In this document: in pieces, positions 1 to 64,000 of the stretch
How positions within the stretch are numbered: the first letter of the stretch is position 1
Layout of the letters: each line of letters opens with the position of its first letter
Virus genome (UHGV): UHGV-0125682
Length of the DNA: 64,000 bases
DNA from: a virus
Direction: 5' to 3' (one strand)
The notes under the pieces: model-generated
Told to the model about the DNA's origin: nothing
Databases searched by the model: none
Seen by the model: only the letters and a program-made list of their open reading frames with translations
Position numbers and translations under genes: made by a program

Positions 1-1001
1 CTAACAGCACGTCTGAAGTGCTGGCCGCTACACCGAAAGCTGTCAAGGCTGCATATGACCTGGCTAACGGGAAGTACACAGCCCAGGATGCAACCACGAC
101 ACAAAAAGGGATAGTTCAGCTCAGTAGCGACACCAACAGCACTTCTGAAACATTAGCTGCAACTCCAAAAGCGGTTAAAGCTGCATACGATCTAGCAGCC
201 GGAAAGGCACCATCCAATCATATACATCCCTGGAATCAGATCACTGGTGTGCCAACAGCTTCATTGACAGCGAAAGGCATCACTCAGCTCAGTAGTGCCA
301 CTAACAGCACGTCTGAAGTGCTGGCCGCTACACCGAAAGCTGTCAAGGCTGCATACGATCTGGCAAACGGAAAACAACCGGCAGATGCCACGCTCACTGC
401 TCTGGCAGGACTTGCCACTGCAGCAGATCGGTTGCCTTATTTTACCGGAGCAGACCGCGCAGCGCTGGCAACCCTTACAGCTATTGGTCGCGCTATTATC
501 GCTAAGGGCAGTATAAAAGATGTCCTCAATTACCTTGGTTTAGGAGAAGGCTCGGCGCTACCCGTTGGTGTACCTGTTCCGTGGCCCACCGCCACACCGC
601 CAGCAGGCTGGTTAAAGTGCGACGGGCGCGCCTTTACAAAAGAACAATATCCTGTTCTGGCCAGAGTCTACCCGACCCTCCGTCTTCCCGATTTACGCGG
701 TGAGTTTATTCGTGGCTGGGATGACGGACGTGGTGTGGATGCCGGGCGACAATTATTATCTTCACAGGGGGATGCAATAAGAAATATTGAGGGATTCGCA
801 GATGGCGGGATCGGTATGTCTTTTGATGCAATCAGAGGGGCTTTTTATGATGCAGGAACACGATCTGCGAGAATGCCGAATAACACAACTGATATAGGCA
901 AAACCGATGACCTTGGATTCGACGCCTCTCGTGTCGTGCCAACAGCTAATGAAAACCGTCCTCGTAATATTGCCTTTAATTATATCGTAAGGGCGGCATA
1001 A
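1..1001 (+). CDS. Tail fibre protein, 5'-partial (repeat region plus currently expressed C-terminal cassette A)
   Basis: Open in frame from window edge; ~40-aa repeats ...SE(T/V)LAATPKAVKAAYDLA(N/A)GK...; conserved segment GEGSALPVGVPVPWPTATPPAGWLKCDGR...RGEFIRGWDDGR; ends ...NRPRNIAFNYIVRAA. Confidence 0.85.
   Translation, partial: NSTSEVLAATPKAVKAAYDLANGKYTAQDATTTQKGIVQLSSDTNSTSETLAATPKAVKAAYDLAAGKAPSNHIHPWNQITGVPTASLTAKGITQLSSATNSTSEVLAATPKAVKAAYDLANGKQPADATLTALAGLATAADRLPYFTGADRAALATLTAIGRAIIAKGSIKDVLNYLGLGEGSALPVGVPVPWPTATPPAGWLKCDGRAFTKEQYPVLARVYPTLRLPDLRGEFIRGWDDGRGVDAGRQLLSSQGDAIRNIEGFADGGIGMSFDAIRGAFYDAGTRSARMPNNTTDIGKTDDLGFDASRVVPTANENRPRNIAFNYIVRAA
523..548 (+). other. Candidate invertase crossover site 1 (26 bp; complement reads TTCTCCTAAACC-AA-GGTAATTGAGGA)
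   Basis: Half-site TTCTCCTAAACC resembles gix/hix half-sites (TTCCTGTAAACC / TTCTTGAAAACC); 2-bp AA core; lies at start of repeat R1 inside coding sequence. Confidence 0.55.
537..715 (+). repeat. Repeat R1 (~170 bp, one of four near-identical copies)
   Basis: Near-identical to 1009-1190 and, in inverse orientation, to 2420-2597 and 2860-3035; encodes the conserved tail-fibre segment. Confidence 0.9.
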
Positions 1002-1020
1002 AAACGTTGGTTTAGGAGAA
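995..1020 (+). other. Candidate crossover site 2 (complement TTCTCCTAAACC-AA-CGTTTTTATGCC)
   Basis: Same conserved half-site and AA core as site 1; stop codon of cassette A lies in its variable half. Confidence 0.55.
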
Positions 1021-1524
1021 GGCTCGGCGCTACCCGTTGGTGTGCCTGTTCCGTGGCCCACCGCCACACCGCCAGCAGGCTGGTTAAAGTGCGACGGGCG
1101 CGCCTTTACAAAAGAACAATATCCTGTTCTGGCCAGAGTCTACCCGACCCTCCGTCTTCCCGATTTACGCGGTGAGTTTATCCGTGGATGGGACGACGGG
1201 CGCAAAGTTGATACAGGACGTAAGTTGCTGTCCGCACAAGGGGCAACGCTGTTAAGAACAGCAATGCTGGATTATTATAACCAGGACACTACGGGAACCT
1301 CGGGGATAGTCGGCATGGGATTCAACAATGAAGATTCCATTACAGACCTTCGTGAGGGCAGCTTTAAAATGCCGGACGGGACAACATTCAGCGATCCTGT
1401 CATAGCAATGTCAGACAATGGTATGCAGGCTACTATTCTGACCTCTATCAGAAGCGGGTATGCGAAGGGTATCACTGTCAGACCCCGTAGCATTGCACTT
1501 AATTACATTGTGAGGGCAGTTTAA
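1003..1524 (+). CDS. Silent tail-fibre C-terminal cassette B (no own start; ORF-track ATG at 1042 is incidental)
   Basis: Begins with repeat R2 encoding same conserved segment, then unique ~100 aa, ends ...RPRSIALNYIVRAV; frame closed by stop at 988-990. Confidence 0.6.
   Translation, partial: NVGLGEGSALPVGVPVPWPTATPPAGWLKCDGRAFTKEQYPVLARVYPTLRLPDLRGEFIRGWDDGRKVDTGRKLLSAQGATLLRTAMLDYYNQDTTGTSGIVGMGFNNEDSITDLREGSFKMPDGTTFSDPVIAMSDNGMQATILTSIRSGYAKGITVRPRSIALNYIVRAV
1009..1190 (+). repeat. Repeat R2
   Basis: Direct copy of R1 with one mismatch over ~170 bp. Confidence 0.9.
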
Positions 1525-2138
1525 TGAGTAACACTGCAGTTCTGGATGAAAACGGTATCGCCACTGTAGCGGGCGATATCACTGTATATCACTATGACGA
1601 GGAAACCCGGGAATACACCTCATCCTCTGTGGAGTATCTCGCCCTTGGGGTGGGTACTCCGGCACATTCGTGCGCCGATGCACCGCCGGAGGCAATTTCG
1701 GGTTACGTGGTTTGCCGGACTGCCACGCTGAACGGGTGGGAGCATGTGCCTGATCACCGCGGCGAGACGGTATACAGCACGGAGAACGGTAACCCCGTTC
1801 TGATTACCCAACCGGGTGATTACCCGGCGGACACCACCACAAAACAGCCTGCCACACCATGGGATACCTGGAACGGTGAAGCGTGGGTAACTGATACTGA
1901 ACGGCATAGAGCCGCAGAGCTGGAGACTGCCAAACTGCAACGCCAGAAACGGGTGGATCAGGCGATGAAGTCCATCGACCTCATCAACCTCAAACTGCGG
2001 GCAGGTCGCAGTCTGAAACCAGAAGAAACGGCAAAACTGAACGCCGTGCTGGATTATATCGACGAGCTGAACGCACTGGATATCAGCAAGGCACCTGAAA
2101 TCAGCTGGCCGGAAGCGCCACTGGCGCTTGCCGGCTGA
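1524..2138 (+). CDS. Tail fibre assembly protein (Tfa/U-like chaperone)
   Basis: 204 aa; start overlaps cassette B stop (TAATG); N-terminus MSNTAVLDENGIATVAGDITVYHYDEE... and size typical of Tfa. Confidence 0.75.
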   Translation: MSNTAVLDENGIATVAGDITVYHYDEETREYTSSSVEYLALGVGTPAHSCADAPPEAISGYVVCRTATLNGWEHVPDHRGETVYSTENGNPVLITQPGDYPADTTTKQPATPWDTWNGEAWVTDTERHRAAELETAKLQRQKRVDQAMKSIDLINLKLRAGRSLKPEETAKLNAVLDYIDELNALDISKAPEISWPEAPLALAG

Positions 2139-2144
2139 ACGGTA

Positions 2145-2597
2145 TCACGCCGCCCTCACGATATAGTTAAATGCGATATTGCGGGGGCGAGCTGATACAT
2201 AAGCCCACCAGTCATATCTTTGTGCACCTTTAGAGGATGCATCAAATATCCACTTTTTGCCATTTATGACCCCCAGTTGATTAGAGGTTAAAGCGTCACC
2301 AAATCCGTATTGTGTAGAGCCGAGCGAACTGATATCTCCGGTATCATTATCATCAAAACCGGATACGATAGTCCCTTCCTGAAATGAAAGTAGCGCACGC
2401 CCGGTATCAACCTTTCGTCCGTCATCCCATCCACGGATAAACTCACCGCGTAAATCGGGAAGACGGAGGGTCGGGTAGACTCTGGCCAGAACAGGATATT
2501 GTTCTTTTGTAAAGGCGCGCCCGTCGCACTTTAACCAGCCTGCTGGCGGTGTGGCGGTGGGCCACGGAACAGGTACACCAACGGGTAGCGCCGAGCC
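2145..2597 (-). CDS. Silent tail-fibre C-terminal cassette C (inverted; absent from ORF track, no ATG)
   Basis: Reverse strand translates without stops: ...LPDLRGEFIRGWDDGRKVDTGRALLSFQEGTIVSGFDD...ARPRNIAFNYIVRAA*; preceded by inverted repeat R3. Confidence 0.6.
   Translation of the reverse strand, partial: GSALPVGVPVPWPTATPPAGWLKCDGRAFTKEQYPVLARVYPTLRLPDLRGEFIRGWDDGRKVDTGRALLSFQEGTIVSGFDDNDTGDISSLGSTQYGFGDALTSNQLGVINGKKWIFDASSKGAQRYDWWAYVSARPRNIAFNYIVRAA
2420..2597 (-). repeat. Repeat R3 (inverted copy)
   Basis: Reverse complement matches R1/R2. Confidence 0.9.
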
Positions 2598-2623
2598 TTC
2601 TCCTAAACCAACGTTTCATGCCG
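2598..2623 (-). other. Candidate crossover site 3 (TTCTCCTAAACC-AA-CGTTTCATGCCG)
   Basis: Conserved half-site plus AA core, inverted relative to sites 1-2. Confidence 0.55.
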
Positions 2624-3035
2624 CCCTTACGATATAATTAAACGCAATGTTACGAGGACGAATGGTTACATAATTAACCCCATCACCTCGTGAAGGCCCT
2701 GCAAATGAAAAACGGGAAAATCCTGGTTGGTTAGAAACAATTTGGTCATAGTTATTGATTGAATGACCAGACCCAATGTCGAAATTACCTCCGTAATGAG
2801 AAAAACTTGTACCATCCTGCCGTGAAAGCAGATCGCGCCCTGTATCCACTTTTCGCCCGTCGTCCCATCCACGGATAAACTCACCGCGCAAATCGGGAAG
2901 ACGGAGGGTCGGGTAGACTCTGGCCAGAACAGGATATTGTTCTTTTGTAAAGGCGCGCCCGTCGCACTTTAACCAGCCTGCTGGCGGTGTGGCGGTGGGC
3001 CACGGAACAGGTACACCAACGGGTAGCGCCGAGCC
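2616..3035 (-). CDS. Silent tail-fibre C-terminal cassette D (inverted)
   Basis: Reverse strand: GEGSALPVGVPVPWPTATPPAGWLKCDGR...RGEFIRGWDDGRKVDTGRDLLSRQDGTSFSHYGGNFDIGSGHS...IRPRNIAFNYIVRAA*; ORF track shows only the distal 91 aa. Confidence 0.6.
   Translation of the reverse strand, partial: GSALPVGVPVPWPTATPPAGWLKCDGRAFTKEQYPVLARVYPTLRLPDLRGEFIRGWDDGRKVDTGRDLLSRQDGTSFSHYGGNFDIGSGHSINNYDQIVSNQPGFSRFSFAGPSRGDGVNYVTIRPRNIAFNYIVRAA
2860..3035 (-). repeat. Repeat R4 (inverted copy)
   Basis: Reverse complement matches R1/R2. Confidence 0.9.
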
Positions 3036-3061
3036 TTCTCCTAAACCAACGTTTATCTCTC
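3036..3061 (-). other. Candidate crossover site 4 (TTCTCCTAAACC-AA-CGTTTATCTCTC)
   Basis: Conserved half-site plus AA core; immediately upstream of invertase gene. Confidence 0.55.
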
Positions 3062-3115
3062 AAATCCTCCCCACATTATCTCAGTACTTTAACCACTCAA
3101 AAGGGAGTATTTTTA

Positions 3116-3688
3116 ATGCTGATTGGCTACATACGTGTGTCAACAAATGACCAAAACACAGATTTGCAACGCAATGCATTAATGTGCGCAGGATGTGAAC
3201 AGATTTTTGAGGACAAAATGAGCGGAACCAAGTCGGAACGACCAGGCCTGAAACGCGCTTTAAAGTGCCTTAAAAGAGGGGATACATTGGTGGTCTGGAA
3301 GCTGGATCGGTTGGGTAGAAGAATGAAACACCTCATTGCTCTCACAGAAGAGCTACGCGCAAAAGGTGTCAATTTTCGCAGTCTGACGGATTCAATCGAT
3401 ACCAGCACTCCGATGGGAAGGTTCTTTTTTCATATGATGGGTGCACTGGCAGAAATGGAGCGTGAACTGATAGTTGAGCGCACGCTGGCAGGACTGGCTG
3501 CTGCGCGATCACAAGGAAGAGTTGGAGGACGTCGCCCGAAACTGACGAAGGAGCAGCATGAGCAGATCGCAAGATTGCTCCAGAAAGGGTATGACAGAAA
3601 GCGGCTGGCAATTATCTATGATATTGGACTGTCAACGATCTACCGCTATCACCCTGTTGGGACTGTCATAACGCAACCTGAAATGTAA
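3116..3688 (+). CDS. cin: Serine DNA invertase, Hin/Gin/Cin/Pin family
   Basis: MLIGYIRVSTNDQNTDLQRNAL...VVWKLDRLGR...MGALAEMERELIVERT...; resolvase catalytic domain plus C-terminal HTH; RBS AAGGGAG; true ATG at 3116 (ORF track starts at 2987). Confidence 0.93.
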   Translation: MLIGYIRVSTNDQNTDLQRNALMCAGCEQIFEDKMSGTKSERPGLKRALKCLKRGDTLVVWKLDRLGRRMKHLIALTEELRAKGVNFRSLTDSIDTSTPMGRFFFHMMGALAEMERELIVERTLAGLAAARSQGRVGGRRPKLTKEQHEQIARLLQKGYDRKRLAIIYDIGLSTIYRYHPVGTVITQPEM

Positions 3689-3904
3689 TTCTTTTTCAAA
3701 TAATGAAACGCCGCGTGGATGCCATTTATTGCACAAGATAGAGTGCATTTATCGCGCGGCGCATCATCATTTGTTGATATGCGAATGTATCCAATAAGCA
3801 TATGTCTCCCTTGTATGCTAAGGATACGATCCTAGAAGATGTCCTGTAAGGAAATAACAAACTGACTAAGTTAGTGGCGCATTAGATGTTATTTCTGGAG
3901 GGGT

Positions 3905-4231
3905 ATGTTTGCAGATTATGAAAATCTGGCTGTAGTAGTCATAACATCCCTACTAAGTGGAACCGGCGTATTCCTTCTCGGAGTTAGAGACGGGCGCATT
4001 TCTGCGTCCCTGCTCAATCTTGCGAGTGAATTGTTTACTGCGGTAACAGCCGGGCTTGCGGGGTATGGGGTGGCGGTTAGCCAAGAATGGCCTGAAGGTA
4101 TCATTTTCTGCGTTGTTCTGATTGCCAGTAACAACGGTAGTGAAATTTTACAGGGCTTGAAGTCCAGAGCTAGTAACGTCTTGAATCTCTTAAGCGTAAT
4201 AGCGAATGGGGGAAAAGGTGGAGAGAAATAA
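3905..4231 (+). CDS. lydA: Holin-like small membrane protein (P1 LydA-like by size and position)
   Basis: 108 aa with hydrophobic segments and charged C-terminus; AT-rich; RBS GGAGGGG; follows invertase as in P1. Confidence 0.5.
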   Translation: MFADYENLAVVVITSLLSGTGVFLLGVRDGRISASLLNLASELFTAVTAGLAGYGVAVSQEWPEGIIFCVVLIASNNGSEILQGLKSRASNVLNLLSVIANGGKGGEK

Positions 4232-4677
4232 TGGGTAACTTTGGAAATTATTTCATTTTTATCATGGCATTTGTTGCCATCATTGACCGTTTCATTTTTC
4301 GTCGCAAGAGTGTTGAGATTTTGAGTATTGGTGACGCTGTAGTGAAAGAATCCGCTATAGCATTTCCTGTTTCGCTACGTGTTAAGCGAAGCTGGGTCAG
4401 CAATGCTCAAATCGAATATTGGTTGCAAGACCTGAAAAATCCATCTGTGGTTATTTCAGGGAAAACGCGACCAGTTGACGCCTCAAAACGCGGTGAGAGA
4501 GAAGAGTATTTGCTCATCGATACGAAATATCTTGAGCCAACGAAGTGGGATCTGAAAGTCACATTGACTAACGGTAACTGTCGACTGAATCCGCTTTATC
4601 GCATTTTCCCTATCAATGACTGCATAGAGCGCCAGTTTACGATCGAAAAGCGTGAAGGAGACTGGGATGTCAAATAA
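4231..4677 (+). CDS. lydB: Antiholin-like protein (P1 LydB-like by size and position)
   Basis: 148 aa, N-terminal TM; ATG overlaps upstream stop (TAATG). Confidence 0.4.
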   Translation: MGNFGNYFIFIMAFVAIIDRFIFRRKSVEILSIGDAVVKESAIAFPVSLRVKRSWVSNAQIEYWLQDLKNPSVVISGKTRPVDASKRGEREEYLLIDTKYLEPTKWDLKVTLTNGNCRLNPLYRIFPINDCIERQFTIEKREGDWDVK

Positions 4678-5287
4678 GAATAATTATGTTCTTCTTAATT
4701 ATGATGAGTTAAACGAAAAGGGGCTGTCAAAACTCGTCAAAGAAATCAGCAAAGGTGGTTACAAGATAGCGAGGGTGATCCCTGCAAGTAATGGCAGGAA
4801 GAAAGATGGGATCATGACGCGCACGTTTACCCTTATTGGTATTGATGAACAGACAATGGAAGTTCAGGTTAACGATACCGGTGATATATCTGGGATCAAA
4901 CTGAATGGTAAAACAGTACCGTTCAAGCCAGTAAAAACAATGTCGGCTTTGGGGCAATCTCTTGCGGCTTTATTTAATCGCGGAGCAACTTCTTTCCAGA
5001 AGTCATTAGCTCGAAAACTTGCTCGTGCAGCAAAAAATATTGATGACGGAAATAAGAAGCGGCAGGGAGTTAAATCTAACGCTCAGAAATTAGCTGAAGC
5101 GAAAGAATCACGTGATGCACTCCGTGAAGATATCGCTAATGCTAACGACAAACTGTCTAAACTCCAGAGCAAGTCAGACAAAGTAATGCAAGATACGGGT
5201 AACGTTAAAGCTGCCTTGTCTCAGGAAGTAGCTAAGACACGTGCTCTTAAAGAAGAAATCGCGCGCCTGGAGGATGAGCATGATTAA
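4667..5287 (+). CDS. hdf: Hdf-like coiled-coil protein (dar operon, by synteny)
   Basis: ~206 aa from ATG 4667 (RBS GAAGGAGA); coiled-coil C-terminus; precedes DarA-like gene. Confidence 0.4.
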   Translation: MSNKNNYVLLNYDELNEKGLSKLVKEISKGGYKIARVIPASNGRKKDGIMTRTFTLIGIDEQTMEVQVNDTGDISGIKLNGKTVPFKPVKTMSALGQSLAALFNRGATSFQKSLARKLARAAKNIDDGNKKRQGVKSNAQKLAEAKESRDALREDIANANDKLSKLQSKSDKVMQDTGNVKAALSQEVAKTRALKEEIARLEDEHD

Positions 5288-7205
5288 CAATCCTTTACGA
5301 ATTAATATTCAGTCTACTTTTGCTGATACGATCCCCGGCTATGTGCCAAGTCGCTGGTCTTCAGAAGAATTAAGCGAAGATGACCTGATTTTTGAGGCGG
5401 CGACCTTAGAAGATATTGAGCTTGCCTATATGGGCAATGAAATTCTGGTTGTGTCTGACGAAGCTATGTTTGAGTCCATAACTACAACCAGAATTCGGTT
5501 AGCTCAAACAATGCGAGCTTTCGTCCGTGCGCTGAATCGTGGCCTGAATGGTACGAATATTATGGCAGGGACTGATGAAGCCGGGACCGATGAAAATGGA
5601 CGTAATTGTATTGGTGGTGCGATTATCGGTCGTGTACGTCGGGTAGCTAATATCCCTGTTTTGACCGCGCAGATACCGCTTACTGACGGGCAGAGTACAA
5701 GCATAATTTTCCACTCTCCAACAGCTGACGGGGCAAAAATAAAGAGTAACGACGAGCTTGTTGCATTTCAGTTTTTACTTAATAAGCGTAACGTAACTCA
5801 CGTTGTCGCCCCGATTGGTGGGAGAGATGTTTCTTTAAGCCAGGTATGCCAGGCGCTATCTAATTTGATTGAGCGTAACAGCGAAAAATTTAAGAAAGCA
5901 AAAGAGCGCCAGGACAAAATGAAGGCAGATATTGAGAGTTATCTCAATGAAGCAGATAAACTGGCAGAAGAACGGTCAATAATGATTGATCAGGTGGACG
6001 TTGCGCAACGTGGGCTGACTGAAAAGCGTGCTGCTCTTACGGAGATGCAAAAAAAACTTGATGCCCAGAAAGCCATCAACGAGGAATTACAAGAAAAACG
6101 CGATAAATTGTTGTCTGCTAAAGGTGAAAAAACGAAGGAACGAGCGTTTAGTGACCAGCTGCGACATGTAAAACATAATCTTGCCATTGACGGAAAAACA
6201 GTGCTGGATAATGGCGCTGAAGTTAATTATATCACGTCCGGCAGTGACAATTTCGTTACGATAGTAGCACCTGAAGGTAAATTCAGTATTGATGCCAGTG
6301 CTGTCAAAGGAGGCAGTTTGGCAGATGCTGCAACCAAATTACTTAAAGCCTACCGAGAGCATAACGCAGATAAATATAAAGTTGATGTGTTACCAGGCCA
6401 GCAGGAAGACCCCGAACCACCACAGACAGACCCCGAGACGAACCCAGTATCACAACCAGAGAGCCAGGATGTAGGTAAATACCACTATGCACTTCAATCT
6501 CGCCCGGCTGGTGTTGGTGCTGTGCCGGATGGAAATAAAGCCGTGCTTGATCGTCCTGACCAGGCTGATCAGTATTACGAATATGCTCGTCACGGTATCA
6601 TTACGTATGACCGTAAACTGACAGATGAAGAAGTCAGCCAGTACGAGTTGCTCTATCTTCCTGATGAAGATGAGCTGAAAGATTTTGCAGGCCAATTGGT
6701 TGTGTCCAGCATGTCGAAACATATTGATGGCTATGTAGACCTGTTTGGCAGTGACCTGAAAACATTCAAGGCGCAAGTGAAAATTCTTTTCCGCAAAGCG
6801 TTTCCAAACGTGGCGTATCCACTTGGTGATGGGGAGAACCTTTTCATTATGGACGTGTATAACGCCCTTCAAAATCATTCAAGCGAAGTAAAAACAGAGC
6901 ATGTGGTTGAGCCGGAATCACAACCACAACCAGCACCAGAACAGGAGCCGGAGCCAGAAGAAGCTGGTGAATCAGCAAGTGAAGCTGATCAGGAGGCAGA
7001 TAAAGCACTGGAGTACCTGAAATCCGTGCCGGAGCAGTTTACATCCCGCGATCTGACGGTCATCAGTGCTGAACTTGATCATGTGCAGGAAGCAGCAAAC
7101 GCTCTAATCAGCGCAGGTCGATACGACGAGAACGAAGCCACTGTTGGTGCAGCAGTTGACTACCTGATCAACATTCTGGCTGAAATTCAGCAGGGAGGTG
7201 CTTAA
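5283..7205 (+). CDS. darA: DarA-like anti-restriction / capsid-internal protein
   Basis: ~640 aa; central coiled coil and acidic PE-rich linkers; size and order match P1 dar operon; no sequence motif independently confirms it. Confidence 0.45.
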   Translation: MNNPLRINIQSTFADTIPGYVPSRWSSEELSEDDLIFEAATLEDIELAYMGNEILVVSDEAMFESITTTRIRLAQTMRAFVRALNRGLNGTNIMAGTDEAGTDENGRNCIGGAIIGRVRRVANIPVLTAQIPLTDGQSTSIIFHSPTADGAKIKSNDELVAFQFLLNKRNVTHVVAPIGGRDVSLSQVCQALSNLIERNSEKFKKAKERQDKMKADIESYLNEADKLAEERSIMIDQVDVAQRGLTEKRAALTEMQKKLDAQKAINEELQEKRDKLLSAKGEKTKERAFSDQLRHVKHNLAIDGKTVLDNGAEVNYITSGSDNFVTIVAPEGKFSIDASAVKGGSLADAATKLLKAYREHNADKYKVDVLPGQQEDPEPPQTDPETNPVSQPESQDVGKYHYALQSRPAGVGAVPDGNKAVLDRPDQADQYYEYARHGIITYDRKLTDEEVSQYELLYLPDEDELKDFAGQLVVSSMSKHIDGYVDLFGSDLKTFKAQVKILFRKAFPNVAYPLGDGENLFIMDVYNALQNHSSEVKTEHVVEPESQPQPAPEQEPEPEEAGESASEADQEADKALEYLKSVPEQFTSRDLTVISAELDHVQEAANALISAGRYDENEATVGAAVDYLINILAEIQQGGA

Positions 7206-7573
7206 TGACCATCTCTGTTTTAGACCGCCTGAAATTAGGTAAAGAGCTATCAGATCTAATGCAGGCGCAGAAAACGGCGCCAGTATTGCAACGCGTCACC
7301 ATTGGTAAGCAGATTGTTGATGTGATGCTGAAATTGGGCTTGGGGACTGCCGCGCAACCGGCAGCGGAACCGCAACAACAGACTGATCCTGTTGTAGATG
7401 AAGTTCCTAAGATAGTGACTGACTTCCTGGGCGGTGTGTTCACAAAGTCCACACAAATGGAATTTATTGATGCGCTGCGTGGGATCTCAAACTATGTTGG
7501 CGAGTTCCTTACGTTGGAACAGGCAAAAGAGCAGACCATAAGCTGGGTGAAAGCCAACGGTTATGCAGGGTAA
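7205..7573 (+). CDS. ddrA: DdrA-like small protein
   Basis: 122 aa; ATG overlaps darA stop; synteny only. Confidence 0.35.
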   Translation: MTISVLDRLKLGKELSDLMQAQKTAPVLQRVTIGKQIVDVMLKLGLGTAAQPAAEPQQQTDPVVDEVPKIVTDFLGGVFTKSTQMEFIDALRGISNYVGEFLTLEQAKEQTISWVKANGYAG

Positions 7574-7666
7574 TCAAAGGGGCTGAAATGCCCCTTTCAC
7601 TTTCCTGTAAGTCCATAAATCACACACTTTTTACACTTCCTGCTTTCTATGTAAGGGGAGTGTATT

Positions 7667-10600
7667 TTGAACAAGTCAGTTACTTCCGCGCTATCCGAAG
7701 CAGCAGACATTAACAGTGTTATTGCGCTGGTTTCTTCATTAGAGAGGCGAGAAACACGCCAGGGGCGCAGTAGTTACGTAGTCACCAGTAAAGGGGCAGA
7801 GGTAAAGACGGCTTTTAAGGTCGTTGATGCCAGCAGTCTGATCATTTCGAACAACCTTGACGGTACGATTAATCCGGCCTTCCCGGAAGAACTCCAGCCA
7901 CGTGACCGTACACGGCTATCAAGCAAACTCCAGGTTAACCGTATTGCCTCCAATTTACGCCCGGCACAATTAACGGATTCCGGCATGAGCAGCCACGGAG
8001 CGCCGATAGTTGGTCCGGACAACGTTGTTGAATCCGGCAACGGAAGGAGCATGGGTATCTGGCGTGCCTATGAGCAAGGGCAGGCGGATGAATATCGCCA
8101 GTACCTGATCGATCATGCAAAAGAGTTTGGTCTGAATCCTGACGACATTTCACAAATGTCTATGCCCGTATTGGTGCGAGAAAGACTCACAGATGTAGAC
8201 CGCGCACAATTTGCCCGCGATTCAAACATCAGCGATCTGCAAGAGATGGCTGCAAGTGAAAAAGCGTATGCGGATGCGCAATTTCTCACTGAGAGCGTCA
8301 TGGCGCTATTTAATCCTTCAGATGATGGAAATCTACTGGCGCGGTCCAATGATGCGTTTATTCGTGCGTTTTTGCGCGAAATAGGTGATACGGCGACGGC
8401 AGGTTTGCTTACTGCCGATGGGCGTCCAACGAAACAACTTATCGACCGCATCCAGAATGCAATTTTTGCCAAAGCGTACAAGGATGAAAGGCTTGTTCGG
8501 CTGGTGGCGGAAGAGCCAGATCCGGAAATGCGTAACATTCTTACCGCATTAAATACGGCAGCCAGCGATTTTGCGCAAATGCAGTCGCTTTCAGGTGATG
8601 TTCACCATGACACGGTAACCGGACTGGTAGACGGTATAGAGCAATTGAATGGTCTGGATAAACAGGCTATTGCCGCGCTACAGGAAGCAATTAACCTTGT
8701 TCGTGAAGCAAAAGATAACGGTCAGGCAGTAGAAGAGGTGATCGCACAGCGTGGATTGTTTGGAGATAGCACTCCGGAAGCAGAAGCGCTTGCTCTGTTT
8801 ATTGTTGCCAACAACCGAAGCGCTAAGCGAATGGGGGCAGCTTTCAAGAAACTGGCGCAAAAAATTAACGATGAACTTATTCACCAGCAACAAGCGTTAG
8901 GCGATATGTTCGGCGGCGGAGATGTCGATCTGCGTAGCATTTTATCTGCCGTTTCTGATGAAATTGAGGCTGAGTATGGCGAAGGTAAAGGGCTTAATTT
9001 CGCCATGTTTGAATCGGTTTCAGGAGAGGTCGAACCATACATTTCAAAGCTAATTGCTGATGCGACCAGCGTGGAGGACTTGATCCGAATCGTGAAGGTG
9101 TCAGAAAAAATTAAGGAGTCCGCAAAAAAAATAAAGCGCAATGTATTTTTGGAACTTGGTTTTTATATTCGCAATGTCACCGTTAATGAGATTAAGGAGT
9201 GGGCTAAACGTTATGGATACAGCGACGCTGTGTTAACAACGATGTTATTGTCTTATCAACGCAGCAATTTTTATGCTAACGCACTGCGTGACGCGATTGA
9301 AAAAGGAGATGAAGCTCCTTCGCTCGCAGATGAAAGAAATATTGATTGTGATATTGAAACGTTTTGCAACATATCAGAAGAAGGCGTGCCCGCTGAACAA
9401 TTTATACGTGTTTTACATAATGCAGCAAAACATATTCCTGATGACTTTAGTATTGATGAATTGCGCAATGGTTGTCTTGTTTGGTTAGGTAACTATTTAA
9501 AATCTCCAGCGTCTATTGCAGAGAAAACAGCTTTAAGATTTAGAAAGGAAATGAATAAAGCTGGAAGCGCAGAAGAGATGGTGTGCATAATCCAAAATAC
9601 TTTGAAGTTATTCAAAAAGAGCTTGCATAATATCGACGATATTATGGCGGCTGGTAGGAAAATAACAGCCAGTGTCGGAGTTAGCTCTGAACTAACGGCA
9701 GAGGAGATCGCTGATGCGTATATTGAGACACTTGTCAGGCTTAAGGAGATAGTGGAATTAGCAGAGCATTCCTCATATTACGGAATCAAGGAGCGTGTTG
9801 ACTTTACTATAGAACAAATCAATAAAGTTAGGTCAAATAAGGAAAAACTCACTGACTACCTTGCTGATGTTTTGCACCAGAATGATCATGGGATTGGATA
9901 TGATCTGAAAAAAATGCTTGTTTTTAATCTGGACATACCGGAAGACTTGCAAGCAGAACTATATGAAATAGCTTCATTAACACGTGGACAAAAAGCCTAT
10001 CCTAATGCGCTTGAAAATGTAGTACATAAAAAAGTCAGAGCCGCATTTGACATGATTCTTGAATCGTCAAATGTGTCACATGACCAGTCTAAGGAATGGA
10101 GTCGTGGGATTGCTATTTCTGATGAAGCAGAGCAGTTAAGTGGTCACGATAATGAAACTTTCTCCCGTAAAGCATACAGTATTCGCGAGACGATTGAAAA
10201 AGCCTATATTATTTCAGGAGGGACTTTATCTACATTAAAAAATATTAACCACAAGAACAATGTTCGTGCTTTTGCAAGTCGAAATGGGAATATAACAATT
10301 GATGCTAATAGTGATCACGAGCGTGTATTATGGCATGAAATAGGTCACCATATAGAACATTCAAATCCCCATCTATTGGAGAGGGCCAAAGCCTTCATTA
10401 AATCAAAAACTAACGGTAAAGTTTCTTATCATAATATTGGTAGCCGTGGCAGTGCTGAGTATTTGGTGCGAACCGACCTAAGTCATGGATATATGTCTAA
10501 AATTTATATGGAAAATACGGTAAGTTCTGTCAGCGGCAGATTTATATCAAAGCCACCTGCATTAAGCAATTGCAGGGCGACTGAGATTTTTTCTATGGCC

Positions 10601-10708
10601 TTGCAGATGTATGCCGATCCGGAGCAGGCGACTAACTCTGTATTAAACAATGACGGCGTGCTGGAATTTTTCTTGGGATGTATGAAGGAGTTGCAAAATG
10701 AAGTATAG
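7667..10708 (+). CDS. ddrB: DdrB-like large protein with C-terminal HExxH (putative Zn-metallopeptidase) motif
   Basis: 1013 aa; TTG start with RBS AAGGGGAG; C-terminal half AT-rich; motif LWHEIGHHIEH near aa 880. Confidence 0.45.
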   Translation: MNKSVTSALSEAADINSVIALVSSLERRETRQGRSSYVVTSKGAEVKTAFKVVDASSLIISNNLDGTINPAFPEELQPRDRTRLSSKLQVNRIASNLRPAQLTDSGMSSHGAPIVGPDNVVESGNGRSMGIWRAYEQGQADEYRQYLIDHAKEFGLNPDDISQMSMPVLVRERLTDVDRAQFARDSNISDLQEMAASEKAYADAQFLTESVMALFNPSDDGNLLARSNDAFIRAFLREIGDTATAGLLTADGRPTKQLIDRIQNAIFAKAYKDERLVRLVAEEPDPEMRNILTALNTAASDFAQMQSLSGDVHHDTVTGLVDGIEQLNGLDKQAIAALQEAINLVREAKDNGQAVEEVIAQRGLFGDSTPEAEALALFIVANNRSAKRMGAAFKKLAQKINDELIHQQQALGDMFGGGDVDLRSILSAVSDEIEAEYGEGKGLNFAMFESVSGEVEPYISKLIADATSVEDLIRIVKVSEKIKESAKKIKRNVFLELGFYIRNVTVNEIKEWAKRYGYSDAVLTTMLLSYQRSNFYANALRDAIEKGDEAPSLADERNIDCDIETFCNISEEGVPAEQFIRVLHNAAKHIPDDFSIDELRNGCLVWLGNYLKSPASIAEKTALRFRKEMNKAGSAEEMVCIIQNTLKLFKKSLHNIDDIMAAGRKITASVGVSSELTAEEIADAYIETLVRLKEIVELAEHSSYYGIKERVDFTIEQINKVRSNKEKLTDYLADVLHQNDHGIGYDLKKMLVFNLDIPEDLQAELYEIASLTRGQKAYPNALENVVHKKVRAAFDMILESSNVSHDQSKEWSRGIAISDEAEQLSGHDNETFSRKAYSIRETIEKAYIISGGTLSTLKNINHKNNVRAFASRNGNITIDANSDHERVLWHEIGHHIEHSNPHLLERAKAFIKSKTNGKVSYHNIGSRGSAEYLVRTDLSHGYMSKIYMENTVSSVSGRFISKPPALSNCRATEIFSMALQMYADPEQATNSVLNNDGVLEFFLGCMKELQNEV

Positions 10709-10991
10709 CATTGTGAGTCCCGCTGGGATTAGAGGGATTGTTGAATGCTCTGATGACGGCACATTGCGTATATTTGAAGGCGATATTTCGGAAGAAAATA
10801 TTGCGCAAGATTTACGCTTTATCAACACAAATTCCGCAATGGGGATCGTGAATACCATTCATGCCGATGGGGTGTTTGTTCTGCGGAGCCTGGAAACTGT
10901 TGGCTGGGAGGTTGAGTGGCCAGAGGTGGAAGGAGATCCTGACGACGAAGACGATACTGGCGAATCATATCAAGACATTGATGTGAATTGA
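10698..10991 (+). CDS. Hypothetical acidic protein (overlaps ddrB end)
   Basis: 97 aa ORF; ATG at 10698; followed by terminator. Confidence 0.4.
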   Translation: MKYSIVSPAGIRGIVECSDDGTLRIFEGDISEENIAQDLRFINTNSAMGIVNTIHADGVFVLRSLETVGWEVEWPEVEGDPDDEDDTGESYQDIDVN

Positions 10992-11004
10992 TATGATTGA
11001 TAAT

Positions 11005-11027
11005 CCCGCCGTCAGGCGGGTTTTTTT
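11005..11027. terminator. Rho-independent terminator between convergent genes
   Basis: CCCGCC-GTCA-GGCGGG followed by TTTTTTT. Confidence 0.75.
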
Positions 11028-11289
11028 AGCGTGGTGTAAGAATAAATTCAGGATGCTCTCCAGCAAGCAATAACAGGTACTCAAATTCACCAGCCATAAG
11101 GCGTCTCGGTTTATTTCTATCTTCTTTGAATTGCCAAGCCCGGAGTTGATACCCCATTTTGTGGGCTAACTCCGTTTGCGTTAGCCCCATTCGCTGGCGG
11201 ATTTCAATTATAGTTTCCGGGGTGTTTGGTGGGAGTTGTTTCACAATATGCCCTTTGCCAATGCTGTGATTCGCAACGAAGTATATCAT
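11026..11289 (-). CDS. hxr: XRE-family HTH regulator (P1 Hxr-like)
   Basis: 87 aa; ...IRQRMGLTQTELAHKMGY... helix-turn-helix. Confidence 0.55.
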   Translation of the reverse strand: MIYFVANHSIGKGHIVKQLPPNTPETIIEIRQRMGLTQTELAHKMGYQLRAWQFKEDRNKPRRLMAGEFEYLLLLAGEHPEFILTPR

Positions 11290-11301
11290 CGTTGAATCGA
11301 T

Positions 11302-11604
11302 TCACAGAGCTGCGCCGAATAGACCGCAGCATGGCATCCCTTCATCACAGTACCTGGCCCATTCTTTTTGGCATTCTTCTGTTTGCGCGTATTGGCTTAA
11401 CGCGTCATCCAGCATATCCCAGGCCTTATAGGAATCCTCTGCAACGCTAAACAAAGTCCTGCCTTCCCGGCTTAGAATTTGCAGATTGTAAATGTTTTCA
11501 TTGCTCAGACATGCGCGGCTGATATGCATGTAAACCGACCATGCAGGAACTCGATTTTTGATAGCAAGTTGGTGTAATTTGGAATTAATTAAAGAGCTTT
11601 TCAT
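11302..11604 (-). CDS. Hypothetical protein
   Basis: ~100 aa from ATG preceded by GGAGAAA; Cys-rich C-terminus. Confidence 0.4.
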   Translation of the reverse strand: MKSSLINSKLHQLAIKNRVPAWSVYMHISRACLSNENIYNLQILSREGRTLFSVAEDSYKAWDMLDDALSQYAQTEECQKEWARYCDEGMPCCGLFGAAL

Positions 11605-11787
11605 GGGATTTCTCCGCAGCAAAGTGGTCAACTTTTTCAATCTTAATGCGCACAATGTGCATATTCAAGTTTTATTCTTCACTTTGTTACGAGAGGGGCC
11701 AGCCAATATTTCTAGTTGAAAAGATCCATCATCAAAAATCACATACTGATTATGCTGCCGCAAACTGAAAACATTTCGCGGTGACTC

Positions 11788-13470
11788 ATGGCAACGAAAG
11801 ACAAAAACAAAGGCTTTCTGTCGGCATTGAAGAAAGCCTTCAACAGTGGCGATGTCACGCCTGCCGATCCGGTCGTTTTTACGAGCGGTCATAGTGTCGT
11901 TGCGCGTTCTGGTCTGTCCGCTTTACGTCCGGGGATACTGGGTGGCAATAGCGATGGCATGACAAGCGCGGCAGATACAGTATCAATTTCGGCAGAACTG
12001 CCCGGCGACCGCCTGCAAAAGTACAACATCCTGGAAACGATGGCTAAAAGCCCGACTATCTCGACGGCTTTAAATATTCACATTGCACATGCGCTTGCGC
12101 CTTCAAAAAAAACCGGACAAGCATTCATCCTTTCGCCAAAGGATGGTTCCGATGCCGAGGCAGTAAGTAGATGTGAAGAGTTAACCGCTGATTTGGGGAC
12201 GATGATTAATGACGGACTTCCTTCATGGGCCATGATTATGGCGATCTTTGGGGTGTCTTATGTCCGACCTTATGCTGAACAGGGCAGGGGGATAACAGGC
12301 ATTGAGTCCAGTTATTACACTCTGCCACACTTCGTCCAGGAGTTTTATCGTGGTAGCCAGCTGGTAGGTTTCAGTGGTGATTACATTCTGGATACGCATA
12401 GTTTGCGCAGAGTAATAACCGAACCGTGGAATCTGGTTTCCATGAAAAATCCCTATTGGACGCCACAGCATAAAGTTATTCCGGTTAGCTACGGCACAAA
12501 AGGGTACTCACTGTTAAGTGATCAGGCTGATAAGCCGTTAATGGAGACGCAGAATTACGGAACTTCATTCCTGGAATACAGCTATGAACCTTACCTTAAT
12601 TTATGTGCTTCGCTCGCCGCGCTGAAATCAACGCGAAATAATGCAGCCAAAATTGACCGCCTGATTGCTCTTACGACGAACACACTGGACCCGGTTAATG
12701 CGGCGAACTATACGCGTGGCGTCAGCCAGGCATTGAAGCGTCATAGTGACCTGGTGGCGCAAAGGTCGATTAATGCCAACGCTATTCCGACTGTGCTTAA
12801 CCATCTGATACCTGTTATGGGAGACGGGAAGAACGGCATCACCATTGATACGCAATCCATACCCGCAGATATCAGTGGTATCGAAGACGTTATGTTTCAC
12901 CTCCGGCAGCTTGCTGCAAGCCTCGGCATTGACGCAACAATGCTTGGCTGGGCTGATCAGATGAGCGGAGGGCTTGGAGAAGGCGGCTGGCAGCAAACTG
13001 CTATCCAGGCTGCATTGCGTGCGAACTGGATCAGACAGGCCGCCCAGCGAACTATTTATCGGCTTCTGGACATTCACCTCGCTTATAAATACGGCAAGGT
13101 TTACACCGAAACAAACCGCCCTTATGACGTGCAATTCAACTCAATGAACACAGCTATCCAGGAAGAGGAAAACCGAGAACTGGATGCACGCGCCAACTTT
13201 GTTGCTGTCATCTCCCAAATTATGGACCAGATCCAGAACAACCCGAAACTGGCTGGTAGTGACGCGTTTATGCGTTATCTGTTCACCGAGCAGTTGCACA
13301 TCGACGATGACACTCTCAACACCATGATCAAAGAGTTTAAGGCGAATGAATCAGAGCAAAACAGCGAGCATGGTATGTACGAATCCGCGCCGTTGTCGTC
13401 CGGTGACGATCCGGAAAACTGGACGCCAGAACAGTTAATAAACTTTGCAAAATTTGTGATGAGCAATTAA
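11788..13470 (+). CDS. Putative virion morphogenesis protein (possibly portal, P1 Prt-like by size)
   Basis: 560 aa ORF; assignment by size and neighbourhood only. Confidence 0.35.
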   Translation: MATKDKNKGFLSALKKAFNSGDVTPADPVVFTSGHSVVARSGLSALRPGILGGNSDGMTSAADTVSISAELPGDRLQKYNILETMAKSPTISTALNIHIAHALAPSKKTGQAFILSPKDGSDAEAVSRCEELTADLGTMINDGLPSWAMIMAIFGVSYVRPYAEQGRGITGIESSYYTLPHFVQEFYRGSQLVGFSGDYILDTHSLRRVITEPWNLVSMKNPYWTPQHKVIPVSYGTKGYSLLSDQADKPLMETQNYGTSFLEYSYEPYLNLCASLAALKSTRNNAAKIDRLIALTTNTLDPVNAANYTRGVSQALKRHSDLVAQRSINANAIPTVLNHLIPVMGDGKNGITIDTQSIPADISGIEDVMFHLRQLAASLGIDATMLGWADQMSGGLGEGGWQQTAIQAALRANWIRQAAQRTIYRLLDIHLAYKYGKVYTETNRPYDVQFNSMNTAIQEEENRELDARANFVAVISQIMDQIQNNPKLAGSDAFMRYLFTEQLHIDDDTLNTMIKEFKANESEQNSEHGMYESAPLSSGDDPENWTPEQLINFAKFVMSN

Positions 13471-13483
13471 CCGGAGGGAAATA

Positions 13484-14482
13484 ATGCAATCACTGAATAC
13501 TGTTACGGATCGCTTCTCCCTGGTAGAGAAAATCCGCAAACACACACCGCAGAACAACCGAAATTACGTCATTCAGTCGGTACGAGACACATTCAACTCG
13601 CCAGAAACAAAAGAGCGTATCGCGCTGGGTGAGATGTATGGTTATTACGGTCATGGTCGCCGGGCGATGCACTATAACAAAACGAAAAGCCTGAACTTGC
13701 CGGAAGTCTCTGTTGTGATGGTAGATGGGAAGCCTGTTGTATTGGAGAACGTGCCGTCAAACAGGACTATCGACATTTCGATTGACGACAACGGCATTGT
13801 TACTCATACGCAGGAAATACTGGATACAGACACCGGGCGTATTGTTCAGGGCATGATTAATTCTGGTGCTGGTGGTTGGTCGTGGGCTACATCTGGTCCA
13901 GATTCATCGGTATCCCTGGTAAAGTCTTTCCACGGCTTTGATTACGTAACTGTGCCTAACTATATCAGCCTCGACAAGAAAAGCCTGATGCTTGAATCAG
14001 CAGAAGAGCGCGATGCGGCTATTCATGCAGCACTTATCGAACAAGGTTTTACCGATAACGCTGCTACGGATCTGGTTCACCACTTTTCAGCAATGAAAAA
14101 TCAGCAAGCCATGCTCGAATCTGCACATCGTGAAGCCCTGGAATCAGAATTGATGCTCCTTGAAGTGGAAAACATACAGCTTCGAGATAAGCTGCGCGCT
14201 CAAACAGCGATGATGGAAAGCCAGGGGGAAAATGCAAAGCAATGCCGCCGGATTTTGCGTGACGCTATCCAGGAAATGCCTGTTTTTATCAGCGCAGAAC
14301 AGCGCCGGGCGCTCTGCCGTATGCAGTCTGAAGATGATGCCCGCATAGTGGCTGCGATGCTTGAATCTCTTGGGGCAAATGCTACTTATGGCTTACCGGT
14401 ATCAGGCAAGAAAGAACCAGAGTTATCACCGAAGGAGAACAAAAACACCACCCCGTTACTCTTCGTTTCCAGAAGGGGGTAA
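13484..14482 (+). CDS. Putative head maturation protease/scaffold (P1 Pro-like by size)
   Basis: 332 aa with C-terminal coiled coil; immediately after preceding gene. Confidence 0.3.
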   Translation: MQSLNTVTDRFSLVEKIRKHTPQNNRNYVIQSVRDTFNSPETKERIALGEMYGYYGHGRRAMHYNKTKSLNLPEVSVVMVDGKPVVLENVPSNRTIDISIDDNGIVTHTQEILDTDTGRIVQGMINSGAGGWSWATSGPDSSVSLVKSFHGFDYVTVPNYISLDKKSLMLESAEERDAAIHAALIEQGFTDNAATDLVHHFSAMKNQQAMLESAHREALESELMLLEVENIQLRDKLRAQTAMMESQGENAKQCRRILRDAIQEMPVFISAEQRRALCRMQSEDDARIVAAMLESLGANATYGLPVSGKKEPELSPKENKNTTPLLFVSRRG

Positions 14483-14492
14483 TCGCCTTGTT

Positions 14493-14510
14493 AAGTTAAA
14501 TTTCTAACAT
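14493..14510 (-). promoter_or_regulatory. Operator-like motif (AAGTTAAATTTCTAACAT)
   Basis: Instance of recurring 18-bp motif AAATTAGTTTTCTAACAT. Confidence 0.4.
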
Positions 14511-14597
14511 AGTGTATTTATATACACTGTTGATCCTGGTGGATGGGATCGAGTAGGATCGCGGTCACTGCTCCGGTAGCGACTGCCAAAAAAGCAA

Positions 14598-14620
14598 AAG
14601 CCGCTGAGAAGCGGCTTTTT
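14598..14620 (+). terminator. Rho-independent terminator
   Basis: AGCCGCT-GAGA-AGCGGCT followed by TTTTT. Confidence 0.7.
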
Positions 14621-14682
14621 GGGTGTATAAATCCACTGCCATAGATTTATACGGTAGATAGATTTTTTCACGGAACTATCTG

Positions 14683-15645
14683 GTGAGTATTTTAAATTCA
14701 GTTTCAGTAACTTTCAACACTTCTGAGTATAAAAACAACACTGAATACCACAAAAAAATCAAAGGTCATCAGTTGAGTTTTTTTGCTCGTCATAGCGGTC
14801 TTCTTTCCCCTTCACATAGCGCCATTATTGCCGAGTTCGCCAACCTGGCAGGGTCTACCGATGAATACATGATCCGTCGCTCATATGCTGATATGTCCGA
14901 GATTACAGGACGCAGTATTTCTACTGTGCGCCGGGCATTTGCTGAAGCGACGAAGTGCGGAATGCTTGTTAAGCAACATCAGGTAGCGAATAACAATGCC
15001 CAGGTGTGTAACGTATATCGGTTTACGACACAATTTCTCCACTTCATTCATGTAGCAATGGAGATAGGGGGTAAGCAGGGCATCAAATTTGCCAACGCCA
15101 CAAAACTGGTTAAGCAGTTGATTTCAAAGGTTCGTTATTTTTTTGAAACTGGGAACCCCCTGTTCAAATTGAACAAGTCCCCCCATGTTCAAAATGAACA
15201 GCCAATAGAAAATAAGAGTTACTCTATAGCCAAAAGAAGAGAAAGATCATGCGCGGTTCAGCCAAAGGCTTCACCAGCAGATAGTTCTCAAACGGATAAC
15301 GGTGTACTGGATAAAAAACCAGTAATCAGGGAAGAACATACCAACCACTGCCTGGCGGCGGCAAAAGCGAGAGCTGCAAAGCGTCGTTCAGACGAGGGGC
15401 ACGCAAAACGGCAGGCTCTGTATCGTACCGCTGAAAAGCTGGCAAAAAAATTTGCATGGATACGTAGTGCCGCTACCGCAGTGAATAAGCCTAAACAATC
15501 CAGTGCCCTGGATTTCTCAATGGATTATTCTGGCTCCCAGGGGTGTGCAACCATTGGTGAAGCCTTTGACCTGATGAAACAGCGTGGCTATCGGTCTGAA
15601 TTTGACCGTGAGGATTGGTCAATCCCTGCGGGATTTAGGGGATGA
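14683..15645 (+). CDS. Putative replication initiator, winged-HTH (RepL-like)
   Basis: 320 aa; GTG start uncertain; wHTH-like SEITGRSISTVRRAFAEATKCGMLVK; twin palindromes inside the ORF. Confidence 0.4.
   Translation: MSILNSVSVTFNTSEYKNNTEYHKKIKGHQLSFFARHSGLLSPSHSAIIAEFANLAGSTDEYMIRRSYADMSEITGRSISTVRRAFAEATKCGMLVKQHQVANNNAQVCNVYRFTTQFLHFIHVAMEIGGKQGIKFANATKLVKQLISKVRYFFETGNPLFKLNKSPHVQNEQPIENKSYSIAKRRERSCAVQPKASPADSSQTDNGVLDKKPVIREEHTNHCLAAAKARAAKRRSDEGHAKRQALYRTAEKLAKKFAWIRSAATAVNKPKQSSALDFSMDYSGSQGCATIGEAFDLMKQRGYRSEFDREDWSIPAGFRG
15161..15200. other. Twin 15-bp palindromes inside RepL-like ORF (candidate origin or binding site)
   Basis: TGTTCAAATTGAACA and TGTTCAAAATGAACA, 25 bp apart, each preceded by a C5 run. 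Confidence 0.4.
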
Positions 15646-15698
15646 CCTGTGTGTCTACAAAACATCCCAATGATCGGAAAATGCTCGTTCGATGATTT

Positions 15699-15716
15699 GT
15701 GTTAGAAAATTAATTT
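15699..15716 (+). promoter_or_regulatory. Operator-like motif (GTGTTAGAAAATTAATTT)
   Basis: Recurring motif; upstream of icd/ant module. Confidence 0.45.
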
Positions 15717-16058
15717 GCTGTTTCTAAATCGGAATGTATGATCTGCATCATCGACTGAAGTCATCCATTGCTGAAATTTTTAGTTGATCTTCCATGTTTT
15801 CAGGCTTATATTCATGCCGTCGTAGCAAATTCTGCGACCGGGTTTGACAGCCTGAATACTTACGCGGACAACCGCACATTTCCGATATTGCGGTATTTTT
15901 GTGTCCGTAAAACCACGTTACGCCCGAATTATGGTGGGGCGTGATGGGGAGGCTTCGGCCTGCTGGTTTCGTAAGTGCCAGTCTGTCAACCCTGTCACGT
16001 CCTGCCACCTGTTTGACAGCGGGTCGCAGGTTGTTTATCAACTTACGAGGCCGTAACT

Positions 16059-16283
16059 ATGGTTAATGCCAATCCTTGCTCACGCCCAGAATTCATCTGG
16101 CGTTTCCACTCCCTGCAAAAACACTGCGATCACTTCGCAATTGCCGCAACCGAAAAAGAAGCCCGTTCTCTGATCCCTGATCAGTATGGTGTTCTTACTG
16201 GTCGTTTCTCTACTTCCCCACAACCAAACACTAATCCCTGGTATCGCAATATTACCAATCCCGGAATTGCGGAGGCACACTGA
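16059..16283 (+). CDS. Small protein paralogous to 56458-56673 (Icd-like position upstream of antirepressor)
   Basis: 74 aa; shared motif EFIWRF.S.QKH......AATE.EARS with the second copy; stop overlaps next start. Confidence 0.45.
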   Translation: MVNANPCSRPEFIWRFHSLQKHCDHFAIAATEKEARSLIPDQYGVLTGRFSTSPQPNTNPWYRNITNPGIAEAH

Positions 16284-16990
16284 TGGAAATCTGCATTCTT
16301 GAAAAGCCATCAATGACCAGCATTGAGATCGCGGAGCTGGTGGGAAGTCGTCACTCTGATGTTAAACGCAGCATCGAAAGACTTGTTGCTAAAGGAGTTA
16401 TCCAACATACGCCATTGGCTACAGTTGAGAATAATCAATCACTTAGCCCTAATAAATACACAAAAGCCTATTTCTTCGAAGGCGAGCAAGGCAAGCGCGA
16501 TAGTATTGTCGTCGTCGCGCAGCTCTCTCCCGAATTCACCGCCCGGCTGGTGGACCGCTGGCGCGAACTGGAAGAACAAGTACGCCAGCCGTTGACCGAA
16601 ATAGAGATGATCGCCGCAATGGCTGCAAATGCAGTTCAGCAGCAAAAGCGGCTTCATGTTGTTGAGTCAAAGGTTAGTCAGGTGGTAGAAACCGTCGAGC
16701 AAATCAAGAAGGGCAACATGCCAGATGGTTACATTGGCTACCGCCAGCTGGCTGCGAAATGTGGACTGACCGAAGCCAAATGCCGCAACCTGGTTAATGC
16801 TTACCGGATTCCCACCGATACACATGAGTTTTTAACTCCAGAGGGGGTATTGTCGCGTCGTTCCATCGTGGCCTTATCTCCCTTCATGAATGCTTTTAAC
16901 CGGATGATGTCGGAGGCTGAACACCGAGGAAAACGCTGGTATCACCCCAAAATGGGGCAATTCCAGGTGATCGGTTGGGGAGGTGAGTGA
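16283..16990 (+). CDS. Rha-family phage regulatory protein / antirepressor (Ant-like), lacking C-terminal domain
   Basis: MTSIEIAELVG.RH..VKR... Rha-type N-terminus; ~75% identical to 56673-57614 but stops early. Confidence 0.7.
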   Translation: MEICILEKPSMTSIEIAELVGSRHSDVKRSIERLVAKGVIQHTPLATVENNQSLSPNKYTKAYFFEGEQGKRDSIVVVAQLSPEFTARLVDRWRELEEQVRQPLTEIEMIAAMAANAVQQQKRLHVVESKVSQVVETVEQIKKGNMPDGYIGYRQLAAKCGLTEAKCRNLVNAYRIPTDTHEFLTPEGVLSRRSIVALSPFMNAFNRMMSEAEHRGKRWYHPKMGQFQVIGWGGE

Positions 16991-17187
16991 TGGACATCAT
17001 GCAGGCGGTAAAAAAAATCAGGGAAGGACAGGCTGAAGTGTGCCGCCGTAAAGCATGGAGTGTTGGTGTATGGGCCTGGCCTGATAATTACTCTACTACC
17101 GGATGGTTTTGTATTAATGGACTCCAGATCCGGGAAGTTGATTTATCGACGGCTGATATAGTCGGTAATGATTGGATCGTGACTTGA
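16987..17187 (+). CDS. Separate ORF matching the C-terminal domain of the intact antirepressor paralogue
   Basis: 66 aa ...CRRKAW.VGVWAWP... matches C-terminus of 56673-57614; different frame from 16283-16990. Confidence 0.4.
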   Translation: MMDIMQAVKKIREGQAEVCRRKAWSVGVWAWPDNYSTTGWFCINGLQIREVDLSTADIVGNDWIVT

Positions 17188-17195
17188 AGCGTGAT

Positions 17196-17220
17196 GCCCC
17201 GGCCTGGCCGGGGCTTTTTT
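17196..17220 (+). terminator. Rho-independent terminator
   Basis: GCCCCGGCC / GGCCGGGGC stem followed by TTTTTT. Confidence 0.7.
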
Positions 17221-17705
17221 CATGCCTCATTAGTTGAGGTTGCTGCGTCTCCGACTGGTAACAGAGCGGTATTGCGTGGTTCGCCAGCAGGCCAGCGATA
17301 GCCAGACACTCTTGATGTTGGGAATGCACGAATATTAACCGCATCCCCCTGGTTCCCACCCAGGACAAGCAGATCGCCATTGGCGCGGCGTCCGACAACG
17401 AAGCCTACGTGCCCACCGCCTACGCGGGTAAATACAACGATACATCCGTATGCCGGTGTATCTAATTTCTCGCCCCAATCCAGATAGGATTTTGCCGACT
17501 CAAATCTTGTTGAGCGGATGCCTACACGTTCCAGCATTGCACCGACAAATGCTGCGCACCACGGCGTTTCATCGTCTTTAATTCCGCCGCGCTTGATGTC
17601 GCGCCAGAACTGAACGATTTCAGGGTTGTGTTTAGCGCCTTTTATTTCAGTCAGGCCAATGTGCTTACGGGCTTCAATTAGCCAGCGAGGTTCAATGTTT
17701 GCCAT
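17220..17705 (-). CDS. Putative peptidoglycan hydrolase (CHAP / NlpC-P60-like)
   Basis: 161 aa; ...TPWCAAFV... and ...GGHVGFVVG... resemble Cys/His hydrolase motifs; not a T4-type lysozyme. Confidence 0.45.
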   Translation of the reverse strand: MANIEPRWLIEARKHIGLTEIKGAKHNPEIVQFWRDIKRGGIKDDETPWCAAFVGAMLERVGIRSTRFESAKSYLDWGEKLDTPAYGCIVVFTRVGGGHVGFVVGRRANGDLLVLGGNQGDAVNIRAFPTSRVSGYRWPAGEPRNTALLPVGDAATSTNEA

Positions 17706-17855
17706 ATTTTTCTCCCGGTCATGGGTTAATAAGTAGGCAAACTATGGGGAGTATGTGATTTTGACGGTAGTATCGTCCCCCTGAAAATAACATTCTCCAT
17801 ACCCTCTCAACCGTACCGCATAGCGGAATTTTTACGGTTTAGAGGGGGAAATCCT

Positions 17856-20800
17856 TTGGACAAATTACTTCATTCAATCAGTGAAGCCTCCAGCTTAGGC
17901 GAACTGATTGAAATTGTTAGTCGGTTGCATAAATTACGTGCTGTTGCGACCTTTGGCGTCAGGAAAGCCGATGGCGTCAGTATTCAGAAAACACGCCGTG
18001 CAGCAAACAATGCCGCAGTAAATCTTCTTAATTCCCTTCCGCCCGGCTTCGATGGGGCGAAATTAACTGACGAACAACGTCAGATTCTTGCTGGGTATAC
18101 CGGTGAAGGCGGCCTGACAGATGGTGAGGGCAGCCAATACGAATACTACACGCCACAGTTTATGGCTGAAGGTATATGGGATCTGTTTGCTGACTACGGT
18201 ATTGATGGCGGGCACGTACTGGAACCATCAGCGGGCACAGGTATTTTCCAGGAGACAAAACGGCAGGGCATGATAATGACCAGCGCCGAACTGTCTCCGA
18301 TTTCTGGTCGAATAAACCAGCTTTTGCACCCGGAAGACGATGTGAATATCGGGGCGTTTGAGGCGCTGGCGGCGAAAGATGCAATGTATGACCACGCTGT
18401 TGGTAACGTACCGTTTGGTGAAGGGCGTTCCGGCGTTGCCGGGCTTGATCCGGCATATGCAAACGAGAAGAACGTTGGCAATTACTTTGTGCTGCGCACG
18501 ATCGACAAGGTTAAGCCAGGTGGGCTTATCGTATTGGTGGTGCCGAATGGCATGACCGATGGTACGAAATATAAAAAATTGCGCGATAAAGTCAGCCGTA
18601 AAGCGGAATTTTTGGGCGCACATCGTATGCCTTCCGGTACGTTCAGCGAATCTGGAACAGATACCGTGGTGGACGTATGGGTATTGCGTAAACACCCGGA
18701 AACCTTCCTGGAGATGATCCCCGACACGGATGATGCAACGCTCAAATCGGCAAACGTCCTTTGGGATACCTTCCTCAAAGGGAAATGGTTTACAACCGAT
18801 GGGAAGCGATTTGTTTACGGCGACATGGAACGTACCAGCTTCCGCAATACCCTGGTGGTGAAAAAAGACGGTCGTGTATCCAATGAGTCGATGAAAACCG
18901 CGCTATCTCGTCGCTTTGATAGTCGCATCAATTGGGATTTGCTCGGCGTAACTACTCAGGCATGGCAGGGCGCGAAAGTGGGCGATAAACGCCTTGTAGG
19001 CGGTATCTGGCATGAGTTTGATGGTCTGAAATGGGTTAAGGACACGACAACCAAATCCTCCGCGCTTGATGTAAGTCGATATGGTGTTTCGACGTTTGGC
19101 GATCTGCAGATCGCGTTCCAGTCAACAAACGGGATTCTGGCTTTGTCATGGGACCAGATATCGGCGATCGCGTCCGACTATCCATCGGTTGTCAGTGATG
19201 AAGTGGCAGCAATGATTCGCTTTGCTGGCAAACAGCGAGAAAAAGACAGGGAGCGCGTTATGCGCGGTGCGTTGATAGGGCAGTTGATCAACAAGGCACT
19301 TGATTTGCGTAACCTGGGGGTGAACGTTGATGACAAACTGGCAGATGCATCCCGCCTGGCGGCAGCAGAAGTTGCGAAGTATGGACCACCGCACGCGATT
19401 AAGCTGAATGGGCTTGCTGAAGCTGGCGCTAAAAACTGGATGACGTTCACTGGCAATGTGAAACAGGATGGTTCCACTTCTGACCTTCTGGCAGGGCGAC
19501 TTGATGTAACGGATGGTGCTGCCGGTATTGACTTTACGCGTCCTGAACAAGTGATAGCACATCTTTTTAGTGATGTAGCCCTTAATCCTATAACGCTGGG
19601 CGACTTTCGTGAGGCGTTTGCTGGTGAACTGCCAGAGGACGACGACGCGGTCCTTGAATACCTGGCGAAATTTGATGATATCGCTATTGATGGGTATGGC
19701 TGTCTGCTGCCGATGGACCGCGCCACCAGCGGCGATGTTGCAACCAAAACAGCACTGCTGGTGGGCTGGCGTGATGCGTCAACAGGTGAGCAGAAAGCGA
19801 ACTTTGAGCGTCAGTTGGCGAAAATCGAAGAGAAACGCATTTTCACGCCACTAAATAAAGTCACCGTTAATCTGAATGCCCGCTGGCTGGATCGCCGCTT
19901 GATAAAAGAGTTCCTGGCAGAGCAGGGCTATGACGAGTTTAAGTACACTGAACCTGATCTGAAGGTCGTCGATGGCATTCTGGTATCTCCGGACGATTAC
20001 GAAGGTAAGGACGGGGTATTTACCGGCTATCAGCTACGAACCGTAAACGGCAAAAACGGGAATGAGTTCAAGAAGGCCAACAATAAAGACGGCTTCCTGA
20101 ACCAGTTAGAAAACTACCTGAACGGTGTTAAACCGCGTGGGCAGAACGCTAACGAGTACCTGGATAAAATTGCTCAACTGGAAGTTAGTTTTAACGACTG
20201 GTTACGCACTCACCCGCAGGCTGATCAGATAGCCCGCGAGTATAACGACGCATTCAATGGTTTCATTCCGTTCACGCATTCTGACGCACCGCTTGGCCTG
20301 GAAGGGCTTAGTGGAAAGCGCATTCCTCTTACTTATCAGAATGAAGAAGTTCGGCGCTTGTCAGAAGATGGGCGCGGCATCATGGGATTTGGTACCGGGC
20401 TGGGTAAAACCACGACCGCGCTTGCGCTTGAGGCGTATAACTTCGAAACAGGTCGCACTAAACGCACGTGTATTGTTGTTCCGAAGGCGGTTTATCAGAA
20501 CTGGTATCACGAGGCACAGAGTTTCTACAGTGCTGATGCCTTCGCCAATATGATGTTTATCGGTTTGGATGAAGTTCGTGATGACAGCGGAAATATTCTG
20601 ACCGCGCCGGTGCTTGATGAAAATGGCGAACCACGCCTCGACAGTAACGGGCAGCCTCTTACCAGAAATGTTGTGAAAGAGTCCGCCAGCGCCGTTATCG
20701 TTCAGCGTATGAACATGATCCCGTCGTCAAATTGGCGAACGGTCATCATGACAAAAGAACAATTCGCGTCTATCCCGCTACGAGAAAAAACCATCGAGGA

Positions 20801-23800
20801 GAACTCACAGCAAGCTGTCTTTAATGCTGTGGAAATGGGGCGTCTTGACCTGGCGTCCGGTAAACACCGTGATGCGCAGAAGAAGAACAAGATTAAGGAT
20901 CAGGCCGCGAATACCGGTACAACGAAGAAGCAGAATATCCCGTACTTTGAGGATATGAACTTCGATAGCGTGATTGCCGACGAGGGGCATAATTACCGCA
21001 ACTCCTTTAATGCCGGGCGTGAAGCGGGACAACTGGCATATTTGCCTAACCCGGCAGTATCCAAGATGGCCCGCGACATGGCTGTAAAAGCTGCGTACAT
21101 GATGAAACGCAACAACGGGCGTGGTGTAGTCATGCTGACGGCAACTCCGCTGGTGAACAGTCCGATTGATGCCTTCAACATGCTGTCTACTGTCATTCCG
21201 CAGGAAGAGTGGATGCGCATGGGTATTGTTACGCCGGATGATTTCGTTCGCGTGTTCGGCAAAACAGCCACAGTTCAGGTTCAGAAAATTTCCGGTGAGG
21301 TGGAAGAGAAGCAGGGGCTGGTGGGCTTCCAGAACCTTGATGGTCTGCGTGGTATTTTCCACCGTTGGACCACTCTGAAGACTGCCGCAGATGTCGGAGC
21401 GACGGTTAAAATTCCCGATATCATCGAGAACACCTTGCAGATCCCGATGACAGGGGAGCAGGAGGCTGCTTATGAAGAGCTTCGTAAGCGTGCTCAGGAG
21501 TTAAGTCGCAATGATGAGCTGACAGTCGATGAAAACGGGCATATCACTAACGACAAACCGGATGATTTCATCTTCTCCATCATCCGCGACATGGATAAGG
21601 TTGCTATAGATCCGGATCTGTATGCCAGTGCGATTACATTCCAGTTCCCCGTTGAGCTTGCAGACAAGGTAAAAGCTATTGCTGATGCCCTGCCAAAAGT
21701 CGCAGGCGGTAAAGTGGCAGATGATGCAGACGAGGCCGAAGAAGACGGCGCTGGTGGACTGGTCAGTACGCGTACCAGCAAGGTAGTGAAGACCACCTTT
21801 AGTGAACATCCGGCGCATGTTGAAATACGCGCCAGCATTGAACTGGAAGCTGAAATACTGAAGGCCATTGCTGCCGCCGGGATTGATCTGCAGCAGGTAT
21901 CACACCCCATCCCACCGAAGTATGCCGCGCTGATCGAAAACCTTCGTGAAGGTCTGAAGAACGGTAAACAAATTGTCTTCATTGATGAAAAAGCCCAGCA
22001 CCAGAAGCTGCGCCGTATTATCGCCAGTGCACTGCAAATGCCGGAGCAGGAGATAGGCATTATCAATGCGACGACCGTTAGCCAAGCTGGCGGCATCAAG
22101 CTGAAGAAGGTGAATAAACCGACTGAACCTACTCCGAATAAAAACGGTGAATACAAAGAAGGGGCATGGGAAACCTACTACAGCAAACTTGCCCAATATG
22201 AGGATTATCTCTCAGCTAAAAATGATGCTGGCCTTGAGGGCATGGAAGGTATTGCCGCCGACTATAACGAAGGTCGCACGCGCATCATAATCTGTAACAA
22301 GAAGGCTGAAGTAGGTATTAACCTGCACATCGGGACAACCGATATCCACCACCTGACACTACCCTGGACACCAGCCAGTATCGACCAACGAAATGGGCGC
22401 GGTGCGCGCGTAGGGTCACCGCAAGAGAAGGTCAATGTTCACTACTATTGTGGCAAAGGCACATTCGATGACTTCCGTCTGGATACGCTTAAACGTAAGA
22501 AAGACTGGATCAAGATGGTGATGACCTCCGACATGTCAGAGATCGCCAATGGTGATGCGGATGATGCTGATGAACGCGCCATTATGCTGGCGGCAAACCC
22601 GGAAGAACGCCGCGCAATCATGGCTCGCCAGGCGCAAGAGCGTGAAGAACGTCTGAAACTGAAAGCACAGCGCGAGGCCAACAATGCTCTCGATATCTAC
22701 CTGAAAGCGGCAAACGCCGCCGGAAAAGATATCGGCATGATGGAGACAGAACTGAAAAGCGCGATGGAACAGATAGAGTATTACCAGCGAAATCTTGACG
22801 ACCTGATAAAAGCGGGTACGAACAGGAATGGGCAAAAATACGCGCTTGAGCAGTTGAGTAGCTACAGAAAACGTGCGCGGGTGCTGCGGTTTGCGATCAC
22901 CAGGGCAAAAGACGCGGATACCATAATGAAACGCTCTCGTGGTGATGTGGAGCGCGCTATTAAGTCTGGTGTGCTGGATATCAGTATCGATGTTATTCAG
23001 AACCCACAGGAATATATGCGCACTGACAAGAATATCCTGTTGCATAAAGGTAGTTATTACCGTGCAGTCATTGATGATCGCGAAACAACAGCGATTGTCC
23101 GGGTGGAAAAAATTGACGGTGAAAAAGCACAATACCTCTGCCGTATCGCCTGGCTGGATAGAGCAAGTCGTTACGCTCGAGCACCGGGGTCAATCGTTAC
23201 ATTGCCGTTTGACTCTGTGATTGAAGCGGTAACTTTTGAAGAGGGGGTAGCTGAATCGCGCGCAACGGCTGCGCGAGGTGTTCAGTGCCACCAGCTATCA
23301 ACAATACTTACTCGCGATCAGTTCTATGATGCTATTCGCAATGGGGTAATGAATGTTATTGCTGGTAAACCTGGTAATGCATGGGGCGGTGGGTCAGCTA
23401 TTAAATACTGGGCATATCGCACAGATGATGGTCAGATCGCGCTGTCATCGGCCTATGATGGCGTGATAGGCCAAAAAATCGGGCGAGCATCGGATATAGC
23501 ACCTGAGCGATGGATATATCCTGATGGCAACGACGAGGCGCTGAAGCGTGAAGTGGCAAAAATACAAGCCAGTGATAACCCGCTGAATATCGTGGACGGC
23601 GAGGGATTCCTCCAGGCATTGTATGGGTATGATTACACCCAGGGAATGCAGGCATGGGGCGCACAGGCAACGATGGATGATGTTGCCCATGAGTTCGAAA
23701 ACTGGATGGCTGGGCGTGGTCTGTCAGGTCGTTCGCTTAATAAAGTCACTTCTGAAGATATTCTTAGCTTGTTCCGCAAACCGTCCGGAGAAGGTCTGGA

Positions 23801-24692
23801 ATCATTCTGGAGGACCGTGCTGGCATACCGTTTATTCCAGGGCAGGATGAAAGCCTTTAGCAATATCGATGATATTGAACGGATGTTTAATCAGGTCAAG
23901 ATCGCGAAAATTAAGGCGAAGATCGAAAAAACACGTTCTGCGCTGGTGGCCTGGCGCGATGCATTGTTTGAGCAATATAAATCACTCAGTGATGCAGATG
24001 GATGGGCGGCATTGGAACAGCTGGCGAATAATGGGGTAGATGGAGCGAAACTCGCCATTGTTCAGGCTGATAACCCCCTGGAATCACCGGCAGCACAGTG
24101 GATTAAGGTGGGGGCTGTCATCAATGCATTTGATGAAAAACACATTAGTAAGGACGATTTTGCTGATGCTGTTTCTGTTAATCGCCTGGTAGAAATGGCT
24201 ACCCGCCGCGCCCGTGAGTTGAAAGACGGCGACTATGTGAATGAGTTGCCGGATACGCTCAAATCGGCAACGTGGCAGGACTATGTATCGCTGAAAAACG
24301 GCGGGGCCACTGAATCAGAGATCGCGGAAAGGCTTGAGCAGGCTGAAAGCAAAAGAGAAGAGCAGGCGGCAGTGGCTGAAGCCAGAGCTGATGAAGCGGC
24401 GAATGATGACTATATCATTGTGGTTAATGATAAGCCGATTCGCGCTAAGGCGCGTGTTCGCGGGCGCTGGTGGAGCGTCAGCGAGGACGTTGGCGCGGTT
24501 TATCTCATTGCCGACCAACCAGGTTCCTCGACAATACGGAACGCCAAAGACGCGATTAAGAAGATTGGCGGACGTTTCTGGAATTTTGAAGCAAACCCGG
24601 TTGCTGATGTGAACTTTGACCGTCCTGCATGGATGGTATCTACGCGTTACTCGGTAGATGAACTGCGTAAAATAATCGCCGATGCGGCCTAA
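17856..24692 (+). CDS. darB: Giant N6-adenine methyltransferase-helicase fusion (DarB-like anti-restriction protein)
   Basis: 2278 aa; TTG start with RBS; MTase motif I LEPSAGTGIF and motif IV NVPF; Walker A GTGLGKTT; motif II DEGHNYRN; size matches P1 DarB. Confidence 0.8.
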   Translation: MDKLLHSISEASSLGELIEIVSRLHKLRAVATFGVRKADGVSIQKTRRAANNAAVNLLNSLPPGFDGAKLTDEQRQILAGYTGEGGLTDGEGSQYEYYTPQFMAEGIWDLFADYGIDGGHVLEPSAGTGIFQETKRQGMIMTSAELSPISGRINQLLHPEDDVNIGAFEALAAKDAMYDHAVGNVPFGEGRSGVAGLDPAYANEKNVGNYFVLRTIDKVKPGGLIVLVVPNGMTDGTKYKKLRDKVSRKAEFLGAHRMPSGTFSESGTDTVVDVWVLRKHPETFLEMIPDTDDATLKSANVLWDTFLKGKWFTTDGKRFVYGDMERTSFRNTLVVKKDGRVSNESMKTALSRRFDSRINWDLLGVTTQAWQGAKVGDKRLVGGIWHEFDGLKWVKDTTTKSSALDVSRYGVSTFGDLQIAFQSTNGILALSWDQISAIASDYPSVVSDEVAAMIRFAGKQREKDRERVMRGALIGQLINKALDLRNLGVNVDDKLADASRLAAAEVAKYGPPHAIKLNGLAEAGAKNWMTFTGNVKQDGSTSDLLAGRLDVTDGAAGIDFTRPEQVIAHLFSDVALNPITLGDFREAFAGELPEDDDAVLEYLAKFDDIAIDGYGCLLPMDRATSGDVATKTALLVGWRDASTGEQKANFERQLAKIEEKRIFTPLNKVTVNLNARWLDRRLIKEFLAEQGYDEFKYTEPDLKVVDGILVSPDDYEGKDGVFTGYQLRTVNGKNGNEFKKANNKDGFLNQLENYLNGVKPRGQNANEYLDKIAQLEVSFNDWLRTHPQADQIAREYNDAFNGFIPFTHSDAPLGLEGLSGKRIPLTYQNEEVRRLSEDGRGIMGFGTGLGKTTTALALEAYNFETGRTKRTCIVVPKAVYQNWYHEAQSFYSADAFANMMFIGLDEVRDDSGNILTAPVLDENGEPRLDSNGQPLTRNVVKESASAVIVQRMNMIPSSNWRTVIMTKEQFASIPLREKTIEENSQQAVFNAVEMGRLDLASGKHRDAQKKNKIKDQAANTGTTKKQNIPYFEDMNFDSVIADEGHNYRNSFNAGREAGQLAYLPNPAVSKMARDMAVKAAYMMKRNNGRGVVMLTATPLVNSPIDAFNMLSTVIPQEEWMRMGIVTPDDFVRVFGKTATVQVQKISGEVEEKQGLVGFQNLDGLRGIFHRWTTLKTAADVGATVKIPDIIENTLQIPMTGEQEAAYEELRKRAQELSRNDELTVDENGHITNDKPDDFIFSIIRDMDKVAIDPDLYASAITFQFPVELADKVKAIADALPKVAGGKVADDADEAEEDGAGGLVSTRTSKVVKTTFSEHPAHVEIRASIELEAEILKAIAAAGIDLQQVSHPIPPKYAALIENLREGLKNGKQIVFIDEKAQHQKLRRIIASALQMPEQEIGIINATTVSQAGGIKLKKVNKPTEPTPNKNGEYKEGAWETYYSKLAQYEDYLSAKNDAGLEGMEGIAADYNEGRTRIIICNKKAEVGINLHIGTTDIHHLTLPWTPASIDQRNGRGARVGSPQEKVNVHYYCGKGTFDDFRLDTLKRKKDWIKMVMTSDMSEIANGDADDADERAIMLAANPEERRAIMARQAQEREERLKLKAQREANNALDIYLKAANAAGKDIGMMETELKSAMEQIEYYQRNLDDLIKAGTNRNGQKYALEQLSSYRKRARVLRFAITRAKDADTIMKRSRGDVERAIKSGVLDISIDVIQNPQEYMRTDKNILLHKGSYYRAVIDDRETTAIVRVEKIDGEKAQYLCRIAWLDRASRYARAPGSIVTLPFDSVIEAVTFEEGVAESRATAARGVQCHQLSTILTRDQFYDAIRNGVMNVIAGKPGNAWGGGSAIKYWAYRTDDGQIALSSAYDGVIGQKIGRASDIAPERWIYPDGNDEALKREVAKIQASDNPLNIVDGEGFLQALYGYDYTQGMQAWGAQATMDDVAHEFENWMAGRGLSGRSLNKVTSEDILSLFRKPSGEGLESFWRTVLAYRLFQGRMKAFSNIDDIERMFNQVKIAKIKAKIEKTRSALVAWRDALFEQYKSLSDADGWAALEQLANNGVDGAKLAIVQADNPLESPAAQWIKVGAVINAFDEKHISKDDFADAVSVNRLVEMATRRARELKDGDYVNELPDTLKSATWQDYVSLKNGGATESEIAERLEQAESKREEQAAVAEARADEAANDDYIIVVNDKPIRAKARVRGRWWSVSEDVGAVYLIADQPGSSTIRNAKDAIKKIGGRFWNFEANPVADVNFDRPAWMVSTRYSVDELRKIIADAA

Positions 24693-24728
24693 CAGATAAG
24701 GAGCGGCCCCAACTGGGGCCGAATTTGA

Positions 24729-25163
24729 ATGACGACATTAATTGACACTGTAAAACCGACGGAATCCTACCTTGAGGACATTTTGCCGCAGGCGCTCAAT
24801 GGCAGGAGTGAAGAGGCGTTTCTGGATGCATATCTGAATGGCATGGTGGAAAGGCTGAAACGAGATCCACAGCTTTATCACCTTTATGGGCCGTGGTGGC
24901 CTGCGCTTAAAACGTTATTGCTGGAGCGCGGCGACATATCATTTGGACAAGTTGTAGATAGTGATGTGGCAGAGATCTACAAAATGAGTCGCCCGGCGCT
25001 TACGGTTTTGGCTGGGCATCTGTATTCGAGCGATCGCCTGGAAAATGACGCGGTATACAATCCTGTTCATGCTCTGGAAGTCGCACCTTATGCCGATGAT
25101 ACAGAGCCATACGTGTACACAAGTTACGACGAGTCTATAGAGAAATATCGAATTATGGGGTAG
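24729..25163 (+). CDS. Hypothetical protein
   Basis: 144 aa ORF directly downstream of darB. Confidence 0.5.
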   Translation: MTTLIDTVKPTESYLEDILPQALNGRSEEAFLDAYLNGMVERLKRDPQLYHLYGPWWPALKTLLLERGDISFGQVVDSDVAEIYKMSRPALTVLAGHLYSSDRLENDAVYNPVHALEVAPYADDTEPYVYTSYDESIEKYRIMG

Positions 25164-25165
25164 CC

Positions 25166-25426
25166 ATGCGAAAGAATCGTAGGTTTACGGTCGAAGACCT
25201 AAAGGAATATTCCATATCGAAGGGGTATATCCTTGAGTTCCACCGATACAAGAAGGTTTTTACGCTGCGAAAAGCAGAAAACCCTGCGAACTGGAGCTGG
25301 ATATACTTTCCTCACACCGATGATAAGTTGGTAGAACTTGTTGATGATTTAACCTATGAAGGTTGGTTGATCGCAATCGACAAGACAATCAAAGAATTAT
25401 CCGAACAGGATAAAATAACCCTTTAA
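25166..25426 (+). CDS. Hypothetical protein
   Basis: 86 aa ORF. Confidence 0.45.
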   Translation: MRKNRRFTVEDLKEYSISKGYILEFHRYKKVFTLRKAENPANWSWIYFPHTDDKLVELVDDLTYEGWLIAIDKTIKELSEQDKITL

Positions 25427-25562
25427 AAATAACAGGTTGGGTAAATGCCATGCGATTTACCCTCCTTGTTGATTAAGGTCACTCTTTACTCTAAAAGCAA
25501 ATCCGACCTGTTGCATATAGACCATCCTTGAGTAGTATCTCTCTTGTTTTACAAATCTAACG

Positions 25563-26057
25563 TTGTTGTTATTATTTCGCATATTTACTATCAATGGGTG
25601 TGTTAGAAAAATAGCGCGAAAGAGAAGGCGTCGCAGTGAATATTCTGAAACATCCCCACATGCCGCAGCTCTTAGAGAACTGGAGAAAAACCCAGATCTA
25701 ATCAAAAGGAACCATGAGCATTACGAGCAGGTTCGCGTCCTGGACTGGATGTATCGCAATATGCGTTATGTGTATGAGCATACTCACGCCACTCCAAACG
25801 GTGGCCTGCGAGGCATAAGGACGGCAATAAAAATGGTGGCAGAGGGCCAAAAGAAGGGATATCCCGATCTTTCTATAGACCTTGCTTGTGGGGGATACCA
25901 CGGAATGCGCATTGAGATGAAACATGGGAGAAATCGCCTGACTCCCGAACAACTCGTCTGGATGACTCGCCTCACAGAAGCCGGTTACTACTGCTTTGAG
26001 GCGCGCAGTGCCGCTGAAGCCATAAAAGCTATCACGGAGTATGTTTGTCTTGATTAA
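25563..26057 (+). CDS. VRR-NUC domain nuclease-like protein (start uncertain)
   Basis: ...PNGGLRGIRTAIKMVAEGQKKGYPDLSIDL...IEMKHGRNRLTPEQ...; no in-frame ATG before the domain, TTG at 25563. Confidence 0.5.
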   Translation: MLLLFRIFTINGCVRKIARKRRRRSEYSETSPHAAALRELEKNPDLIKRNHEHYEQVRVLDWMYRNMRYVYEHTHATPNGGLRGIRTAIKMVAEGQKKGYPDLSIDLACGGYHGMRIEMKHGRNRLTPEQLVWMTRLTEAGYYCFEARSAAEAIKAITEYVCLD

Positions 26058-26071
26058 ACGGAGAAATCGTT

Positions 26072-26272
26072 TTGCGGTTACTTAACGTGGCAGAACTTAT
26101 CCCTGCAGGAACTAATGCTATCGCTCGTCGTCGCTCATGGCAGCAGGCTCTATGTATTGAGATCTCGAAACGTATCAATGGAAGTTTTGAAGCTCGCAAT
26201 ATTGTTACTGGCGATAAGGTTCACATAACCCCGGAAAGTGCAAGCGCTGATGATTGGGAGTTTGTACATTGA
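26072..26272 (+). CDS. Small DUF2829-like protein
   Basis: 66 aa, TTG start with RBS GGAGAAA; motifs ARRRSW and C-terminal ADDWEFV shared with C-terminus of 31646-32221. Confidence 0.4.
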   Translation: MRLLNVAELIPAGTNAIARRRSWQQALCIEISKRINGSFEARNIVTGDKVHITPESASADDWEFVH

Positions 26273-26568
26273 GCAAAAAATATTATGTGAGTCTGGCGTT
26301 CGCTGACGATGCGGGGAGGACGCGGAGTATCACGTTGAGCACACCGGTTAAGGCTGTGACAGCGCCGTTAATCCGTGAAGCTCTCAGAGAGCTGGAATTG
26401 GGTGAAAACTCGGCACTGTTGTCGGTTAGTTGGTTAGGGAAAATGTCAGAGAAACAATACGTGGATGGAGTTACCCCAATAACAGTAATGAGGCTACTTT
26501 CATTGCTGCAATGGGCCATCGTACCTGTATTTATCGCGTATCTTATTTATCAGGCTGCAACACAGTAA
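26269..26568 (+). CDS. Hypothetical protein with C-terminal TM helix
   Basis: ~99 aa; non-ATG start; followed by strong terminator. Confidence 0.4.
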   Translation: MSKKYYVSLAFADDAGRTRSITLSTPVKAVTAPLIREALRELELGENSALLSVSWLGKMSEKQYVDGVTPITVMRLLSLLQWAIVPVFIAYLIYQAATQ

Positions 26569-26580
26569 TTGCATAAAAAC

Positions 26581-26604
26581 CCGCCAATTAGCGGGTTTTT
26601 TGTT
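26581..26604 (+). terminator. Rho-independent terminator
   Basis: ACCCGC-CAATTA-GCGGGT followed by TTTTTTG. Confidence 0.8.
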
Positions 26605-26643
26605 TATTGCATCTTCCGATACCGTCATCAAACTAATAAAATA

Positions 26644-26660
26644 TGTTAGAAAACTAATTT
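26644..26660 (+). promoter_or_regulatory. Operator-like motif (TGTTAGAAAACTAATTT)
   Basis: Recurring motif upstream of 26682 gene. Confidence 0.45.
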
Positions 26661-26681
26661 AACAAAGTAACGGGAACAGCA

Positions 26682-27890
26682 ATGAGTCAACACACTGATA
26701 CTTCTAATCTGGAAATTATCTCGACAGCAATTGAAACGCTGCGCACACAAATCGCTCTTATACAGAAACGGAATCCGGGTGATGACCTGTCAAAGCGACT
26801 GCACGAGAGTGTCATTGCCACTACAGATAACCTGGTGGCGGAAATCAACAAGCTGCTTGATGATGGGGCAGTTGATTACAATAAGCTGGTGGATCAGTTT
26901 GAGGAATACCAACAAGCCGTTAATGATGGCTTGATCCGTTTTTCACAAGTCACAGGCGTATCAGCGACAGTTGAAAGCCTGGGTGATGCAGTTAATCAAT
27001 TTGCCGCGAATATGCGTAATGAGATCGGCAATCTGGAAGCGCGTCTTGAACAGGCAAATACACTGCGTAAATCTGCCGAAGCCGATTTGAACCGTTACAA
27101 AAAAGACTATCCGCCCAGCCTGACAAAGCGGCTGGATGTTGCGGAGAAGGATAACCGCACGCTGAAAAGAGAGCGCCGGGAACTAAAAGAGCGTTTAACC
27201 AAGCTCAATCAGCAATGCATTGATTATCAAGGCGAAGGCGTCACACTGCGTAAAAAGTTGGCTACAGCGCAGAGCATTATCGAAACATTAAAGCGAGAGT
27301 GCTCACAGCTTGGTCACGATCTGAACCGTGCTTGTGGCATGGGACAAAGACCAGAGACATTTCCACTTATGTATGACGGAAGGGATGCCATTGCCTACAT
27401 CCATGAGTATCCGCACGGCCTGGTTGCGGAAACTGGGCAGCGTGGCGAAGCACTGCTGACGGCTAATTACCATCAACAAATCAGAACCAATCGCCTGTTA
27501 ACGATGGATGTGATCCCATCGGTATGGGGAACGCCGCTTTACTATCGCCTGCCGGGCTTCGAAAAGGACTGGAATACCGACATAGACGAATGTCTCGCAG
27601 ATAAAATTATGGCGTACCTGGAGACGGATTTTCCGTGCTTATATCGCCGGATTATGGACTCTAAGGATGCGCCAATCGATGAATTAAAAATGCGTCCGGA
27701 GACGCTGGAGGCAATCAAGCAGACGGAGTTTGATACTGTATTCAGTGTGGCCTGCATTCCAAGCTGTTTCCATGAAAGCATTCCGTTCATGCAAGGAGAT
27801 CGTCGTCAGGAAATCATTGACGCTTGCCGGGTATGGGCGAACGAATGGGATAAGAATAATGGGGGTGTAGAAGATCTTTACGGGAAATAA
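26682..27890 (+). CDS. Hypothetical coiled-coil protein
   Basis: 402 aa; heptad-rich N-terminal half. Confidence 0.55.
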   Translation: MSQHTDTSNLEIISTAIETLRTQIALIQKRNPGDDLSKRLHESVIATTDNLVAEINKLLDDGAVDYNKLVDQFEEYQQAVNDGLIRFSQVTGVSATVESLGDAVNQFAANMRNEIGNLEARLEQANTLRKSAEADLNRYKKDYPPSLTKRLDVAEKDNRTLKRERRELKERLTKLNQQCIDYQGEGVTLRKKLATAQSIIETLKRECSQLGHDLNRACGMGQRPETFPLMYDGRDAIAYIHEYPHGLVAETGQRGEALLTANYHQQIRTNRLLTMDVIPSVWGTPLYYRLPGFEKDWNTDIDECLADKIMAYLETDFPCLYRRIMDSKDAPIDELKMRPETLEAIKQTEFDTVFSVACIPSCFHESIPFMQGDRRQEIIDACRVWANEWDKNNGGVEDLYGK

Positions 27891-27892
27891 TG

Positions 27893-27909
27893 TGTTAGAA
27901 ATCTAAAAT
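27893..27909 (+). promoter_or_regulatory. Operator-like motif (TGTTAGAAATCTAAAAT)
   Basis: Recurring motif at start of ORF-poor island. Confidence 0.4.
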
Positions 27910-28048
27910 CACAATTCGAATGTATTGATTGTGAAGGTAACTTAACATAGAATTTTCCTTGCTGGTGGGCGGTACCCACGTTTCGCTTGCTGGGCTTGAT
28001 AGTCACTTATTGGTTATTGTTCGCCCACCAGCATTTAACAAATTAAAG

Positions 28049-28065
28049 TGTTAGAAAAGTATAGT
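28049..28065 (+). promoter_or_regulatory. Operator-like motif (TGTTAGAAAAGTATAGT)
   Basis: Recurring motif. Confidence 0.35.
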
Positions 28066-28250
28066 AACGCAAGAGCACGCTTTGGCACCGTGCAGGCCAA
28101 AGTTCAGCAGGTTTAGTGCGGAAAGTGGTTTCAGAGAGAGCACTTTGCGGAGTAAACGACAATACATGTTGAGCCAAGGAAGGTCTTTTTAAGGTGTTTA
28201 TTGATGATGGTCCGGCAGAGAGTAACGGTACATGCTGCATCTAATCATCA

Positions 28251-28316
28251 ATGCACATCTTCAACATTAAGGAGGCATAGGGATTTTTGTGGCGGTTACC
28301 TTTTGCCCTGAGTCTC
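28251..28316. other. Long hairpin 1 (13-bp perfect stem CAACATTAAGGAG, 40-nt loop)
   Basis: Perfect inverted repeat; no credible ORF. Confidence 0.45.
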
Positions 28317-28543
28317 CTTAATGTTGCGGTAATGCACCTATGCGGATGTGGCCTTGCATTGTGTCTTGAAAGAATGGGGTAAGGCCGGGGATATCCCCAG
28401 GGGGAGGCACCCCCGCTGCAACGAACAGCCACAGACGGCAGTCGAGTGATGGAAACGTGCAAAGACTTTAAACCTCGTTACGGCTGGCGTGGCAAACGCG
28501 ACAACCGAGACAGAGCGGTGACGGGCGGAGAGAGTGCCGCATC

Positions 28544-28620
28544 AAGAAAGAAGCCGACTTGTGATCCCTTTCAGCGGGCATTTGAAAGTGAATCCAGCTC
28601 AGGCAGTCGGCTTCTTTCTT
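28544..28620. other. Long hairpin 2 (15-bp perfect stem AAGAAAGAAGCCGAC, 47-nt loop)
   Basis: Perfect inverted repeat with nested CTTTCA/TGAAAG; terminator 21 bp downstream. Confidence 0.45.
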
Positions 28621-28640
28621 GTGTGAGATGTAGCGTATTT

Positions 28641-28664
28641 GCCCATCTTCGGGTGGGCTTTTTT
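28641..28664 (+). terminator. Rho-independent terminator inside non-coding island
   Basis: GCCCATC-TTCG-GGTGGGC followed by TTTTTT. Confidence 0.6.
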
Positions 28665-28850
28665 AGGGTTTTCGTCATGGTTAGCGACTTTGCGGCGGTT
28701 TATAAACTGACCATTAAAGTAAATGCAAACGATGATCTGATGATGGTAGCGGCCTAAGAAGCCAGACGCCACGGGGTATGAGTCGTCCCCCGTCAAAAAA
28801 TCGACCGCAGAGTGTCCCCGTCTGTGTATTAGGGAACGGGGAGGCATAAC

Positions 28851-28923
28851 AGGCAAGGGCGCTGGTGTGATTAACCAGATGAATGAGAAGGGTCAGGTCT
28901 TTCTGGTCAGCGCCCTTACCTGT
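28851..28923. other. Long hairpin 3 (15-bp stem, one mismatch, 43-nt loop)
   Basis: CAGGCAAGGGCGCTG ... CAGCGCCCTTACCTG. Confidence 0.4.
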
Positions 28924-29124
28924 TACGTCCCTCCCGCGTAACAGCCATTGATTAATGGCTTTCTGGGATAACATCCTACTACGGGTATATCCCGTCATGC
29001 TGAAGGCGCTAATCACGCTGGAAGCCAGGGTTGTGCATCCCCTGTTACCGAATTGCAGCCAGGGCGCGGTGCGCCGAAAAGCATACGGAGGTGGAAGCCC
29101 TCGCCGGAGACGTACCCGGCAAGT

Positions 29125-29201
29125 GATGGTGTAGCTCAGTAGGATAGAGCAGCAGCCTTCTAAGCTGTCGGTCGGTGGTTCGAATCCACCCACCATCGCC
29201 A
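29125..29201 (+). tRNA. tRNA-Arg (anticodon TCT)
   Basis: Cloverleaf folded by hand: acceptor GATGGTG/CACCATC, D-arm GCTC..GAGC, anticodon loop CTTCTAA, T-loop TTCGAAT, 3' GCCA. Confidence 0.85.
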
Positions 29202-29203
29202 AT

Positions 29204-29279
29204 GCCGGTTTAGCTCAGTTGGTAGAGCGCCTGCCTTGTAAGCAGGATGTCAGCGGTTCGAGTCCGTTAACCGGCACCA
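29204..29279 (+). tRNA. tRNA-Thr (anticodon TGT)
   Basis: Acceptor GCCGGTT/AACCGGC, D-loop AGTTGGTA, anticodon loop CTTGTAA, T-loop TTCGAGT, 3' ACCA. Confidence 0.85.
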
Positions 29280-29288
29280 ACACAACAG

Positions 29289-29365
29289 GTAAGGGTATTT
29301 TGCGACGTCGGAGATCGCCGTGCTTGGCAGAGGGTTCGAATCCCTACGAAGTACCCTTACCGTTG
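29289..29365 (+). other. tRNA-like remnant / hairpin 4 (10-bp stem around canonical T-loop GGGTTCGAATCCC)
   Basis: GGTAAGGGTA...TACCCTTACC stem; has T-arm but no D-arm or anticodon arm. Confidence 0.4.
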
Positions 29366-29508
29366 TGATGAAGTGCAGCTCTTTGAAGCAACCAGAAGAT
29401 AAGCATCTGGCTTCACAACATAAACCGCAGGAACGACCAATAAACGGTAGTCCGTATGGAGAACACCCCGTTGAGGAAGAGGCCTGGCCGGAACCGTAAC
29501 CGGCACTA

Positions 29509-29598
29509 CAACGTTGAGAACACTGGCGTAACGGGGTCATATCCCAATCTATGAATAAATGTTGCGTTGCAGCGTGACAACCAGTGTTCTCAACATTG
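29509..29598. other. Long hairpin 5 (18-bp stem, one mismatch, 54-nt loop)
   Basis: CAACGTTGAGAACACTGG ... CCAGTGTTCTCAACATTG. Confidence 0.4.
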
Positions 29599-29917
29599 TG
29601 GTGAATGCGCAGGCTGATGCGCGAAAGACATTGCAGCTATTGCGGAAAAGAGCTGTTCGGCGGGGCAATTAAACGCCCGTGAGAGTCTGAAATAACCGCA
29701 AGCCGGAGATCAGCACCGGTCGCCACAATAACGGGAGAGTAGGGAGCATGGTGCTCAAGCAGTCTTGAAAACCGTCCCATTGCGCACGCGGAACAGTTAA
29801 AACAATCCTCCTTAGTGGTTAAGTCAAACATCCCGGCGTTAATTGTTAACTGGTTAACGTCACCTGGAGGCACCAGGCACCGCAGCTTTTTTATTCGTTA
29901 AATAATGGAGTGAGAGG

Positions 29918-30154
29918 ATGCAGAACAATCCGAACAAATGTCGAACGCTATGGGTGCGGTTATATATTTATGTCGTCCTCTGTTTGATTGTGTCACTGGT
30001 TCTGTATGTTTGGCTTTTGCCAAATATGATCTCATCTGACAGCACAATACTTGTATTGTTGGGAGTCCTTCTCGCGCTCATTTACCCGGCTTTTGCAGTA
30101 GTCTTTTTTCGTGAAAAAACCAGGAAATTGATTAATGAAAAAAACGTTGATTAG
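29918..30154 (+). CDS. Small membrane protein
   Basis: 78 aa, two hydrophobic helices; overlaps start of next gene. Confidence 0.45.
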   Translation: MQNNPNKCRTLWVRLYIYVVLCLIVSLVLYVWLLPNMISSDSTILVLLGVLLALIYPAFAVVFFREKTRKLINEKNVD

Positions 30155-30962
30155 TGCAGCGATTATTTTTGGTTCTTTATGTCTGACCGGATGCGACCGG
30201 GTAGAACCAGGCAATGTAGGGATCAAAGTAAATAAGCTGGGGGATGATAAAGGTGTCGGCGAAGTAGTTGGCGTTGGTCGCTACTGGACAGGCTGGAACA
30301 CAGAAGTTTATATCTTCCCGACCTTTAAGCAAATGAAGACCTATGATGATCCGTTCAGCTTCCAAATGAGCGACGGGACAACAATTGGTTACCACATTGG
30401 TGTAGCTTACAAGGTTGATCCGGCAAAAGTCACAACTGTATTTCAGACCTACCGCAAAGGCGTGGATGACATTACCGACACCGACCTGCGCCAGAAGATT
30501 GCCGACGCACTTAACCGACTGGCCAGCAAAATGACCACCGACAAATTTATCGACGGTGGCAAGTCTGAACTACTGGATGCAGCTCTTAAAGACATCCAGG
30601 AAGAAATGACGCCCATCGGTATTCAGGTAATGAGCCTCTCATATGTGGGCAAGCCGGAGTACCCGCCAACCGTTATCGACAGCATTAATGCCAAAGTCAC
30701 GGCGAACCAGAAAACTCTGCAACGCGAGCAGGAAGTCAAGCAACGCGAAGCAGAAGCCAACATGCTGCGCGCAGAAGCTGCCGGACAGGCCGATGCCATT
30801 CGCACAAAAGCCCAGGCTGAAGCTGATGCCATTCGTTTACGCGGTGAGGCTCTGCGCCAGAACCCCGGCGTTATGGAGTTGGAAGCGATCAACAAATGGA
30901 ACGGAACGCGACCGCAGTATATGACCAGTAATACCGCTGTTCCGTTTGTTCCGGTGAAATAA
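30135..30962 (+). CDS. SPFH/band-7-like lipoprotein (P1 Plp-like position near tRNAs)
   Basis: Lipobox LSAAIIFGSLCLTGC; coiled-coil A/E/Q/R-rich C-terminal region. Confidence 0.6.
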   Translation: MKKTLISAAIIFGSLCLTGCDRVEPGNVGIKVNKLGDDKGVGEVVGVGRYWTGWNTEVYIFPTFKQMKTYDDPFSFQMSDGTTIGYHIGVAYKVDPAKVTTVFQTYRKGVDDITDTDLRQKIADALNRLASKMTTDKFIDGGKSELLDAALKDIQEEMTPIGIQVMSLSYVGKPEYPPTVIDSINAKVTANQKTLQREQEVKQREAEANMLRAEAAGQADAIRTKAQAEADAIRLRGEALRQNPGVMELEAINKWNGTRPQYMTSNTAVPFVPVK

Positions 30963-30975
30963 CCAAATAGAGAAC

Positions 30976-31107
30976 ATGATGGAATTTTGGACGTTTGCCG
31001 ACAAGAACCCTTGGTGGACATTTTTATTTCTGCTGGTGGTTGCATATGGGGTCGAGCAAGCAGCAAAAGCCTTACGCGGTCCTGGCAAAAAGCGTAAGCG
31101 GAATTAA
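30976..31107 (+). CDS. Small hydrophobic peptide (below ORF-track length cut-off)
   Basis: ~43 aa MMEFWTFADKNPWWTFLFLLVVAYG...KKRKRN; ends 10 nt before tRNA. Confidence 0.3.
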   Translation: MMEFWTFADKNPWWTFLFLLVVAYGVEQAAKALRGPGKKRKRN

Positions 31108-31116
31108 CAGTAATCT

Positions 31117-31192
31117 GGCCCTTTAGCTCAGTGGTTAGAGCTGGCGACTCATAATCGCACGGTCACCGGTTCAAGTCCGGTAGGGGCCACCA
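31117..31192 (+). tRNA. tRNA with CAT anticodon (Met or lysidine-modified Ile2)
   Basis: Acceptor GGCCCTT/AGGGGCC, D-loop AGTGGTTA, anticodon loop CTCATAA, T-loop TTCAAGT, 3' ACCA. Confidence 0.85.
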
Positions 31193-31645
31193 TATTTGGT
31201 TGTAACACGGCGTATGGCACATGCGTCGTTAGCGGTCTGGTGACGTTAAAGGGGTTACCTTTTCCCCAAGCTCAGGCAACAAACCAGGTAGCCGGAATGT
31301 GCAAGCCCCGTACATAGCGTCGGACCGAGGACTCACCACCCTGGCGATTCGGTGTGACAGCCGGAAGAGTACGGCGCACAACAGGAAAAGGCGTTTAATT
31401 AACGCGAGCGCCGTTTCCGTTGTGGTAATTGCGGCTATGCGCTCGTGACGAAGCCATTTTCATTCACTACGTTCTGATAAGTGACGTCGCCAGGAGTGGC
31501 TAACCTGGCAGGTGGAGGCACCACCGCCACAACTCCTTTCAATTCATCATATAGCCGCTCAGGCTGTACCCCTTAATTAATACGAAGTTTCGACATCTCT
31601 ATCGGTTTAACCGAGGGATGGTCGCGCGTGTAAAAAGGAGACGTT

Positions 31646-32221
31646 ATGTTAACGGCGAACGATAACGCGTATGCAGAAGCAGATCTCATATTGAGTGACT
31701 TCATCGGTCAGCGGGAACGCTGGACACAAAAGCGAGAGGAACTTTATGCCTCGTTAGTTCGCAAAGGTGTCAACATTGAAACCGCTCAAAGCGGCGATAT
31801 GACGGTAGTCAGTGTTGGATTACATGGTGTGAGCGTGTCCGCAGCCAATCATGAGCCATACGTAGCGTTATCAGAGTCGATGGCAAGGCTAATTAAGTTT
31901 CTGAAGCAAACAGAAGCCAATAATGTTTTCATCGCCAAAAAGAACATCAATTTTTCTGCCGCCGTGTTCTGGATGATGAAGGGGCTTGACGCCCGCCGGG
32001 CATCATGGCCTAAAGGGAGCTATATGTCGATGTTCCGTGGCAGTATAGGCAGCAAAGAAAAGCTCGTCGAATTCCTGCCGGAAGAAGCATTCGATATTGT
32101 GGAAGGGTGCGATGTGATGATTATGCCTCGGCTGGTAATGATGAATGGAGACTTACAGGCACAGACAGACTGGTTCGCCACTGGCGTGGATATTATCGCG
32201 ACTGACTGGGAGGCATTCTGA
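31646..32221 (+). CDS. Protein with C-terminal DUF2829-like domain
   Basis: 191 aa; RBS AAAAGGAGA; C-terminal ...RRASWPKGSYM...NGDLQAQTDWFATGVDIIATDWEAF paralogous to 26072-26272. Confidence 0.5.
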   Translation: MLTANDNAYAEADLILSDFIGQRERWTQKREELYASLVRKGVNIETAQSGDMTVVSVGLHGVSVSAANHEPYVALSESMARLIKFLKQTEANNVFIAKKNINFSAAVFWMMKGLDARRASWPKGSYMSMFRGSIGSKEKLVEFLPEEAFDIVEGCDVMIMPRLVMMNGDLQAQTDWFATGVDIIATDWEAF

Positions 32222-32613
32222 TGTACGAGACCACAAAATTAAGCATTCACGAAGTATCCAATGTGGAGTGGAATATCGTCACCTGTAAGATTGTATCGTG
32301 TAATGCTGCGCGTACTGATGCAGGCCATAAGAGCACGATAACAGGCTACATGGTAATGGCTTATAGGGGATTGAGAGTTCGCTTTATCTGGAAAGCTCGG
32401 CAATTGACACCATTCAGAGAGCCGTCAATGCCATTAGAGGTAGAACAGGATTATTTAAGCCTGCCGGAAATAGACGGTGCAACGCTGGTGGATTCTGATG
32501 GTCGTAAGGCTGATTTTGAAGTCAGCTTAAAGGTGGCGCAGGCCGTAATTAATAACTCACGTGGTAAGTGGATCGCTAAGGTAAAACACGGCGTTCGCTT
32601 ATCTCGCTGGTAG
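32221..32613 (+). CDS. Hypothetical protein
   Basis: 130 aa; start overlaps upstream stop. Confidence 0.5.
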   Translation: MYETTKLSIHEVSNVEWNIVTCKIVSCNAARTDAGHKSTITGYMVMAYRGLRVRFIWKARQLTPFREPSMPLEVEQDYLSLPEIDGATLVDSDGRKADFEVSLKVAQAVINNSRGKWIAKVKHGVRLSRW

Positions 32614-32645
32614 TGTTAGATGAATGGAATTAATTTTCTAATATA
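32613..32645. promoter_or_regulatory. Paired operator-like motifs in inverted orientation
   Basis: TGTTAGA...TAATTTTCTAATA upstream of 32722 gene. Confidence 0.4.
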
Positions 32646-32721
32646 ACCAACTTTTTGCCAGTCTATACAGAAATAACATTCTCATTATCATCCCCTCGGT
32701 CATTTCCTGCCTGGGGGATTA

Positions 32722-33114
32722 ATGGAGCATATCAGCAGCGCAGAAATTGCGGATATCATGATTAGGGCTGACTGCTATCTGACAGTCACCGAAATCACCA
32801 CTCTAGCTAAAGAAAAATATCCTCACCTTCATGTTTCACGCGTAAGTGTAACCAACATCATTCGGCATTTTGTGCGGTCAAGCCGAGCTATTTGTGAGCT
32901 TGATGATCGTGTTTACCCACGGAAATACTGGTTGCATGGCCTGAACGGATATCAGTTCAAGGTGCGCGGGCGCACGCCTGAATACGGTAGCTTACTGGTT
33001 AAAAACTGTAGCAGGAAATCAGTCGAACAGGCGCGAAAAGAGCAACGAGAGCTGGTGGACATGGCGAATAAGCTGTGGAATGCCGCCGTTAAAAAGCGTG
33101 GTGTTGCTTTATGA
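32722..33114 (+). CDS. Putative late-promoter activator (P1 Lpa-like by position upstream of pacA)
   Basis: 130 aa; HTH-like LTVTEITTLAKEKYP; operator motifs upstream. Confidence 0.4.
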   Translation: MEHISSAEIADIMIRADCYLTVTEITTLAKEKYPHLHVSRVSVTNIIRHFVRSSRAICELDDRVYPRKYWLHGLNGYQFKVRGRTPEYGSLLVKNCSRKSVEQARKEQRELVDMANKLWNAAVKKRGVAL

Positions 33115-34475
33115 GTCTGGTTAATTGGGAGGAGCACCGCGCCCGCTTTATAGCGTTGCGTGAAGAAAAAGGGATCACTGTAAAGGAATACTGTGAGGAG
33201 CATGGCCTTAGCTTCAATACAGCCAGAAAGCATCTCAATATGAAAAAAAATGAGGTGCGGTCGCAGGTAAAGACAACAAAAAAAAGCACCAAATCACCTG
33301 AAAAAAAACGGGCGGGAAGAGCAACAAAAAAGCTGGAAGAGGGTGCAGAAAAAACAAAATTTACAGAAATTGACAATTCGCAGGGCGCAGGTTCTTTCCG
33401 AAGTATGCCGAGAAAGAAAACTTCGGATCATGAAAATAATGCAAATAATAACAATGAGATAAAAGAATCTGTCAGGAGATCATTGCGCGAAAAAATGGCG
33501 AAAATGATCCCCGAAGAAGATAAAAGCGCCCCAAAAATTGAGGGATCTTCAGCAATGATCCCTGGCGGTGCTGTGCAGCGTGCCACATTGCCCACTACGA
33601 ATGTGGCTCGCGATATGATGAAGAACGGCGCAGAAGAACACCTGCGGTTAGCAATTCAAATGGCGCAAGAGCGCGCACTTCAGTATCAAAGCATTGTTGA
33701 TCAGGAGGCCGAACGTCTACAGGCGGAAATAGACGCCTTGGGCGATAAAGAGCCAGAAGGAATGCACCCTGGGCAGCGCCTTCTCGGTCTAATCAGTGAC
33801 GCTGCCTACTACATGAATGATTTTATCAGTAGGTTGGCAGCTATATATCAGTCCGAACAAAAGCTGCGACAGGGGGATGAAAAGCTTCGTCAGAGCGCTC
33901 GCCAGCAAGCATTCAAAGAGGCTGAGGCCAGAGAAAAACTCGAATTAGCACGCCTACAGGCCGAACAGCGTGGCAAAGAGATTGAATATCGCATTGGCGC
34001 TGACGCACGCGCAGCCAGAGTTATCGCCGCCGCTATACGTATGCGTGAGCGCGAGGAACTGGATGATATCAGTGTTGCTGAATACATCGAGCGCCAGGGG
34101 GTCAGCGTCCCGGCTATCCTCGCGGCGCGCGCGGCGAAAGCTATCACTCTTCTCGAACCACCTGTTTCTGACGTCAATGATGTTGATGATGAACAGCTGG
34201 ACAAAGAGGCAAGGGAGTTTGCAACGCTTCAGGCTAACCATCCGCAATGGCTGGCAGAGCGCCGGGCGGATGTGGCAACCATTGTTGAAGAATTGGGGTG
34301 CGGAGATTACGACCGCAATGGCGAGCGTAAAGCTGGAGAATTCGAGGCCAACGACGAAGAGCTGGATATTGACCCTTCGGCAACGGCTGAAATTTACGGT
34401 GATTATGATGCATCTGATGCAGGGTATGACGCCGGAGATGATGATATCGCGATAGAACCGCCGGAGGATGATTAA
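33111..34475 (+). CDS. pacA: Terminase small subunit (PacA-like)
   Basis: 454 aa; N-terminal HTH ITVKEYCEEHGLSFNTARKHL; K-rich linker; acidic C-terminus; GATC-hexamer cluster inside; directly precedes large terminase. Confidence 0.7.
   Translation: MSLVNWEEHRARFIALREEKGITVKEYCEEHGLSFNTARKHLNMKKNEVRSQVKTTKKSTKSPEKKRAGRATKKLEEGAEKTKFTEIDNSQGAGSFRSMPRKKTSDHENNANNNNEIKESVRRSLREKMAKMIPEEDKSAPKIEGSSAMIPGGAVQRATLPTTNVARDMMKNGAEEHLRLAIQMAQERALQYQSIVDQEAERLQAEIDALGDKEPEGMHPGQRLLGLISDAAYYMNDFISRLAAIYQSEQKLRQGDEKLRQSARQQAFKEAEAREKLELARLQAEQRGKEIEYRIGADARAARVIAAAIRMREREELDDISVAEYIERQGVSVPAILAARAAKAITLLEPPVSDVNDVDDEQLDKEAREFATLQANHPQWLAERRADVATIVEELGCGDYDRNGERKAGEFEANDEELDIDPSATAEIYGDYDASDAGYDAGDDDIAIEPPEDD
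33420..33565. other. Candidate pac site (clustered TGATCC/GGATCA Dam hexamers)
   Basis: GATC at 33426, 33506, 33545 and 33557 within ~140 bp of pacA. Confidence 0.35.
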
Positions 34476-35983
34476 TGGCTGGCGGGCGCAAGATTAAATG
34501 CGTCACCAGCGATCCACGCTGGCGCGATATGGTAATCAAATACCGCTACAACTTTACCCAAGCTGTTGTCGATATTTTTGGGATGTTCCCCTCCCACCAG
34601 CAGCAGCAGATCATTCAGTCAGTGCAGGAAACGGGGAGTAGGACTACCGTCACGTCCGGACACGGAACGGGGAAGTCGTCCCTTACCGCGATGTTGCTGT
34701 TGATTTTTATGATCCTGTTCCCCGATGCCCGTGTCATCATTGTTGCTAACAAGATAGGCCAGGTAAAAACAGGCGTATTCAAATACGTTAAACAGTATTG
34801 GGCGAATGCAGTTAAGCGTCATGGGTGGTTGCAGACCTATTTTGTCCTCTCTGACACCATGTTTTATGAGCGCTCCCGTAAGGGGATTTGGGAAGTTCTC
34901 TGCAAAGGTTATCGACTCGGCAACGAAGAAGCGCTGGCGGGGGAACATGCGGCACATTTGCTTCTAATTCTGGATGAAGCATCTGGTATATCTGATAAGG
35001 CGATCGGCGTAATGACCGGTGCTCTTACTGAAGAAGATAACCGGATGTTGATGCTATCCCAGCCAACAAGGCCAAGTGGTTATTTCTACGATTCGCACCA
35101 TTCTCAAGCAAAAACCCCAGACAACCCGAAAGGGATCTGGACAGCAATTGTTCTTAACTCGGAAGAATCACCGTTCGTCACACCACAATTCATCAAGCAG
35201 AAGCTTCTGGAATATGGCGGGCGCGATTCTATTGAGTACATGGTCAAGGTGCTTGGTCAGTTCCCACGAGAAATTAACGGCTATTTGCTTGGTCGTGATG
35301 AATGCGATCGCGCAGCTCGCCGCAAGGTGTTGTTGGAGAAAAACTGGGGATGGGTGGCAACGGCTGACGTTGGTAATGGGCGAGATAAGTCGGTCCTCAA
35401 CATCTGCAAGGTATCTGGTCACAGGGATAAGCGGCGCGTTGTTAACTTTAAGGTAATGGAGATGCCTGGCACTATGGACCCATTGGCCTTTGCTGACTTC
35501 ATATATAACGAATGTACGCCGGAAAAATACCCGAATATAACAATCGCGGTTGATGCCGATGGTTTTGGTTCTGATACGTGTGCGCAGTTGGTGCGTCGTG
35601 GTGCGAACCCGGTACGTATTCGGTGGGGAAAACCCATGTTTGCAAACAAAGACAGGGAGCGATTTGTTAATCAGCGTGCCTACGCAAATATTATCGCGCG
35701 AGATGCCATAAAGTCAGGGCGTATGCGGATAGACAGTGACCCTAAAACGGCAGAGCAAGCGTCAAAAATCCCCTTTTTACTGAATGAAGAAGGGAAAATG
35801 GCGATGATGCGCAAAGAGCACATGCGGCAAAAGCTAAACATCAAATCGCCTGACCGATGGGATACCTACTGCTTCACTATGCTGGTGGACTATGTGCCTG
35901 CTAATGAAGATATTGGTGCCGAAATGGCAACTTTTCGGGATCAGGTTCTGGCGGATATCGAAATGCCGGATCTGGATATATAA
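34475..35983 (+). CDS. pacB: Terminase large subunit (PacB-like)
   Basis: 502 aa; Walker A TSGHGTGKSS; Walker B LLLILDEASG; ATG overlaps pacA stop. Confidence 0.85.
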   Translation: MAGGRKIKCVTSDPRWRDMVIKYRYNFTQAVVDIFGMFPSHQQQQIIQSVQETGSRTTVTSGHGTGKSSLTAMLLLIFMILFPDARVIIVANKIGQVKTGVFKYVKQYWANAVKRHGWLQTYFVLSDTMFYERSRKGIWEVLCKGYRLGNEEALAGEHAAHLLLILDEASGISDKAIGVMTGALTEEDNRMLMLSQPTRPSGYFYDSHHSQAKTPDNPKGIWTAIVLNSEESPFVTPQFIKQKLLEYGGRDSIEYMVKVLGQFPREINGYLLGRDECDRAARRKVLLEKNWGWVATADVGNGRDKSVLNICKVSGHRDKRRVVNFKVMEMPGTMDPLAFADFIYNECTPEKYPNITIAVDADGFGSDTCAQLVRRGANPVRIRWGKPMFANKDRERFVNQRAYANIIARDAIKSGRMRIDSDPKTAEQASKIPFLLNEEGKMAMMRKEHMRQKLNIKSPDRWDTYCFTMLVDYVPANEDIGAEMATFRDQVLADIEMPDLDI

Positions 35984-36011
35984 AAGCCCCGCGATGCGGG
36001 GCCGGTTGTGA

Positions 36012-37049
36012 TTACCAGAGCTTCGCGGCGTACTGCGTTTGGGGGAATGTGTATCCGTAACGTTCTTCGATTGCTTTGCCGTATTTTTTACGAGCTTCAT
36101 TCAGTTTAATGCCGGTCAGGTCGTCTCCAGAGGCCATCATTACGTCTAACAATTCCAGATCCATTTTATCCAACCTTGCCATTGCTTCACGTGATGTACG
36201 TATCTTACGCTCAATGATATGGCGAATAGCCGGATCGGCATCCTCCAGCATCTTAGCGGATTTCTGCTTAAGGCTTTCATTGCGAATATCGATGTTCCTT
36301 AAGATGTACGACTTCGCAACGTAGCTTGGCTGGTGTTTTTCCAGGTCACGAACACGATATAAGTTAAAATCGCCGAGAAGGCTGCATGGTACCGATTCGA
36401 CGCCAGAATAAATTGTAATGCTCCGGCGTTCACCAACATTATTGACAACGGGGATCGTTGTCTTCGGTAGTCTTGCGAAAACCAATGCGCCATGTGCGCC
36501 AACTCTAAAGCGAGAAAGGGCATTGCTGCCTTCGATGTTTGTTGTCAGCACAACATCTGTATATGCCTCTTTACGCGCCCGGTAGATCTCGCCTTCAGGC
36601 TCAGCTTCAAAGAAGCGCTGTTCTTCTTCAAGAGCACCTACGATTTGAGAAAAAACCCTATTTTTCAGGCTTTTCTTTATGATTTTGTCGTATTTTTTTA
36701 GCAATTGTTCACGTGTAAATGTACGTGTTGTTGTAGCGCTTTGCACAACGACATGCGTGCTTTGATTGGTGTCCTCAATGATGAATGGGATCGGAGAATA
36801 TACAGACTCAACAATGTTCGACGCTTTGCCGTCGGCATCGCGGCACATGTCAACGAAGGCTTTCCATTCAGCAAGACATTTTTCAGCTTCTTCTAATATG
36901 TTTTGGTCATGCGTTAATGCAACATGGCGGAATTCCTCGCCAGCATAACTGGTATCATGGAAAACAGAGTTTGCGACCACCAGCTCTTTCCACCGTTCAG
37001 CGGTTTGCAGGAACCGTTTGTACTCTTTCTCGATCGACTTCTTACTCAT
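36012..37049 (-). CDS. Putative C1-type immunity repressor (by position between pacB and rox)
   Basis: 345 aa; divergent from dre; operator-like motif 12 bp upstream of its start. Confidence 0.4.
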   Translation of the reverse strand: MSKKSIEKEYKRFLQTAERWKELVVANSVFHDTSYAGEEFRHVALTHDQNILEEAEKCLAEWKAFVDMCRDADGKASNIVESVYSPIPFIIEDTNQSTHVVVQSATTTRTFTREQLLKKYDKIIKKSLKNRVFSQIVGALEEEQRFFEAEPEGEIYRARKEAYTDVVLTTNIEGSNALSRFRVGAHGALVFARLPKTTIPVVNNVGERRSITIYSGVESVPCSLLGDFNLYRVRDLEKHQPSYVAKSYILRNIDIRNESLKQKSAKMLEDADPAIRHIIERKIRTSREAMARLDKMDLELLDVMMASGDDLTGIKLNEARKKYGKAIEERYGYTFPQTQYAAKLW

Positions 37050-37060
37050 TATTCCTACTC

Positions 37061-37078
37061 GATTTAGTTTTCTAACAT
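37061..37078 (-). promoter_or_regulatory. Operator-like motif (GATTTAGTTTTCTAACAT)
   Basis: Recurring motif immediately upstream of putative repressor gene. Confidence 0.45.
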
Positions 37079-37259
37079 AAAATTACTATGACAAATTTAT
37101 GTCGAATAACAGGGTGAGTAAAGGATCGAACTGTGATTTTTTGTCATCAATTTTAGAAAACCAACCGTAGAAACCACACTTCGCAAATTAAAGACCATGA
37201 AGGCAACGTGTTACTGGTCATCATCAATCTATGATGGATTAAAAAAAATCGGCATTTTA

Positions 37260-37291
37260 TAACTTTAAATAATTGGCATTATTTAAAGTTA
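37260..37291. other. rox: rox-type recombination site (14-bp inverted arms, 4-bp spacer)
   Basis: TAACTTTAAATAAT-TGGC-ATTATTTAAAGTTA; matches rox as recalled; 150 bp upstream of Cre-like gene. Confidence 0.8.
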
Positions 37292-37443
37292 GGCTATAAT
37301 CATGTGTAGATGAACAGTGTTGACATCACTGAAAATACGTGCCTCGAATCAAAGGCTTGTATTTTGAAAATTAACTTATAGCTACCCTGTCATTTTTATA
37401 TTTTTCGCGTAGCGTCATCTGTATATAGAGGTCAAATAGTTTC

Positions 37444-38472
37444 ATGGGCGAATTAATTATCTCTGGCAGTTCCGGTGGTTTTCTGCGCAACATTGGCAAA
37501 GAGTACCAGGAAGCCGCAGAAAACTTTATGCGGTTCATGAATGACCAGGGAGCTTATGCGCCGAATACTCTGCGCGACCTCCGTTTGGTGTTTCATTCCT
37601 GGGCGCGCTGGTGTCACGCTCGCCAGCTTGCCTGGTTTCCGATCTCACCAGAAATGGCCCGCGAGTATTTTCTTCAGCTGCATGATGCCGATCTGGCTTC
37701 GACCACCATTGATAAGCACTACGCCATGCTGAACATGCTGCTTTCGCATTGTGGCCTTCCACCACTTTCGGATGATAAAAGTGTTTCTCTGGCTATGCGG
37801 CGCATCCGGCGCGAAGCGGCAACTGAAAAAGGCGAACGAACAGGCCAGGCTATACCGCTGCGGTGGGACGATCTGAAACTGCTCGACGTCCTGTTGTCCA
37901 GGTCTGAACGGCTGGTGGCCCTGCGCAACCGGGCTTTTCTCTTTGTTGCATACAATACGCTGATGCGTATGTCGGAAATCTCGCGTATTCGTGTAGGAGA
38001 TCTGGACCAAACAGGTGACACTGTCACGCTACATATTTCACACACGAAGACAATAACGACCGCCGCCGGGCTTGATAAGGTGCTTTCCCGTCGCACTACC
38101 GCTGTGCTGAATGACTGGCTGGATGTTTCCGGGCTTCGCGAACATCCTGACGCAGTGCTGTTCCCGCCGATACACCGTAGCAATAAGGCCAGGATCACGA
38201 TAACGCCCCTTACTGCACCTGCAATGGAGAAAATATTCAGCGACGCCTGGGTGTTGCTGAATAAAGGAGATGCTACGCCAAACAAAGGAAGATACCGGAC
38301 GTGGACCGGGCATAGTGCACGCGTCGGGGCCGCTATCGATATGGCTGAAAAGCAGGTCTCTATGGTGGAGATTATGCAGGAAGGAACCTGGAAGAAACCG
38401 GAAACACTTATGCGGTATCTGCGCCGTGGCGGCGTGTCTGTGGGGGCTAATAGCCGCCTGATGGATTTATAA
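37444..38472 (+). CDS. dre: Tyrosine site-specific recombinase, Cre family (Dre-like)
   Basis: 342 aa; Cre-like ...WTGHSARVGAAIDMAEKQVSMVEIMQEGTWK...; 34 bp cognate inverted-repeat site upstream. Confidence 0.9.
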   Translation: MGELIISGSSGGFLRNIGKEYQEAAENFMRFMNDQGAYAPNTLRDLRLVFHSWARWCHARQLAWFPISPEMAREYFLQLHDADLASTTIDKHYAMLNMLLSHCGLPPLSDDKSVSLAMRRIRREAATEKGERTGQAIPLRWDDLKLLDVLLSRSERLVALRNRAFLFVAYNTLMRMSEISRIRVGDLDQTGDTVTLHISHTKTITTAAGLDKVLSRRTTAVLNDWLDVSGLREHPDAVLFPPIHRSNKARITITPLTAPAMEKIFSDAWVLLNKGDATPNKGRYRTWTGHSARVGAAIDMAEKQVSMVEIMQEGTWKKPETLMRYLRRGGVSVGANSRLMDL

Positions 38473-38488
38473 ATTAAATTTCTAACAC
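38471..38488 (-). promoter_or_regulatory. Operator-like motif (AAATTAAATTTCTAACAC)
   Basis: Recurring motif just after dre stop. Confidence 0.4.
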
Positions 38489-38545
38489 ATCTTTTTAGAT
38501 TAACATCTTTGCTGTAAAGTACCCTCGCCTATTTAGGAGGGTGCT

Positions 38546-38890
38546 TTGCAGAGTCAAATCACGGAATCAAGACGCTTCAAGGTGGATGGTTACACCGTAA
38601 CCTTCGCCGCTGGTGTTAAGAACAGTCATGCTGTCGTTGTGTTCGGCATCATGACCGGGCTTGAGGCCGTCCCTGTGTTTACCCTCGAAAAAAACTGGCG
38701 AAATCTGGAGGAAGCAGAAAGCTACGTCCGGAAAGTAACCATCATTGCCGCCGAAAAACTCCTGGCCCACTATCAGGAAAATTATCGCACTATGGTCGAG
38801 AAGATTAATCTCGCTTTCACTCGCCCCACTACCGGCTTTATTGCACCGGATACTAATGCAGGTCGATATCCTGCAAGGGGGCGTCGGTGA
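38546..38890 (+). CDS. Hypothetical protein
   Basis: 114 aa; TTG start with RBS TAGGAGGG. Confidence 0.45.
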   Translation: MQSQITESRRFKVDGYTVTFAAGVKNSHAVVVFGIMTGLEAVPVFTLEKNWRNLEEAESYVRKVTIIAAEKLLAHYQENYRTMVEKINLAFTRPTTGFIAPDTNAGRYPARGRR

Positions 38891-39363
38891 AAACTTATTA
38901 CCCATCTCTGAATTGTTACCCGTCTTCCTATCCAGAATTATCCGGGAAGCTGTTAGCTCTATTAGCTAAAGCACCTACGGAATGGTTTAAGCCAGTCGTT
39001 ATCAATCCACACTTCCTGGATTACGGATCTGTTCGCACTCGTAACGAACTCAAAAACCTACTGGCGCATGGATTCATTCGACACCGTGCCGGGAAAGGCT
39101 ATCAGTTAGCGATTGCGCCAGAAGAGGCCGTGCGGCTATTCGCATATCGTGACAGCCAGACAAAAGCTCGGGTAATAGCTCAAATACTTCTTAACGGCAG
39201 CACCTATGCCCGCCAGTTTGGCGGCGACACGTCGCAGTTCTTGCGGGCGGTGCGATCGCTGGAGGAGCAAGGGGTTATTGAAAGTTCCTGTCTTCCTGTT
39301 CCTACCGTTCCACATATCAAACGTCGGGTTTACACCTTCACGCAGAGAGCTAAAAAACAATGA
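38887..39363 (+). CDS. Hypothetical protein
   Basis: 158 aa; GTG start overlapping upstream stop. Confidence 0.45.
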   Translation: MKTYYPSLNCYPSSYPELSGKLLALLAKAPTEWFKPVVINPHFLDYGSVRTRNELKNLLAHGFIRHRAGKGYQLAIAPEEAVRLFAYRDSQTKARVIAQILLNGSTYARQFGGDTSQFLRAVRSLEEQGVIESSCLPVPTVPHIKRRVYTFTQRAKKQ

Positions 39364-39854
39364 TTTACGTAAAAGTGAAACGCCTACATCCGGCAGCAAA
39401 ACTTCCAGCTTATGCCACCTCCGGATCGGCGGCGATGGATTTTGAGGCTGTTGAAATAAAACCATGCGTCGATAGCAATGGTGCAATTTCCTCAAGCTGG
39501 TGGGTGTACACCGGACTGGCTATGGAGATCCCGCCCGGCTGGTGTCTGAAACTCTATCCGCGCTCCGGATTGGGCTGCAAAAAACATACTCGCTTGGCTA
39601 ACTGCGTAGGAATTATCGACTCCGATTATCGCGGTGAAATCATGGCAAAACTGATTACTGATCCAGGCGGGGAAGTCGTTCGTCTCAAGCCTGGAATGGC
39701 TGTCATGCAAGGCATTTTTGAGCGTGTTGAACAAGTCTCACTAGTCGAGGTTGAGGAACTCAACGAAACGGAGCGTGGTGCTGGTGGCTTTGGTAGCACA
39801 TCGGAAGGCCACTTTGAAATAAAGCGTTCACCGCTTCAGTACGAAAAGTTATAA
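39360..39854 (+). CDS. dut: dUTP diphosphatase
   Basis: 164 aa; motifs AYATSGSAAMD, RSGLG.K, GIIDSDYRGE, GGFGSTS. Confidence 0.9.
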   Translation: MIYVKVKRLHPAAKLPAYATSGSAAMDFEAVEIKPCVDSNGAISSSWWVYTGLAMEIPPGWCLKLYPRSGLGCKKHTRLANCVGIIDSDYRGEIMAKLITDPGGEVVRLKPGMAVMQGIFERVEQVSLVEVEELNETERGAGGFGSTSEGHFEIKRSPLQYEKL

Positions 39855-39868
39855 GCAGAGAAAAGACC

Positions 39869-40636
39869 ATGAATAACATGAAAACAATTCAATACCGCTT
39901 GCGTAATGGCCTGCTGGTGGCTGTTAACGCCGACATGTCACTGCCGTTTGACACGATTGAACGCACTATCATGACGTATCTCGGCTTTAATGAAGAGCTG
40001 AATGAAGAGCATGGCGTAGCTATATGGAGTGATGCAGAAAGCGGCGTTCATCGTTACATCACCGCCAGGGGCAAAGACTACTCTCTTGAAGAACTGTTTA
40101 CCCTTGCACAGTCTTTCGAATGTGTAGCATTAGACCTGTTTAATGATCCTGCTATAGCGCAACGACTTATACGCGAGTTTGGGCTATCCGTTACACCAAT
40201 TATCTTTAAAAATGGCAGCCTGACTGGCACATGGCGCGTAGAACGCATCTCAAACTACCTTCCATATAACCGACAGTTAAATGGAGTAATCTCCGGCGTT
40301 AATCAGCCCGTAGCGTGTGAAAATGTAAACCTGGTTGTCGCTGTTTTGGCAACCGCATGTCGTGTTATCGGTTTGGCTAAACAGGCATTTATTCATTTCC
40401 CAAATGGTGCAGAAGGTAGCGCAGAGATTATCGCGTGTGATTTCGAATTTACCTGGATGCTACGCGAATATCTGGACCAAACAGTATTCCGTGCCGAAGA
40501 ACTGGATATGTATATCACGTCAACGATTCCAGACGATGTGCGAGCTGAAGCAATCGCTACAGCCAGGGCGAAATGCCGTGCGGCGATTGCAGAACAGGCC
40601 AAAGAAGAAGTTAAGGAAGTGGCAGATGGCGACTAA
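39869..40636 (+). CDS. Hypothetical protein (upstream partner of PacB paralogue)
   Basis: 255 aa; stop overlaps next ATG by 11 nt. Confidence 0.5.
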   Translation: MNNMKTIQYRLRNGLLVAVNADMSLPFDTIERTIMTYLGFNEELNEEHGVAIWSDAESGVHRYITARGKDYSLEELFTLAQSFECVALDLFNDPAIAQRLIREFGLSVTPIIFKNGSLTGTWRVERISNYLPYNRQLNGVISGVNQPVACENVNLVVAVLATACRVIGLAKQAFIHFPNGAEGSAEIIACDFEFTWMLREYLDQTVFRAEELDMYITSTIPDDVRAEAIATARAKCRAAIAEQAKEEVKEVADGD

Positions 40637-41720
40637 GAGCAATATTTATAAAGATCCGCGCTGGCTGTCGCTGGTGGAGAAATATAAAGACAATTGGGTA
40701 CTGGCAGCAAAAGAATTGTTTGATATTGATTTAAGCCACCAGCAACAACAAATTGTTGAAGCTATACAGCCCAATAATGCAAAAGCTACTGTCACCACTC
40801 CGTATGGGATCGGACGACCGCAAGTGCTTGCTGTTATTAGTACCCTTTATACGATTATGTATCCTGATTCCCGGACAGTAATTGTTTATCCAAAATCAAA
40901 TGTTTGCAAAAGAGGAATTGTTGCATATGTGTGGCAATGTTGGGAGGCATTGCTGAAAAAACAACCTTTTATCATTGAGTATTTTAAGGTCGGTGATAGC
41001 GGTCTGATGTTCAATGAATTTTGGGGAATGTGCTTTTGTAACTACCGCCTTAACTATGAAGATAGCATTGCAGGTCACTACGCCGACCATCTTTTATTCA
41101 TTATTGTGGATTCCGCACATATCAGCGATCGGGCATACAGCATTGTGTGGGCAAGCATGACTAGTGGTGATTCACGCATATTGCTCACTTCAATTCCGTC
41201 ACCAGAGGAAATAGGCTTTTTTTATGATTCACATCATGGACGTGCTTTAGCTGAAGATAATCCGAGTGGTGTATATAAAGCCATTAAGCTGAGTGCGGAG
41301 GATTCACCATTTATTACCCAAGAATATCTTGATCATTTTGCCGAAAGGTATGGCGGGCGAAATAGTGATGACTATCGTCGTATGATTCTTGGTGAGTTCC
41401 CTGGTATTAGGGAGGCTGTTCTTGAATCAGATATGCCGAAGACAATGCGCTTTTCGATGCCTGATGGTAGTGAATGGACAATGCCATTACGAGTGATAGC
41501 CCGGCATCATGCGCAGCACCACGCCAAAAAACATGGCGTCACAACATTAGAATGGTTGAAATCGCACACTATTCCACTCTTCACTGCAGATCACAATGCT
41601 ATCGTTGAGTGGGCAAAAACAATTCCGTGGGAGCATGTCGCTGAATATGCTCACATGCTAAAACCGCCGAAAGACAGGCACGAAATTAGCTGGCTGACAG
41701 CCGAAAAAATCATTGAATGA
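40626..41720 (+). CDS. PacB-paralogous terminase-ATPase-like protein with degenerate Walker motifs
   Basis: ~364 aa from ATG 40626; aligns with PacB N-terminal ~270 aa (DPRW, HQQQQI, FYDSHH conserved); Walker A is TTPYGIGRPQ (no GKS/T), Walker B is LLFIIVDSAH (DE to DS); no PacB-like C-terminal nuclease region. Confidence 0.7.
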   Translation: MATKSNIYKDPRWLSLVEKYKDNWVLAAKELFDIDLSHQQQQIVEAIQPNNAKATVTTPYGIGRPQVLAVISTLYTIMYPDSRTVIVYPKSNVCKRGIVAYVWQCWEALLKKQPFIIEYFKVGDSGLMFNEFWGMCFCNYRLNYEDSIAGHYADHLLFIIVDSAHISDRAYSIVWASMTSGDSRILLTSIPSPEEIGFFYDSHHGRALAEDNPSGVYKAIKLSAEDSPFITQEYLDHFAERYGGRNSDDYRRMILGEFPGIREAVLESDMPKTMRFSMPDGSEWTMPLRVIARHHAQHHAKKHGVTTLEWLKSHTIPLFTADHNAIVEWAKTIPWEHVAEYAHMLKPPKDRHEISWLTAEKIIE

Positions 41721-41755
41721 TAGTAAGAAGCCCGCCTGGTTGAGCGGGCTTCTTT

Positions 41756-42136
41756 TCAAATATTGGAACCATATAGTTCACGTAGTTTTTTCGCTACTGA
41801 AGATACGGGGATTTCACCAGTTGCAGCCCCCACTGCAAGCTCCACCAGCACGGGATCATCATATACCTGTATACCGTTACGGCGTAGAAATAGCAGCGCA
41901 CTGTTTAGCGCGGTACGCTTATTGGCATCATTGAATATATGCCCTCTCGCCGTAGCCACCAGGTAGGTGGCGGAGACTTCGAAAAGGTCGGTGATCTCTT
42001 CGTAGGCAACTCTGGCCTGAACTCTCCCGATAATGGCCTCTGCCCTACCCGGATCTGACATTCCCGGCAGGCCGCCGTAGCGGCTTATATTCGCATCATG
42101 AAGCGCAATAAGTTCTTCCGGTGATATATGCCTCAT
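41756..42136 (-). CDS. doc: Doc toxin (Fic-family kinase; death on curing)
   Basis: 126 aa [25 protein letters not shown]...; near-identical to P1 Doc as recalled; overlaps phd stop. Confidence 0.95.
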
Positions 42137-42357
42137 TATCGGTTAACCAGTTCCTTGTTGGTGGAGTCCAGGGTGTCAAACAGGGATGCAAATTCGGCAT
42201 CCAGCGCCGCTTTTTTGTAGGCTTCAAAAGTAGCCTTGCTAACAATTACTGCTGGCTCACGGCCTCTGCGGGTGATTTCAACCTCTTCCCCGGCTTCAAC
42301 ATTGTTGAGCACTTCAGAAAGGTTGCCGCGCGCGGTACGGAAGTTAATGGATTGCAT
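42136..42357 (-). CDS. phd: Phd antitoxin
   Basis: 73 aa from second Met: [39 protein letters not shown]... Confidence 0.95.
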
Positions 42358-42465
42358 AAACACCTCGTGTGCTCGTTATGTGTACGCAATTATAGGTTTT
42401 AATGATGCTGAATACCACTTCTTGGTGCCTTAAATCCTCGAGATGCAGTCTTGCAATTGCTGGGA

Positions 42466-42888
42466 TTAAGCAGAATAAGTGGTTGGAATTCTGAGCAGTA
42501 ATCCAATCTTGGCTATGTGCTCATATGGCAGCTCTCCGGTTTTACCATCATGTATCGAGGCTATCAGATTCAATTCTTGCGCCGCTTTACGAATTTCAGT
42601 TTCTGATGGAACAAGGCGAAAACCGATGTGTAACATTTTGATATAGAAAGGTAATAGTTCGTACTTCACCCGTAACTGTGCTGCCGCATCTTTCAAATCA
42701 TGGATGATTTCTTGTTTTAAGTCAGAGCGGGGATTCGATAGCTTTGCTTGGTTAGACAATAACAGATGCGATATTTCCCCCAACTGTTCCTTGAATGAAA
42801 TGTAAGACTCAACCCCCTTGATGATGAGTCGACCTAGGACAAAAACGCTTACTCCAGTGACAACAGTGACAAAAGCAGACGAACTCAT
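42466..42888 (-). CDS. Hypothetical membrane protein
   Basis: 140 aa with N-terminal TM helix. Confidence 0.5.
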   Translation of the reverse strand: MSSSAFVTVVTGVSVFVLGRLIIKGVESYISFKEQLGEISHLLLSNQAKLSNPRSDLKQEIIHDLKDAAAQLRVKYELLPFYIKMLHIGFRLVPSETEIRKAAQELNLIASIHDGKTGELPYEHIAKIGLLLRIPTTYSA

Positions 42889-43022
42889 TCGCGTACCTAA
42901 AAAGAGAATTATAACCTCATCTTATCTTCAAGTGAGTAACCGCGTCTAATGGGAGGAATCATTTAAATGGCCAGGGCGATATAGATCCAGTCATGCCTCT
43001 CTATGGTTTCTCTGAAAACAAA

Positions 43023-43412
43023 TCATATAGCAGGACTATCATCAAATTCACCGCCCCTGGCGTCATTGATAATGTGGGTGATCACACCAAAAACAGCATT
43101 ACTACCCGTGTAACCATCGTCATCTACTGGTAACGCCTCTTTCTTCCCGGTGCTTAAATCCTCCAGGTGCTGGCGCGGATACTTCCGGTATCTTTTTACG
43201 CGATATTCTCCCTCCATAGCGCATATAAGCAGTGAGCCATCAACCGGAGTAAGTGAGGAATCAACCACCAGCAAAGCACCTTGCAATATTCCCTCACGGT
43301 GATGGCTGTCTGCCGCCCGCATGAAGTAGGTCGCTGAAGGATGTCTGATTAGTTGCTGATCAAGAGAAATACGGCTTTCAACATAATCCGCCGCAGGAGA
43401 AGGGAAGCCCAT
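43023..43412 (-). CDS. humD: UmuD'-like protein (P1 HumD homologue)
   Basis: 129 aa; GFPSPAADYVE...HPSATYF... matches UmuD' N-terminus; LexA box at its promoter. Confidence 0.85.
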   Translation of the reverse strand: MGFPSPAADYVESRISLDQQLIRHPSATYFMRAADSHHREGILQGALLVVDSSLTPVDGSLLICAMEGEYRVKRYRKYPRQHLEDLSTGKKEALPVDDDGYTGSNAVFGVITHIINDARGGEFDDSPAI

Positions 43413-43430
43413 AGCGTTTTACCTTAATGA

Positions 43431-43450
43431 TACTGTTTATTCATACAGTA
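43431..43450. promoter_or_regulatory. LexA (SOS) box
   Basis: TACTGT-TTATTCAT-ACAGTA between humD and divergent 43603 gene. Confidence 0.8.
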
Positions 43451-43602
43451 TACATTGAAAAGGCATAGTTTGTGAAAGCGGGGTTTGTAAGCAACGCCGC
43501 TGGCGGCAAGGTCTACGTTCACCTTGTCTCGCTCTTCCTGGCTTTTAGCTGCTATATTTCGATCTGACACAAGAAACCTCCAGGAGTTAGTGGATCAGGC
43601 AC

Positions 43603-43953
43603 ATGCACAATAACGTTCTCAATGTTAGCCGTTCAATTCAGACAATCAGAGACTGCACCAGTGTGGTGGCATCAATCCCATTGCGAAACAGCATAGACGA
43701 ACTGCAAATTCGTGTATTGAATCCGAATCAGGCTAATAAGCAATTGCGCTTTATTTTGACGCTGAAAAGTGAAACAGAGGGGATAAAGCACAGCGTAAAA
43801 GTGTTTTCTGAGGCCATTCTGCTTAATGGGAAGCTCCGGCATCTGGTAAGGCCAGAACGTCAATATCCTGACGTCCTGGCGCGTGAAAAAGACCTTCTTT
43901 CTGAAGTTCAGGATAGGGTGATCGATTTCGTCAAATGCTATCCCCTGCATTGA
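43603..43953 (+). CDS. Hypothetical protein (possibly LexA-regulated)
   Basis: 116 aa; divergent from humD across the LexA box. Confidence 0.5.
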   Translation: MHNNVLNVSRSIQTIRDCTSVVASIPLRNSIDELQIRVLNPNQANKQLRFILTLKSETEGIKHSVKVFSEAILLNGKLRHLVRPERQYPDVLAREKDLLSEVQDRVIDFVKCYPLH

Positions 43954-44222
43954 GGGCAGGTGTTCCCTTCCGCAAAGTAGGGAAAACTGCTATCAAGTTC
44001 ATCACACCATCTGCGATGGTCGTAGCACCAAAACGCCTCCCACGGTGCACGGAAATACTTCATCCACCAGGACACTCGATCAGGTATATCTGCTGGTGGC
44101 AGTTCTTCTGGCAATAATTTGCCTGATAATTCCCTTTCCGCCCGCGACAGCATTTTTTTGAGGCTCGCGTTCTCTTTTTCAAGCTCATCTACGCGCACCT
44201 GTAATTCAGCTTTCGTTGGCAT
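43938..44222 (-). CDS. Hypothetical protein with C-terminal Cys cluster
   Basis: ~94 aa from MPTKAELQ...; ends ...CPQCRG. Confidence 0.4.
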   Translation of the reverse strand: MPTKAELQVRVDELEKENASLKKMLSRAERELSGKLLPEELPPADIPDRVSWWMKYFRAPWEAFWCYDHRRWCDELDSSFPYFAEGNTCPQCRG

Positions 44223-45711
44223 GGTCCGCCTCATGCTTTTCAGCCACCAGCGGCAATAAAGCCCTGGCCATCTTATGAACCAATAGTGCATCAATAATGC
44301 CAAGCGTATGCCCCGGCTTAATGTTTAATGCCGCCTCAAGGTGACACCTTTCCAGGCCACTTTTCTCGGCTTGTTTATGATGATCTGGTGTAATAACGTC
44401 GCCCAAAACACGGCTAATTCTTTCTCGTAATTGCTGGGTGCCAGCACACTTGATCGCTGTATCGTGGAGACGGTTAACCAGTTCGCGATAAACATGCGGC
44501 TTAATTCGGATACGTTCACCGGTGACGCCCTTTCCTGGTGCTGGCACCGAACTATCCGGAATATCCGGATAGTTGCCTGCCAGTCTACGCAAAACGGCCT
44601 TAACAGCCTCAATACGGTCATCATCGCAATTTTCCAGCGTATCTATGCGATCGAGCATGATGATGGCGTTATCAATATCAGGATTGCCGGTCCACTCATT
44701 ACCGCGATTGGATTCGGCAGCCTGGTTGCCGCGTACTGGTTGATTATCGGCTTTACCCAGTCTGTCGTTGCTGCATGAATGCCCTTCCAGCAAGGCCAAT
44801 GCTTGTCGCATGAAATACGCAATATGTTTGCCGTGGTAATCGTCTTCATCGATGTGAAAAGCGATACTGCGGATGTATTCAATTGCGTTTTCAATGGCCT
44901 CCGGCGTTATCGGCGCTGACATATTTTGATTTTGGAGTGCCAAGACGCGACTGGCATCCTCAACGTTCTTCACTGCATCTGCGCAGTAGTTATAGCGATT
45001 GCATTCCACTAACTTCTGCTTGAGATTTTCAATTGCTTGCGCGACATCAGCCTGTATTTCCGGAACTGGCGGAACGGCTGTCTGCTGCTCTCGAACGTCA
45101 TTAGTCGCTATCGGTTCTGCTGCCAGCTGACTGGCATATTTGTTAATGGTAACGATAAGCTCTTGCTCGGCCTCATCCAGACAATCACCGATACCTCGCC
45201 TGTCACCGTCAAAATCATCGAAATCGGCACGAATCTTGGCAACCTTCTGGATTGCGGACAACACCTCACTAGGAATTACCGGATAGTTGGTTGACGTTTC
45301 CGCGATTTCCCGAAAATTATTGGTTGACGAATTCTTGTTTTCCCGAAAGTTTCCGGACTGAAGCATGGCTTCGCGGCAATCGTTCCAGCCTGTAGCGTAT
45401 GCAGCCGCTTTGCTGCTGCCTTCAACTGGCGCATCCTGCCAATACATTTCTTCCGGCACTACCTGCACCTGAGGGGTGGCGTAGAGTGGAATTCCTCCCC
45501 CTCCACCAGAAAATTCATTGCGAGCGTTATACTCACGACCATCTGCGTCATCACGCATCCACGCCACCGGTTCTGCTTCCAGCGATGCCAGCGCGATACG
45601 AAACACATTGGCAAGCAGGCTGTCTGAAGATTGGTTATCGTGCGCCGGGTCGCTCAGGAAGCCTGTGATGAATGATTTAATCTCCGCACGTTCTTTGGTA
45701 ATAGTGGTCAT
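44206..45711 (-). CDS. Hypothetical protein; C-terminal module shared with 54184-54798
   Basis: 501 aa; Gly5 run; C-terminal ...KPHVYRELVNRLHD...GTQQLRERI... Confidence 0.55.
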   Translation of the reverse strand: MTTITKERAEIKSFITGFLSDPAHDNQSSDSLLANVFRIALASLEAEPVAWMRDDADGREYNARNEFSGGGGGIPLYATPQVQVVPEEMYWQDAPVEGSSKAAAYATGWNDCREAMLQSGNFRENKNSSTNNFREIAETSTNYPVIPSEVLSAIQKVAKIRADFDDFDGDRRGIGDCLDEAEQELIVTINKYASQLAAEPIATNDVREQQTAVPPVPEIQADVAQAIENLKQKLVECNRYNYCADAVKNVEDASRVLALQNQNMSAPITPEAIENAIEYIRSIAFHIDEDDYHGKHIAYFMRQALALLEGHSCSNDRLGKADNQPVRGNQAAESNRGNEWTGNPDIDNAIIMLDRIDTLENCDDDRIEAVKAVLRRLAGNYPDIPDSSVPAPGKGVTGERIRIKPHVYRELVNRLHDTAIKCAGTQQLRERISRVLGDVITPDHHKQAEKSGLERCHLEAALNIKPGHTLGIIDALLVHKMARALLPLVAEKHEADHANES

Positions 45712-45721
45712 GTGTTACTCC

Positions 45722-45985
45722 TTAACCCGCAGTGCTTTCAACTGATGAGGGGAACAAAATCTTTTCATCAAACCCTGCATTCATATCATGAACAGCAACA
45801 CACCAATCCATCGACGAACGATTATCAAGAGCCTCCATGATTTCATCCATGCGGCGCAGGTCATACAGGTAAATGCTTTTATCGCCAATGGTGTAAAAGC
45901 CAATTTTTTTCGGTGATGGACAGCGATCAAGAACGTCCTGTAATTCGTTCAACCATGCCCGTTCTTTTTTTGTTAAAGTTGCCAT
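45722..45985 (-). CDS. Hypothetical protein
   Basis: 87 aa from MATLTKKERAWL...; RBS AAGGAGA. Confidence 0.5.
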   Translation of the reverse strand: MATLTKKERAWLNELQDVLDRCPSPKKIGFYTIGDKSIYLYDLRRMDEIMEALDNRSSMDWCVAVHDMNAGFDEKILFPSSVESTAG

Positions 45986-45986
45986 A

Positions 45987-46175
45987 TCACTCTCCTTTAG
46001 TGCGCAAATGGTTTTTCCAGCGGTTTTGCGCCGCGCTGGGCTTTTTGCAAAAACCACAATCCATCATCCCGTAATATTTCATCAACCCCATCCGTCGGTT
46101 GCTGAGTCTCACCCACTGCCAGACGCCAGGAGCGTTTCTACGAACTAACAGAATCTTTGCTTTACGGTTTTTCAT
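45987..46175 (-). CDS. Hypothetical small basic protein
   Basis: 62 aa ORF. Confidence 0.3.
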   Translation of the reverse strand: MKNRKAKILLVRRNAPGVWQWVRLSNRRMGLMKYYGMMDCGFCKKPSAAQNRWKNHLRTKGE

Positions 46176-46347
46176 CGCTTTGCTCTCCTGCGTCTCTTTG
46201 CTGCTCGTCGTGCCGCTGCAATACCGGTATGGCGGCGCTTTGGTGCCGGGATGATGTTGTCAGCCATCAGGACATACGGCTTTGCAATTAGCGCAGAAGC
46301 CCAAAAACGAGTCGGGTACGGTAACAAGCCGATACATGCCACACGCA

Positions 46348-47109
46348 TTACTCACCTCCTTTGATGCGAATGCCTGCAGCGCGGATTGCAGCGATGACTT
46401 CAGAAACTTTGTATGCCATTACCGTTTGGTAATCATCGTGAAAATCTGTTCGATGAAGCATGCTGCTACGTTCCGGGAGCGATATTTCCCGAGCATCCAG
46501 TTCCTTAACGCGTTCCTCCAGTTCGTAGACCCTGCATTGTTCTCTATCATCAATCAGATATAACCCAAGACATTCGCTTTCTACCCAACCGCCAAAATCA
46601 TGATCGTAACGCTCACATGAAAACTCACCGTCACCGTCCTTTGTTGGAATGGTGTAACTATCTAATGGGCCACCATATGTCGGCACATTTCCCAATGTTG
46701 GATGCTCAATCCACATGAAAAATGCACGTCCGGTTATTGGGCAAATATCTGGCCGCCATTGGTTACGAACAGCCTTGGTTTCGGATAATTCTTCAGCGTG
46801 TTGTTTTACTTCCTCAAGCTCAACTCTCAGCTTCCCTACCGTTAGCGCAATATCCTCGTTCTCCTGATCGCGGCGTTTTATGTATTGCTGGTTTCTTTCC
46901 CGTTCATCCAGAAGCGCCAAGACGGTAGCCGGATTGGCTGCGGCGATGAATTCAGCATCACGAGATTCGTTTTCACTGAACACCATAGCTATTTGCTCAT
47001 GGTTTATGCCGTCAGTGGAGTAAATCTCATCGTCGAATTCAACAGCCCACTTACCTTTCGTAGCCTTCTCTGCCGCCTCACGCAGTGCCTGATAGTCAAT
47101 CTTGCTCAC
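46348..47109 (-). CDS. Hypothetical protein (MSKIDYQALREAAE... N-terminal family, Ea22-like)
   Basis: 253 aa; N-terminus shared with 47847-48032. Confidence 0.55.
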   Translation of the reverse strand: MSKIDYQALREAAEKATKGKWAVEFDDEIYSTDGINHEQIAMVFSENESRDAEFIAAANPATVLALLDERERNQQYIKRRDQENEDIALTVGKLRVELEEVKQHAEELSETKAVRNQWRPDICPITGRAFFMWIEHPTLGNVPTYGGPLDSYTIPTKDGDGEFSCERYDHDFGGWVESECLGLYLIDDREQCRVYELEERVKELDAREISLPERSSMLHRTDFHDDYQTVMAYKVSEVIAAIRAAGIRIKGGE

Positions 47110-47410
47110 TGGCAGCCTCCTTTGCCGGGATTTCTAACTTTTGAGTGGTTGTATCAAATTCAAACAACTTAACCACGTCATCAAACAGGACATAATCACC
47201 ATCAGGATCTTCAGTCATATCTGCGCCACAATCCTGACCGCACGAGTCGCAACCATCCATATCAAGCTCGTATCGCTTCAGGTTTGCGATATTTGATAAA
47301 TTCAGCGCCAGTACAGCCAGGTCATAAACCTCTTCGGCAGTGACATCGCTGTTCAGTCCCATTTCATGGCGATATATGATTTTTTCTACCCGTTGTTTTG
47401 TGATTGTCAT
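47096..47410 (-). CDS. Hypothetical acidic protein
   Basis: 104 aa; overlaps neighbours by a few nt. Confidence 0.45.
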   Translation of the reverse strand: MTITKQRVEKIIYRHEMGLNSDVTAEEVYDLAVLALNLSNIANLKRYELDMDGCDSCGQDCGADMTEDPDGDYVLFDDVVKLFEFDTTTQKLEIPAKEAASEQD

Positions 47411-47850
47411 TTTTGCTCACCTCCCTGTTCTTCCAGAAAAATACGCATAGCCTCAAGCATCTCTTCGGTGTCATACGGTGACAACTTGTCACGCAGGATG
47501 TGTTCAATGCTGTTAATGAACTTGCGGATTGCTTTGCGTTCAATTTCAGCCAGGAAAGCGTCGGTGGCTGACATATTTCCTGTTGCCTTCATGGCCTTCA
47601 AAATAACCAGAACGCCATCTCGCCCAACCACCTCAGCGATAACCTCAGTGTTGTCGCCAACAACATCGCAGAATGCCTGAACTGCCTTACGAGCCAGCTC
47701 ATTCTCCACTGCCAGCGCCGCGCACTTGGCCTCAAGAGCGGCAACCACTTCCTGATGGTCTTTGTACTTAACGTATGAGCCGGAGATGTCATCACCTTCG
47801 GTGTTTAGCCATGCGTCATTGCAATTCACTGCGTAGGTTCTGATGCTCAT
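47407..47850 (-). CDS. Hypothetical protein, ATDAFLAEI...EQ(L/I)RKGG paralogue family
   Basis: ~147 aa from MSIRTYAV...; motif shared with 51553, 52191, 53392 genes. Confidence 0.5.
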   Translation of the reverse strand: MSIRTYAVNCNDAWLNTEGDDISGSYVKYKDHQEVVAALEAKCAALAVENELARKAVQAFCDVVGDNTEVIAEVVGRDGVLVILKAMKATGNMSATDAFLAEIERKAIRKFINSIEHILRDKLSPYDTEEMLEAMRIFLEEQGGEQK

Positions 47851-48032
47851 GTTGATGCTCTCCCGCCCCTGACAGACGCCAGGCCAGTCAATAAAGTATC
47901 CGCACAATGCCTACCCTCAGACGTGCGCGCAGGATAAATGCCGTTATGACCCGGCAAAATATATGCTACCCATTCATCTTGCGTTGCCTGTTCCGCCGCC
48001 TCGCGCAGTTCTTGATAGTTAATTTTGCTCAC
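47847..48032 (-). CDS. Short ORF with Ea22-like leader fused to unrelated sequence (possible remnant)
   Basis: GTG start; first 22 aa match N-terminus of 46348-47109, then divergent. Confidence 0.3.
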   Translation of the reverse strand: MSKINYQELREAAEQATQDEWVAYILPGHNGIYPARTSEGRHCADTLLTGLASVRGGRAST

Positions 48033-48720
48033 TGGTTGCCCCCTGAATACGCTTAAACTCGATTACCCACACCCAAGGATTAGCGTTCCAACTATCTTCG
48101 CCATAAATTGATTTCCATAGGCTACGGAAACATGGGTAATGCTTATCGCCAATGAGGGTCGATTCTGTTGGTGCGCCCTCAGCCCTTGCATCGCATTCGC
48201 TGATATCGTTCAACCGCTCAACGCGCACGTTGGTAATTTCCAGAAGAATGCGCGATGCCCAGCGCGGCATGTGAATTGATGGACACCACCCGCCATCAAA
48301 TTTTTCATTCACAGTGTGAGGTTTCCAGTCGGCATCATCGGGTATCGACCACAAGCCGTAATCACCCGGCTTTTGCTCACAACTGGCCCGATAAATCCTT
48401 GCTGCGTTCTTCTCATCGCCACGACAAAGGTTGTCGTTCCAGTCCACACTGCAACCATCCTCATTGCCTAATATCGCCCACGCCTCACGGACCCATATGC
48501 GATCACCAACGTTACCGAACGGGCATAAACCATGTTCAGGTGCATCCATAACGTGGGTATAGACACCATTGCGTTTCTTTGTCGGTTTACGGATAACCAG
48601 GCAGTTATCGGCCCTGACATTTTTTACAGGTCGGCGAGTCTGCGTCTTCCTTCCTTCGAGGATGGCCCTGACCATCTCATCGTTAAAAATCATCCCGCGT
48701 TCTTTCATTTTTTGATCCAC
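48019..48720 (-). CDS. Conserved phage protein (MIFNDEMVRAILEGRKTQTRR N-terminus)
   Basis: 233 aa. Confidence 0.55.
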   Translation of the reverse strand: MDQKMKERGMIFNDEMVRAILEGRKTQTRRPVKNVRADNCLVIRKPTKKRNGVYTHVMDAPEHGLCPFGNVGDRIWVREAWAILGNEDGCSVDWNDNLCRGDEKNAARIYRASCEQKPGDYGLWSIPDDADWKPHTVNEKFDGGWCPSIHMPRWASRILLEITNVRVERLNDISECDARAEGAPTESTLIGDKHYPCFRSLWKSIYGEDSWNANPWVWVIEFKRIQGATSEQN

Positions 48721-48724
48721 CTCA

Positions 48725-49720
48725 TCAGTTATTGAAAGTGATCACTCCGCGCTCGATGGCGAAGTCAAAAAGCTGGTTAGCGGCTACGTAAAGGCGTATG
48801 CCATGTGCTTTTTCCCATGCCCGGACATCGTTTTCTGCGCTTCTGGCGCAGTCATCGCAAAGAGGAACAGCCCAGCGGTCGTGTTCGTTTAACGAGCGGG
48901 CGCGGTACATGAACGGGTGGTTAACTTTGCCACCGCATCCGATGCACGGACGAGAAACCACAAACCGGAGATAAGCCGGGCTTTTACCGAGGACCGCTTT
49001 TGGTCGGCGCATATAAAGCAGGCCGGAATCCTCATCTACAGACAGGTTGACGATCTGCTCTGCGGTTATGTCCACCAGCTCGCGGGTACTGTGCTCCCAG
49101 GTGATATCTGATTCTTTCAGCGTACCGGTAGGGATTTCAGTTTTTGGCTGACAAAATGCAATGCGACCGGCTTCATCTGGCAGCTCATCTTTCAGATTCC
49201 GGCGAATGGCCCAAAAAGTGAGTTCAACCATGCTCAGATCGCGTTCTGGCGGTAGTTTTAACTCGCTCGCAGCCCAGTTCATAACCCAGTTGGCACGATT
49301 CAGGGATAACTGGTCGTCCAGCTTGCTGTACCCCTTCATCATGTATTCCGCATCATGCTTCCAGCACAGGCGAACGGCAGAGCCGTTATAGAAATGAGTG
49401 GTTAGCTGGTGGCTGCAATCGCGCTTATCGTGCGCCTGGCAATCGTGGATATTGGAACTTACCCAATGAACAAGCGAATCTTCACCGCCCAACGCGTTAA
49501 ATACGCGCTCGCTTTGAAAAAACGGTTTCAGAGACTGGTTGGCAACCAGCGAATAATTCAGATCCACTACGCCATCTGGCGTGTTTTCAGCCTGTTCACG
49601 CGGAAGTGGGGAGATAATGAAACGGCGACCTACGCCAATGTAGTTACTGGTGGGCTTGTCTACCGGAAAGACAGCCACACCAGCTCCGTTTACGAAATGA
49701 GGTGTGATTATTGCACTCAT
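48725..49720 (-). CDS. Hypothetical protein, possibly DUF968-like
   Basis: 331 aa; Cys/His cluster ...RPCIGCGGKVNHPF...CDDCARS... Confidence 0.45.
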   Translation of the reverse strand: MSAIITPHFVNGAGVAVFPVDKPTSNYIGVGRRFIISPLPREQAENTPDGVVDLNYSLVANQSLKPFFQSERVFNALGGEDSLVHWVSSNIHDCQAHDKRDCSHQLTTHFYNGSAVRLCWKHDAEYMMKGYSKLDDQLSLNRANWVMNWAASELKLPPERDLSMVELTFWAIRRNLKDELPDEAGRIAFCQPKTEIPTGTLKESDITWEHSTRELVDITAEQIVNLSVDEDSGLLYMRRPKAVLGKSPAYLRFVVSRPCIGCGGKVNHPFMYRARSLNEHDRWAVPLCDDCARSAENDVRAWEKAHGIRLYVAANQLFDFAIERGVITFNN

Positions 49721-49762
49721 AATGTATACCGACTCTGTTTTGTTCCGAGCGGTAAAATAATA

Positions 49763-49793
49763 TGTTAGAAAACTAAAATCAATGTTCTAACAC
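49763..49793. promoter_or_regulatory. Operator-like motifs (TGTTAGAAAACTAAAAT plus TGTTCTAACAC)
   Basis: Recurring motif between two genes of the leftward operon. Confidence 0.45.
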
Positions 49794-49817
49794 ATTTTGA
49801 GTGCGTAAATGATTTGA

Positions 49818-50510
49818 TCAGACTTTAAGCTGCCCTCCCTTCACCTGCATTAGCGTCAGATTTCCGCAAAAAACCGCGCCCGTGTCTATGTAGTGCTGAT
49901 TCCAGTATGCTTTTGGTCTTCGTACCGGTGTGTGCCCAAAGATAAAGCGATCTGCGCCTGTGATTTCTCCACCAATGCCATCTATCGAATCACCGACGCG
50001 ACTGCGCGACCAGACAACATCAAAAAGCGACACATCCTTACCGAACTGGTACTCTCCACCTGGATAGTCGGCATGGGCTATAACGATAGTTTCATGCCCG
50101 GTGTTCAGCTCAATGATATAGGGAAGACGTCTTACCAGCTCCACCAGCGCCCTGGCTAATATTTCCCGATCAGCGTCCAGCATGAAGAACCATTGACCGC
50201 CATTCATTAGCCAGTTATTCACATTGCCTGCGGGACTTAACGCATCGATCATTAATCGCTCGTGGTTTCCCATAACCGACCGAAACCAGGGCATCTGCAA
50301 TAGCTCCAGGCATTCAACATTTTCGGTGCCGCGATCGATAAGGTCGCCAACCGATATCAGTAAATCCTGCGCCGGGTCAAAATCCACACGATGGAGTTCA
50401 TTCATAAGTAGGGTGTAGCAACCGTGCAAATCACCAACAACCCATATGTTTCTGTAGCCTGAACCATCAATACGGCTATATAAATTCACTTCATGCAGCG
50501 CCTGGTTCAT
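49818..50510 (-). CDS. Ser/Thr protein phosphatase (lambda-phosphatase family)
   Basis: GDLHGC, GDLIDRG, GNHE metallophosphatase motifs. Confidence 0.85.
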
Positions 50511-50818
50511 GCGGCAACCTTCTCCCGCAGCCAGATACAAACCGGGCCATCTTCAGTGTCATGAATAGAGCCAACAAACCATCCTTCGCCCGCTGGTCGC
50601 TCTGGTTCCCAGGCGGCAATATCGGGACCATCTGCGTCCAGATTAAAATCATCTTCATCCATACTGCGAATAGTCCACTGAAGATTATTTTCCTTCATCC
50701 AGGCGTCAAATTCCTCAGTGGATATATATTCACGACCTGCGCAAAACTTTTCATACTCCGGATGTGTCCAGCAGCCATATTCATCACGTTCTACCGGCAT
50801 TTCTTTAATTGTGCTCAC
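50507..50818 (-). CDS. Hypothetical protein
   Basis: 103 aa. Confidence 0.45.
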
Positions 50819-51039
50819 TCTTCATCCTCCAAGTCGGCAACGGCATCCATCACATCAGAACCGCGAATAAACTCAAAAGCACGGCAAGCCATTTCAAACA
50901 CCTGTTGTTCTTGCGGATGCGGTGACTCCCAATACTTAAAACCAGGTCGATGCTCGTAACCCATCATGGAATAAAAATCGCCAGCAAGTTCAATCGCGGC
51001 ATCAACAAGTTCGCGATTTGTCATCGTCTGTTCTGTCAT
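50815..51039 (-). CDS. Hypothetical protein
   Basis: 74 aa. Confidence 0.4.
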   Translation of the reverse strand: MTEQTMTNRELVDAAIELAGDFYSMMGYEHRPGFKYWESPHPQEQQVFEMACRAFEFIRGSDVMDAVADLEDEE

Positions 51040-51311
51040 TTTGTTTTCTCCTGTCTGAACATCACTATCATCAGGTCGCCTTTTGTCGCTATCCTCGCTG
51101 TTGTGCCTGGTTCAATGCTGCCAAGTTCAAATGCGTCATAGAACGCTTCTAATGCCTTCAGGCGTAGTTCCTGTTTGCGCCGTTTTTTCCACTGTTTCAG
51201 GAAAATGGAACCCAGCCATCGCCATGTACGGGACATGATGTAAAGCCAACCGAGAAGTGCCAGACCGGTATTTAGGGCCGTATCGAGCGTTATCGTGGTG
51301 TCGATATTCAC
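51036..51311 (-). CDS. Hypothetical membrane protein
   Basis: 91 aa with TM segment. Confidence 0.4.
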   Translation of the reverse strand: MNIDTTITLDTALNTGLALLGWLYIMSRTWRWLGSIFLKQWKKRRKQELRLKALEAFYDAFELGSIEPGTTARIATKGDLMIVMFRQEKTK

Positions 51312-51556
51312 TGTGGTGGCTCCTGCTTTTCTGCCTTTAATACCATGCGAGAACCATCATCCAGCTCCCAATTAATTTCACCGCCTTCAGCCATGACTAG
51401 ATGCCAAACGAGTTGTGCGGCCTCGTTGGTTACATCACGACCGCGATCATTGCCGACACGACGTTTTGTTCCATCCCCTAAGTCACGCATTTTTGCCAAC
51501 ACGATGGTTTTTGATAGCGGTGAAAAACCAAGCTGTAGTCGTGCGGTATTACTCAC
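51308..51556 (-). CDS. Hypothetical protein
   Basis: 82 aa. Confidence 0.4.
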   Translation of the reverse strand: MSNTARLQLGFSPLSKTIVLAKMRDLGDGTKRRVGNDRGRDVTNEAAQLVWHLVMAEGGEINWELDDGSRMVLKAEKQEPPQ

Positions 51557-52194
51557 TGTTTGCCTCCTTTTCGAAGCTGGTCAGCGAACCTATCAGCTGC
51601 ATCCGCGCAAGCAGAAGCAACGGAATCAAAAAATGGATCATCTCCGGTATCGCGCATCGTCAAAGCGAATGCCTCCACCCCTTGTGCCTGTATTTCTACA
51701 AGGTATGCCTTAGATGTAGTGCTTTTCGCCTCGCCTAATTCGTTATGAGCGATGTTCGCTATACATGCGATGTCTATATCTGGATGATTAATTGGGCAAT
51801 GGCTAAGAATTGCCTCAAGTGCTGCTTTTTTGCTTTGGCATTCCGCCACCATCGCCCCGCAATTGCTTTCATATTCGGCAATACGCTGTTTAGCAGCCTC
51901 CAGCTCAACACGCAGCTTCTCAAGCGTTAGAGCCATCTCCATGTTCTCGTCCAGCAGTTCAATCACATCAGGATCGCTATCATCAACTACTGTTATGCGC
52001 GATTTTTTGTAATGCTCGTCAGCATAAGTTCGTCCAGTTTTGAAGCATCCGTCGTCCTCCATGCCGGAACAGGCATAAACAACATGTGATCCAGATATGC
52101 GCTGCATTGACATTTCCTCGCCACAAACAGAGCATTTAGGCGCTGGTTTCGGTGAAAAACGTTCACGTAACGTATGATAGTAAAGCTCGCTCAC
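51553..52194 (-). CDS. Hypothetical protein, N-terminal zinc ribbon, paralogue-family C-terminus
   Basis: 213 aa; CSVCG...YACSG; ends ...FADQLRKGGKQ. Confidence 0.5.
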   Translation of the reverse strand: MSELYYHTLRERFSPKPAPKCSVCGEEMSMQRISGSHVVYACSGMEDDGCFKTGRTYADEHYKKSRITVVDDSDPDVIELLDENMEMALTLEKLRVELEAAKQRIAEYESNCGAMVAECQSKKAALEAILSHCPINHPDIDIACIANIAHNELGEAKSTTSKAYLVEIQAQGVEAFALTMRDTGDDPFFDSVASACADAADRFADQLRKGGKQ

Positions 52195-52988
52195 TGGCTG
52201 CCTCCTTTGCGAAGCTGTTCAGCGATATCTTCGAGAACGCCATCAGAGAATGAGCGGTCAAAATCGCCTTCCCGCGCATTAGCCATAAACTCAGTAGAGG
52301 TAAGAATCATCCGGGCAATATCCGCGGCGTTCTTCGCAGTATCATCAATAAAACCAGCTTCCCAAGCAGCCAGCATTCTGTTCGCCACAAAGTAAGCGCC
52401 CTCCTTGCGTGCTTCAGTCTTCACTTCATCCAGGAAAGTGTCGGTCGCAGGAGTGGTTTTTTGTGGTGATAGGGCGATACGAATTGTTTCAAGAGCTGGA
52501 TCTATTTCCACTGTTGGCACTTTGATAAAACCAAGCTGCACGCCATTCATAATGAACGTGCGGCGATCCTCACATATCGCCTTCAGTCTCGCATTCTCCG
52601 CAGCCAGCGCCGCGCGATTACCCTCCAGCTCTGCAATGCGCTGTTTTGCGGTATCAAGTTCAATCGATAATTTTTCCAACTGCTCTTTATGCTTCTTATA
52701 TTCCTGATATGCGTGCCAGGACTGACCTTTGCGCACACTATCAGTAATATCAGTAATCTGTTCTGGTGTTAGCGTAGTCAGTGGCTGTGCTGGGAAAATC
52801 AGCACTTTCCCGGAATCCCAATCAAAACCAGCGTGAATTGACTGAACCTCAACTGAGGGTGTTGAACCAATGCTGCCAGGCGAATGAACAACGATCGTTA
52901 CATCCATATCGCGACGATGGCTGTGGTTGTTGGACAAAATACGATTCACCAACTCAGAAAATTTGGAGAATTTCATGCGGAGCCTCAA
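52191..52988 (-). CDS. Hypothetical protein, paralogue family
   Basis: 265 aa; ...ATDTFLDEV...AEQLRKGGSQ. Confidence 0.5.
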   Translation of the reverse strand: MRLRMKFSKFSELVNRILSNNHSHRRDMDVTIVVHSPGSIGSTPSVEVQSIHAGFDWDSGKVLIFPAQPLTTLTPEQITDITDSVRKGQSWHAYQEYKKHKEQLEKLSIELDTAKQRIAELEGNRAALAAENARLKAICEDRRTFIMNGVQLGFIKVPTVEIDPALETIRIALSPQKTTPATDTFLDEVKTEARKEGAYFVANRMLAAWEAGFIDDTAKNAADIARMILTSTEFMANAREGDFDRSFSDGVLEDIAEQLRKGGSQ

Positions 52989-53395
52989 TATGCAAAATAG
53001 ACCGTTGCCACGCCGTTATAGTGATCAAACGATACGGCGTTTACTTCATAGCTGGCAGGGAGCTTCGATCCGAGAACATATCCGGGCCACGTTTTCCATG
53101 GAATTTCTCTACTCTCACTATCCCCATATACCGTACATCCAAGTGAACCTACAGCTTCATTAGAACGCGTGCCGCACGTTATGAATCCCAGATTTTGCTT
53201 ACTGCTCTTAATGGTGATTGAGTGAACGCTGGCTGATGCATTAGCAGCACGCTGTGCCTGTTGGTTTGCGATATTCGCAGAGTTCGCAGCAGCTACAGCA
53301 GCCGTAGTCGCGGCGGTAGAGGCTACAATAGCTGCTGAAGCATGCACTTGTTGGATATTCACCAACAATGCCGCGACAAAAATCATCTTCTTCAC
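52985..53395 (-). CDS. Secreted protein (signal peptide)
   Basis: 136 aa; MKKMIFVAALLVNIQQVHA. Confidence 0.5.
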   Translation of the reverse strand: MKKMIFVAALLVNIQQVHASAAIVASTAATTAAVAAANSANIANQQAQRAANASASVHSITIKSSKQNLGFITCGTRSNEAVGSLGCTVYGDSESREIPWKTWPGYVLGSKLPASYEVNAVSFDHYNGVATVYFAY

Positions 53396-53880
53396 TTGTC
53401 AGCTCCTTTGCGAATCTGTTCCGCCCATTCTTCAAGGGATTTCTCCGCATATTCACCGGACAGGCCATCAATCGGGTGCGGTTCATTAGCCAACTCTTCT
53501 TTCGCTGACAGAATCATGCGTGTAACGTCGAAAACTTCACGTAAAGACTTATTGATAAATCCGTGGTTGAAAGCAGCAGCAAGACGGCTTGCGGTATAGT
53601 TAATCCCCTCGTTGCGAGCCTCCGCACGAATTTCAGCCAGAAAAGCATCGGTGGCTGGAGTTTCGCTGTGGTGCAGGGCATCGTTGATAATCATTGCAGC
53701 AACTCCGGCCTGCCCTGCATCCGTGACCGACACATGCTCAAGAGTTACAGCCATTGCATGTTTCAGCCCAGCATTCTCCGCCGCCAGCGCCGAGCGTTCT
53801 TTCTCAAGTCGGGAAATTTCCGTTACATACTCAGCGTTACGCTCTGCCAGTTGTGCTGGCGTTAAACCTTCAGACTTCAT
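53392..53880 (-). CDS. Hypothetical protein, paralogue family
   Basis: 162 aa; ...ATDAFLAEIRAEARNEG...AEQIRKGADK. Confidence 0.5.
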   Translation of the reverse strand: MKSEGLTPAQLAERNAEYVTEISRLEKERSALAAENAGLKHAMAVTLEHVSVTDAGQAGVAAMIINDALHHSETPATDAFLAEIRAEARNEGINYTASRLAAAFNHGFINKSLREVFDVTRMILSAKEELANEPHPIDGLSGEYAEKSLEEWAEQIRKGADK

Positions 53881-54187
53881 GTACTCTCCTTTCGAAATAA
53901 ACGTACTGATTAATCATGCTCAAGGGCATTTCGAGTTTTTCTGCGATCTCACGGCGGGGAACACCACACCGATGAAGCTGCCGTGCCAGTTCTATATCGC
54001 CCTGCCGGTATTTGGCTGACGGGTGAAAGTCTCCTTTCAGAATCATGCAGATCCGCAGTTGCCGCGCTTTGGTTCTGACAGCACTACCGGTACGCCCGAT
54101 CAGCCTCCCAATACTCTCGACTGTCATAGTCCCGGCGCACTGGCGGAGTATCATGATTTCTGCCCTTCCCCATCCCCGCCAGCTCAC
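53870..54187 (-). CDS. Putative DNA-binding protein (HTH)
   Basis: ~95-105 aa; HTH-like ...VPRREIAEKLEMPLSMINQYV. Confidence 0.45.
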   Translation of the reverse strand: MSWRGWGRAEIMILRQCAGTMTVESIGRLIGRTGSAVRTKARQLRICMILKGDFHPSAKYRQGDIELARQLHRCGVPRREIAEKLEMPLSMINQYVYFERRVHEV

Positions 54188-54798
54188 GCAGAACTCCTTC
54201 TAACCAAAAGAACGCCATCTTCAGAAACAACGTTGCAGGACTTCAGGTAATTCATTGCCTCTTTCGGTAATGGATTCTTTGGATCGGCGTTTGCCAGGGA
54301 TTTCGATAACCTCATGATAAATTTGATCATTACCTTCTGGCGGAGCTTGTGCTCATGAGATAAAGACAGGTAATAGGAAATGGTATGGGCTAAACGCTCA
54401 CGAAGCTGTTCTGTGCCGTGATATACAGCAGCGATATCACGCAGTGCATTGACCAGTTCCCGGTAAATATGCGGAGCAACCTGGCATTCAATGTTGGTTG
54501 GTGACTCATAAATTACAGTCAGCCCCAGCTTTTCAGCCAGCGCGTGCTCTGCACGAGCACCAATCGATTCCTCCCATCGATTGAGCAAGTAGATCGCATC
54601 AGCAGAACGCACCATTGCCAGGCAAATATCCATGTATTCACTCTGACAAAGGCCACCAGGTAACACAGCTGGATTCAGAACGATATGCCCTTCAGCCATC
54701 AGCTCGCTCGCTTTCGCATTAAACGCCGCACGGTTGTAGTCTGGATAACCAGTCATCGGCCCCGCGATGTAAATTTTCAAAACACGTCTCACCATCAA
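54184..54798 (-). CDS. Nucleoside 2-deoxyribosyltransferase-like (DUF4406-type) protein with extra C-terminal module
   Basis: KIYIAGPMTGYPDYNRAAF...GHIVLNPA...; C-terminal ...PHIYRELVNALRD...GTEQLRERL shared with 44206-45711. Confidence 0.55.
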   Translation of the reverse strand: MMVRRVLKIYIAGPMTGYPDYNRAAFNAKASELMAEGHIVLNPAVLPGGLCQSEYMDICLAMVRSADAIYLLNRWEESIGARAEHALAEKLGLTVIYESPTNIECQVAPHIYRELVNALRDIAAVYHGTEQLRERLAHTISYYLSLSHEHKLRQKVMIKFIMRLSKSLANADPKNPLPKEAMNYLKSCNVVSEDGVLLVRRSSA

Positions 54799-54989
54799 AA
54801 TTTCCCCAGCATCGTGACGAAAAACATCAGCACGGCAAAAAGCTCAATACCTAATTCAAGTAGCGCCAACGCCCCGAAAAAAAACACATAGAACAGGCCA
54901 ATCTCATTCACAGATGGCTGGTGGATCGCACTTAAAGCTATAAGCATCATGTCCTCCAAACATTTATCAGTGATGATATTAATGTTTTG

Positions 54990-55006
54990 TGTTAGAAAAT
55001 CAATTT
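54990..55006 (+). promoter_or_regulatory. Operator-like motif (TGTTAGAAAATCAATTT)
   Basis: Between the leftward operon and ref-like gene. Confidence 0.45.
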
Positions 55007-55067
55007 TGAATATCTAACTGCTTTGATCAATCATAGAAAAATCGCTGAAAAGTAAGAGGCAGCCATC

Positions 55068-55646
55068 ATGCAGAAACAGAGCTATTGGGAGAAACAGAGA
55101 CAAAAAGCCATGCAAAAATTGGCTGACCCAGCCTGGCGAGAGGAACAAAGGGCAAAGCGCCTTCAACAAGCTCAACGCCAGCAGCAGCGAGCGAGAGAAA
55201 AAGCCGCATCGCCTGAATATCGGCAAAAGAAAATTGAAAAAGCAAAGCAATATGAACAGCGGAGAAAAGATAAAGCTGTATCCGCTCCGTCCAAAAAAAC
55301 ACGCACGTCACGCGGCCTGAAAGGCAGATCACTCACAGCCGATGAACGCCGGATACAGACCGCTATCGGTGCTCTCCCCTGCATTGCCTGCCATATTCAC
55401 GGGCAACATAGCCCAGTGGTATCCCTGCACCATATCTTCGGGAGAACGGCAGAGAACGCGCATAAATATGTCCTCCCTTTGTGTAAATGGCACCACCAGT
55501 ACGCAGCGCCAGCCGAGGTCAGAGAACAATATCCCTGGCTGGTCCCTGTTCATGCTGACGGAAAAATAGGCGGAAAAGCAGATTTCATGCGGCACAATGC
55601 CGATGAAATGACGTTGTATCAGATGGCGATTGAGTTGATAAATTAG
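55068..55646 (+). CDS. ref: HNH-type nuclease, P1 Ref-like
   Basis: 192 aa; K/R/Q-rich N-terminal ~95 aa then ...CIACHIHGQH...HHIFG...PLCKWHHQ. Confidence 0.5.
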   Translation: MQKQSYWEKQRQKAMQKLADPAWREEQRAKRLQQAQRQQQRAREKAASPEYRQKKIEKAKQYEQRRKDKAVSAPSKKTRTSRGLKGRSLTADERRIQTAIGALPCIACHIHGQHSPVVSLHHIFGRTAENAHKYVLPLCKWHHQYAAPAEVREQYPWLVPVHADGKIGGKADFMRHNADEMTLYQMAIELIN

Positions 55647-55657
55647 TTTTCTAACAT
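55640..55657 (-). promoter_or_regulatory. Operator-like motif (AAATTAGTTTTCTAACAT)
   Basis: Exact consensus instance just after ref stop. Confidence 0.45.
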
Positions 55658-55976
55658 TTTAAGTTGAATTGAAAAACTCTCCGATGTACATTCACTACCG
55701 ATTGGCACACCGGTCAACTTTTTGAGACAAACTGTTTAGTTTTTCGTATTATTGCCTCCGCCATACCTATGGCGGTGCAATATAGGTGGCTGAAAAGCCC
55801 CCGTTGACTCACGGTGTTCCAGCCTTTATTGCGCCGCCACCAGACCGTGGAACAGTCGATGGCGGCTCCGAAAGCAAGGAGTCACAACACTATGAACAAC
55901 TACAGTCTTTTCCCATCACTCGTCTTCCACCACTCACGCGATAATCTGCATTCTTTGCTCGCGCCGGGGGTGTCAA

Positions 55977-56147
55977 AATGACTGTTCGCTACCTCAACTT
56001 TCAAATCAAGAACATTACTGGCGGTTGCTATGACTGGTTTGTCACTCTCGGAAAAGAAGTGATCACCGGGAAGCTGGATGAAGTGAAAGCTAAAGCAATG
56101 GCCTACGCCTGCAAGCAAGTCAGGAAGAAATCCGCCAAAGCATAAAA
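55977..56147 (+). CDS. Possible small protein (below ORF-track cut-off)
   Basis: 56 aa MTVRYLNFQIKNITGGCYDWFVTLGKEVITGK...; terminator-like hairpin downstream. Confidence 0.25.
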
Positions 56148-56457
56148 CACTGACTGTTGCGCCCTGGCATTATCGTGGGGTATATTTCTACGGCACCTTA
56201 GAAAAACGGGTGCCGGGATTGGAACCCCGGATAATGCAAAAGGCGACACAGACGCCGAAAGCGTCTTTTTTTGTGTCATGCCATCGCACAGCCATACGTA
56301 GCGTTTAGCTCAGAGATCAATGGTAGTGCTGGCTGGGCTGCCGAAAGGCAGGCCGGTTCCCTTTTGCGCCGGTAGTTCCAACCCAGTCAGTGCTACCGCC
56401 ATTGAGATTGGAACCTCACGCGGTAGCTCCTTAAATTAGCAAAAGGAGGCTGCCAAT

Positions 56458-56673
56458 ATGGCTACTATCCCTACCCCAACTCATTCTGAATTTATCTGGC
56501 GTTTCTATTCCTGCCAAAAACACCTGTATATCTGCGTCATGGCTGCTACCGAAGCAGAAGCTCGTTCATACCTTCCTGAAGAACCCTGCATTTTTGCCGC
56601 ACGCTTCACTCTTGATGCGATGGAGATCCTAAATTACTGGAATCTGCCAATGAACTGCGTGGAGGTGCACTGA
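56458..56673 (+). CDS. Small protein paralogous to 16059-16283 (Icd-like position)
   Basis: 71 aa; RBS AAAGGAGG; stop overlaps next start. Confidence 0.45.
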   Translation: MATIPTPTHSEFIWRFYSCQKHLYICVMAATEAEARSYLPEEPCIFAARFTLDAMEILNYWNLPMNCVEVH

Positions 56674-57614
56674 TGAATCTGTCCATCTCTCAAAAAGCGA
56701 CAATGACCAGTATTGAGATCGCGGAACTGGTAGGTAAGCGTCATGATAATGTGAAGCGTACCATTGAAGTATTAACTAAAGGTGGTGTCATTCAATTTCC
56801 TCAAATTGAGGAAATTGAAAATAAACAATCAGTTGGCCCTCGTCGATTTTCCAAGGCTTACATATTTGAAGGCGAACAAGGAAAACGAGACAGCATCATT
56901 GTCGTCGCGCAGCTCTCTCCGGAATTCACCGCCCGGCTGGTGGACCGCTGGCGCGAACTGGAGAATGCCCGGGTACAGTTAAAATCAAAAGCCGAAATTC
57001 TGGCTGAAATGGCGCAAATGCATCTTGAGCATGAACGCCGGATCAACGCCGTAAATGCCCAGGTAGCCGAGGTATCAGCACAAGTATCGATGGTCGCTGA
57101 AACACTCGAGCAAATAAAGAAAGGCAATATTCCGGAAGGCTACATTGGCTACCGCCAGCTGGCGGCGAAATGTGGCCTGACTGAAGCCAAATGTCGCAAC
57201 CTGGTTAACGCTTTCCGGATTCCCACCGATACGCATGAGTTTTTAACTCCAGATGGTTTGCTTGCGCGACGCTCCATTGTGGCCCTGGTCCCCTTCCGGA
57301 AAGCCTTTAAGCAGGTGATGTCGGAGGCAGAACCACGCAATAAACGCTGGTATCATCCAAAGATGGGGATGTTTCAGGCAATCCACCATCCTGTGCCTGA
57401 AAGCCCAAAGGATAATCTGTCACTACATACCGTCAGAGAGAAGATCAGGACTGGATACGCAACAGTGTGTCGTCGTTCTTCCTGGCCTGAAGGTATATGG
57501 GTGTGGCCCGAAGGTGGATCACGAAAGCACTGTCGCACCATCCGTGACGGGAAAATCCATGCTATTGATTTAGCTCCAGAGGATGTTATTGCTATGGACT
57601 GGATTGTTAGTTAA
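56673..57614 (+). CDS. Rha-family phage regulatory protein / antirepressor (Ant-like), full length
   Basis: 313 aa; MTSIEIAELVGKRHDNVKR...; C-terminal domain present. Confidence 0.7.
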   Translation: MNLSISQKATMTSIEIAELVGKRHDNVKRTIEVLTKGGVIQFPQIEEIENKQSVGPRRFSKAYIFEGEQGKRDSIIVVAQLSPEFTARLVDRWRELENARVQLKSKAEILAEMAQMHLEHERRINAVNAQVAEVSAQVSMVAETLEQIKKGNIPEGYIGYRQLAAKCGLTEAKCRNLVNAFRIPTDTHEFLTPDGLLARRSIVALVPFRKAFKQVMSEAEPRNKRWYHPKMGMFQAIHHPVPESPKDNLSLHTVREKIRTGYATVCRRSSWPEGIWVWPEGGSRKHCRTIRDGKIHAIDLAPEDVIAMDWIVS

Positions 57615-57673
57615 ATGCTGCATCCCCGGCGACGCCGGGGATTTAACTGCCAAATAATCGGATTATCCGCACG

Positions 57674-57985
57674 ATGAAAAAAATAGATTTCACTTATTCT
57701 GCCGCCACACTTGAGCGGCGCTTCACCCTCATTAGAGAGTTGGAACTGTCAAAAGTCTGGTATCAAATCCTACTGGATGAAGAGTTTTCACTGATGGTTA
57801 TAGCAGAAAAATTGGCTATGCCTAATGATCGGCACAAGGTCATAGCCAGCCTCGATCTGGTGACAAACAGATACTGGGAAACAGAGGAACTACATGAGGC
57901 GGGAGTAATTCGTGACCTGATGGAGAATTCCGTTCCCCGCCGCTATCGTGCAGGGAACGGCATCTCCGTGGTTAAAGGTGTTTAA
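57674..57985 (+). CDS. Hypothetical protein
   Basis: 103 aa. Confidence 0.45.
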   Translation: MKKIDFTYSAATLERRFTLIRELELSKVWYQILLDEEFSLMVIAEKLAMPNDRHKVIASLDLVTNRYWETEELHEAGVIRDLMENSVPRRYRAGNGISVVKGV

Positions 57986-58374
57986 AGCTCACCTGCGCGC
58001 TGTTTTTCAAGCACAGATTTAACATTTGGCGCTTTCCCTTTAAAAGAATGGAAAGTGCCACATTTTTCTGTTTTAACCTCGCGCAGAGCTTCGCCATCGG
58101 CGTTCTGCCATTGATGGGATAATGTCATATCACCGCGAGAAGGAACATCCAGCGAGTACAGCGTGTAAGTTCCCCCCATCTCCGCATACTCCTGGAACAC
58201 ATAGCTCATTACGTCAGATTCAGTTTTTCGGTGTGCGTTATCAACCTTATTCCCATTCAGAAATATGGCATCTGGATAGATTTTTATATCAAACCTACCG
58301 CACTTAACTTGTAAATTTCCGGCGCTCGCGATCAAAGGGAAAGACGCCAGTAAAGCAATAGCCAATCTTTTCAA
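57982..58374 (-). CDS. Secreted protein (signal peptide)
   Basis: 130 aa; MKRLAIALLASFPLIASA. Confidence 0.5.
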   Translation of the reverse strand: MKRLAIALLASFPLIASAGNLQVKCGRFDIKIYPDAIFLNGNKVDNAHRKTESDVMSYVFQEYAEMGGTYTLYSLDVPSRGDMTLSHQWQNADGEALREVKTEKCGTFHSFKGKAPNVKSVLEKQRAGEL

Positions 58375-58394
58375 TTCTGCCTCCGCTGCGTAAC

Positions 58395-59018
58395 TTATTG
58401 CCCGTATTTTTTACACCATTGCTCTGCCATTTGTTTGGCTAAAGGCCCGGCTACTGCACTGTATTCTGCTGTTTTACTTTGCACACATGAAGCAGATGTT
58501 TTTTTATTTCGCTGCTCGGTTAGTTTGCGCTCATAAGCCATCATGCTATCGAACCCGGCAATATCACTTTGGCGAAGCATTCCCTTTTTAACCAAAAATT
58601 GCTGCCCCTCGGGCACCAGCGCAAGCATAAAAAGTGGTTGTAATAACTCACCTAATCCTTGCTGGCGATACACTTCGAATTGCTGCCATCCCTGACTTAA
58701 TCTGGAAAGAGTATCTTTGGTTGAATAACCTGTTTTTGTTATAGCTTTGTCCGTCAGATATGCTGTATATGCAAAAACGCAAAAGTCAGTTTTACCAATA
58801 AACTGAGTTCCAACAGGCCGTAATGGAATGCCCTCTCTCTTGCAAAAGTCCATAATTGCCGCTTGTGAATGATCCCCACCAGCGTTATTCATAACCTGCT
58901 GCCCTGCCCTGAATTGTGCAGGTAACGCAGTTGCATTGGCTGTATTAACAGATACGCATCCCAACATAGCCGCGAGCGCGGTCCCTAAAACCCTTAACTT
59001 CACTACACCGTCCTTCAT
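58395..59018 (-). CDS. Secreted protein (signal peptide)
   Basis: 207 aa; hydrophobic N-terminus ...LGTALAAMLGCVSVNTANA. Confidence 0.5.
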   Translation of the reverse strand: MKDGVVKLRVLGTALAAMLGCVSVNTANATALPAQFRAGQQVMNNAGGDHSQAAIMDFCKREGIPLRPVGTQFIGKTDFCVFAYTAYLTDKAITKTGYSTKDTLSRLSQGWQQFEVYRQQGLGELLQPLFMLALVPEGQQFLVKKGMLRQSDIAGFDSMMAYERKLTEQRNKKTSASCVQSKTAEYSAVAGPLAKQMAEQWCKKYGQ

Positions 59019-59286
59019 GTAAACAAAATGAAGTTTTATGTTACAAAAACAATCAACTACATCAACATGATTTAGGCCAAATTTCGGTCAAAAAATAAAA
59101 TCCACAAAAAGTGGTTGACACTATTTTGGAAATCACAAACTGCACATAATCCATCGCGCTAACGGCTCCCGTTGAAGGTTCTTTTGACGATTAACTTTCA
59201 GCCGAAGCGCGGTAGGGAGTCATAACGCCAAAGCAGGCCGCCATGTGCGGCCTTTTTTTGTATCCGTCATCCGTGGAGGAAGGACA

Positions 59287-59940
59287 ATGGAAAAGATCGC
59301 AATATTCAGCCTGACCACCAGCAAGCCTCAAATGCTCACTGCAATACTGAAAGACGGTGCTCTCATTATTAACGAAGTAAAACCCCTTCCCGCGTCAGCA
59401 TTGGAGCAAAAGCAAAAAATTCCTCCAGCCATAGCAGCCCTGCGGAAAAGCAAATTTAAGGTACTGGTAGACGAAATTACGCCAACGATCTCCGCTGGCA
59501 CCGGAGCAAGCCAGGTGACTCTCAAGACCCGTCATGCCGATGGCAGAGCAGCAATCATCGTCGGGATGGAAAGATACAGAGAGTTAAAACTCCAGAAGCT
59601 ATTATCCCTGCCGCAAAATAACAAAGGTGCTTTCGAAATCCCCGACTCTATCGTTGATACCGAATACAACGGTAACGGAGAAGAAGTCTACAGGGTGAAC
59701 TGGCAGGATATCAGGCCGGAGCATATTCTGATGATCCTGTGTTGCTACGCGACCGTATACCACAACGTTGCCAGTGCGGATTACGTAGAGCAGATGACCG
59801 GTACAGTCGATAAAGAGCAAAAAACAGGCATACTCGCTTCGTTCCTTTCCATTATTGGGCATGAAAAAGTTAAAGCAGGCACCTCCCAGCCAAAGTCACT
59901 GGCTGGGAAAGAAGTTGATGAAGATACCGTGATACTTTGA
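59287..59940 (+). CDS. Hypothetical protein
   Basis: ~217 aa from MEKIAIFSL...; RBS GGAGGAAGG. Confidence 0.5.
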   Translation: MEKIAIFSLTTSKPQMLTAILKDGALIINEVKPLPASALEQKQKIPPAIAALRKSKFKVLVDEITPTISAGTGASQVTLKTRHADGRAAIIVGMERYRELKLQKLLSLPQNNKGAFEIPDSIVDTEYNGNGEEVYRVNWQDIRPEHILMILCCYATVYHNVASADYVEQMTGTVDKEQKTGILASFLSIIGHEKVKAGTSQPKSLAGKEVDEDTVIL

Positions 59941-60268
59941 TCACATTAGTAGCTTTGTTAACTCCCTCAATACCAGGTAGAAGAGTAACAAAAATATTGA
60001 CGCCAGTATTTGAGTGGACAATGAAGCGTTCATAAACAGATCAATTAGCATTAATAATTCGAAGATAACATCCATGTCATGCACTCCGTTTAATTTTTAA
60101 TCTAATGCCAGCAAATGAAGCTGGCCCCCGCATAAAGATTAATGAAAGTCACTTGTCACCAGTGAGGGGATTTATGAACCACATCCCCCTGAACTGGTGG
60201 CCTGTCTGTTTCTCGCATTTCACACCCTGCATACAGTTTCCCCCAGGTTATGACTGAGGGGCTTTGTT

Positions 60269-60598
60269 ATGGGCTATAGCAGACTCGACGATAGGTACAT
60301 TGAAGACGATATTTTTCGTGCGCTGTTTCACCAGGAAATGATTAAGCGGGTATCGGAGTATCACTCTGATAATTTCCAGTACACGATAAAGATTGATGAA
60401 GTATATCGTTCAGACCTTGCAGCCTACAGGGCGTATGGCAATGCAGATTTGCGCTGGGTATTCCGGGTGCTGGTGGGCCATGAGTCAGAAATGGAAGAAA
60501 TGCCCGCCGGGACCACGTTAACTCTTCCTGATGTGGCATGGCTGAGGAACAAGATCCGTGATTACGCGAGCGCGGAACCGGAGATAGAAAATGCCTGA
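60269..60598 (+). CDS. Hypothetical protein
   Basis: 109 aa. Confidence 0.45.
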   Translation: MGYSRLDDRYIEDDIFRALFHQEMIKRVSEYHSDNFQYTIKIDEVYRSDLAAYRAYGNADLRWVFRVLVGHESEMEEMPAGTTLTLPDVAWLRNKIRDYASAEPEIENA

Positions 60599-61781
60599 TT
60601 TCCTGAAAAACCAGGACGGGCGCTATATCACTGACGGTCTGTCCTCTAAGGACTTCACGCGTTTATTCGACCTTATCAGGAAAGAACAAACCCGTAAGCG
60701 CCGACAAGCTCACCGGACGCTGACGCCAGGCAGACTTAGGAACAAATCCGCCGAAGATATTCTCAAGTTAGGGAAGAAAAAAGGCGGCACGTTCTTTACG
60801 CGAGACGATCTGAAAGGCTTCGAAAAGCTACGGAGTAAAACGCGCGAAAAATATGACAGCAAGACGGCTGGCATCACATACGCCCAGCTGGTGGCATCCA
60901 GCCAGGCTATCGATATTAAGCGTGCAAATAACGCCGTGGATGACGGATCTGGTATCAAAAGAGCTACACCCGTATCTCTTCGCCACAATGTGATTAATAT
61001 CCGCGTAGAAGCATCGGATATATCCGTCCACCAGCACCATATCGTCCGGATACGCTTTGAAGAATGGGATCAGATGGTTGATGATATCGCAGAAGACGAT
61101 AAATCAGCTCTCAAAATCACTAAATCACTGTGCGCCGGGCGAGTGTCTTTCGATTGTGACTGTGGTCGTCATCAATACTGGTATCGTTACATCGCCACTG
61201 CGGGTAACTTTGCCCTGGCACCGCCAAAAGAATACGCCTATCCAAAAGTTCGCAACCCGAAGCTGCAAGGCGTCGCCTGTAAACACGTGATCCACTCAAT
61301 GACGCGGTTACAGTCCGCCAGTTGGCAAATGAGTATTGCTCGTGCGCTACAAAAGGCTGCAACGCAAATTGCATTTGGTGACGATCGCCGCCGTACAACC
61401 AAACACTTCTCAAAAGAAGACGAGAAGGAGTTTAATCGCAATCGTAGCAGTAAAACGAACGTTGACGCTGCCAAGCGAGAATGGAGGCTCTATCAGAAGC
61501 GCCAGGCCGCTTTAAGCACAAAACTGGCAAAGGACAACGGCAAGATTGACAAGCTACGTGACCAACTGACCAAGGCCAGAAAGTTGTCAGACGCACAGAA
61601 AAAACGGGCGGCAGCAAAAGAAGCGGCGTTGCAACGTGAGAAACAGAAAAACAAGGAGCTTCAGCAACGCCTGGCCGATCAGTTCGCACTGAAGAAGCAG
61701 GCGTTCATTGATGCGCTTGTCATGGCTGGAACACCACCAGCACAAGCTGAAAAAATGTTCATGGAGTACATAAAAAATTAA
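60591..61781 (+). CDS. Hypothetical K/R-rich protein with SWIM-like CxC...CxH zinc-finger motif
   Basis: 396 aa; ...FDCDCGRHQYWYRY...GVACKHVIH...; basic coiled-coil C-terminus. Confidence 0.5.
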   Translation: MPDFLKNQDGRYITDGLSSKDFTRLFDLIRKEQTRKRRQAHRTLTPGRLRNKSAEDILKLGKKKGGTFFTRDDLKGFEKLRSKTREKYDSKTAGITYAQLVASSQAIDIKRANNAVDDGSGIKRATPVSLRHNVINIRVEASDISVHQHHIVRIRFEEWDQMVDDIAEDDKSALKITKSLCAGRVSFDCDCGRHQYWYRYIATAGNFALAPPKEYAYPKVRNPKLQGVACKHVIHSMTRLQSASWQMSIARALQKAATQIAFGDDRRRTTKHFSKEDEKEFNRNRSSKTNVDAAKREWRLYQKRQAALSTKLAKDNGKIDKLRDQLTKARKLSDAQKKRAAAKEAALQREKQKNKELQQRLADQFALKKQAFIDALVMAGTPPAQAEKMFMEYIKN

Positions 61782-61783
61782 CA

Positions 61784-61808
61784 AAGGTGGGTTTATCCCA
61801 CCTTTTTA
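61784..61808. terminator. Bidirectional rho-independent terminator
   Basis: AAAGGTGGG-TTTATC-CCACCTTT flanked by A- and T-runs, between convergent genes. Confidence 0.7.
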
Positions 61809-62524
61809 TTAGCATCGCATTTAATTTTTTCAAGTGAATCAGAAAGCTTTGAGAGAAGCTCCTCAAGTGTTTCCCTGTCATTTGTATCACCCGAACGAAA
61901 AGATGAGTTTTTCACGGCGGTAAAAAATTCATAAAAATCATCCACCGAATTTAAGCTCTCACCTTTCTCTCTATATAATTTAATAATATGAATGATATCG
62001 CTATCCACACATTCAATCTGTTTCCTAATTTCTTTAAGCCGTTTTTCTAATGATTCAAGTTCTTCTTCTTGTTCAATATACTTTTTAACGTCTCTCTGCT
62101 TCTTAATGGCTTTCTTAATATCACTGTTAATTGTCCTTATTTGTTCTTTTTTATTTGCAATTTCATCTATTTTTCTTAATTTAGCATATAATGTGCTTGT
62201 CACCAAAGAAATTAACAGGGTTAACAGTGGCGCTAATATTGATGCCACAACACCATAAATAAAAGGCAAAACAAAATGAGCTACGAACGATGGTAAAAAA
62301 AGATTCCCCAATAATGGGATCTTTTCCCCGACAAACACTATAGATAATGTATACATAACATCATCTTTTGACTTCAGTAATATAAATATGTCTCGCCAAT
62401 TAGAAATTAAAAACGAAATAAAAATGTAGGCAAAAACCTTATTAAACAACTTATCTTTTACAGCATCTTCTAACAGATTTTGGGTAGAGGAGTTTTCCTT
62501 TTCTATTGATGAATCAGCGCTCAT
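61793..62524 (-). CDS. AT-rich membrane protein with C-terminal coiled coil
   Basis: 243 aa; hydrophobic helices in residues ~30-110, then K/E-rich heptads; markedly lower GC than neighbours. Confidence 0.55.
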   Translation of the reverse strand: MSADSSIEKENSSTQNLLEDAVKDKLFNKVFAYIFISFLISNWRDIFILLKSKDDVMYTLSIVFVGEKIPLLGNLFLPSFVAHFVLPFIYGVVASILAPLLTLLISLVTSTLYAKLRKIDEIANKKEQIRTINSDIKKAIKKQRDVKKYIEQEEELESLEKRLKEIRKQIECVDSDIIHIIKLYREKGESLNSVDDFYEFFTAVKNSSFRSGDTNDRETLEELLSKLSDSLEKIKCDANKKVG

Positions 62525-62555
62525 ATAATTACCAAATATTTAAACATTGATTTTA

Positions 62556-62580
62556 TGTAAAAGCGGTCATCCAGACCGCA
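62556..62580 (-). terminator. Rho-independent terminator downstream of higA
   Basis: Minus strand GCGGTC-TGGAT-GACCGC followed by TTTT. Confidence 0.6.
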
Positions 62581-62584
62581 AAAC

Positions 62585-62944
62585 TTAAACACCAACCAGA
62601 CTTTCCAGTGGAATACCAAACTGGGCATGTAAACGACGAATCATAGGTAACGTCAAATTTCGTGTCCCATTAAGCACTTCGTAAACACGGTTTGACTTAC
62701 CAATTGCCGGTTCCAGATCCTTCACGGTCAGCCCTTGCTGTTCCATACGGAATTTAATGGCCTCAATAGGTGATGGTGGCTCAATTGGGTAATGTTTTTT
62801 CTCGTACTCCTCAATGAGAAGACACATGACCTCAAAGAAATCACCTTCCGGGGTGTTCATTTCCGGTTCGTTATCGAACATCGGTTCGACCGCACGCAGT
62901 GCGGCCTCATAATCTTGTTCTGTACGGATAGGTTTAATGTTCAT
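62585..62944 (-). CDS. higA: HigA-type antitoxin (XRE HTH)
   Basis: 119 aa; C-terminal HTH ...LTVKDLEPAIGKSNRVYEVLNGTRNLTLPMIRRL...; directly downstream of HigB-like toxin. Confidence 0.75.
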   Translation of the reverse strand: MNIKPIRTEQDYEAALRAVEPMFDNEPEMNTPEGDFFEVMCLLIEEYEKKHYPIEPPSPIEAIKFRMEQQGLTVKDLEPAIGKSNRVYEVLNGTRNLTLPMIRRLHAQFGIPLESLVGV

Positions 62945-62947
62945 GAT

Positions 62948-63250
62948 TTACTCCAGTTCTATTGTATCCGCTTCAATGGCATCGTATTCCTTATGTGTTC
63001 CAATAAACTTAACGAACATCCATCCTCGCTGATAAGCAATTGCGACAATTAACCTGTAATCATTTCCCTTAATATTGAACACCACGCGCCTGTTTTTAAG
63101 GATGCTGGCTGTCCGGTACTGTTCTTTGATCTCAGCCGGATTTTTCCAGTCAGCCTTTGTTGCTTCATCAACCCATGCCTTTAATGGCTGTTCTGCATCG
63201 GGATTCTTCGCCCAGAAATCCCTTAGTGTTTTTACCGAAATTATTTTCAT
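62948..63250 (-). CDS. higB: HigB-type toxin (RelE/ParE superfamily)
   Basis: ~100 aa from MKIISVKTLRDFW...; ...FVKFIGTHKEYDAIE... resembles HigB GTHKEYD motif; RBS GAAGGA. Confidence 0.75.
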   Translation of the reverse strand: MKIISVKTLRDFWAKNPDAEQPLKAWVDEATKADWKNPAEIKEQYRTASILKNRRVVFNIKGNDYRLIVAIAYQRGWMFVKFIGTHKEYDAIEADTIELE

Positions 63251-63280
63251 CACAGATTCCTTCTCTCTGAAAGCAGAGTA

Positions 63281-63326
63281 GTCCCAATATGGGACAATGT
63301 AAAGCACTTTAGTCCCATGCTGGGAT
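63281..63326. promoter_or_regulatory. Twin palindromic operators upstream of higB
   Basis: GTCCCAATATGGGAC and GTCCCATGCTGGGAT, 31 bp apart. Confidence 0.55.
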
Positions 63327-63395
63327 ATGAATTGAAATCACAATCTCCAGACAATGCACCCTCGATACCTGATAAATCGACCTTTGAGGATGCTT

Positions 63396-64000
63396 ATGGG
63401 CCGTTTTGACGAATGGTTTTCTGACGATGCAAACCTGGCAAGTAAGGAGTCAGAACATGACAGCACGCAGAGAGAAACGCCAGCGCCGATTGAAGCGAAT
63501 GCAGGAGGCGCGCCGGAACATGGCAATACCAGTTCGGATTCATTCAGCATTCTGGAAGAGCAACCCGCCGCCAAAGCTGATAGCCATGATAATTTTGCTG
63601 ATAGCAACGGTGGCCTTACTCCAGATGCTGGCGAATCAGATATAGCCATACTTCCACCTTCCCTGGCTGGCAGAGAACCAACTCCACAGCTAAAAGCACG
63701 CTATAACGGGCATAAAGCCTTTAACGACCAAATCCGCGCAGACTGGATGCTGATTATTGAATCCAGCCCAGACGCGTTTCAGGCTCTCTTATATCGACCA
63801 GATGTTGGCACATATGGGGTAGTCAGCGACGAAACAGGAGAAGAGTCATTCACTGAACTGGATAACAACCAGCGCGAACTGACTTACCAGGAACCTGAAA
63901 TCGTTTATGTGCTGGATAACCCGGACGGGCGTGACTCTTTCCATGCGATTGACGCAGACGGTGAGCAGGATGGCTTAACCGATGATGTTCTGATTCTGCG
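63396..64000 (+). CDS. Hypothetical acidic protein, 3'-partial (runs off window; not in ORF track)
   Basis: ATG at 63396, open for 201 codons to window end; divergent from higB. Confidence 0.5.
   Translation, partial: MGRFDEWFSDDANLASKESEHDSTQRETPAPIEANAGGAPEHGNTSSDSFSILEEQPAAKADSHDNFADSNGGLTPDAGESDIAILPPSLAGREPTPQLKARYNGHKAFNDQIRADWMLIIESSPDAFQALLYRPDVGTYGVVSDETGEESFTELDNNQRELTYQEPEIVYVLDNPDGRDSFHAIDADGEQDGLTDDVLIL

Follow-up and report, generated by a model that had tools for sequence, protein, structure and literature searches.

The 64-kb window (by which we mean the whole stretch of 64,000 nucleotides that was analysed) belongs to an E. coli phage-plasmid of D6/P1-like type with a D6-like backbone, which is the carrier of an inversion switch whereby a tail-fibre gene can be joined to any of four receptor-binding tips. 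The anatomy of the locus and the protein families encoded there are established. The constant 5' part of the fibre gene, Sc (1-534, plus strand), contains Phage_fiber_2 repeats (Pfam E=4.8e-47) and shares 99% identity with its counterparts in related plasmids and in EC958 Phi2; its reading frame is open from position 1 (it was listed from 18) and extends beyond the 5' end of the window. It continues in frame into cassette A (534-1001, plus strand), the expressed allele, a tail-collar tip that ends in NYIVRAA. Three silent tail-collar tips follow, namely cassette B (1006-1524, plus strand; 172 aa), which ends in NYIVRAV, and cassettes C (2145-2612, minus strand; 155 aa) and D (2616-3050, minus strand; 144 aa). 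A tail-fibre assembly gene, tfa or U (1524-2138, plus strand; Pfam Caudo_TAP E=1e-26), overlaps the stop codon of B (TAATG) and stands tail-to-tail with C, and the gene of a serine DNA invertase of the Gin/Cin/Hin/Pin/Min group (3116-3688, plus strand; 190 aa) is transcribed away from the invertible DNA.

All four cassettes carry the Pfam Collar domain (PF07484, E about 1e-15), are free of stop codons between site and end, share their first 66 residues except position 1 (L or V) and terminate in RPR(N/S)IA(F/L)NYIVRA(A/V), in agreement with the ending ...NYIVRA(A/V) that an earlier note on this DNA had given them. Their joint profile matches the short tail fibre 9cuy (E=2e-21) and also the T4 gp37 tip 2xgf, the latter in two pieces that flank the needle and include NIAFNYIVRL; the N-terminal segment, the variable insertion and the C-terminal NYI(V/I)R strand of the tail-collar tip fold, exemplified by T4 gp37 and gp12, are found in each of the four. 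The four predicted fusions to Sc are all in frame and open, and every one is present in public genomes: B is joined to Sc in L002, L009 (EC958) and L014, Sc-C runs without interruption in L010 and in no fewer than 12 of the complete genomes listed (137 genomes showed at least 80% coverage), and Sc-D is contiguous in at least one public genome, NZ_CP196521.1. Cassette D occurs in L015 in plus orientation, behind A. Relatives of A, 96-97% identical at the nucleotide level, are each followed by a tfa of their own in L007, L011 and L012; the A of the window has none, its homology to these relatives stopping directly after the stop codon.

The earlier note had pointed to a single tfa after cassette B, and tblastn over the 64-kb window indeed returned only the gene at 1524-2138, with neither a second tfa nor a fifth collar cassette; a search by sequence found no solved-structure homologue of the Tfa protein. 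That C and D would be expressed without a dedicated chaperone is likewise true, but it is no peculiarity of this locus: A lacks one too, and C and D are without tfa in every one of the 15 related loci compared. Since arrays of 8-9 cassettes and sites on P1-like plasmids in the databases carry a single tfa, chaperone-less cassettes are the norm of the family. Promoters and terminators that might render tfa expression independent of orientation were sought in positions 1-4300, where three of each were found against shuffle means of 4.9 and 4.2, none of them usefully placed.

Crossover sites and invertase

A repeat search recovered two direct pairs, 532-771/1004-1243 (90% identity) and 2371-2616/2809-3054 (94%), together with inverted pairs between the two sets over 217-231 nt at 94-96% identity. 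When the four copies are aligned, approximately 160 consecutive columns are identical in all of them, one position excepted, and identity falls off beyond ~215-240 nt; the repeats, previously put at ~170 bp, are near-identical as claimed but extend to about 230 bp. Each starts with a 26-bp crossover site and opens a different tail-collar C-terminal cassette. The sites, two per strand, have the format TTCTCCTAAACC-AA-N12, with the inner half-site TTCTCCTAAACC and the AA core identical in four of four, and they conform to the consensus that Table 3 of PMC4134206 cites from the literature and to the D6 cix sites. Exact copies of the 14-mer TTCTCCTAAACCAA number four in the 64-kb window, two on the minus strand (535-548 and 1007-1020) and two on the plus strand (2598-2611 and 3036-3049); when up to two mismatches are allowed, the matches number five against 0.32 expected by chance, and none of 100 shuffles attained this number. 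The repeat search, the 14-mer count and the translations of all four cassettes bear out the layout originally proposed, that is, four cassettes at four sites, two direct and two inverted, each 26-bp site having the common half-site and AA core.

At site 1 (523-548, minus strand; TTCTCCTAAACC AA GGTAATTGAGGA) the end of Sc supplies the outer half and the cassette head the inner one, and this site is identical to the Phi2_5prime crossover site, which recombines in EC958 (PMC4134206). Site 2 (995-1020, minus strand; TTCTCCTAAACC AA CGTTTTTATGCC), direct to site 1, has as its outer half the 3' end of cassette A, whose stop codon (999-1001) falls within it, and the same tail-derived outer half is also found at internal sites of the relatives L015, L019 and L020. 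The outer half of site 3 (2598-2623, plus strand; TTCTCCTAAACC AA CGTTTCATGCCG) is the 3' end of cassette D, the stop codon of which lies within the site, and site 3 bounds the natural inversion that separates L014 from L010. Site 4 (3036-3061, plus strand; TTCTCCTAAACC AA CGTTTATCTCTC), with the invertase leader as its outer half, matches the EC958 Phi2_3prime site, the outer half being identical and the inner half showing two differences.

The invertase, correctly assigned in the earlier note to the Hin/Gin/Cin family and to a position directly downstream, comprises a Resolvase domain (PF00239, E=2.2e-50, residues 3-135) and an HTH_7 domain (PF02796, E=1.3e-12, residues 138-180). Its match to Gin (4m6f; E=8e-94, 138 of 181 residues identical, 76%) is stronger than that to gamma-delta resolvase (E=4e-32), 132 of 190 residues are identical to P1 Cin, and the catalytic Ser9 in GYIRVSTNDQ aligns with Ser9 of Gin (Ala in the 3uj3 mutant). 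The ORF is intact and is the only intact invertase in the 64 kb: a search of the whole window for a second one returned none besides a 13-codon remnant of the original cin (3763-3801, minus strand), left behind when the switch was acquired by module swap. The protein is identical in L001, L007, L010 and L014, differs by one residue from that of EC958 and is 84% identical to the invertase of the 8-9-site P1-like arrays.

A putative recombinational enhancer, to which Fis would bind, is placed by position within the 5' end of the invertase gene (3134-3205, plus strand), the Cin enhancer being annotated at nt 19-90 of cin in the P1 record. Identity to P1 is 75% in nt 19-90 of the invertase gene versus 67% in nt 91-390, and 50% versus 33% at third codon positions, figures from which coding constraint is not separable. 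Two 15-mers of the highly degenerate form G-N13-C lie at nt 22-36 and 71-85 of the gene, 49 nt apart; the spacing of the Fis sites in Hin and Gin is 48.

Inversion in related elements

Inversion at such sites is established for near-identical plasmids that encode the same invertase protein and are set apart solely by inversions ending at these sites. In the clearest pair, pF719-4 and pF801-4, whose invertase protein is identical to that of the window, the flanks are 100% identical on both sides and the difference is a 1836-bp inversion, the ends of which have in common only 15 nt that correspond to the inner half-site and are centred on the crossover site. Use of an internal site is seen in pGF4-B (Sc/B-U-C'/D') as compared with pF374-2 (Sc/C-U'-B'/D'), which agree in their backbone proteins and in their invertase. 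Among the relatives with an identical enzyme, inversion distinguishes L007 from L008 and L010 from L014. The four-site relative pKY1497_2 (Sc/A/D/B-U-X') has the window arrangement after two inversions. Inversion has moreover been documented in prophages: PacBio reads of EC958 Phi2 show a 2067-bp segment both ways round (Forde 2014, PMC4134206), this segment being bounded by an exact copy of site 1 and by a counterpart of site 4. Compared part by part, that EC958 locus shows 93-99.6% identity to the window. PCR has verified a switch of three repeats and four variants in a P2-like prophage of EPEC (Goldberg 2014, PMC4272514).

These comparisons indicate that the locus is, with high probability, a Min-type multiple DNA-inversion system that chooses the receptor-binding tip of the phage-plasmid tail fibre; the support for this reading comes from the relatives, the window being a single static sequence with one arrangement. 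In such a system, the invertase would pair any two oppositely oriented 26-bp sites, presumably assisted by host Fis on the enhancer in its own 5' coding region, and strands would be exchanged at the AA/TT dinucleotide in the middle of the site. The inner half-site would move with the cassette and the outer half-site remain, so that each inversion would restore ...NYL/GLGEG... in frame with a new collar tip behind the shaft. A and D are single cassettes, each with a head half-site and a tail half-site in its last codons, and a head lies at either end of the B-tfa-C segment. Enumeration yields 12 reachable isomers, with A expressed in four, D in four, B in two and C in two; the rule 2(n+1)! reproduces this number as well as the four EPEC variants and the 240 of p15B.

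Alternative explanations and significance

The one arrangement visible in the window would also be expected of a frozen relic, that is, of a copy that no longer inverts on account of an inactive enzyme, enhancer or site, and locked relatives do exist, as illustrated by pAVS0973-B, in which IS26 takes the place of the invertase gene right after the conserved leader. We regard this as improbable in view of an intact invertase ORF whose protein is identical to that of plasmids in alternative isomers, a perfect inner half-site with the same AA core at all four sites, and four cassettes that are all open; the window's own copy is presumably active. A different objection is that rearrangement might proceed mainly by homologous (RecA) recombination between the cassette heads, with little contribution from the invertase. 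The near-identical heads of ~230 bp, which show 94-96% identity over 217-246 nt and have about 160 nt common to all four, would permit inversion or deletion with the same sequence outcome as site-specific exchange wherever they are identical, and p13ZX28-90, equal to the window minus one repeat unit and cassette A (472 bp), fits recombination between direct repeats. This account is nonetheless very unlikely: the 15 nt that are all the pF719-4/pF801-4 ends share exclude homologous recombination and mark that event as site-specific, and in L015 the variants of the outer and of the inner half-site are reshuffled precisely at the central dinucleotide. In EC958, roughly half of the reads of Phi1 were reported to be inverted, and Phi2 assembled as separate contigs (PMC4134206). 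Such frequencies lie far above those to be expected of homologous recombination.

Alternative-allele contigs can be wrongly built into assemblies (PMC4134206), and the extra cassette might in principle be a spurious duplication arising from mixed isomers merged in one contig. This is scarcely credible, given that A is no copy of B, C or D (57-62% identity at the protein level over the whole cassette), that the junction between A tail and B head is contiguous at 97-98% in three independent chromosomes, and that A/D stacking is found in pKY1497_2. An assembly artefact, pure homologous recombination and an R64-type shufflon were all rejected on this evidence and on the presence of a serine recombinase at the locus.

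A Min-type switch of this kind would imply that one prophage could release virions with four different receptor-binding tips, each presumably altering host range, as a bet-hedging strategy for a wider range of hosts, and this bears on how D6/P1-like phage-plasmids, frequent carriers of resistance genes, spread. For annotation and assembly, it is of consequence that the silent cassettes go under the label 'phage tail protein' and that isomers can cause mis-assemblies. If collar tips without an adjacent tfa assemble unaided, they could serve as swappable tips of ~150 aa for engineering the host range of phages or tailocins. More tentatively, and with less than even probability, the cassettes that lack a tfa may constitute portable, self-sufficient units (a head half-site, a chaperone-independent collar domain and a tail half-site in the last codons) that are traded between P2-like prophages and P1/D6-like phage-plasmids and stacked in the manner of integron cassettes, with the invertase, or recombination between heads, adding and removing units as well as inverting them; the difference between the window and p13ZX28-90 is exactly one such unit.

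Comparison with known inversion systems

The term 'shufflon', used in the earlier note for this four-cassette locus, strictly denotes the R64 Rci system, and it fits only by analogy because the recombinase of the locus is of the serine type. Both systems select by multiple inversions among the C-termini of a surface adhesin (PilV in R64), but Rci is a tyrosine recombinase that acts on sfx sites with neither Fis nor enhancer.

With P1/D6 Cin and Mu Gin the window shares the enzyme family (69-70% identity to Cin, 76% to Gin), the 26-bp site design, as exemplified by D6 cix (TTCTCTTAAACCAAGG...), and the purpose, and with the P1/D6 C segment also the position beside lydA/lydB. The C and G segments comprise two sites and a pair of alleles, each of the latter with its own tfa (U, U') and variable parts of ~1.5 kb, whereas the window has four sites, collar-only cassettes of ~0.45 kb and a single tfa; cin in P1 and D6 is transcribed towards the segment, opposite to the invertase of the window. 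The claim of greater complexity than these two-cassette segments holds as regards four sites versus two, but a three-cassette form had already been seen inverting in EC958.

That form, a three-cassette module of 97% identity in the ST131 prophage Phi2, is practically the same DNA: identity to the window is 93-100% for its Sc, its cassettes B, C and D, its tfa, its leader and its invertase. The window differs from it by an extra unit, made up of cassette A and site 2 and stacked ahead of B in direct orientation, such that 3 tips and 4 isomers would become 4 tips and 12 isomers. The EPEC switch, with three repeats and four variants, is likened to the window by architecture and not by sequence, and both prophage switches reside on chromosomal P2-like prophages as opposed to a phage-plasmid. 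The identical four-cassette arrangement was absent from the phages, PLSDB plasmids and complete E. coli genomes searched; the best database match, pCUVET20-PYO4.3, shares the layout but begins with another cassette.

The suggested resemblance to Min of p15B agrees with the comparative evidence. Sandmeier, Iida and Arber reportedly described that multiple-inversion system (X62121) in 1990-1992, larger arrays being known since p15B (1990). As in the window, a P1-related plasmid prophage carries one serine invertase, more than two sites and overlapping invertible segments that join a constant 5' fibre ORF to alternative 3' ends, following the rule 2(n+1)!; p15B has six sites and 240 isomers as against four sites and 12, and its backbone is P1/IncY-like rather than D6-like, the likeness to Min being drawn from its architecture. 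According to notes in the P1 record, p15B also keeps a remnant of the cin 5' region beside the lyd genes. A 98.5% Min homologue is carried by pJIE250-3. The switch is of intermediate size within a well-known, very common family that includes Min of p15B and the ST131 and EPEC prophages; earlier work has already described its type of enzyme, the way its sites are built, the logic of multiple sites and most of the DNA, and no new principle is added.

Organization of the switch and its permitted arrangements

The window starts inside a tail-fibre gene whose constant part, Sc (1-534), contains repeats of the Phage_fiber_2 type and is followed on its 3' side by four repeats of about 230 bp, two in plus orientation (532-771 and 1004-1243) and two in minus orientation (2371-2616 and 2809-3054), which are 90-96% identical in pairwise comparison and have about 160 nt common to all four. 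At the head of each repeat lies a 26-bp crossover site (sites 1-4: 523-548 and 995-1020, minus; 2598-2623 and 3036-3061, plus) composed of an inner half TTCTCCTAAACC, an AA core and a variable outer half. The 14-mer of this site occurs exactly four times in the 64 kb, and tolerance of up to two mismatches raises the number of matches to five against 0.32 expected by chance. The additional match, TTATCCGAAACCAA, has two mismatches and is isolated at 46775-46788 (minus), distant from the switch; a functional quasi-site was rejected there, a single such match being at chance level.

Each repeat opens a cassette, that is, an alternative C-terminal tip read as an open frame from site to stop codon: A (534-1001) and B (1006-1524) on the plus strand, C (2612-2145) and D (3050-2616) on the minus strand. 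The tail-fibre assembly gene tfa, with a Caudo_TAP domain, lies at 1524-2138 in overlap with the stop codon of B, and a serine recombinase of 190 residues is encoded at 3116-3688. The latter shows 76% identity to Gin (E=8e-94) and 69-70% to Cin of P1 and D6, retains the catalytic Ser9, and is the only intact invertase in the window. In the P1 record, nt 19-90 of cin are annotated as the Cin enhancer. The equivalent stretch of the window's invertase gene, 3134-3205, shows 75% identity to P1, compared with 67% across nt 91-390, and holds two Fis-like G-N13-C 15-mers, which is consistent with a putative recombinational enhancer. The inventory proposed in the earlier note, namely four repeats with sites, four cassettes, one tfa and one invertase, is thus confirmed by repeat, site, frame and Pfam analysis.

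Cassettes A and D have unlike ends, a head half-site opposite a tail half-site that lies within their last codons (...GCGGCATAAAAACG and ...GCGGCATGAAACG), and the B-tfa-C segment carries head half-sites at both ends. This polarity restricts the legal arrangements, which would run from any number of forward single cassettes, through the double-headed segment in either orientation, to the remaining single cassettes in reverse. Enumeration gives 12 isomers: A and D are each the expressed tip in 4 of them, B and C each in 2. The general count is 2(n+1)!, where n is the number of single cassettes.

Among the sites of five mapped related loci (L001, L004, L005, L009 and L015), the inner half-site variants TTCTCCT, TTCCCCC and TTCTCCC are mixed, and L004 and L005 are 99.96% identical, yet the inner half of site 1 is not the same in the two; the middle site of L004 has a 1-nt deletion. 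In the window, all four sites have TTCTCCT and the heads are identical over about 160 nt, suggesting recent homogenisation of the heads by gene conversion. As to the fibre shaft, window positions 1-370 (to 373) match the related loci L001 and L002 at several offsets, 300 bp apart, and the annotated fibre genes of relatives range from 1887 to 3531 bp (L001, L002, L004, L007, L012 and L014 compared). Fibre length polymorphism through repeat copy number is suggested among these related plasmids; the window's own copy number is unreadable, the gene extending past its 5' end.

Collar tips and the single chaperone gene

The four cassettes share residues 1-66, except residue 1, and then diverge over 60-90 residues before the common ending RPR(N/S)IA(F/L)NYIVRA(A/V). 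The Pfam tail-collar domain is present in all four, no further collar cassette being found in the window, and their profile matches the solved short tail fibre 9cuy as well as the T4 gp37 tip (2xgf). Since the receptor-binding needle of the latter sits between two collar halves, the variable middle of the cassettes is likely a receptor-binding insertion.

It had been pointed out that the only tfa follows B, which is correct, no second copy being present in the window, and that C and D would consequently lack a dedicated chaperone. This holds here too, but it is no peculiarity: C and D have no tfa of their own in any of 15 mapped loci, and the P1-like plasmids pEND_Eco 12053-2 (8 sites, 8 cassettes) and pATCC10729_02 of Salmonella Pomona (9 sites, 9 cassettes) have one tfa each. 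Judged from these arrays, cassettes without their own tfa are the normal build of this switch family. By the enumeration, tfa points the same way as the fibre operon whenever B is expressed, never with C, and in half of the isomers for A and D; a scan for internal promoters or terminators gave no prominent candidates.

Relatives of A, 96-97% identical, have their own assembly gene, U_A, directly behind them in pF719-4, pS143-4 and p95_MLI121; U_A is 50% identical to the window's tfa and shares a TAATG overlap with the cassette stop. Homology of cassette A to these relatives ends just past its stop codon, and site 2 comes next. Collar cassettes devoid of tfa may be portable, chaperone-independent units traded between P2-like prophages and phage-plasmids.

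Natural isomers and alternative explanations

The proposal of a Min-like site-specific inversion switch is borne out by isomeric relatives, by junctions in public genomes and by experiments on EC958 and EPEC. The plasmids pF719-4 and pF801-4 have 100% identical flanks on either side and are distinguished by an inversion of 1836 bp whose ends have only 15 nt in common, the inner half-site. Between pGF4-B and pF374-2 it is B-tfa-C that is inverted, with the first site and an internal one as its boundaries. The four-site relative pKY1497_2 has the order Sc|A|D|B-tfa-X', as two inversions of the window arrangement would produce, and its sites are chimeric, with outer and inner halves re-assorted at the core. 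Of the junctions predicted from the window, Sc|C is contiguous in at least 12 complete E. coli genomes among those listed (its query matched 137 genomes at a coverage of at least 80%) and Sc|D in at least one, while Sc|B is the usual ST131 arrangement. In EC958, PacBio reads capture both orientations of the 2067-bp Phi2 segment, which is bounded by one site identical to site 1 of the window and one matching site 4 (PMC4134206); the two loci are 93-100% identical part by part, and the invertases differ at one residue. PCR has confirmed a switch in a P2-like prophage of EPEC that comprises three repeats and three C-termini and occurs in four variants (PMC4272514).

In pF719-4 and pF801-4 (2723-4579) the same invertase protein as the window's serves a two-allele segment, in which a collar cassette related to A, equipped with a tfa of its own, alternates with an unrelated tip of non-collar type accompanied by a short tfa. 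These two heads share only 15 nt, indicating that the enzyme requires nothing beyond the site itself.

That the array is a frozen relic is unlikely, because the invertase frame is intact, the crossover sites are perfect, and the enzyme is active elsewhere, an identical protein being encoded by several sequenced plasmids that are mutual isomers. Homologous recombination between cassette heads may contribute to rearrangement and could account for the exact one-unit difference between the window and p13ZX28-90; however, it is excluded for the pF719-4/pF801-4 inversion by the 15-nt exchange, and it explains neither the abundance of inverted reads reported for EC958 nor the re-assortment of half-sites at the core. 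Misassembly is vanishingly improbable as the source of the array, since cassette A is distinct from the others and its junction with B is found again in independent chromosomes.

A separate case is the IncY P1-like plasmid pAVS0973-B (NZ_CP124473.1, 5852-6991), which keeps the conserved invertase leader intact but in which no invertase gene was detected; a copy of IS26 sits about 350 bp past the leader. The multi-cassette array of this plasmid should be locked unless invertase is supplied in trans.

Origin of the module and its place among known switches

From 3767 downstream, 89% of 24 kb aligns to phage D6 at 97.9% identity, which identifies the element as a D6-like (P1-like) phage-plasmid; it has three tRNA genes (Arg-TCT, Thr-TGT and Met-CAT) at 29125-29279 and 31117-31192 (plus). 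D6 has a classical two-site C segment, S/U plus S'/U', with cin on the opposite strand, whereas the window carries a replacement for that region. At 3766/3767 the homology to P2-like prophages stops and that to D6 starts, and 13 codons of a D6/P1-type cin start (MLIGYIRISTNDD...) survive at 3763-3801 (minus), inverted relative to the start of the resident invertase, with which they form a 35-nt inverted repeat (83%). By this change of homology and this remnant, the switch is recognizable as an imported module that displaced the two-site C segment and cin of D6, with 3766/3767 as its right-hand joint. According to notes in the P1 record, p15B likewise has a comparable cin-5' remnant.

Of 5426 complete E. 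coli genomes, 2168 contain matches to the region, and the exact four-cassette combination of the window was found in no record searched. By these comparisons the switch is an ordinary representative, intermediate in size, of a family that has long been known and is very widespread. The 2(n+1)! rule gives 2 isomers for P1 and Mu and 4 for the EPEC/EC958 type, against 12 for the window, and for the six sites of p15B it gives 240, the published number. The 8-site and 9-site arrays of the P1-like plasmids (L019, NZ_CP126930.1, 2721-7231, and L020, NZ_CP019188.1, 3152-8086), which have as many collar cassettes as sites, one tfa each and one invertase each that shows 84% identity to that of the window, exceed the array of p15B and would allow about 10,080 and 80,640 isomers, respectively.

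Follow-up and report, generated by a model that had tools for sequence, protein, structure and literature searches.

The DdrB-like protein encoded in the dar-type operon of UHGV virus genome UHGV-0125682 (the whole 64,000-nucleotide stretch analyzed is called the window here) carries an HExxH motif in its C-terminal half, and the base composition of its gene breaks near the middle. The locus therefore raises the questions of whether this half is a genuine metallopeptidase domain, whether it was gained by fusion, and what it would do for the phage.

DdrB and its dar-type operon

The gene and the parts that we distinguish in its product are as follows.

7667..10708, + strand: ddrB ortholog (1,013 aa, TTG start; from the ORF list and translation)
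7667..9012, + strand: conserved N-terminal half (aa 1-448; 95.5% nucleotide and 97.8% amino acid identity to D6 DdrB)
7790..8185, + strand: DdrB-like ParB superfamily domain (aa 42-173; Pfam PF18763, E = 1e-41, 142 bits against a cutoff of 27.6)
9011..10003, + strand: all-helical middle region (aa ~449-780), the least conserved part of DdrB (22-34% identity between lineages)
10004..10705, + strand: predicted zincin-like metallopeptidase (MPTase) domain (aa ~780-1013)

The TTG codon is preceded, at a distance of 7 nt, by a Shine-Dalgarno-like AAGGGGAG, and the annotation of phage D6 gives the identical start for ddrB. A 100% identical copy of the gene is found on plasmid NZ_CP035876 of E. coli B2C. 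The initial annotation had described an ORF of this length with the motif LWHEIGHHIEH in a dar-type operon, and both the gene and its motif (HExxH at aa 890-894) were confirmed, as was the contrast between a GC-normal N-terminal half (~49%) and an AT-rich C-terminal half (~39%).

Sequence comparison identifies the product as a divergent DdrB ortholog, because the PF18763 match, matches of both halves to PHROG 2299, full-length alignment with known DdrB proteins, and the order of the operon all agree. The two halves matched PHROG 2299 with E values of 3e-247 and 9e-199, covering positions 9-440 and 443-994 of its 995, and a MAFFT alignment was collinear from end to end with DdrB of P1 and gp116 of Cronobacter phage JK004. 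The operon reads lydA-lydB-hdf-darA-ddrA-ddrB(-hxr), collinear with D6 and P1, and the window is a D6-like phage-plasmid of the P1 family. The N-terminal half of ddrB was the best-conserved segment of the dar operon in all pairwise comparisons (62-90% amino acid identity), and no specific structural match was found for the middle region. A T4-like prohead protease gene is located nearby, at 13484-14482 of the window.

P1 DdrB (YP_006491, 995 aa) occupies the same slot, after ddrA and before an overlapping hxr, belongs to the same PHROG and consists of the same three parts, namely a ParB-like N-terminal half, a helical middle region, and a C-terminal HExxH domain. Identity between the window and P1 proteins is 65% in the N-terminal half, 17-26% in the middle region, and 41% in the MPTase domain, and both proteins keep WHExGHHxE and ATExFSMALQ. 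The C-terminal half is 39% GC in the window versus 47% in P1, and the genome flanking ddrB in the window resembles that of D6, not that of P1.

The C-terminal zincin-like domain

Chance would place a bare HExxH in ~4% of proteins of similar size and composition, and the motif alone is thus weak evidence for a peptidase; it is the conservation across homologs that places it above chance. Word-indexed homolog searches were very insensitive for this AT-rich allele (2, 1, and then 12 matches), and an exhaustive profile search brought out a family of 597 members. Conservation was counted among representatives of 50%-identity clusters, in which the three motif residues are invariant (H, 156/156; E, 156/156; H, 157/157). 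The principal positions are listed below.

10334..10348, + strand: HEIGH (H890, E891, and H894; aa 890-894), within LWHEIGHHIEH (aa 888-898)
10355..10357, + strand: E897, the acidic residue 3 positions past HExxH (E in 157/158, D in 1)
10583..10585, + strand: E973 in ATEIFSMALQ, a candidate for the third zinc ligand, at the N-terminal end of the conserved helix that follows (E in 79/80, D in 1)

Further conserved positions are E931 (147/150), Y942 (150/151), and Y947 (149/152), which together give the domain the signature HExxHxxE ... E ... YxxKxY ... TExxSM. The conserved residues are invariant in seven DdrB alleles that share a mere 39-56% identity. A histidine on strand 2 (H862) is conserved in the DdrB subgroup only and occurs in 17 of 151 representatives family-wide. 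E973 is a candidate third zinc ligand, with E897 and E931 as equally conserved alternatives.

In the predicted structure, HEIGH lies on a helix spanning aa 885-899 (DSSP helix 111-125 of the model) in a region with pLDDT of >90, and E973 sits at the start of a second helix, aa 974-983 (model residues 200-209). The overall fold resembles solved zincins, the nearest being anthrax lethal factor (LF) and PPEP. We conclude that the C-terminal zincin-like fold of DdrB is real, and the placement of the HExxH in a metallopeptidase-like domain in the initial annotation holds at the level of predicted structure. M34-type gluzincins (LF and PPEP-1/2/3) and MtfA show 9-14% sequence identity to it. They differ from the DdrB domain in that the latter has a beta-rich insert of ~79 residues between HExxH and the candidate Glu ligand, and the M34-type peptidases are secreted, whereas DdrB is cytoplasmic or internal to the capsid.

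Sequence profiles did not recover this relationship. For aa 781-1013, there was no Pfam family even at an E value of ≤10 and no NCBIfam family. None of the Pfam models, including the one for polyvalent-protein MPTases (which we take to be PF18818, "MPTase-PolyVal"), detected the DdrB MPTase clade. Searches of PDB sequences, by phmmer with the C-terminal half and by hmmsearch with a 22-sequence family profile, returned chance matches only, and no sequence-level homology to MEROPS family M34 (LF/PPEP) was found.

The domain has been recognized before in P1. The P1 GenBank record (2004) notes DdrB as a "possible metallopeptidase," and Iyer, Burroughs, Anand, de Souza, and Aravind (2017; PMC5512222) named a zincin-like MPTase in the C terminus of P1 DdrB, proposed autoprocessing of the protein, described a phage-type clade with an acidic residue at +3, and found the MPTase to be the commonest domain of packaged or injected polyvalent proteins. 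A protease domain is thus not the unusual effector payload that the initial annotation had supposed. That annotation had also considered that P1 DdrB might carry the same domain with no protease fold; alignment showed that the domain is indeed shared with P1, but the fold predicted for it is that of a protease. The likeness to the polyvalent-protein MPTases (PMC5512222) extends to an HExxH carried by the first of a pair of conserved helices, a conserved Glu on a later helix, a variable insert between them, and the acidic +3 residue, which is Glu in the clade of the window versus the Asp mentioned by Iyer et al. Those MPTases likewise reside in multidomain proteins associated with phage heads, with ddrB-ParB, MuF, and InPase partners. 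Among relatives of the window protein, the domain is joined to a ddrB-ParB, InPase, or Phage_Mu_F head-protein module, and these are architectures that the study described for polyvalent proteins.

The C-terminal half and hxr as an exchangeable module

Similarity to D6 stops at position 9012 and restarts at 11736, as determined by blastn and alignment of the junctions. The intervening segment contains the following features.

9013..11735, no strand assigned: mosaic cassette without a D6 counterpart (ddrB C-terminal half, hxr, terminator, and two minus-strand ORFs; blastn against D6 and junction alignment)
10698..10991, + strand: hxr homolog (97 aa, acidic tail; PHROG 2292, E = 2e-39), the last gene of the operon, overlapping the ddrB stop by 11 nt
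11005..11027, + strand: intrinsic terminator-like hairpin (CCCGCC-GTCA-GGCGGG, then T7), directly 3' of hxr
11026..11289, - strand: XRE/HTH-type regulator ORF of 87 aa (PHROG 7950, "transcriptional repressor," E = 4e-6; weak Pfam HTH_3; XRE family regulator in RefSeq)
11302..11655, - strand: ORF of 117 aa without a functional family (no Pfam or PHROG family matched)

D6 DdrB (orf25, 454 aa) matches the first 448 aa of the window protein, and the surrounding genome is 96-98% identical. DdrB proteins of this type end 2-13 codons past the junction, without the helical region and the MPTase domain, and hxr is missing as well; the slot of the module in D6-like elements holds a DUF4145 gene and orf23 or is empty. 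We ruled out that D6 orf24 and orf23 are diverged remnants of the ddrB C-terminal half or of hxr, as they show no similarity and fall into different PHROGs. The short form is the commoner one among D6-like plasmids, since 114 of 118 matches to the ddrB N-terminal half end at nt ~1325-1349, and short proteins of 450-461 aa occur in D6, pLD93-1, an S. flexneri plasmid, and an E. fergusonii plasmid with three different downstream arrangements. At ≥98.9% identity, the cassette was present in 6 of 5,426 complete E. coli genomes and was plasmid borne every time. No counterpart of the 87-aa regulator ORF was found in the P1 or D6 loci examined.

The long form is nonetheless not particular to the window. 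P1 DdrB, JK004 gp116, and a Leclercia plasmid protein all have the entire C-terminal half including the HExxH (tblastn of the window half against P1, E = 2e-40), which indicates that the long architecture is ancestral and that the short D6-type protein is a variant. hxr follows the same distribution, being present in 6/6 long-form loci, where its overlap with ddrB is kept each time, and missing from the two short-form loci checked (D6, compared at the protein level, and S. flexneri, judged from its annotation). The window Hxr shows 43-50% identity to its homologs from P1, JK004, and Leclercia and to those from a Logan contig and a Hafnia MAG. None of six Hxr homologs matched an HTH family, and there was no PDB match. 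Two candidate explanations for the gene pair were accordingly rejected: Hxr as an XRE-type repressor cut by the protease in the manner of ImmA/ImmR, for which the HTH signal is missing, and an ImmA/IrrE (COG2856) protease with its XRE repressor, for which neither a Peptidase_M78 match nor an HTH in Hxr (the P1 "Xre homolog") was detected. Between P1 and JK004, operon identity is 59-90%, but it is 31% in the ddrB middle region, 44% in the MPTase domain, and 47% in Hxr. These comparisons suggest that the C-terminal half of ddrB and the overlapping hxr form one optional, exchangeable, and fast-diverging module, which D6-like elements mostly lack and which P1-like phages swap or lose, and that the window carries a rare AT-rich allele of it.

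GC content in the window gene is 0.494 over nt 1-1344 and 0.388-0.394 over the remainder, GC3 is 0.46 in the N-terminal half versus 0.35 in the C-terminal half, and at four-fold sites GC3 is 0.477 versus 0.329; mean GC of the window is 0.478, and 0.8% of 1,695-nt intervals in it are equally AT rich. A fall from N- to C-terminal half is seen in 4/4 lineages (window,.494 to.39; Leclercia,.556 to.47; P1,.522 to.47; JK004,.566 to.53), so that composition alone is no proof of recent fusion, and the break by itself was discarded as proof of horizontal acquisition. Its position at codon ~448 coincides with the truncation and replacement junctions of D6-like elements, and we interpret it as a recombination junction at an inter-domain linker.

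The initial annotation had read the break as the mark of a domain gained by fusion. If a foreign protease domain had recently been fused de novo to a DdrB-like protein in the window element, this would account for the sharp change in homology and composition at 9012/9013 relative to D6, the AT-rich C-terminal half (four-fold GC3 of 0.33 versus 0.48), the predominance of the short form in D6-like plasmids (114/118), and the lack of any known donor closer than 43-59% identity. We nevertheless regard such a fusion as very improbable, since P1, JK004, and Leclercia share the C-terminal half with its HExxH, the three-part architecture with hxr is found in six deeply diverged lineages, the GC drop is present in every lineage examined, and the divergence between the window and Leclercia (34-50% identity in the C-terminal half versus 42-52% in the rest of the operon) is that predicted by vertical descent. 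At most, a short-form lineage regained the homologous module by recombination, which is not a new domain combination.

Possible roles of the peptidase domain

The best overall explanation, in which we place moderate confidence, is that the window encodes a DdrB ortholog with a predicted autoprocessing MPTase and a swappable module of C-terminal half and hxr. DdrB is a "polyvalent" protein of the Dar anti-restriction system that would reside inside the capsid, and its MPTase would be an active zinc peptidase with the main task of cutting DdrB itself during or after head assembly. Cleavage may occur in cis or between neighboring copies and would part the ParB-containing portion from the protease module, as was proposed for P1 DdrB (PMC5512222). 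Packaging and processing of DdrB are known from P1 only. There, virion proteomics lists DdrB among the head proteins (39 peptides, 59.5% coverage; Gonzales et al. 2022), and the protein is reported to enter the head as a processed form of ~76 kDa (~700 aa), as cited by Iyer et al. (PMC5512222). This processing could instead be done by the prohead protease Pro, which in P1 trims the major capsid protein and DarA. The natural short forms of DdrB show that a phage-plasmid can be viable in the absence of the protease module, which fits autoprocessing but also any other accessory role.

An injected effector is an unlikely alternative. In this case, full-length DdrB or a C-terminal fragment would enter with the DNA and cleave a host protein, e.g., a component of type I R-M, BREX, or another defense, while Hxr would serve as cognate inhibitor or chaperone in the producing cell and the extreme divergence of the C-terminal half and Hxr would reflect an arms race with host targets. 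Iyer et al. (PMC5512222) explicitly left this option open for MPTases, and the folds closest to the domain are those of LF and PPEP, secreted endopeptidases with other proteins as substrates. The C-terminal half and Hxr are also exchanged as a unit and diverge much faster than flanking genes, although neighboring genes co-transfer whatever their function; hxr goes strictly with the long form, to which it is translationally coupled. Hxr does not appear in the P1 virion proteome listing, but a small protein missed in virions is weak evidence. Against an effector stand the non-essential nature of ddrB, whose sole reported role is to aid addition of DarB to the capsid, and the many D6-like elements that manage without the module. 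In addition, if the ~76-kDa packaged form represents the N-terminal fragment, it would lack the greater part of the protease domain. By analogy with polymorphic toxin-immunity modules, one may go further and view the C-terminal half and Hxr as an effector/partner cassette, an injected anti-defense protease with lineage-specific host targets and its inhibitor or chaperone in the producer cell. Allelic divergence (22-50% identity, versus up to 90% in flanking genes) and repeated loss in D6-like elements would then record the arms race; we consider this more specific version doubtful.

The MPTase might also act in trans in the procapsid on other Dar proteins (DarB, Ulx, and DarA) or as an assembly factor, with DdrB itself cut by Pro. 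The listing of DdrB as aiding DarB addition, the ordered loading of Dar proteins into the capsid, the processing of DarA and the major capsid protein during maturation, and the prohead protease gene at 13484-14482 are consistent with such a role. However, short-form D6-like elements still encode a large DarB, so its loading cannot strictly need the protease; we judge this reading improbable. The reading that the zincin fold has lost catalysis and persists as a structural or metal-binding scaffold has very little to recommend it, as pseudo-enzymes normally lose the HExxH, whereas in this family the H, E, and H are invariant across 156-157 diverged representatives and another four polar or aromatic positions are conserved at ≥97%.

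For P1 DdrB, both the domain and its likely role had been predicted before (GenBank annotation of 2004; PMC5512222), and the window does not reveal a new kind of system. What is new is the behavior of the ddrB C-terminal half and hxr as what appears to be one exchangeable, fast-diverging module, the match of the break to the junctions of D6-like elements, and an allele found in 6 of 5,426 genomes. If the domain is active, this would bear on the role of DdrB and on the trimming and release of internal head proteins, a question that dates from the first description of the P1 Dar system. D6-like phage-plasmids exist as near-isogenic forms that either have the protease and hxr module (the window) or lack it (D6 and many plasmids), so that they can be compared directly for virion content and for restriction evasion, and the window offers a natural experiment on the presence versus absence of this module.

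The ddrB gene and its junction

By sequence comparison, the window belongs to the P1 family of phage-plasmids and is D6-like. It is 96.4% identical to phage D6 over 3767-9012 and 97.7% identical over 11736-13500, and the order lydA-lydB-hdf-darA-ddrA-ddrB agrees with the D6 and P1 annotations. The ddrB orthologue (7667-10708, plus strand) is a genuine ORF of 1013 codons and matches a "hypothetical protein" of E. coli plasmid NZ_CP035876 at 100% identity. Its TTG start, which is also used in the D6 annotation, lies 7 nt downstream of a Shine-Dalgarno-like AAGGGGAG. Pfam ddrB-ParB (PF18763) matches aa 42-173 (E = 1e-41), and PHROG 2299, the P1 DdrB family, covers both protein halves end to end. 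The ddrA-ddrB spacer is 93 nt long, versus only 12 nt in P1, and contains a stem-loop (AAAGGGGC-tgaaat-GCCCCTTT, ~7577-7598) that has no T-run downstream and so was not flagged by a consensus terminator scan.

The compositional break described in the initial annotation was readily recovered: GC content is 49.4% in the first 1344 nt of ddrB versus 38.8-39.4% in the remainder, GC3 is 0.46 in the N-terminal half (aa 1-448) versus 0.35 in the C-terminal half (aa 449-1013), and GC3 at four-fold sites is 0.477 versus 0.329. The window averages 47.8% GC, and only 0.8% of windows of the same length are equally AT-rich. The sole other stretch as AT-rich as the C-terminal half is ~61000-63500, and the 1695-nt window with the lowest GC (0.375) starts at 61751. 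Homology to D6 DdrB (454 aa) stops at 9012, with the D6 stop codon seven codons on. The junction falls in the inter-domain linker, at ~aa 442-450.

A predicted metallopeptidase domain shared by long DdrB proteins

The string LWHEIGHHIEH is present, as initially annotated, at aa 888-898, with HExxH at aa 890-894 (nt 10334-10348). By itself the motif is weak evidence, because a bare HExxH is expected by chance in ~4% of proteins of such length and composition. Even with the threshold relaxed to E ≤ 10, Pfam returned no family for aa 781-1013; NCBIfam had no match for the C-terminal domain, and PDB sequences were matched neither by the single protein nor by a 22-sequence family profile. When 1.84 billion cluster representatives were searched exhaustively with a profile, 597 relatives came up at E ≤ 1e-3 (163 at E ≤ 1e-10), and the 160 sequences obtained were aligned.

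Residue conservation in the C-terminal domain among the aligned relatives (conserved/covered at each position)
H890: 156/156
E891: 156/156
H894: 157/157
E897: 157/158
E931: 147/150
Y942: 150/151
K945: 141/151, plus 9 R
Y947: 149/152
E973: 79/80

For aa 775-1013, a structure prediction from 11 sequences (mean pLDDT 88, pTM 0.86) places HEIGH on a long helix; together with the conserved putative active-site residues, it supports the fold that had been suspected. The layout, in which the HExxH helix is accompanied by conserved Tyr residues, a beta-rich insert, and a Glu opening a later helix, fits a gluzincin active site, with any Glu named as third metal ligand being a candidate assignment only. 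In the relatives, the domain is joined to ddrB-ParB, to InPase plus ddrB-ParB, or to Phage_Mu_F minor-head-protein modules, architectures that match those of the polyvalent proteins described in 2017.

Sequence searches indicate that the C-terminal domain is not peculiar to this protein and that the long architecture is the general one. Using aa 449-1013 as a tblastn query, we found DdrB of P1, P7, SJ46, and RCS47 (~31% identity; ~40% over the last 226 aa) and gp116 of Cronobacter phage JK004 (32% over 99% of the query); a Leclercia plasmid protein is 39% identical. Every long form in the alignment keeps W-H-E-x-G-H-H-x-E and A/S-T-E-x-F-S-M-A-L-Q. The P1 reference record describes ddrB as "unknown protein function; possible metallopeptidase," the phage JL22 annotation as "putative metallopeptidase," and Iyer et al. 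2017 (PMC5512222) assigned the P1 DdrB C terminus to a zincin-like metallopeptidase (MPTase) domain, reporting MPTases as the commonest domain among packaged or injected polyvalent proteins. Thus, a protease would not be the unusual payload first imagined. As for the objection that P1 DdrB might share the domain and lack a protease fold, the sharing was found, but the predicted fold is protease-like. In a 372-aa protein from a Logan assembly (P0008), tail-fibre-like repeats are fused to the final ~155 aa of a P1-type DdrB, HExxH included; this could be a true rearrangement or a chimera created during assembly.

The C-terminal half and hxr as a module

Features downstream of ddrB in the window
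10698-10991, plus strand: hxr homologue, 97 aa (PHROG 2292; 43-50% identity to other Hxr)
11005-11027: strong terminator-like hairpin directly after hxr
11026-11289, minus strand: XRE/HTH regulator ORF, 87 aa (PHROG 7950, E = 4e-6)
11302-11655, minus strand: 117-aa ORF, no family

hxr in the comparison loci
L002, 7220-7528
L003, 7631-7921
L004, 6679-6969
L006, 6574-6876
L007, 1494-1787

In the window, hxr and ddrB share 11 nt at the ddrB stop codon, and an 11- to 17-nt overlap occurs in six of six long-form lineages. The ORFs encode 97 to 102 aa with an acidic tail. Neither of the two short-form loci examined, D6 (by protein comparison) and an S. flexneri plasmid (by annotation), has hxr. This linkage suggests a functional partnership, in which Hxr may assist or inhibit the protease module. 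Hxr is missing from the set of proteins detected in P1 virions, which counts for little given its small size. The P1 annotation of Hxr as "possible repressor; homolog of Xre" is contradicted by the lack of an HTH or XRE signature in all six homologues.

In each pairwise comparison, the DdrB N-terminal half was by far the best-conserved operon segment (62-90%); for distant pairs, lydB, hdf, darA, and ddrA reach 31-52%, which suggests unusually strong constraint on the ParB-containing half (7667-9010). The helical middle region has the lowest identity (22-34%). Between P1 and JK004, identity is 59-90% for lydB, hdf, darA, ddrA, and the DdrB N-terminal half but drops to 31% for the middle region, 44% for the MPTase domain, and 47% for Hxr. 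The C-terminal half and hxr thus form a module exchanged between lineages, one that is optional and lost or replaced in D6-like elements.

The initial annotation had read the break as suggesting a domain gained by fusion. A recent fusion is unlikely, as the long architecture is too widely distributed (P1, JK004, Leclercia, a Logan metagenomic contig, and a Hafnia MAG). Moreover, GC drops in the C-terminal half of all four lineages examined, most strongly in the window, and this half diverges from Leclercia (34-50%) much like the remaining operon (42-52%); de novo fusion is therefore unsupported. With closest relatives only 43-59% identical, the C-terminal half could be either an old retained allele or a homologous module regained when a more AT-rich relative, itself unsampled, recombined with this lineage. 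Overall, the ORF, motif, and GC break of the initial annotation were confirmed and its interpretation was borne out in part: a protease-like fold is supported, an unusual payload and a recent fusion are not.

Short forms are common in this group. In pLD93-1, a 454-aa DdrB precedes a DUF4145 gene and orf23, as in D6, and the portal gene lies directly downstream in S. flexneri (461 aa) and E. fergusonii (450 aa) plasmids. By megablast, only 4 of 118 plasmids matching the N-terminal half had the long form, and among 5426 complete E. coli genomes, 6 carry the full 2.7-kb cassette (9013-11735), plasmid-borne in all. D6-like phage-plasmids have a variable hotspot in the slot that runs from ddrB codon ~448 to the portal gene (window, 9013-11787; comparison loci L001, 10347-11509; L005, 5887-5950; L009, 4354-4434). 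Nothing occupies this slot in the S. flexneri and E. fergusonii plasmids; D6 and pLD93-1 carry a DUF4145-domain gene and a 110-aa ORF there, and the window carries the ddrB C-terminal half, hxr, and two further ORFs. The breakpoints differ by a few codons (ddrB nt 1325 versus 1346-1349), implying independent events. Neither minus-strand ORF has an equivalent in the P1 or D6 loci that were compared; together, the two may constitute a small pair of regulatory or toxin-antitoxin-like type.

Possible roles of the domain

The reading with most support is that of a DdrB orthologue serving inside the head as a Dar component, with a C-terminal zincin predicted to be catalytically competent. Its main function is most likely self-processing, in which the zincin would cleave DdrB during or after packaging; we favour this because Iyer et al. 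2017 (PMC5512222) proposed such autoprocessing and a packaged form of ~76 kDa is reported. It is improbable that the MPTase is injected as an effector protease, Hxr serving as its inhibitor or chaperone. We regard as more doubtful still that the domain processes other Dar proteins in trans or aids assembly, with the prohead protease cutting DdrB. A dead scaffold is unlikely, since conservation of H890, E891, and H894 and of the Tyr/Glu pattern argues strongly against it.

What is new here is modest: a zincin clade without any curated sequence model, a rare, strongly diverged, AT-rich ddrB allele, and support for the C-terminal half and hxr as an exchangeable, optional module. Since ddrB is non-essential in P1 and D6-like elements naturally do without the protease module, any such role would be accessory.

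Follow-up and report, generated by a model that had tools for sequence, protein, structure and literature searches.

Dispersed operator-like sites in a D6-like plasmid prophage and their probable recognition by its C1-family repressor

The 64,000-nucleotide stretch of viral DNA analysed here (the window) contains twelve high-scoring sites resembling AAATTAGTTTTCTAACAT, against about 0.05-0.2 expected. We consider it probable, at roughly 85%, that these sites are the operators of the C1-family master repressor of a D6-like prophage, by which the lytic genes would be kept off. The regulon is most likely an ordinary P1-style immunity system with a different DNA specificity, that is, a known type of system in another specificity class. 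The occurrence of the motif, its positions and conservation, and the homology of the repressor are shown; from the sequences we infer C1 as the binding protein, together with the exact promoters and the stoichiometry of binding.

Frequency and architecture of the motif

A position weight matrix (PWM) was made from the sites themselves, and the window was scanned with it. The twelve sites obtained (Table 1; the matches within the bivalent sites being 32627+, 49762-, and 54989-) scored 19-29 bits, and the top score in shuffled sequence was 17.8 bits. A thirteenth, weaker site at 49776+ forms an inverted pair with the overlapping site 49762-. The earlier note had counted at least 11 copies, which agrees with this result, and the outer limits it gave, 14493 and 55657, are the true bounds of the set. 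When up to 3 mismatches were allowed, the 18-mer matched 9 times (0.05 expected; 0 of 100 shuffles reached 9), and the degenerate core TTANWTTTCTAAYAY with up to one mismatch matched 12 times (0.18 expected). Each exact occurrence of TTTCTAAYA in the window belongs to the twelve-site set. All sites were located in intergenic DNA or at gene boundaries, with the window 90% coding by crude ORF calling; those touching crude ORFs overlapped a gene end by 2-7 bases, or the ORF or its start was itself doubtful.

Read in the direction comparable with P1, the motif is RTGTTAGAAAAnTAATTT, in which a conserved core (TGTTAGAAA) is followed by a looser AT-rich arm. The motif had been described as asymmetric; this held for most sites, which are single (monovalent), but three are bivalent, 32-bp palindromes consisting of two sites at a 14-bp offset that overlap at their AT-rich ends. 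P1 C1 is understood to bind its operator as a monomer. By analogy, one C1 monomer would presumably be bound at a single asymmetric site, and two C1 molecules at a 32-bp palindrome.

Table 1 The c1 gene and the operator-like sites of the window. L-numbers denote related genomes.
Feature	Position	Strand	Identity or PWM score	Conservation
c1 gene, D6-type C1 repressor, 345 aa	36012-37049	-	100% identity to annotated D6 C1	
Site between pro and repL	14493-14510	+	25.7 bits	Kept in D6, L007
Site upstream of first immI module	15699-15716	-	28.7 bits	
Site upstream of pmgM-like gene	25600-25617	-	19.2 bits	Position kept in L007, L009, L010, D6
Site 22 nt upstream of pmgS-like gene (26682)	26643-26660	-	28.7 bits, exact consensus match	Kept in all D6-type relatives
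Site just past pmgS, upstream of tRNA island	27892-27909	-	24.9 bits	Counterpart in L010 bivalent
Site at candidate rightward promoter towards tRNA island	28048-28065	-	21.4 bits	
Bivalent (palindromic) site upstream of lpa (start 32722), GTGTTAGATGAATGGAATTAATTTTCTAATAT	32613-32644	.	Halves 23.9 (32627+) and 4.7 bits	Both halves kept in four genomes (alignment A3)
Site 12 nt upstream of c1 ATG	37061-37078	+	26.8 bits	Core invariant in five relatives, C1 68-100% identical (alignment A1); also present at 51% and 44% C1 identity
Weak distal site, GGTTTTCTAAAAT, opposite orientation to 37061	37150-37167	-	Only 8.6 bits	
Site at 3' end of dre, upstream of orf117-orf116-dut operon	38471-38488	+	27.2 bits	Kept in relatives, even in plasmid pK91 remnant
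Bivalent site upstream of pdcB-like gene (start 49720, - strand)	49762-49793	.	Halves 26.3 and 17.6 bits (49776+), 14-bp offset	Pair also in L009, L010, L007
Bivalent site in divergent promoter region of orf88 accessory operon (leftward) and ref (start 55068)	54989-55020	.	Halves 25.6 and 5.9 bits	Palindrome conserved; stronger in L010 and L007 (alignment A2)
Site overlapping last 7 bases of ref	55640-55657	+	28.7 bits, exact match	

The c1 gene and the surroundings of the sites

Judged from its sequence, the window belongs to a phage D6-like, P1-related plasmid prophage (phage-plasmid). The c1 ORF is located between pacB and rox/dre, and its designation as a repressor gene in the earlier note was borne out: besides matching D6 C1, the product is a distant homolog of P1 C1 (21% identity, E 2e-8), and precomputed public Pfam annotation places PF27008 (Phage_P7_repressor_C1) on all of its D6-type homologs. 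A search of a local Pfam copy with the window protein gave no match. D6-type C1 is carried by 149 PLSDB plasmids. The immC region is about 97-98% identical to that of phage D6 (MF356679, AY753669) at the DNA level, and differences from D6 were found in the tRNA island and some accessory genes. All twelve sites are present in D6, which has three more outside the window's span and about 16 in its whole genome. Neither of the two D6 GenBank records annotates operators; the D6 papers may already describe the sites.

The candidate promoters were assigned from weak hexamer matches in AT-rich DNA. One of them, TTAAAT-N17-TATATA, overlaps the 14493 site; direct control of repL from this site is not certain, because an intrinsic-terminator hairpin intervenes between the two. 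The first immI module, behind the 15699 site, comprises c4-a1b1 (15806-15858) and C4 RNA (15927-16012), both identified as Rfam matches, followed by icd and ant. In a promoter scan, the AT-rich end of the 15699 site overlapped a candidate -35 (TTTGCT, 15714) paired with a -10, TATGAT, at 15737. The 25600 site overlaps the -10 of the candidate promoter TTTACT-N17-AAAAAT, and the true start codon of the pmgM-like gene is likely the GTG at 25637. The 28048 site lies between a candidate -35 (TTAACA) and across the -10 (TATAGT), with promoter hexamers scoring 5+5; the tRNA genes, at 29125-29279 and 31117-31192, are on the + strand.

On the c1 sense strand, the 37061 site reads ATGTTAGAAAACTAAATC. 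About 72 bp upstream of this proximal site, the weak 37150 site includes TTTTCTAA, an invariant island within an otherwise variable stretch, and its counterpart in L014 and L015 is a full TTTTCTAACA. At the other end of the set, the 55640 site is followed by small ORFs and then the second immI module (isrK-like 56193, C4 RNA 56316-56403, icd2, ant2); about 550 bp separate it from the second c4 module. The window thus has operator-like sites upstream of both immI modules, with two icd homologs, two C4 RNA matches in Rfam (69.6 and 76.7 bits), c4-a1b1, and isrK. The gene contexts listed by the earlier note proved correct, except that the single "ref" context had to be split: the motif is present there, but as two sites, one in the ref/orf88 region and the other at the ref 3' end.

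In the prophage state, the window would have about 13 sites bound by C1, and the entire D6 genome about 16. These would either overlap early promoters or follow closely downstream of them, and their occupancy would block transcription. C1 would in this way silence lytic replication (repL), both c4-icd-antirepressor modules, the late-gene activator lpa, ref, pmgM, pmgS, the tRNA genes, and two accessory operons, and would repress c1 itself by autoregulation.

Comparison with P1 and other relatives, and alternative readings

The C1 proteins of P1 and P7 belong to the same family (PF27008), and their gene is likewise found beside pac genes and a Cre-like recombinase. Like the window motif, the P1/P7 operators are many, dispersed, about 17-18 bp long, and essentially asymmetric, and they consist of a conserved core plus an AT-rich arm. 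Monovalent and bivalent forms coexist, and the AT-rich ends overlap in the bivalent form, by 4 bp in the window and by 6 bp in P1 Oc1ab. With the P1 operator positions taken from the P1 annotation, the targets common to P1 and the window or D6 were c1, c4-icd-ant, repL, lpa, ref, the 3' end of ref, and hrdC/dmt. The site upstream of c1 corresponds to P1 Oc1a-e, the 14493 site to OrepL at the kilA-repL promoter, and the bivalent sites before lpa and ref to Olpa at Plpa and to Oref in the equivalent place; a motif site is found upstream of hrdC-dmt in D6, as is an operator in P1. The 15699 site has the layout of P1 Oc4 with promoter P2c4, being about 107 bp upstream of the a1b1 targets (about 115 bp for Oc4), and both overlap the -35. 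Furthermore, the 55640 site and P1 Omat both overlap the ref 3' end, and with the window motif read core-first their orientations agree. This match to the annotated C1 operator positions, together with the homology of the repressors, supports the earlier reading as a C1-type regulon, with C1 as the presumed binder.

The sites therefore occupy the same kinds of places as the P1 operators, but their sequence is unrelated to the P1 operator save for a possible shared TCTAA/TTAGA pentamer and AATTT end. The P1 consensus given in the earlier note, ATTGCTCTAATAAATTT, is right and differs from the window motif. It had 0 matches in the window at up to 3 mismatches, and a scan of 64 kb of P1 found no D6-type site. 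A distinct immunity specificity, as had been proposed, fits these results, and by its predicted operators the system is heteroimmune to P1. Compared with P1, C1 is longer (283 aa in P1), having at its C-terminus an additional helical segment of about 65 aa; the window has two c4-icd-ant modules with Rha/Roi/KilA-type antirepressors; and pmgM, pmgS, the tRNA island, the dre-distal operon, and pdcB are further predicted targets. In contrast to P1, homologs of Coi, Lxc, and Ant1 were absent by homology search. With P1 Coi and Lxc as tblastn queries against the window and D6, nothing meaningful was found at E up to 1, although strongly diverged or unrelated proteins may take their place. That D6 has no Lxc homolog is also stated, at second hand from the D6 genome paper, in PMC6799933. 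The system appears to work without Coi or Lxc.

The motif core is kept at matching positions in relatives with C1 90, 80, 70, 51, and 44% identical, and the sites form conserved islands amid variable intergenic DNA, with invariant cores and varying flanks. In Citrobacter and Leclercia plasmids, whose C1 is about 29% identical, a different repeat, TTCTAAGGCTT, was found at matching positions, including the spot equivalent to the 38471 site in the Citrobacter plasmid L013. This change does not single out C1 as the binder, because all backbone genes diverge alongside C1. Also weighing against the C1 reading are the weakness of the hexamer matches behind the promoters, the terminator hairpin before repL, the mixed orientation of the sites relative to the downstream gene, and the distance of the 55640 site from the second c4 module.

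That the sites arose merely by chance or from the composition of AT-rich intergenic DNA, or that they are a non-regulatory small dispersed repeat, is scarcely credible. The intergenic DNA (44% GC) is indeed AT-richer than the whole window, but this non-ORF DNA (6.1 kb) contained 9 sites scoring 15 bits or more, where composition-matched shuffles predict 0.07, so that the concern of the earlier note about AT-rich background was settled in favour of the motif. Conservation of the core rather than the flanks and the positions parallel to P1 operators point the same way; a chance or compositional origin is refuted by the shuffles and the conservation. A promoter element, whether of the sigma-70 -35/-10/UP type or a phage-specific early box, read by RNA polymerase or an activator, would explain why the sites are promoter-proximal and AT-rich, and several of them have an AT-rich arm that would pass for a -10 or -35 hexamer. 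However, such an element is hard to reconcile with the mixed orientation relative to the downstream gene (7 co-directional, 5 opposite), the palindromic pairs, or a distance to the start codon ranging from 12 nt up to several hundred. The invariant core TTTCTAACA is unlike either sigma-70 hexamer, one copy overlaps the ref 3' end exactly like P1 Omat, and the P1 equivalents are annotated C1 operators. We regard a promoter element as very unlikely.

The sites could instead be bound by another phage regulator, such as Lpa at late promoters, an antirepressor-module protein, or a second repressor; the phage encodes further DNA-binding proteins, and the link of the sites to C1 is indirect. We consider this improbable. 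In the PWM scan, sites were lacking ahead of the tail genes (57-64 kb) as well as ahead of the lysis, dar, and portal genes (1-14 kb); lpa itself has a site upstream, and a further one lies close to the c1 start. Both local sites survive in the plasmid pK91 remnant, in which c1-dre-dut is all that is left. In P1-like phages, Lpa-dependent late promoters have a conserved -22 box plus a -10 upstream of morphogenetic and lysis operons. This candidate was rejected: neither the structural nor the lysis regions contain the motif, which is unrelated to the P1 -22 box, AAGTKACT, and that box is itself not enriched in the window. Recognition by C1 is accordingly the reading that we prefer.

Predicted fold of C1 and meaning for the family

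The closest resemblance of the predicted C1 structure was to Tus. When the AF2 model of the window C1 (mean pLDDT 85.5, pTM 0.54) was used as the Foldseek query, the only significant PDB matches were four Tus-Ter entries (E 4.5e-7 to 1.6e-5), with about 306 aligned columns and a TM of only 0.29-0.33 for this predicted model. C1 and Tus showed no similarity in sequence: hhalign gave a probability of 2.5%, and a PDB-sequence profile search gave no match at E up to 10. Tus, the E. coli replication terminus-binding protein, is a monomer on an asymmetric DNA site in the Tus-Ter complex, and the Tus-like predicted fold of C1 thus fits asymmetric operators; Tus acts in replication-fork arrest, whereas C1 would act in transcriptional repression. 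Tentatively, and with more doubt than confidence, we suggest that the PF27008 C1 repressors (P1, P7, D6, and relatives) may be Tus-fold monomers that clamp asymmetric sites via a beta-strand-lined cleft, the immunity classes having diversified by re-tuning of this cleft. The operator classes compared are ATTGCTCTAAT in P1, TGTTAGAAA in D6, and TTCTAAGGC in the Citrobacter/Leclercia plasmids.

The operator set would define the immunity group of the D6-like plasmid prophages, which are common in E. coli and Salmonella, and predict which genes are silent in the lysogen. The compact, P1-orthogonal repressor/operator pair would complement Dre/rox, the recombinase system of this locus that is already in wide use. 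If true, the Tus-fold reading would explain a long-standing oddity, a monomeric repressor with asymmetric operators, and would tie a phage repressor family to a replication-terminator protein. Taken together, the three operator classes and the Tus-like prediction may offer a testable structural account of how the C1 family reads asymmetric sites.

Occurrence of the motif and identity of the repressor

The 18-base motif was far more frequent in the window than expected by chance. Matches to AAATTAGTTTTCTAACAT with at most three mismatches numbered nine against 0.05 expected, a count that shuffled sequences came nowhere near, and a degenerate core pattern gave 12 matches against 0.18 expected. 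A position weight matrix (PWM) derived from the sites yielded 12 sites of 19-29 bits set apart from the background, and a 13th site overlapped one of them in inverted orientation. All exact matches to TTTCTAAYA in the 64 kb belonged to the motif sites listed in the table. The earlier note, made from the sequence alone, had left room for a frequency not above the AT-rich background; across 6.1 kb of window DNA crudely classed as non-coding, nine sites of at least 15 bits were found against 0.07 in composition-matched shuffles, confirming that the repeated motif is real, as the note had observed.

The window is a plasmid prophage that is D6-like and related to P1. Its immC region (lpa, pacA, pacB, c1, rox, dre, dut) was ~97-98% identical to that of Escherichia phage D6, whose record, running the opposite way, supplied the gene map, and dozens of ~90-kb plasmids of E. 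coli and Salmonella matched a 20-kb test segment at 96-97% identity over as much as 81% of its length. The c1 product showed 100% identity to the annotated D6 C1 repressor and only 21% identity (E 2e-8) to P1 C1. A local Pfam scan of the window C1 gave zero matches; the family call comes from PF27008 (Phage_P7_repressor_C1), a precomputed annotation on all relatives of this protein. Only one extra sequence was obtained when homologs were searched with the D6-type alignment, and the P1-type C1 proteins were reached only with a mixed-subfamily alignment.

Positions of the motif sites and of other features in the window and in related plasmids
Replicon	Position	Strand	Feature	P1 counterpart
Window	14493	+	PWM site between pro and repL	OrepL
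Window	14511-14625		interval from repL-side operator to repL	
Window	14532-14566		three GATC	
Window	14596-14619		bidirectional terminator-like hairpin	
Window	15699	-	PWM site ~107 bp upstream of c4 a1b1 targets (Rfam)	Oc4
Window	15806-16012		immI-like module, c4-a1b1 and C4 RNA	
Window	25600	-	PWM site	
Window	26643	-	PWM site	
Window	27892	-	PWM site	
Window	28048	-	PWM site	
Window	29125-29279, 31117-31192		tRNA island	
Window	32613-32644 (PWM site 32627)	+ (32627)	palindrome upstream of lpa	Olpa
Window	36012-37049	-	c1	
Window	37061	+	PWM site 12 nt upstream of c1 ATG	Oc1a-e
Window	37150-37167		weak second site, ~72 bp upstream of c1 operator	
Window	37260-37300		sigma-70 promoter, starts inside rox (~37260-37291)	
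Window	38471	+	PWM site	
Window	49762	-	PWM site	
Window	49776	+	13th site, 17.6 bits, inverted, overlaps 49762	
Window	54989-55020 (PWM site 54989)	- (54989)	palindrome in divergent ref/orf88 region	Oref
Window	55640	+	PWM site over last bases of ref	Omat
Window	56193-56403		immI-like module, isrK-like RNA and C4 RNA	
L008, Salmonella Typhi pK91 (NZ_CP029871)	18558-21038		D6-like remnant	
L011, Leclercia plasmid	4063, 8081, 9478, 19212, 24325, 27782		wwTTCTAAGGCTTTww	
L013, Citrobacter plasmid (NZ_CP099368)	5775, 13614, 15156, 18374, 19886, 26215, 29272, 39800		wwTTCTAAGGCTTTww	

Correspondence with P1 operators and architecture of the sites

The C1 operators annotated in the P1 GenBank record, with which the sites were compared, yielded the known consensus ATTGCTCTAATAAATTT, the same as that of the 22 dispersed P1 C1 operators (PMC8546580). 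No P1-type operator was found in the window, and no D6-type site in the 64 kb of P1 scanned. The sites around c1, c4, repL, lpa and ref paralleled the P1 operators in position. At c4, the AT-rich end of the site overlaps a candidate -35, and P1 Oc4 lies ~115 bp from a1 and overlaps the -35 of P2c4. At the end of ref, the motif read core-first had the orientation of P1 Omat. Other sites of the window lay before pmgM, pmgS, the tRNA island (two sites), the post-dre operon and pdcB, for which we know of no P1 counterpart. These parallels, together with the identity of the c1 ORF as D6 C1, support the interpretation in the earlier note that the motif marks a C1-type repressor regulon.

The lysis/dar/portal block (1-14 kb) and the tail block (57-64 kb) contained none of the sites, which argues against a role in late promoters. 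The P1 late-promoter box, which is unlike the motif and showed no enrichment in the window, was dropped as an explanation.

The full D6 genome contained three additional sites beyond the span of the window, one upstream of orf52 and the other two forming a bivalent pair upstream of hrdC-dmt. No operators are annotated in the D6 GenBank records, and a full-text literature search for the motif or D6-like operators, whose reach did not extend to two papers on D6, returned nothing relevant. The genome of a phage with this operator set is already published, and an earlier description of D6 operators in print is possible.

Information content peaked in TTTCTAACA; the 5' arm was less informative, TTA being its only well-kept part. 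At lpa, pdcB and ref/orf88, the sites formed 32-bp palindromes, GTGTTAGAAA-N12-TTTCTAACAC, each consisting of two opposite-strand sites offset by 14 bp with their AT-rich ends overlapping by 4 bp. In relatives, this arrangement was also observed at the pmgS/tRNA site and was stronger at ref than in the window. The bivalent P1 operator Oc1ab shares the plan of outer cores and overlapping AT-rich tails, with an overlap of 6 bp.

Either strand of the motif could be aligned with the P1 operator. On the AAATTAGTTTTCTAACAT strand, the pentamer TCTAA is shared with the P1 motif and with the Citrobacter-type motif described below. The reverse complement, RTGTTAGAAAAnTAATTT, is laid out like the P1 operator, the core coming first (5') and AATTT last (3'), shares the bivalent architecture as well, and agrees in orientation with P1 at c1, c4, ref and the ref 3' end. 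We tentatively favour the reverse complement.

Candidate promoters overlapped the motif sites, with weak hexamer matches; as hexamer scans are ambiguous in the AT-rich DNA of the window, they are regarded as candidates only. With a conserved candidate at c1, TTTACT-N17-TAAATT, the operator would span about +8 to +25. Facing dre, TTGGCA-N16-TATAAT came close to a consensus sigma-70 promoter (11/12 matches). Between the repL-side operator and repL there were three conserved features: a palindrome, AGTGTATTTATATACACT, three GATC sequences, and a terminator-like hairpin with compensatory changes in one relative. Dam sites are also present in P1, at the kilA-repL promoter.

The ~1 kb from the 28048 operator to the first tRNA was free of annotated features. 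The tRNAs of the island were Arg(tct), Thr(tgt) and Met(cat), and those of the D6 record are Ser, Thr and Asn; this difference identifies the island as a variable cargo region. Chi (GCTGGTGG) and its extensions were the top over-represented 9-mers of the whole window, one 9-mer reaching 17 copies, and this was equally true of P1 and of every related plasmid examined.

Conservation and replacement of the motif among C1 relatives

D6-type C1 was detected by tblastn in 149 PLSDB plasmids, which were grouped by C1 identity (>=99%, 80-90%, 60-80%, <60%). Among plasmids whose C1 was 90%, 80% or 70% identical, as well as in the pK91 remnant (68%), the core was kept at the same positions. Since the operator core did not change among C1 variants of 68-90% identity, these had no power to discriminate and more distant relatives were needed. 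In alignments of the c1-dre, ref and lpa intergenic regions, the cores appeared as invariant islands amid variable DNA, and the weak second site upstream of c1 was one of these islands. Furthermore, two contigs from metagenomes, in which C1 was 51% and 44% identical, kept TTTTCTAACA at both c1 sites and at lpa, pmgS and the end of the recombinase, with the AT-rich arm altered (e.g. AATCTATTTTTCTAACAC).

Citrobacter and Leclercia plasmids, with C1 only ~29% identical, were without the D6-type motif and instead carried the repeat wwTTCTAAGGCTTTww. Its copies lay upstream of c1 and rdgC, behind pro, at the 3' end of the recombinase and within the divergent region of ref. This repeat probably represents a third class of C1-family operator. 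The same places are thus occupied by a different repeat, the position being constant and the sequence varying with the repressor class, as operators should; however, the change falls short of proving C1 as the binder because the rest of these elements diverges too.

In pK91, a conjugative IncFIB multiresistance plasmid, the D6-like remnant comprised dut, a recombinase, c1 and a truncated pacB. Both local operators were intact, and hence the plasmid may still produce the repressor, which could provide immunity.

Composition of the circuit and predicted fold of C1

Homologs of icd (two copies) and lpa were detected in the window, and those of Coi, Lxc and Ant1 were not found. A paper on D6-like plasmids (PMC6799933), with reference to the D6 genome paper, likewise describes them as lacking Lxc. 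The absence of Coi, Lxc and Ant1 indicates that the circuit is a simpler variant consisting of C1 and two C4-RNA/icd/antirepressor modules. Two complete immI-like modules were observed, each continuing with icd and a Rha/Roi/KilA-type antirepressor, whereas P1 has Ant1.

The AF2 model of C1 (21 family members) had a mean pLDDT of 85.5 and a pTM of 0.54, the five models ranging from 82.7 to 85.5. When an earlier, poorer model was searched against the PDB with Foldseek, only four significant matches were obtained, each of them a Tus-Ter complex from E. coli; their E values ran from 4.5e-7 to 1.6e-5 and the whole of Tus was aligned, yet with a TM of ~0.3. No similarity between C1 and Tus was found at the sequence level, and none of the papers searched connected the two. 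In the Tus-Ter structure, Tus is a monomer whose beta-strand-lined cleft holds the asymmetric DNA site. R41, R157 and R159, all located in predicted beta-strands, were invariant across the C1 family. The Tus-like model, with its moderate scores, would fit monomeric recognition of an asymmetric operator. A ~65-residue C-terminal helical extension (residues ~283-345, alignment A6) was present in D6-type C1 and absent from P1-type C1; it might have a role in dimerisation at bivalent operators or in antirepressor contact.

A comparison of the three operator classes and the possible Tus-like fold of C1 merit further study. The motif set most likely represents the C1 operators of the D6-type immunity group, whose regulon, although it does not share operator sequence and accessory proteins with P1, would work like that of P1.
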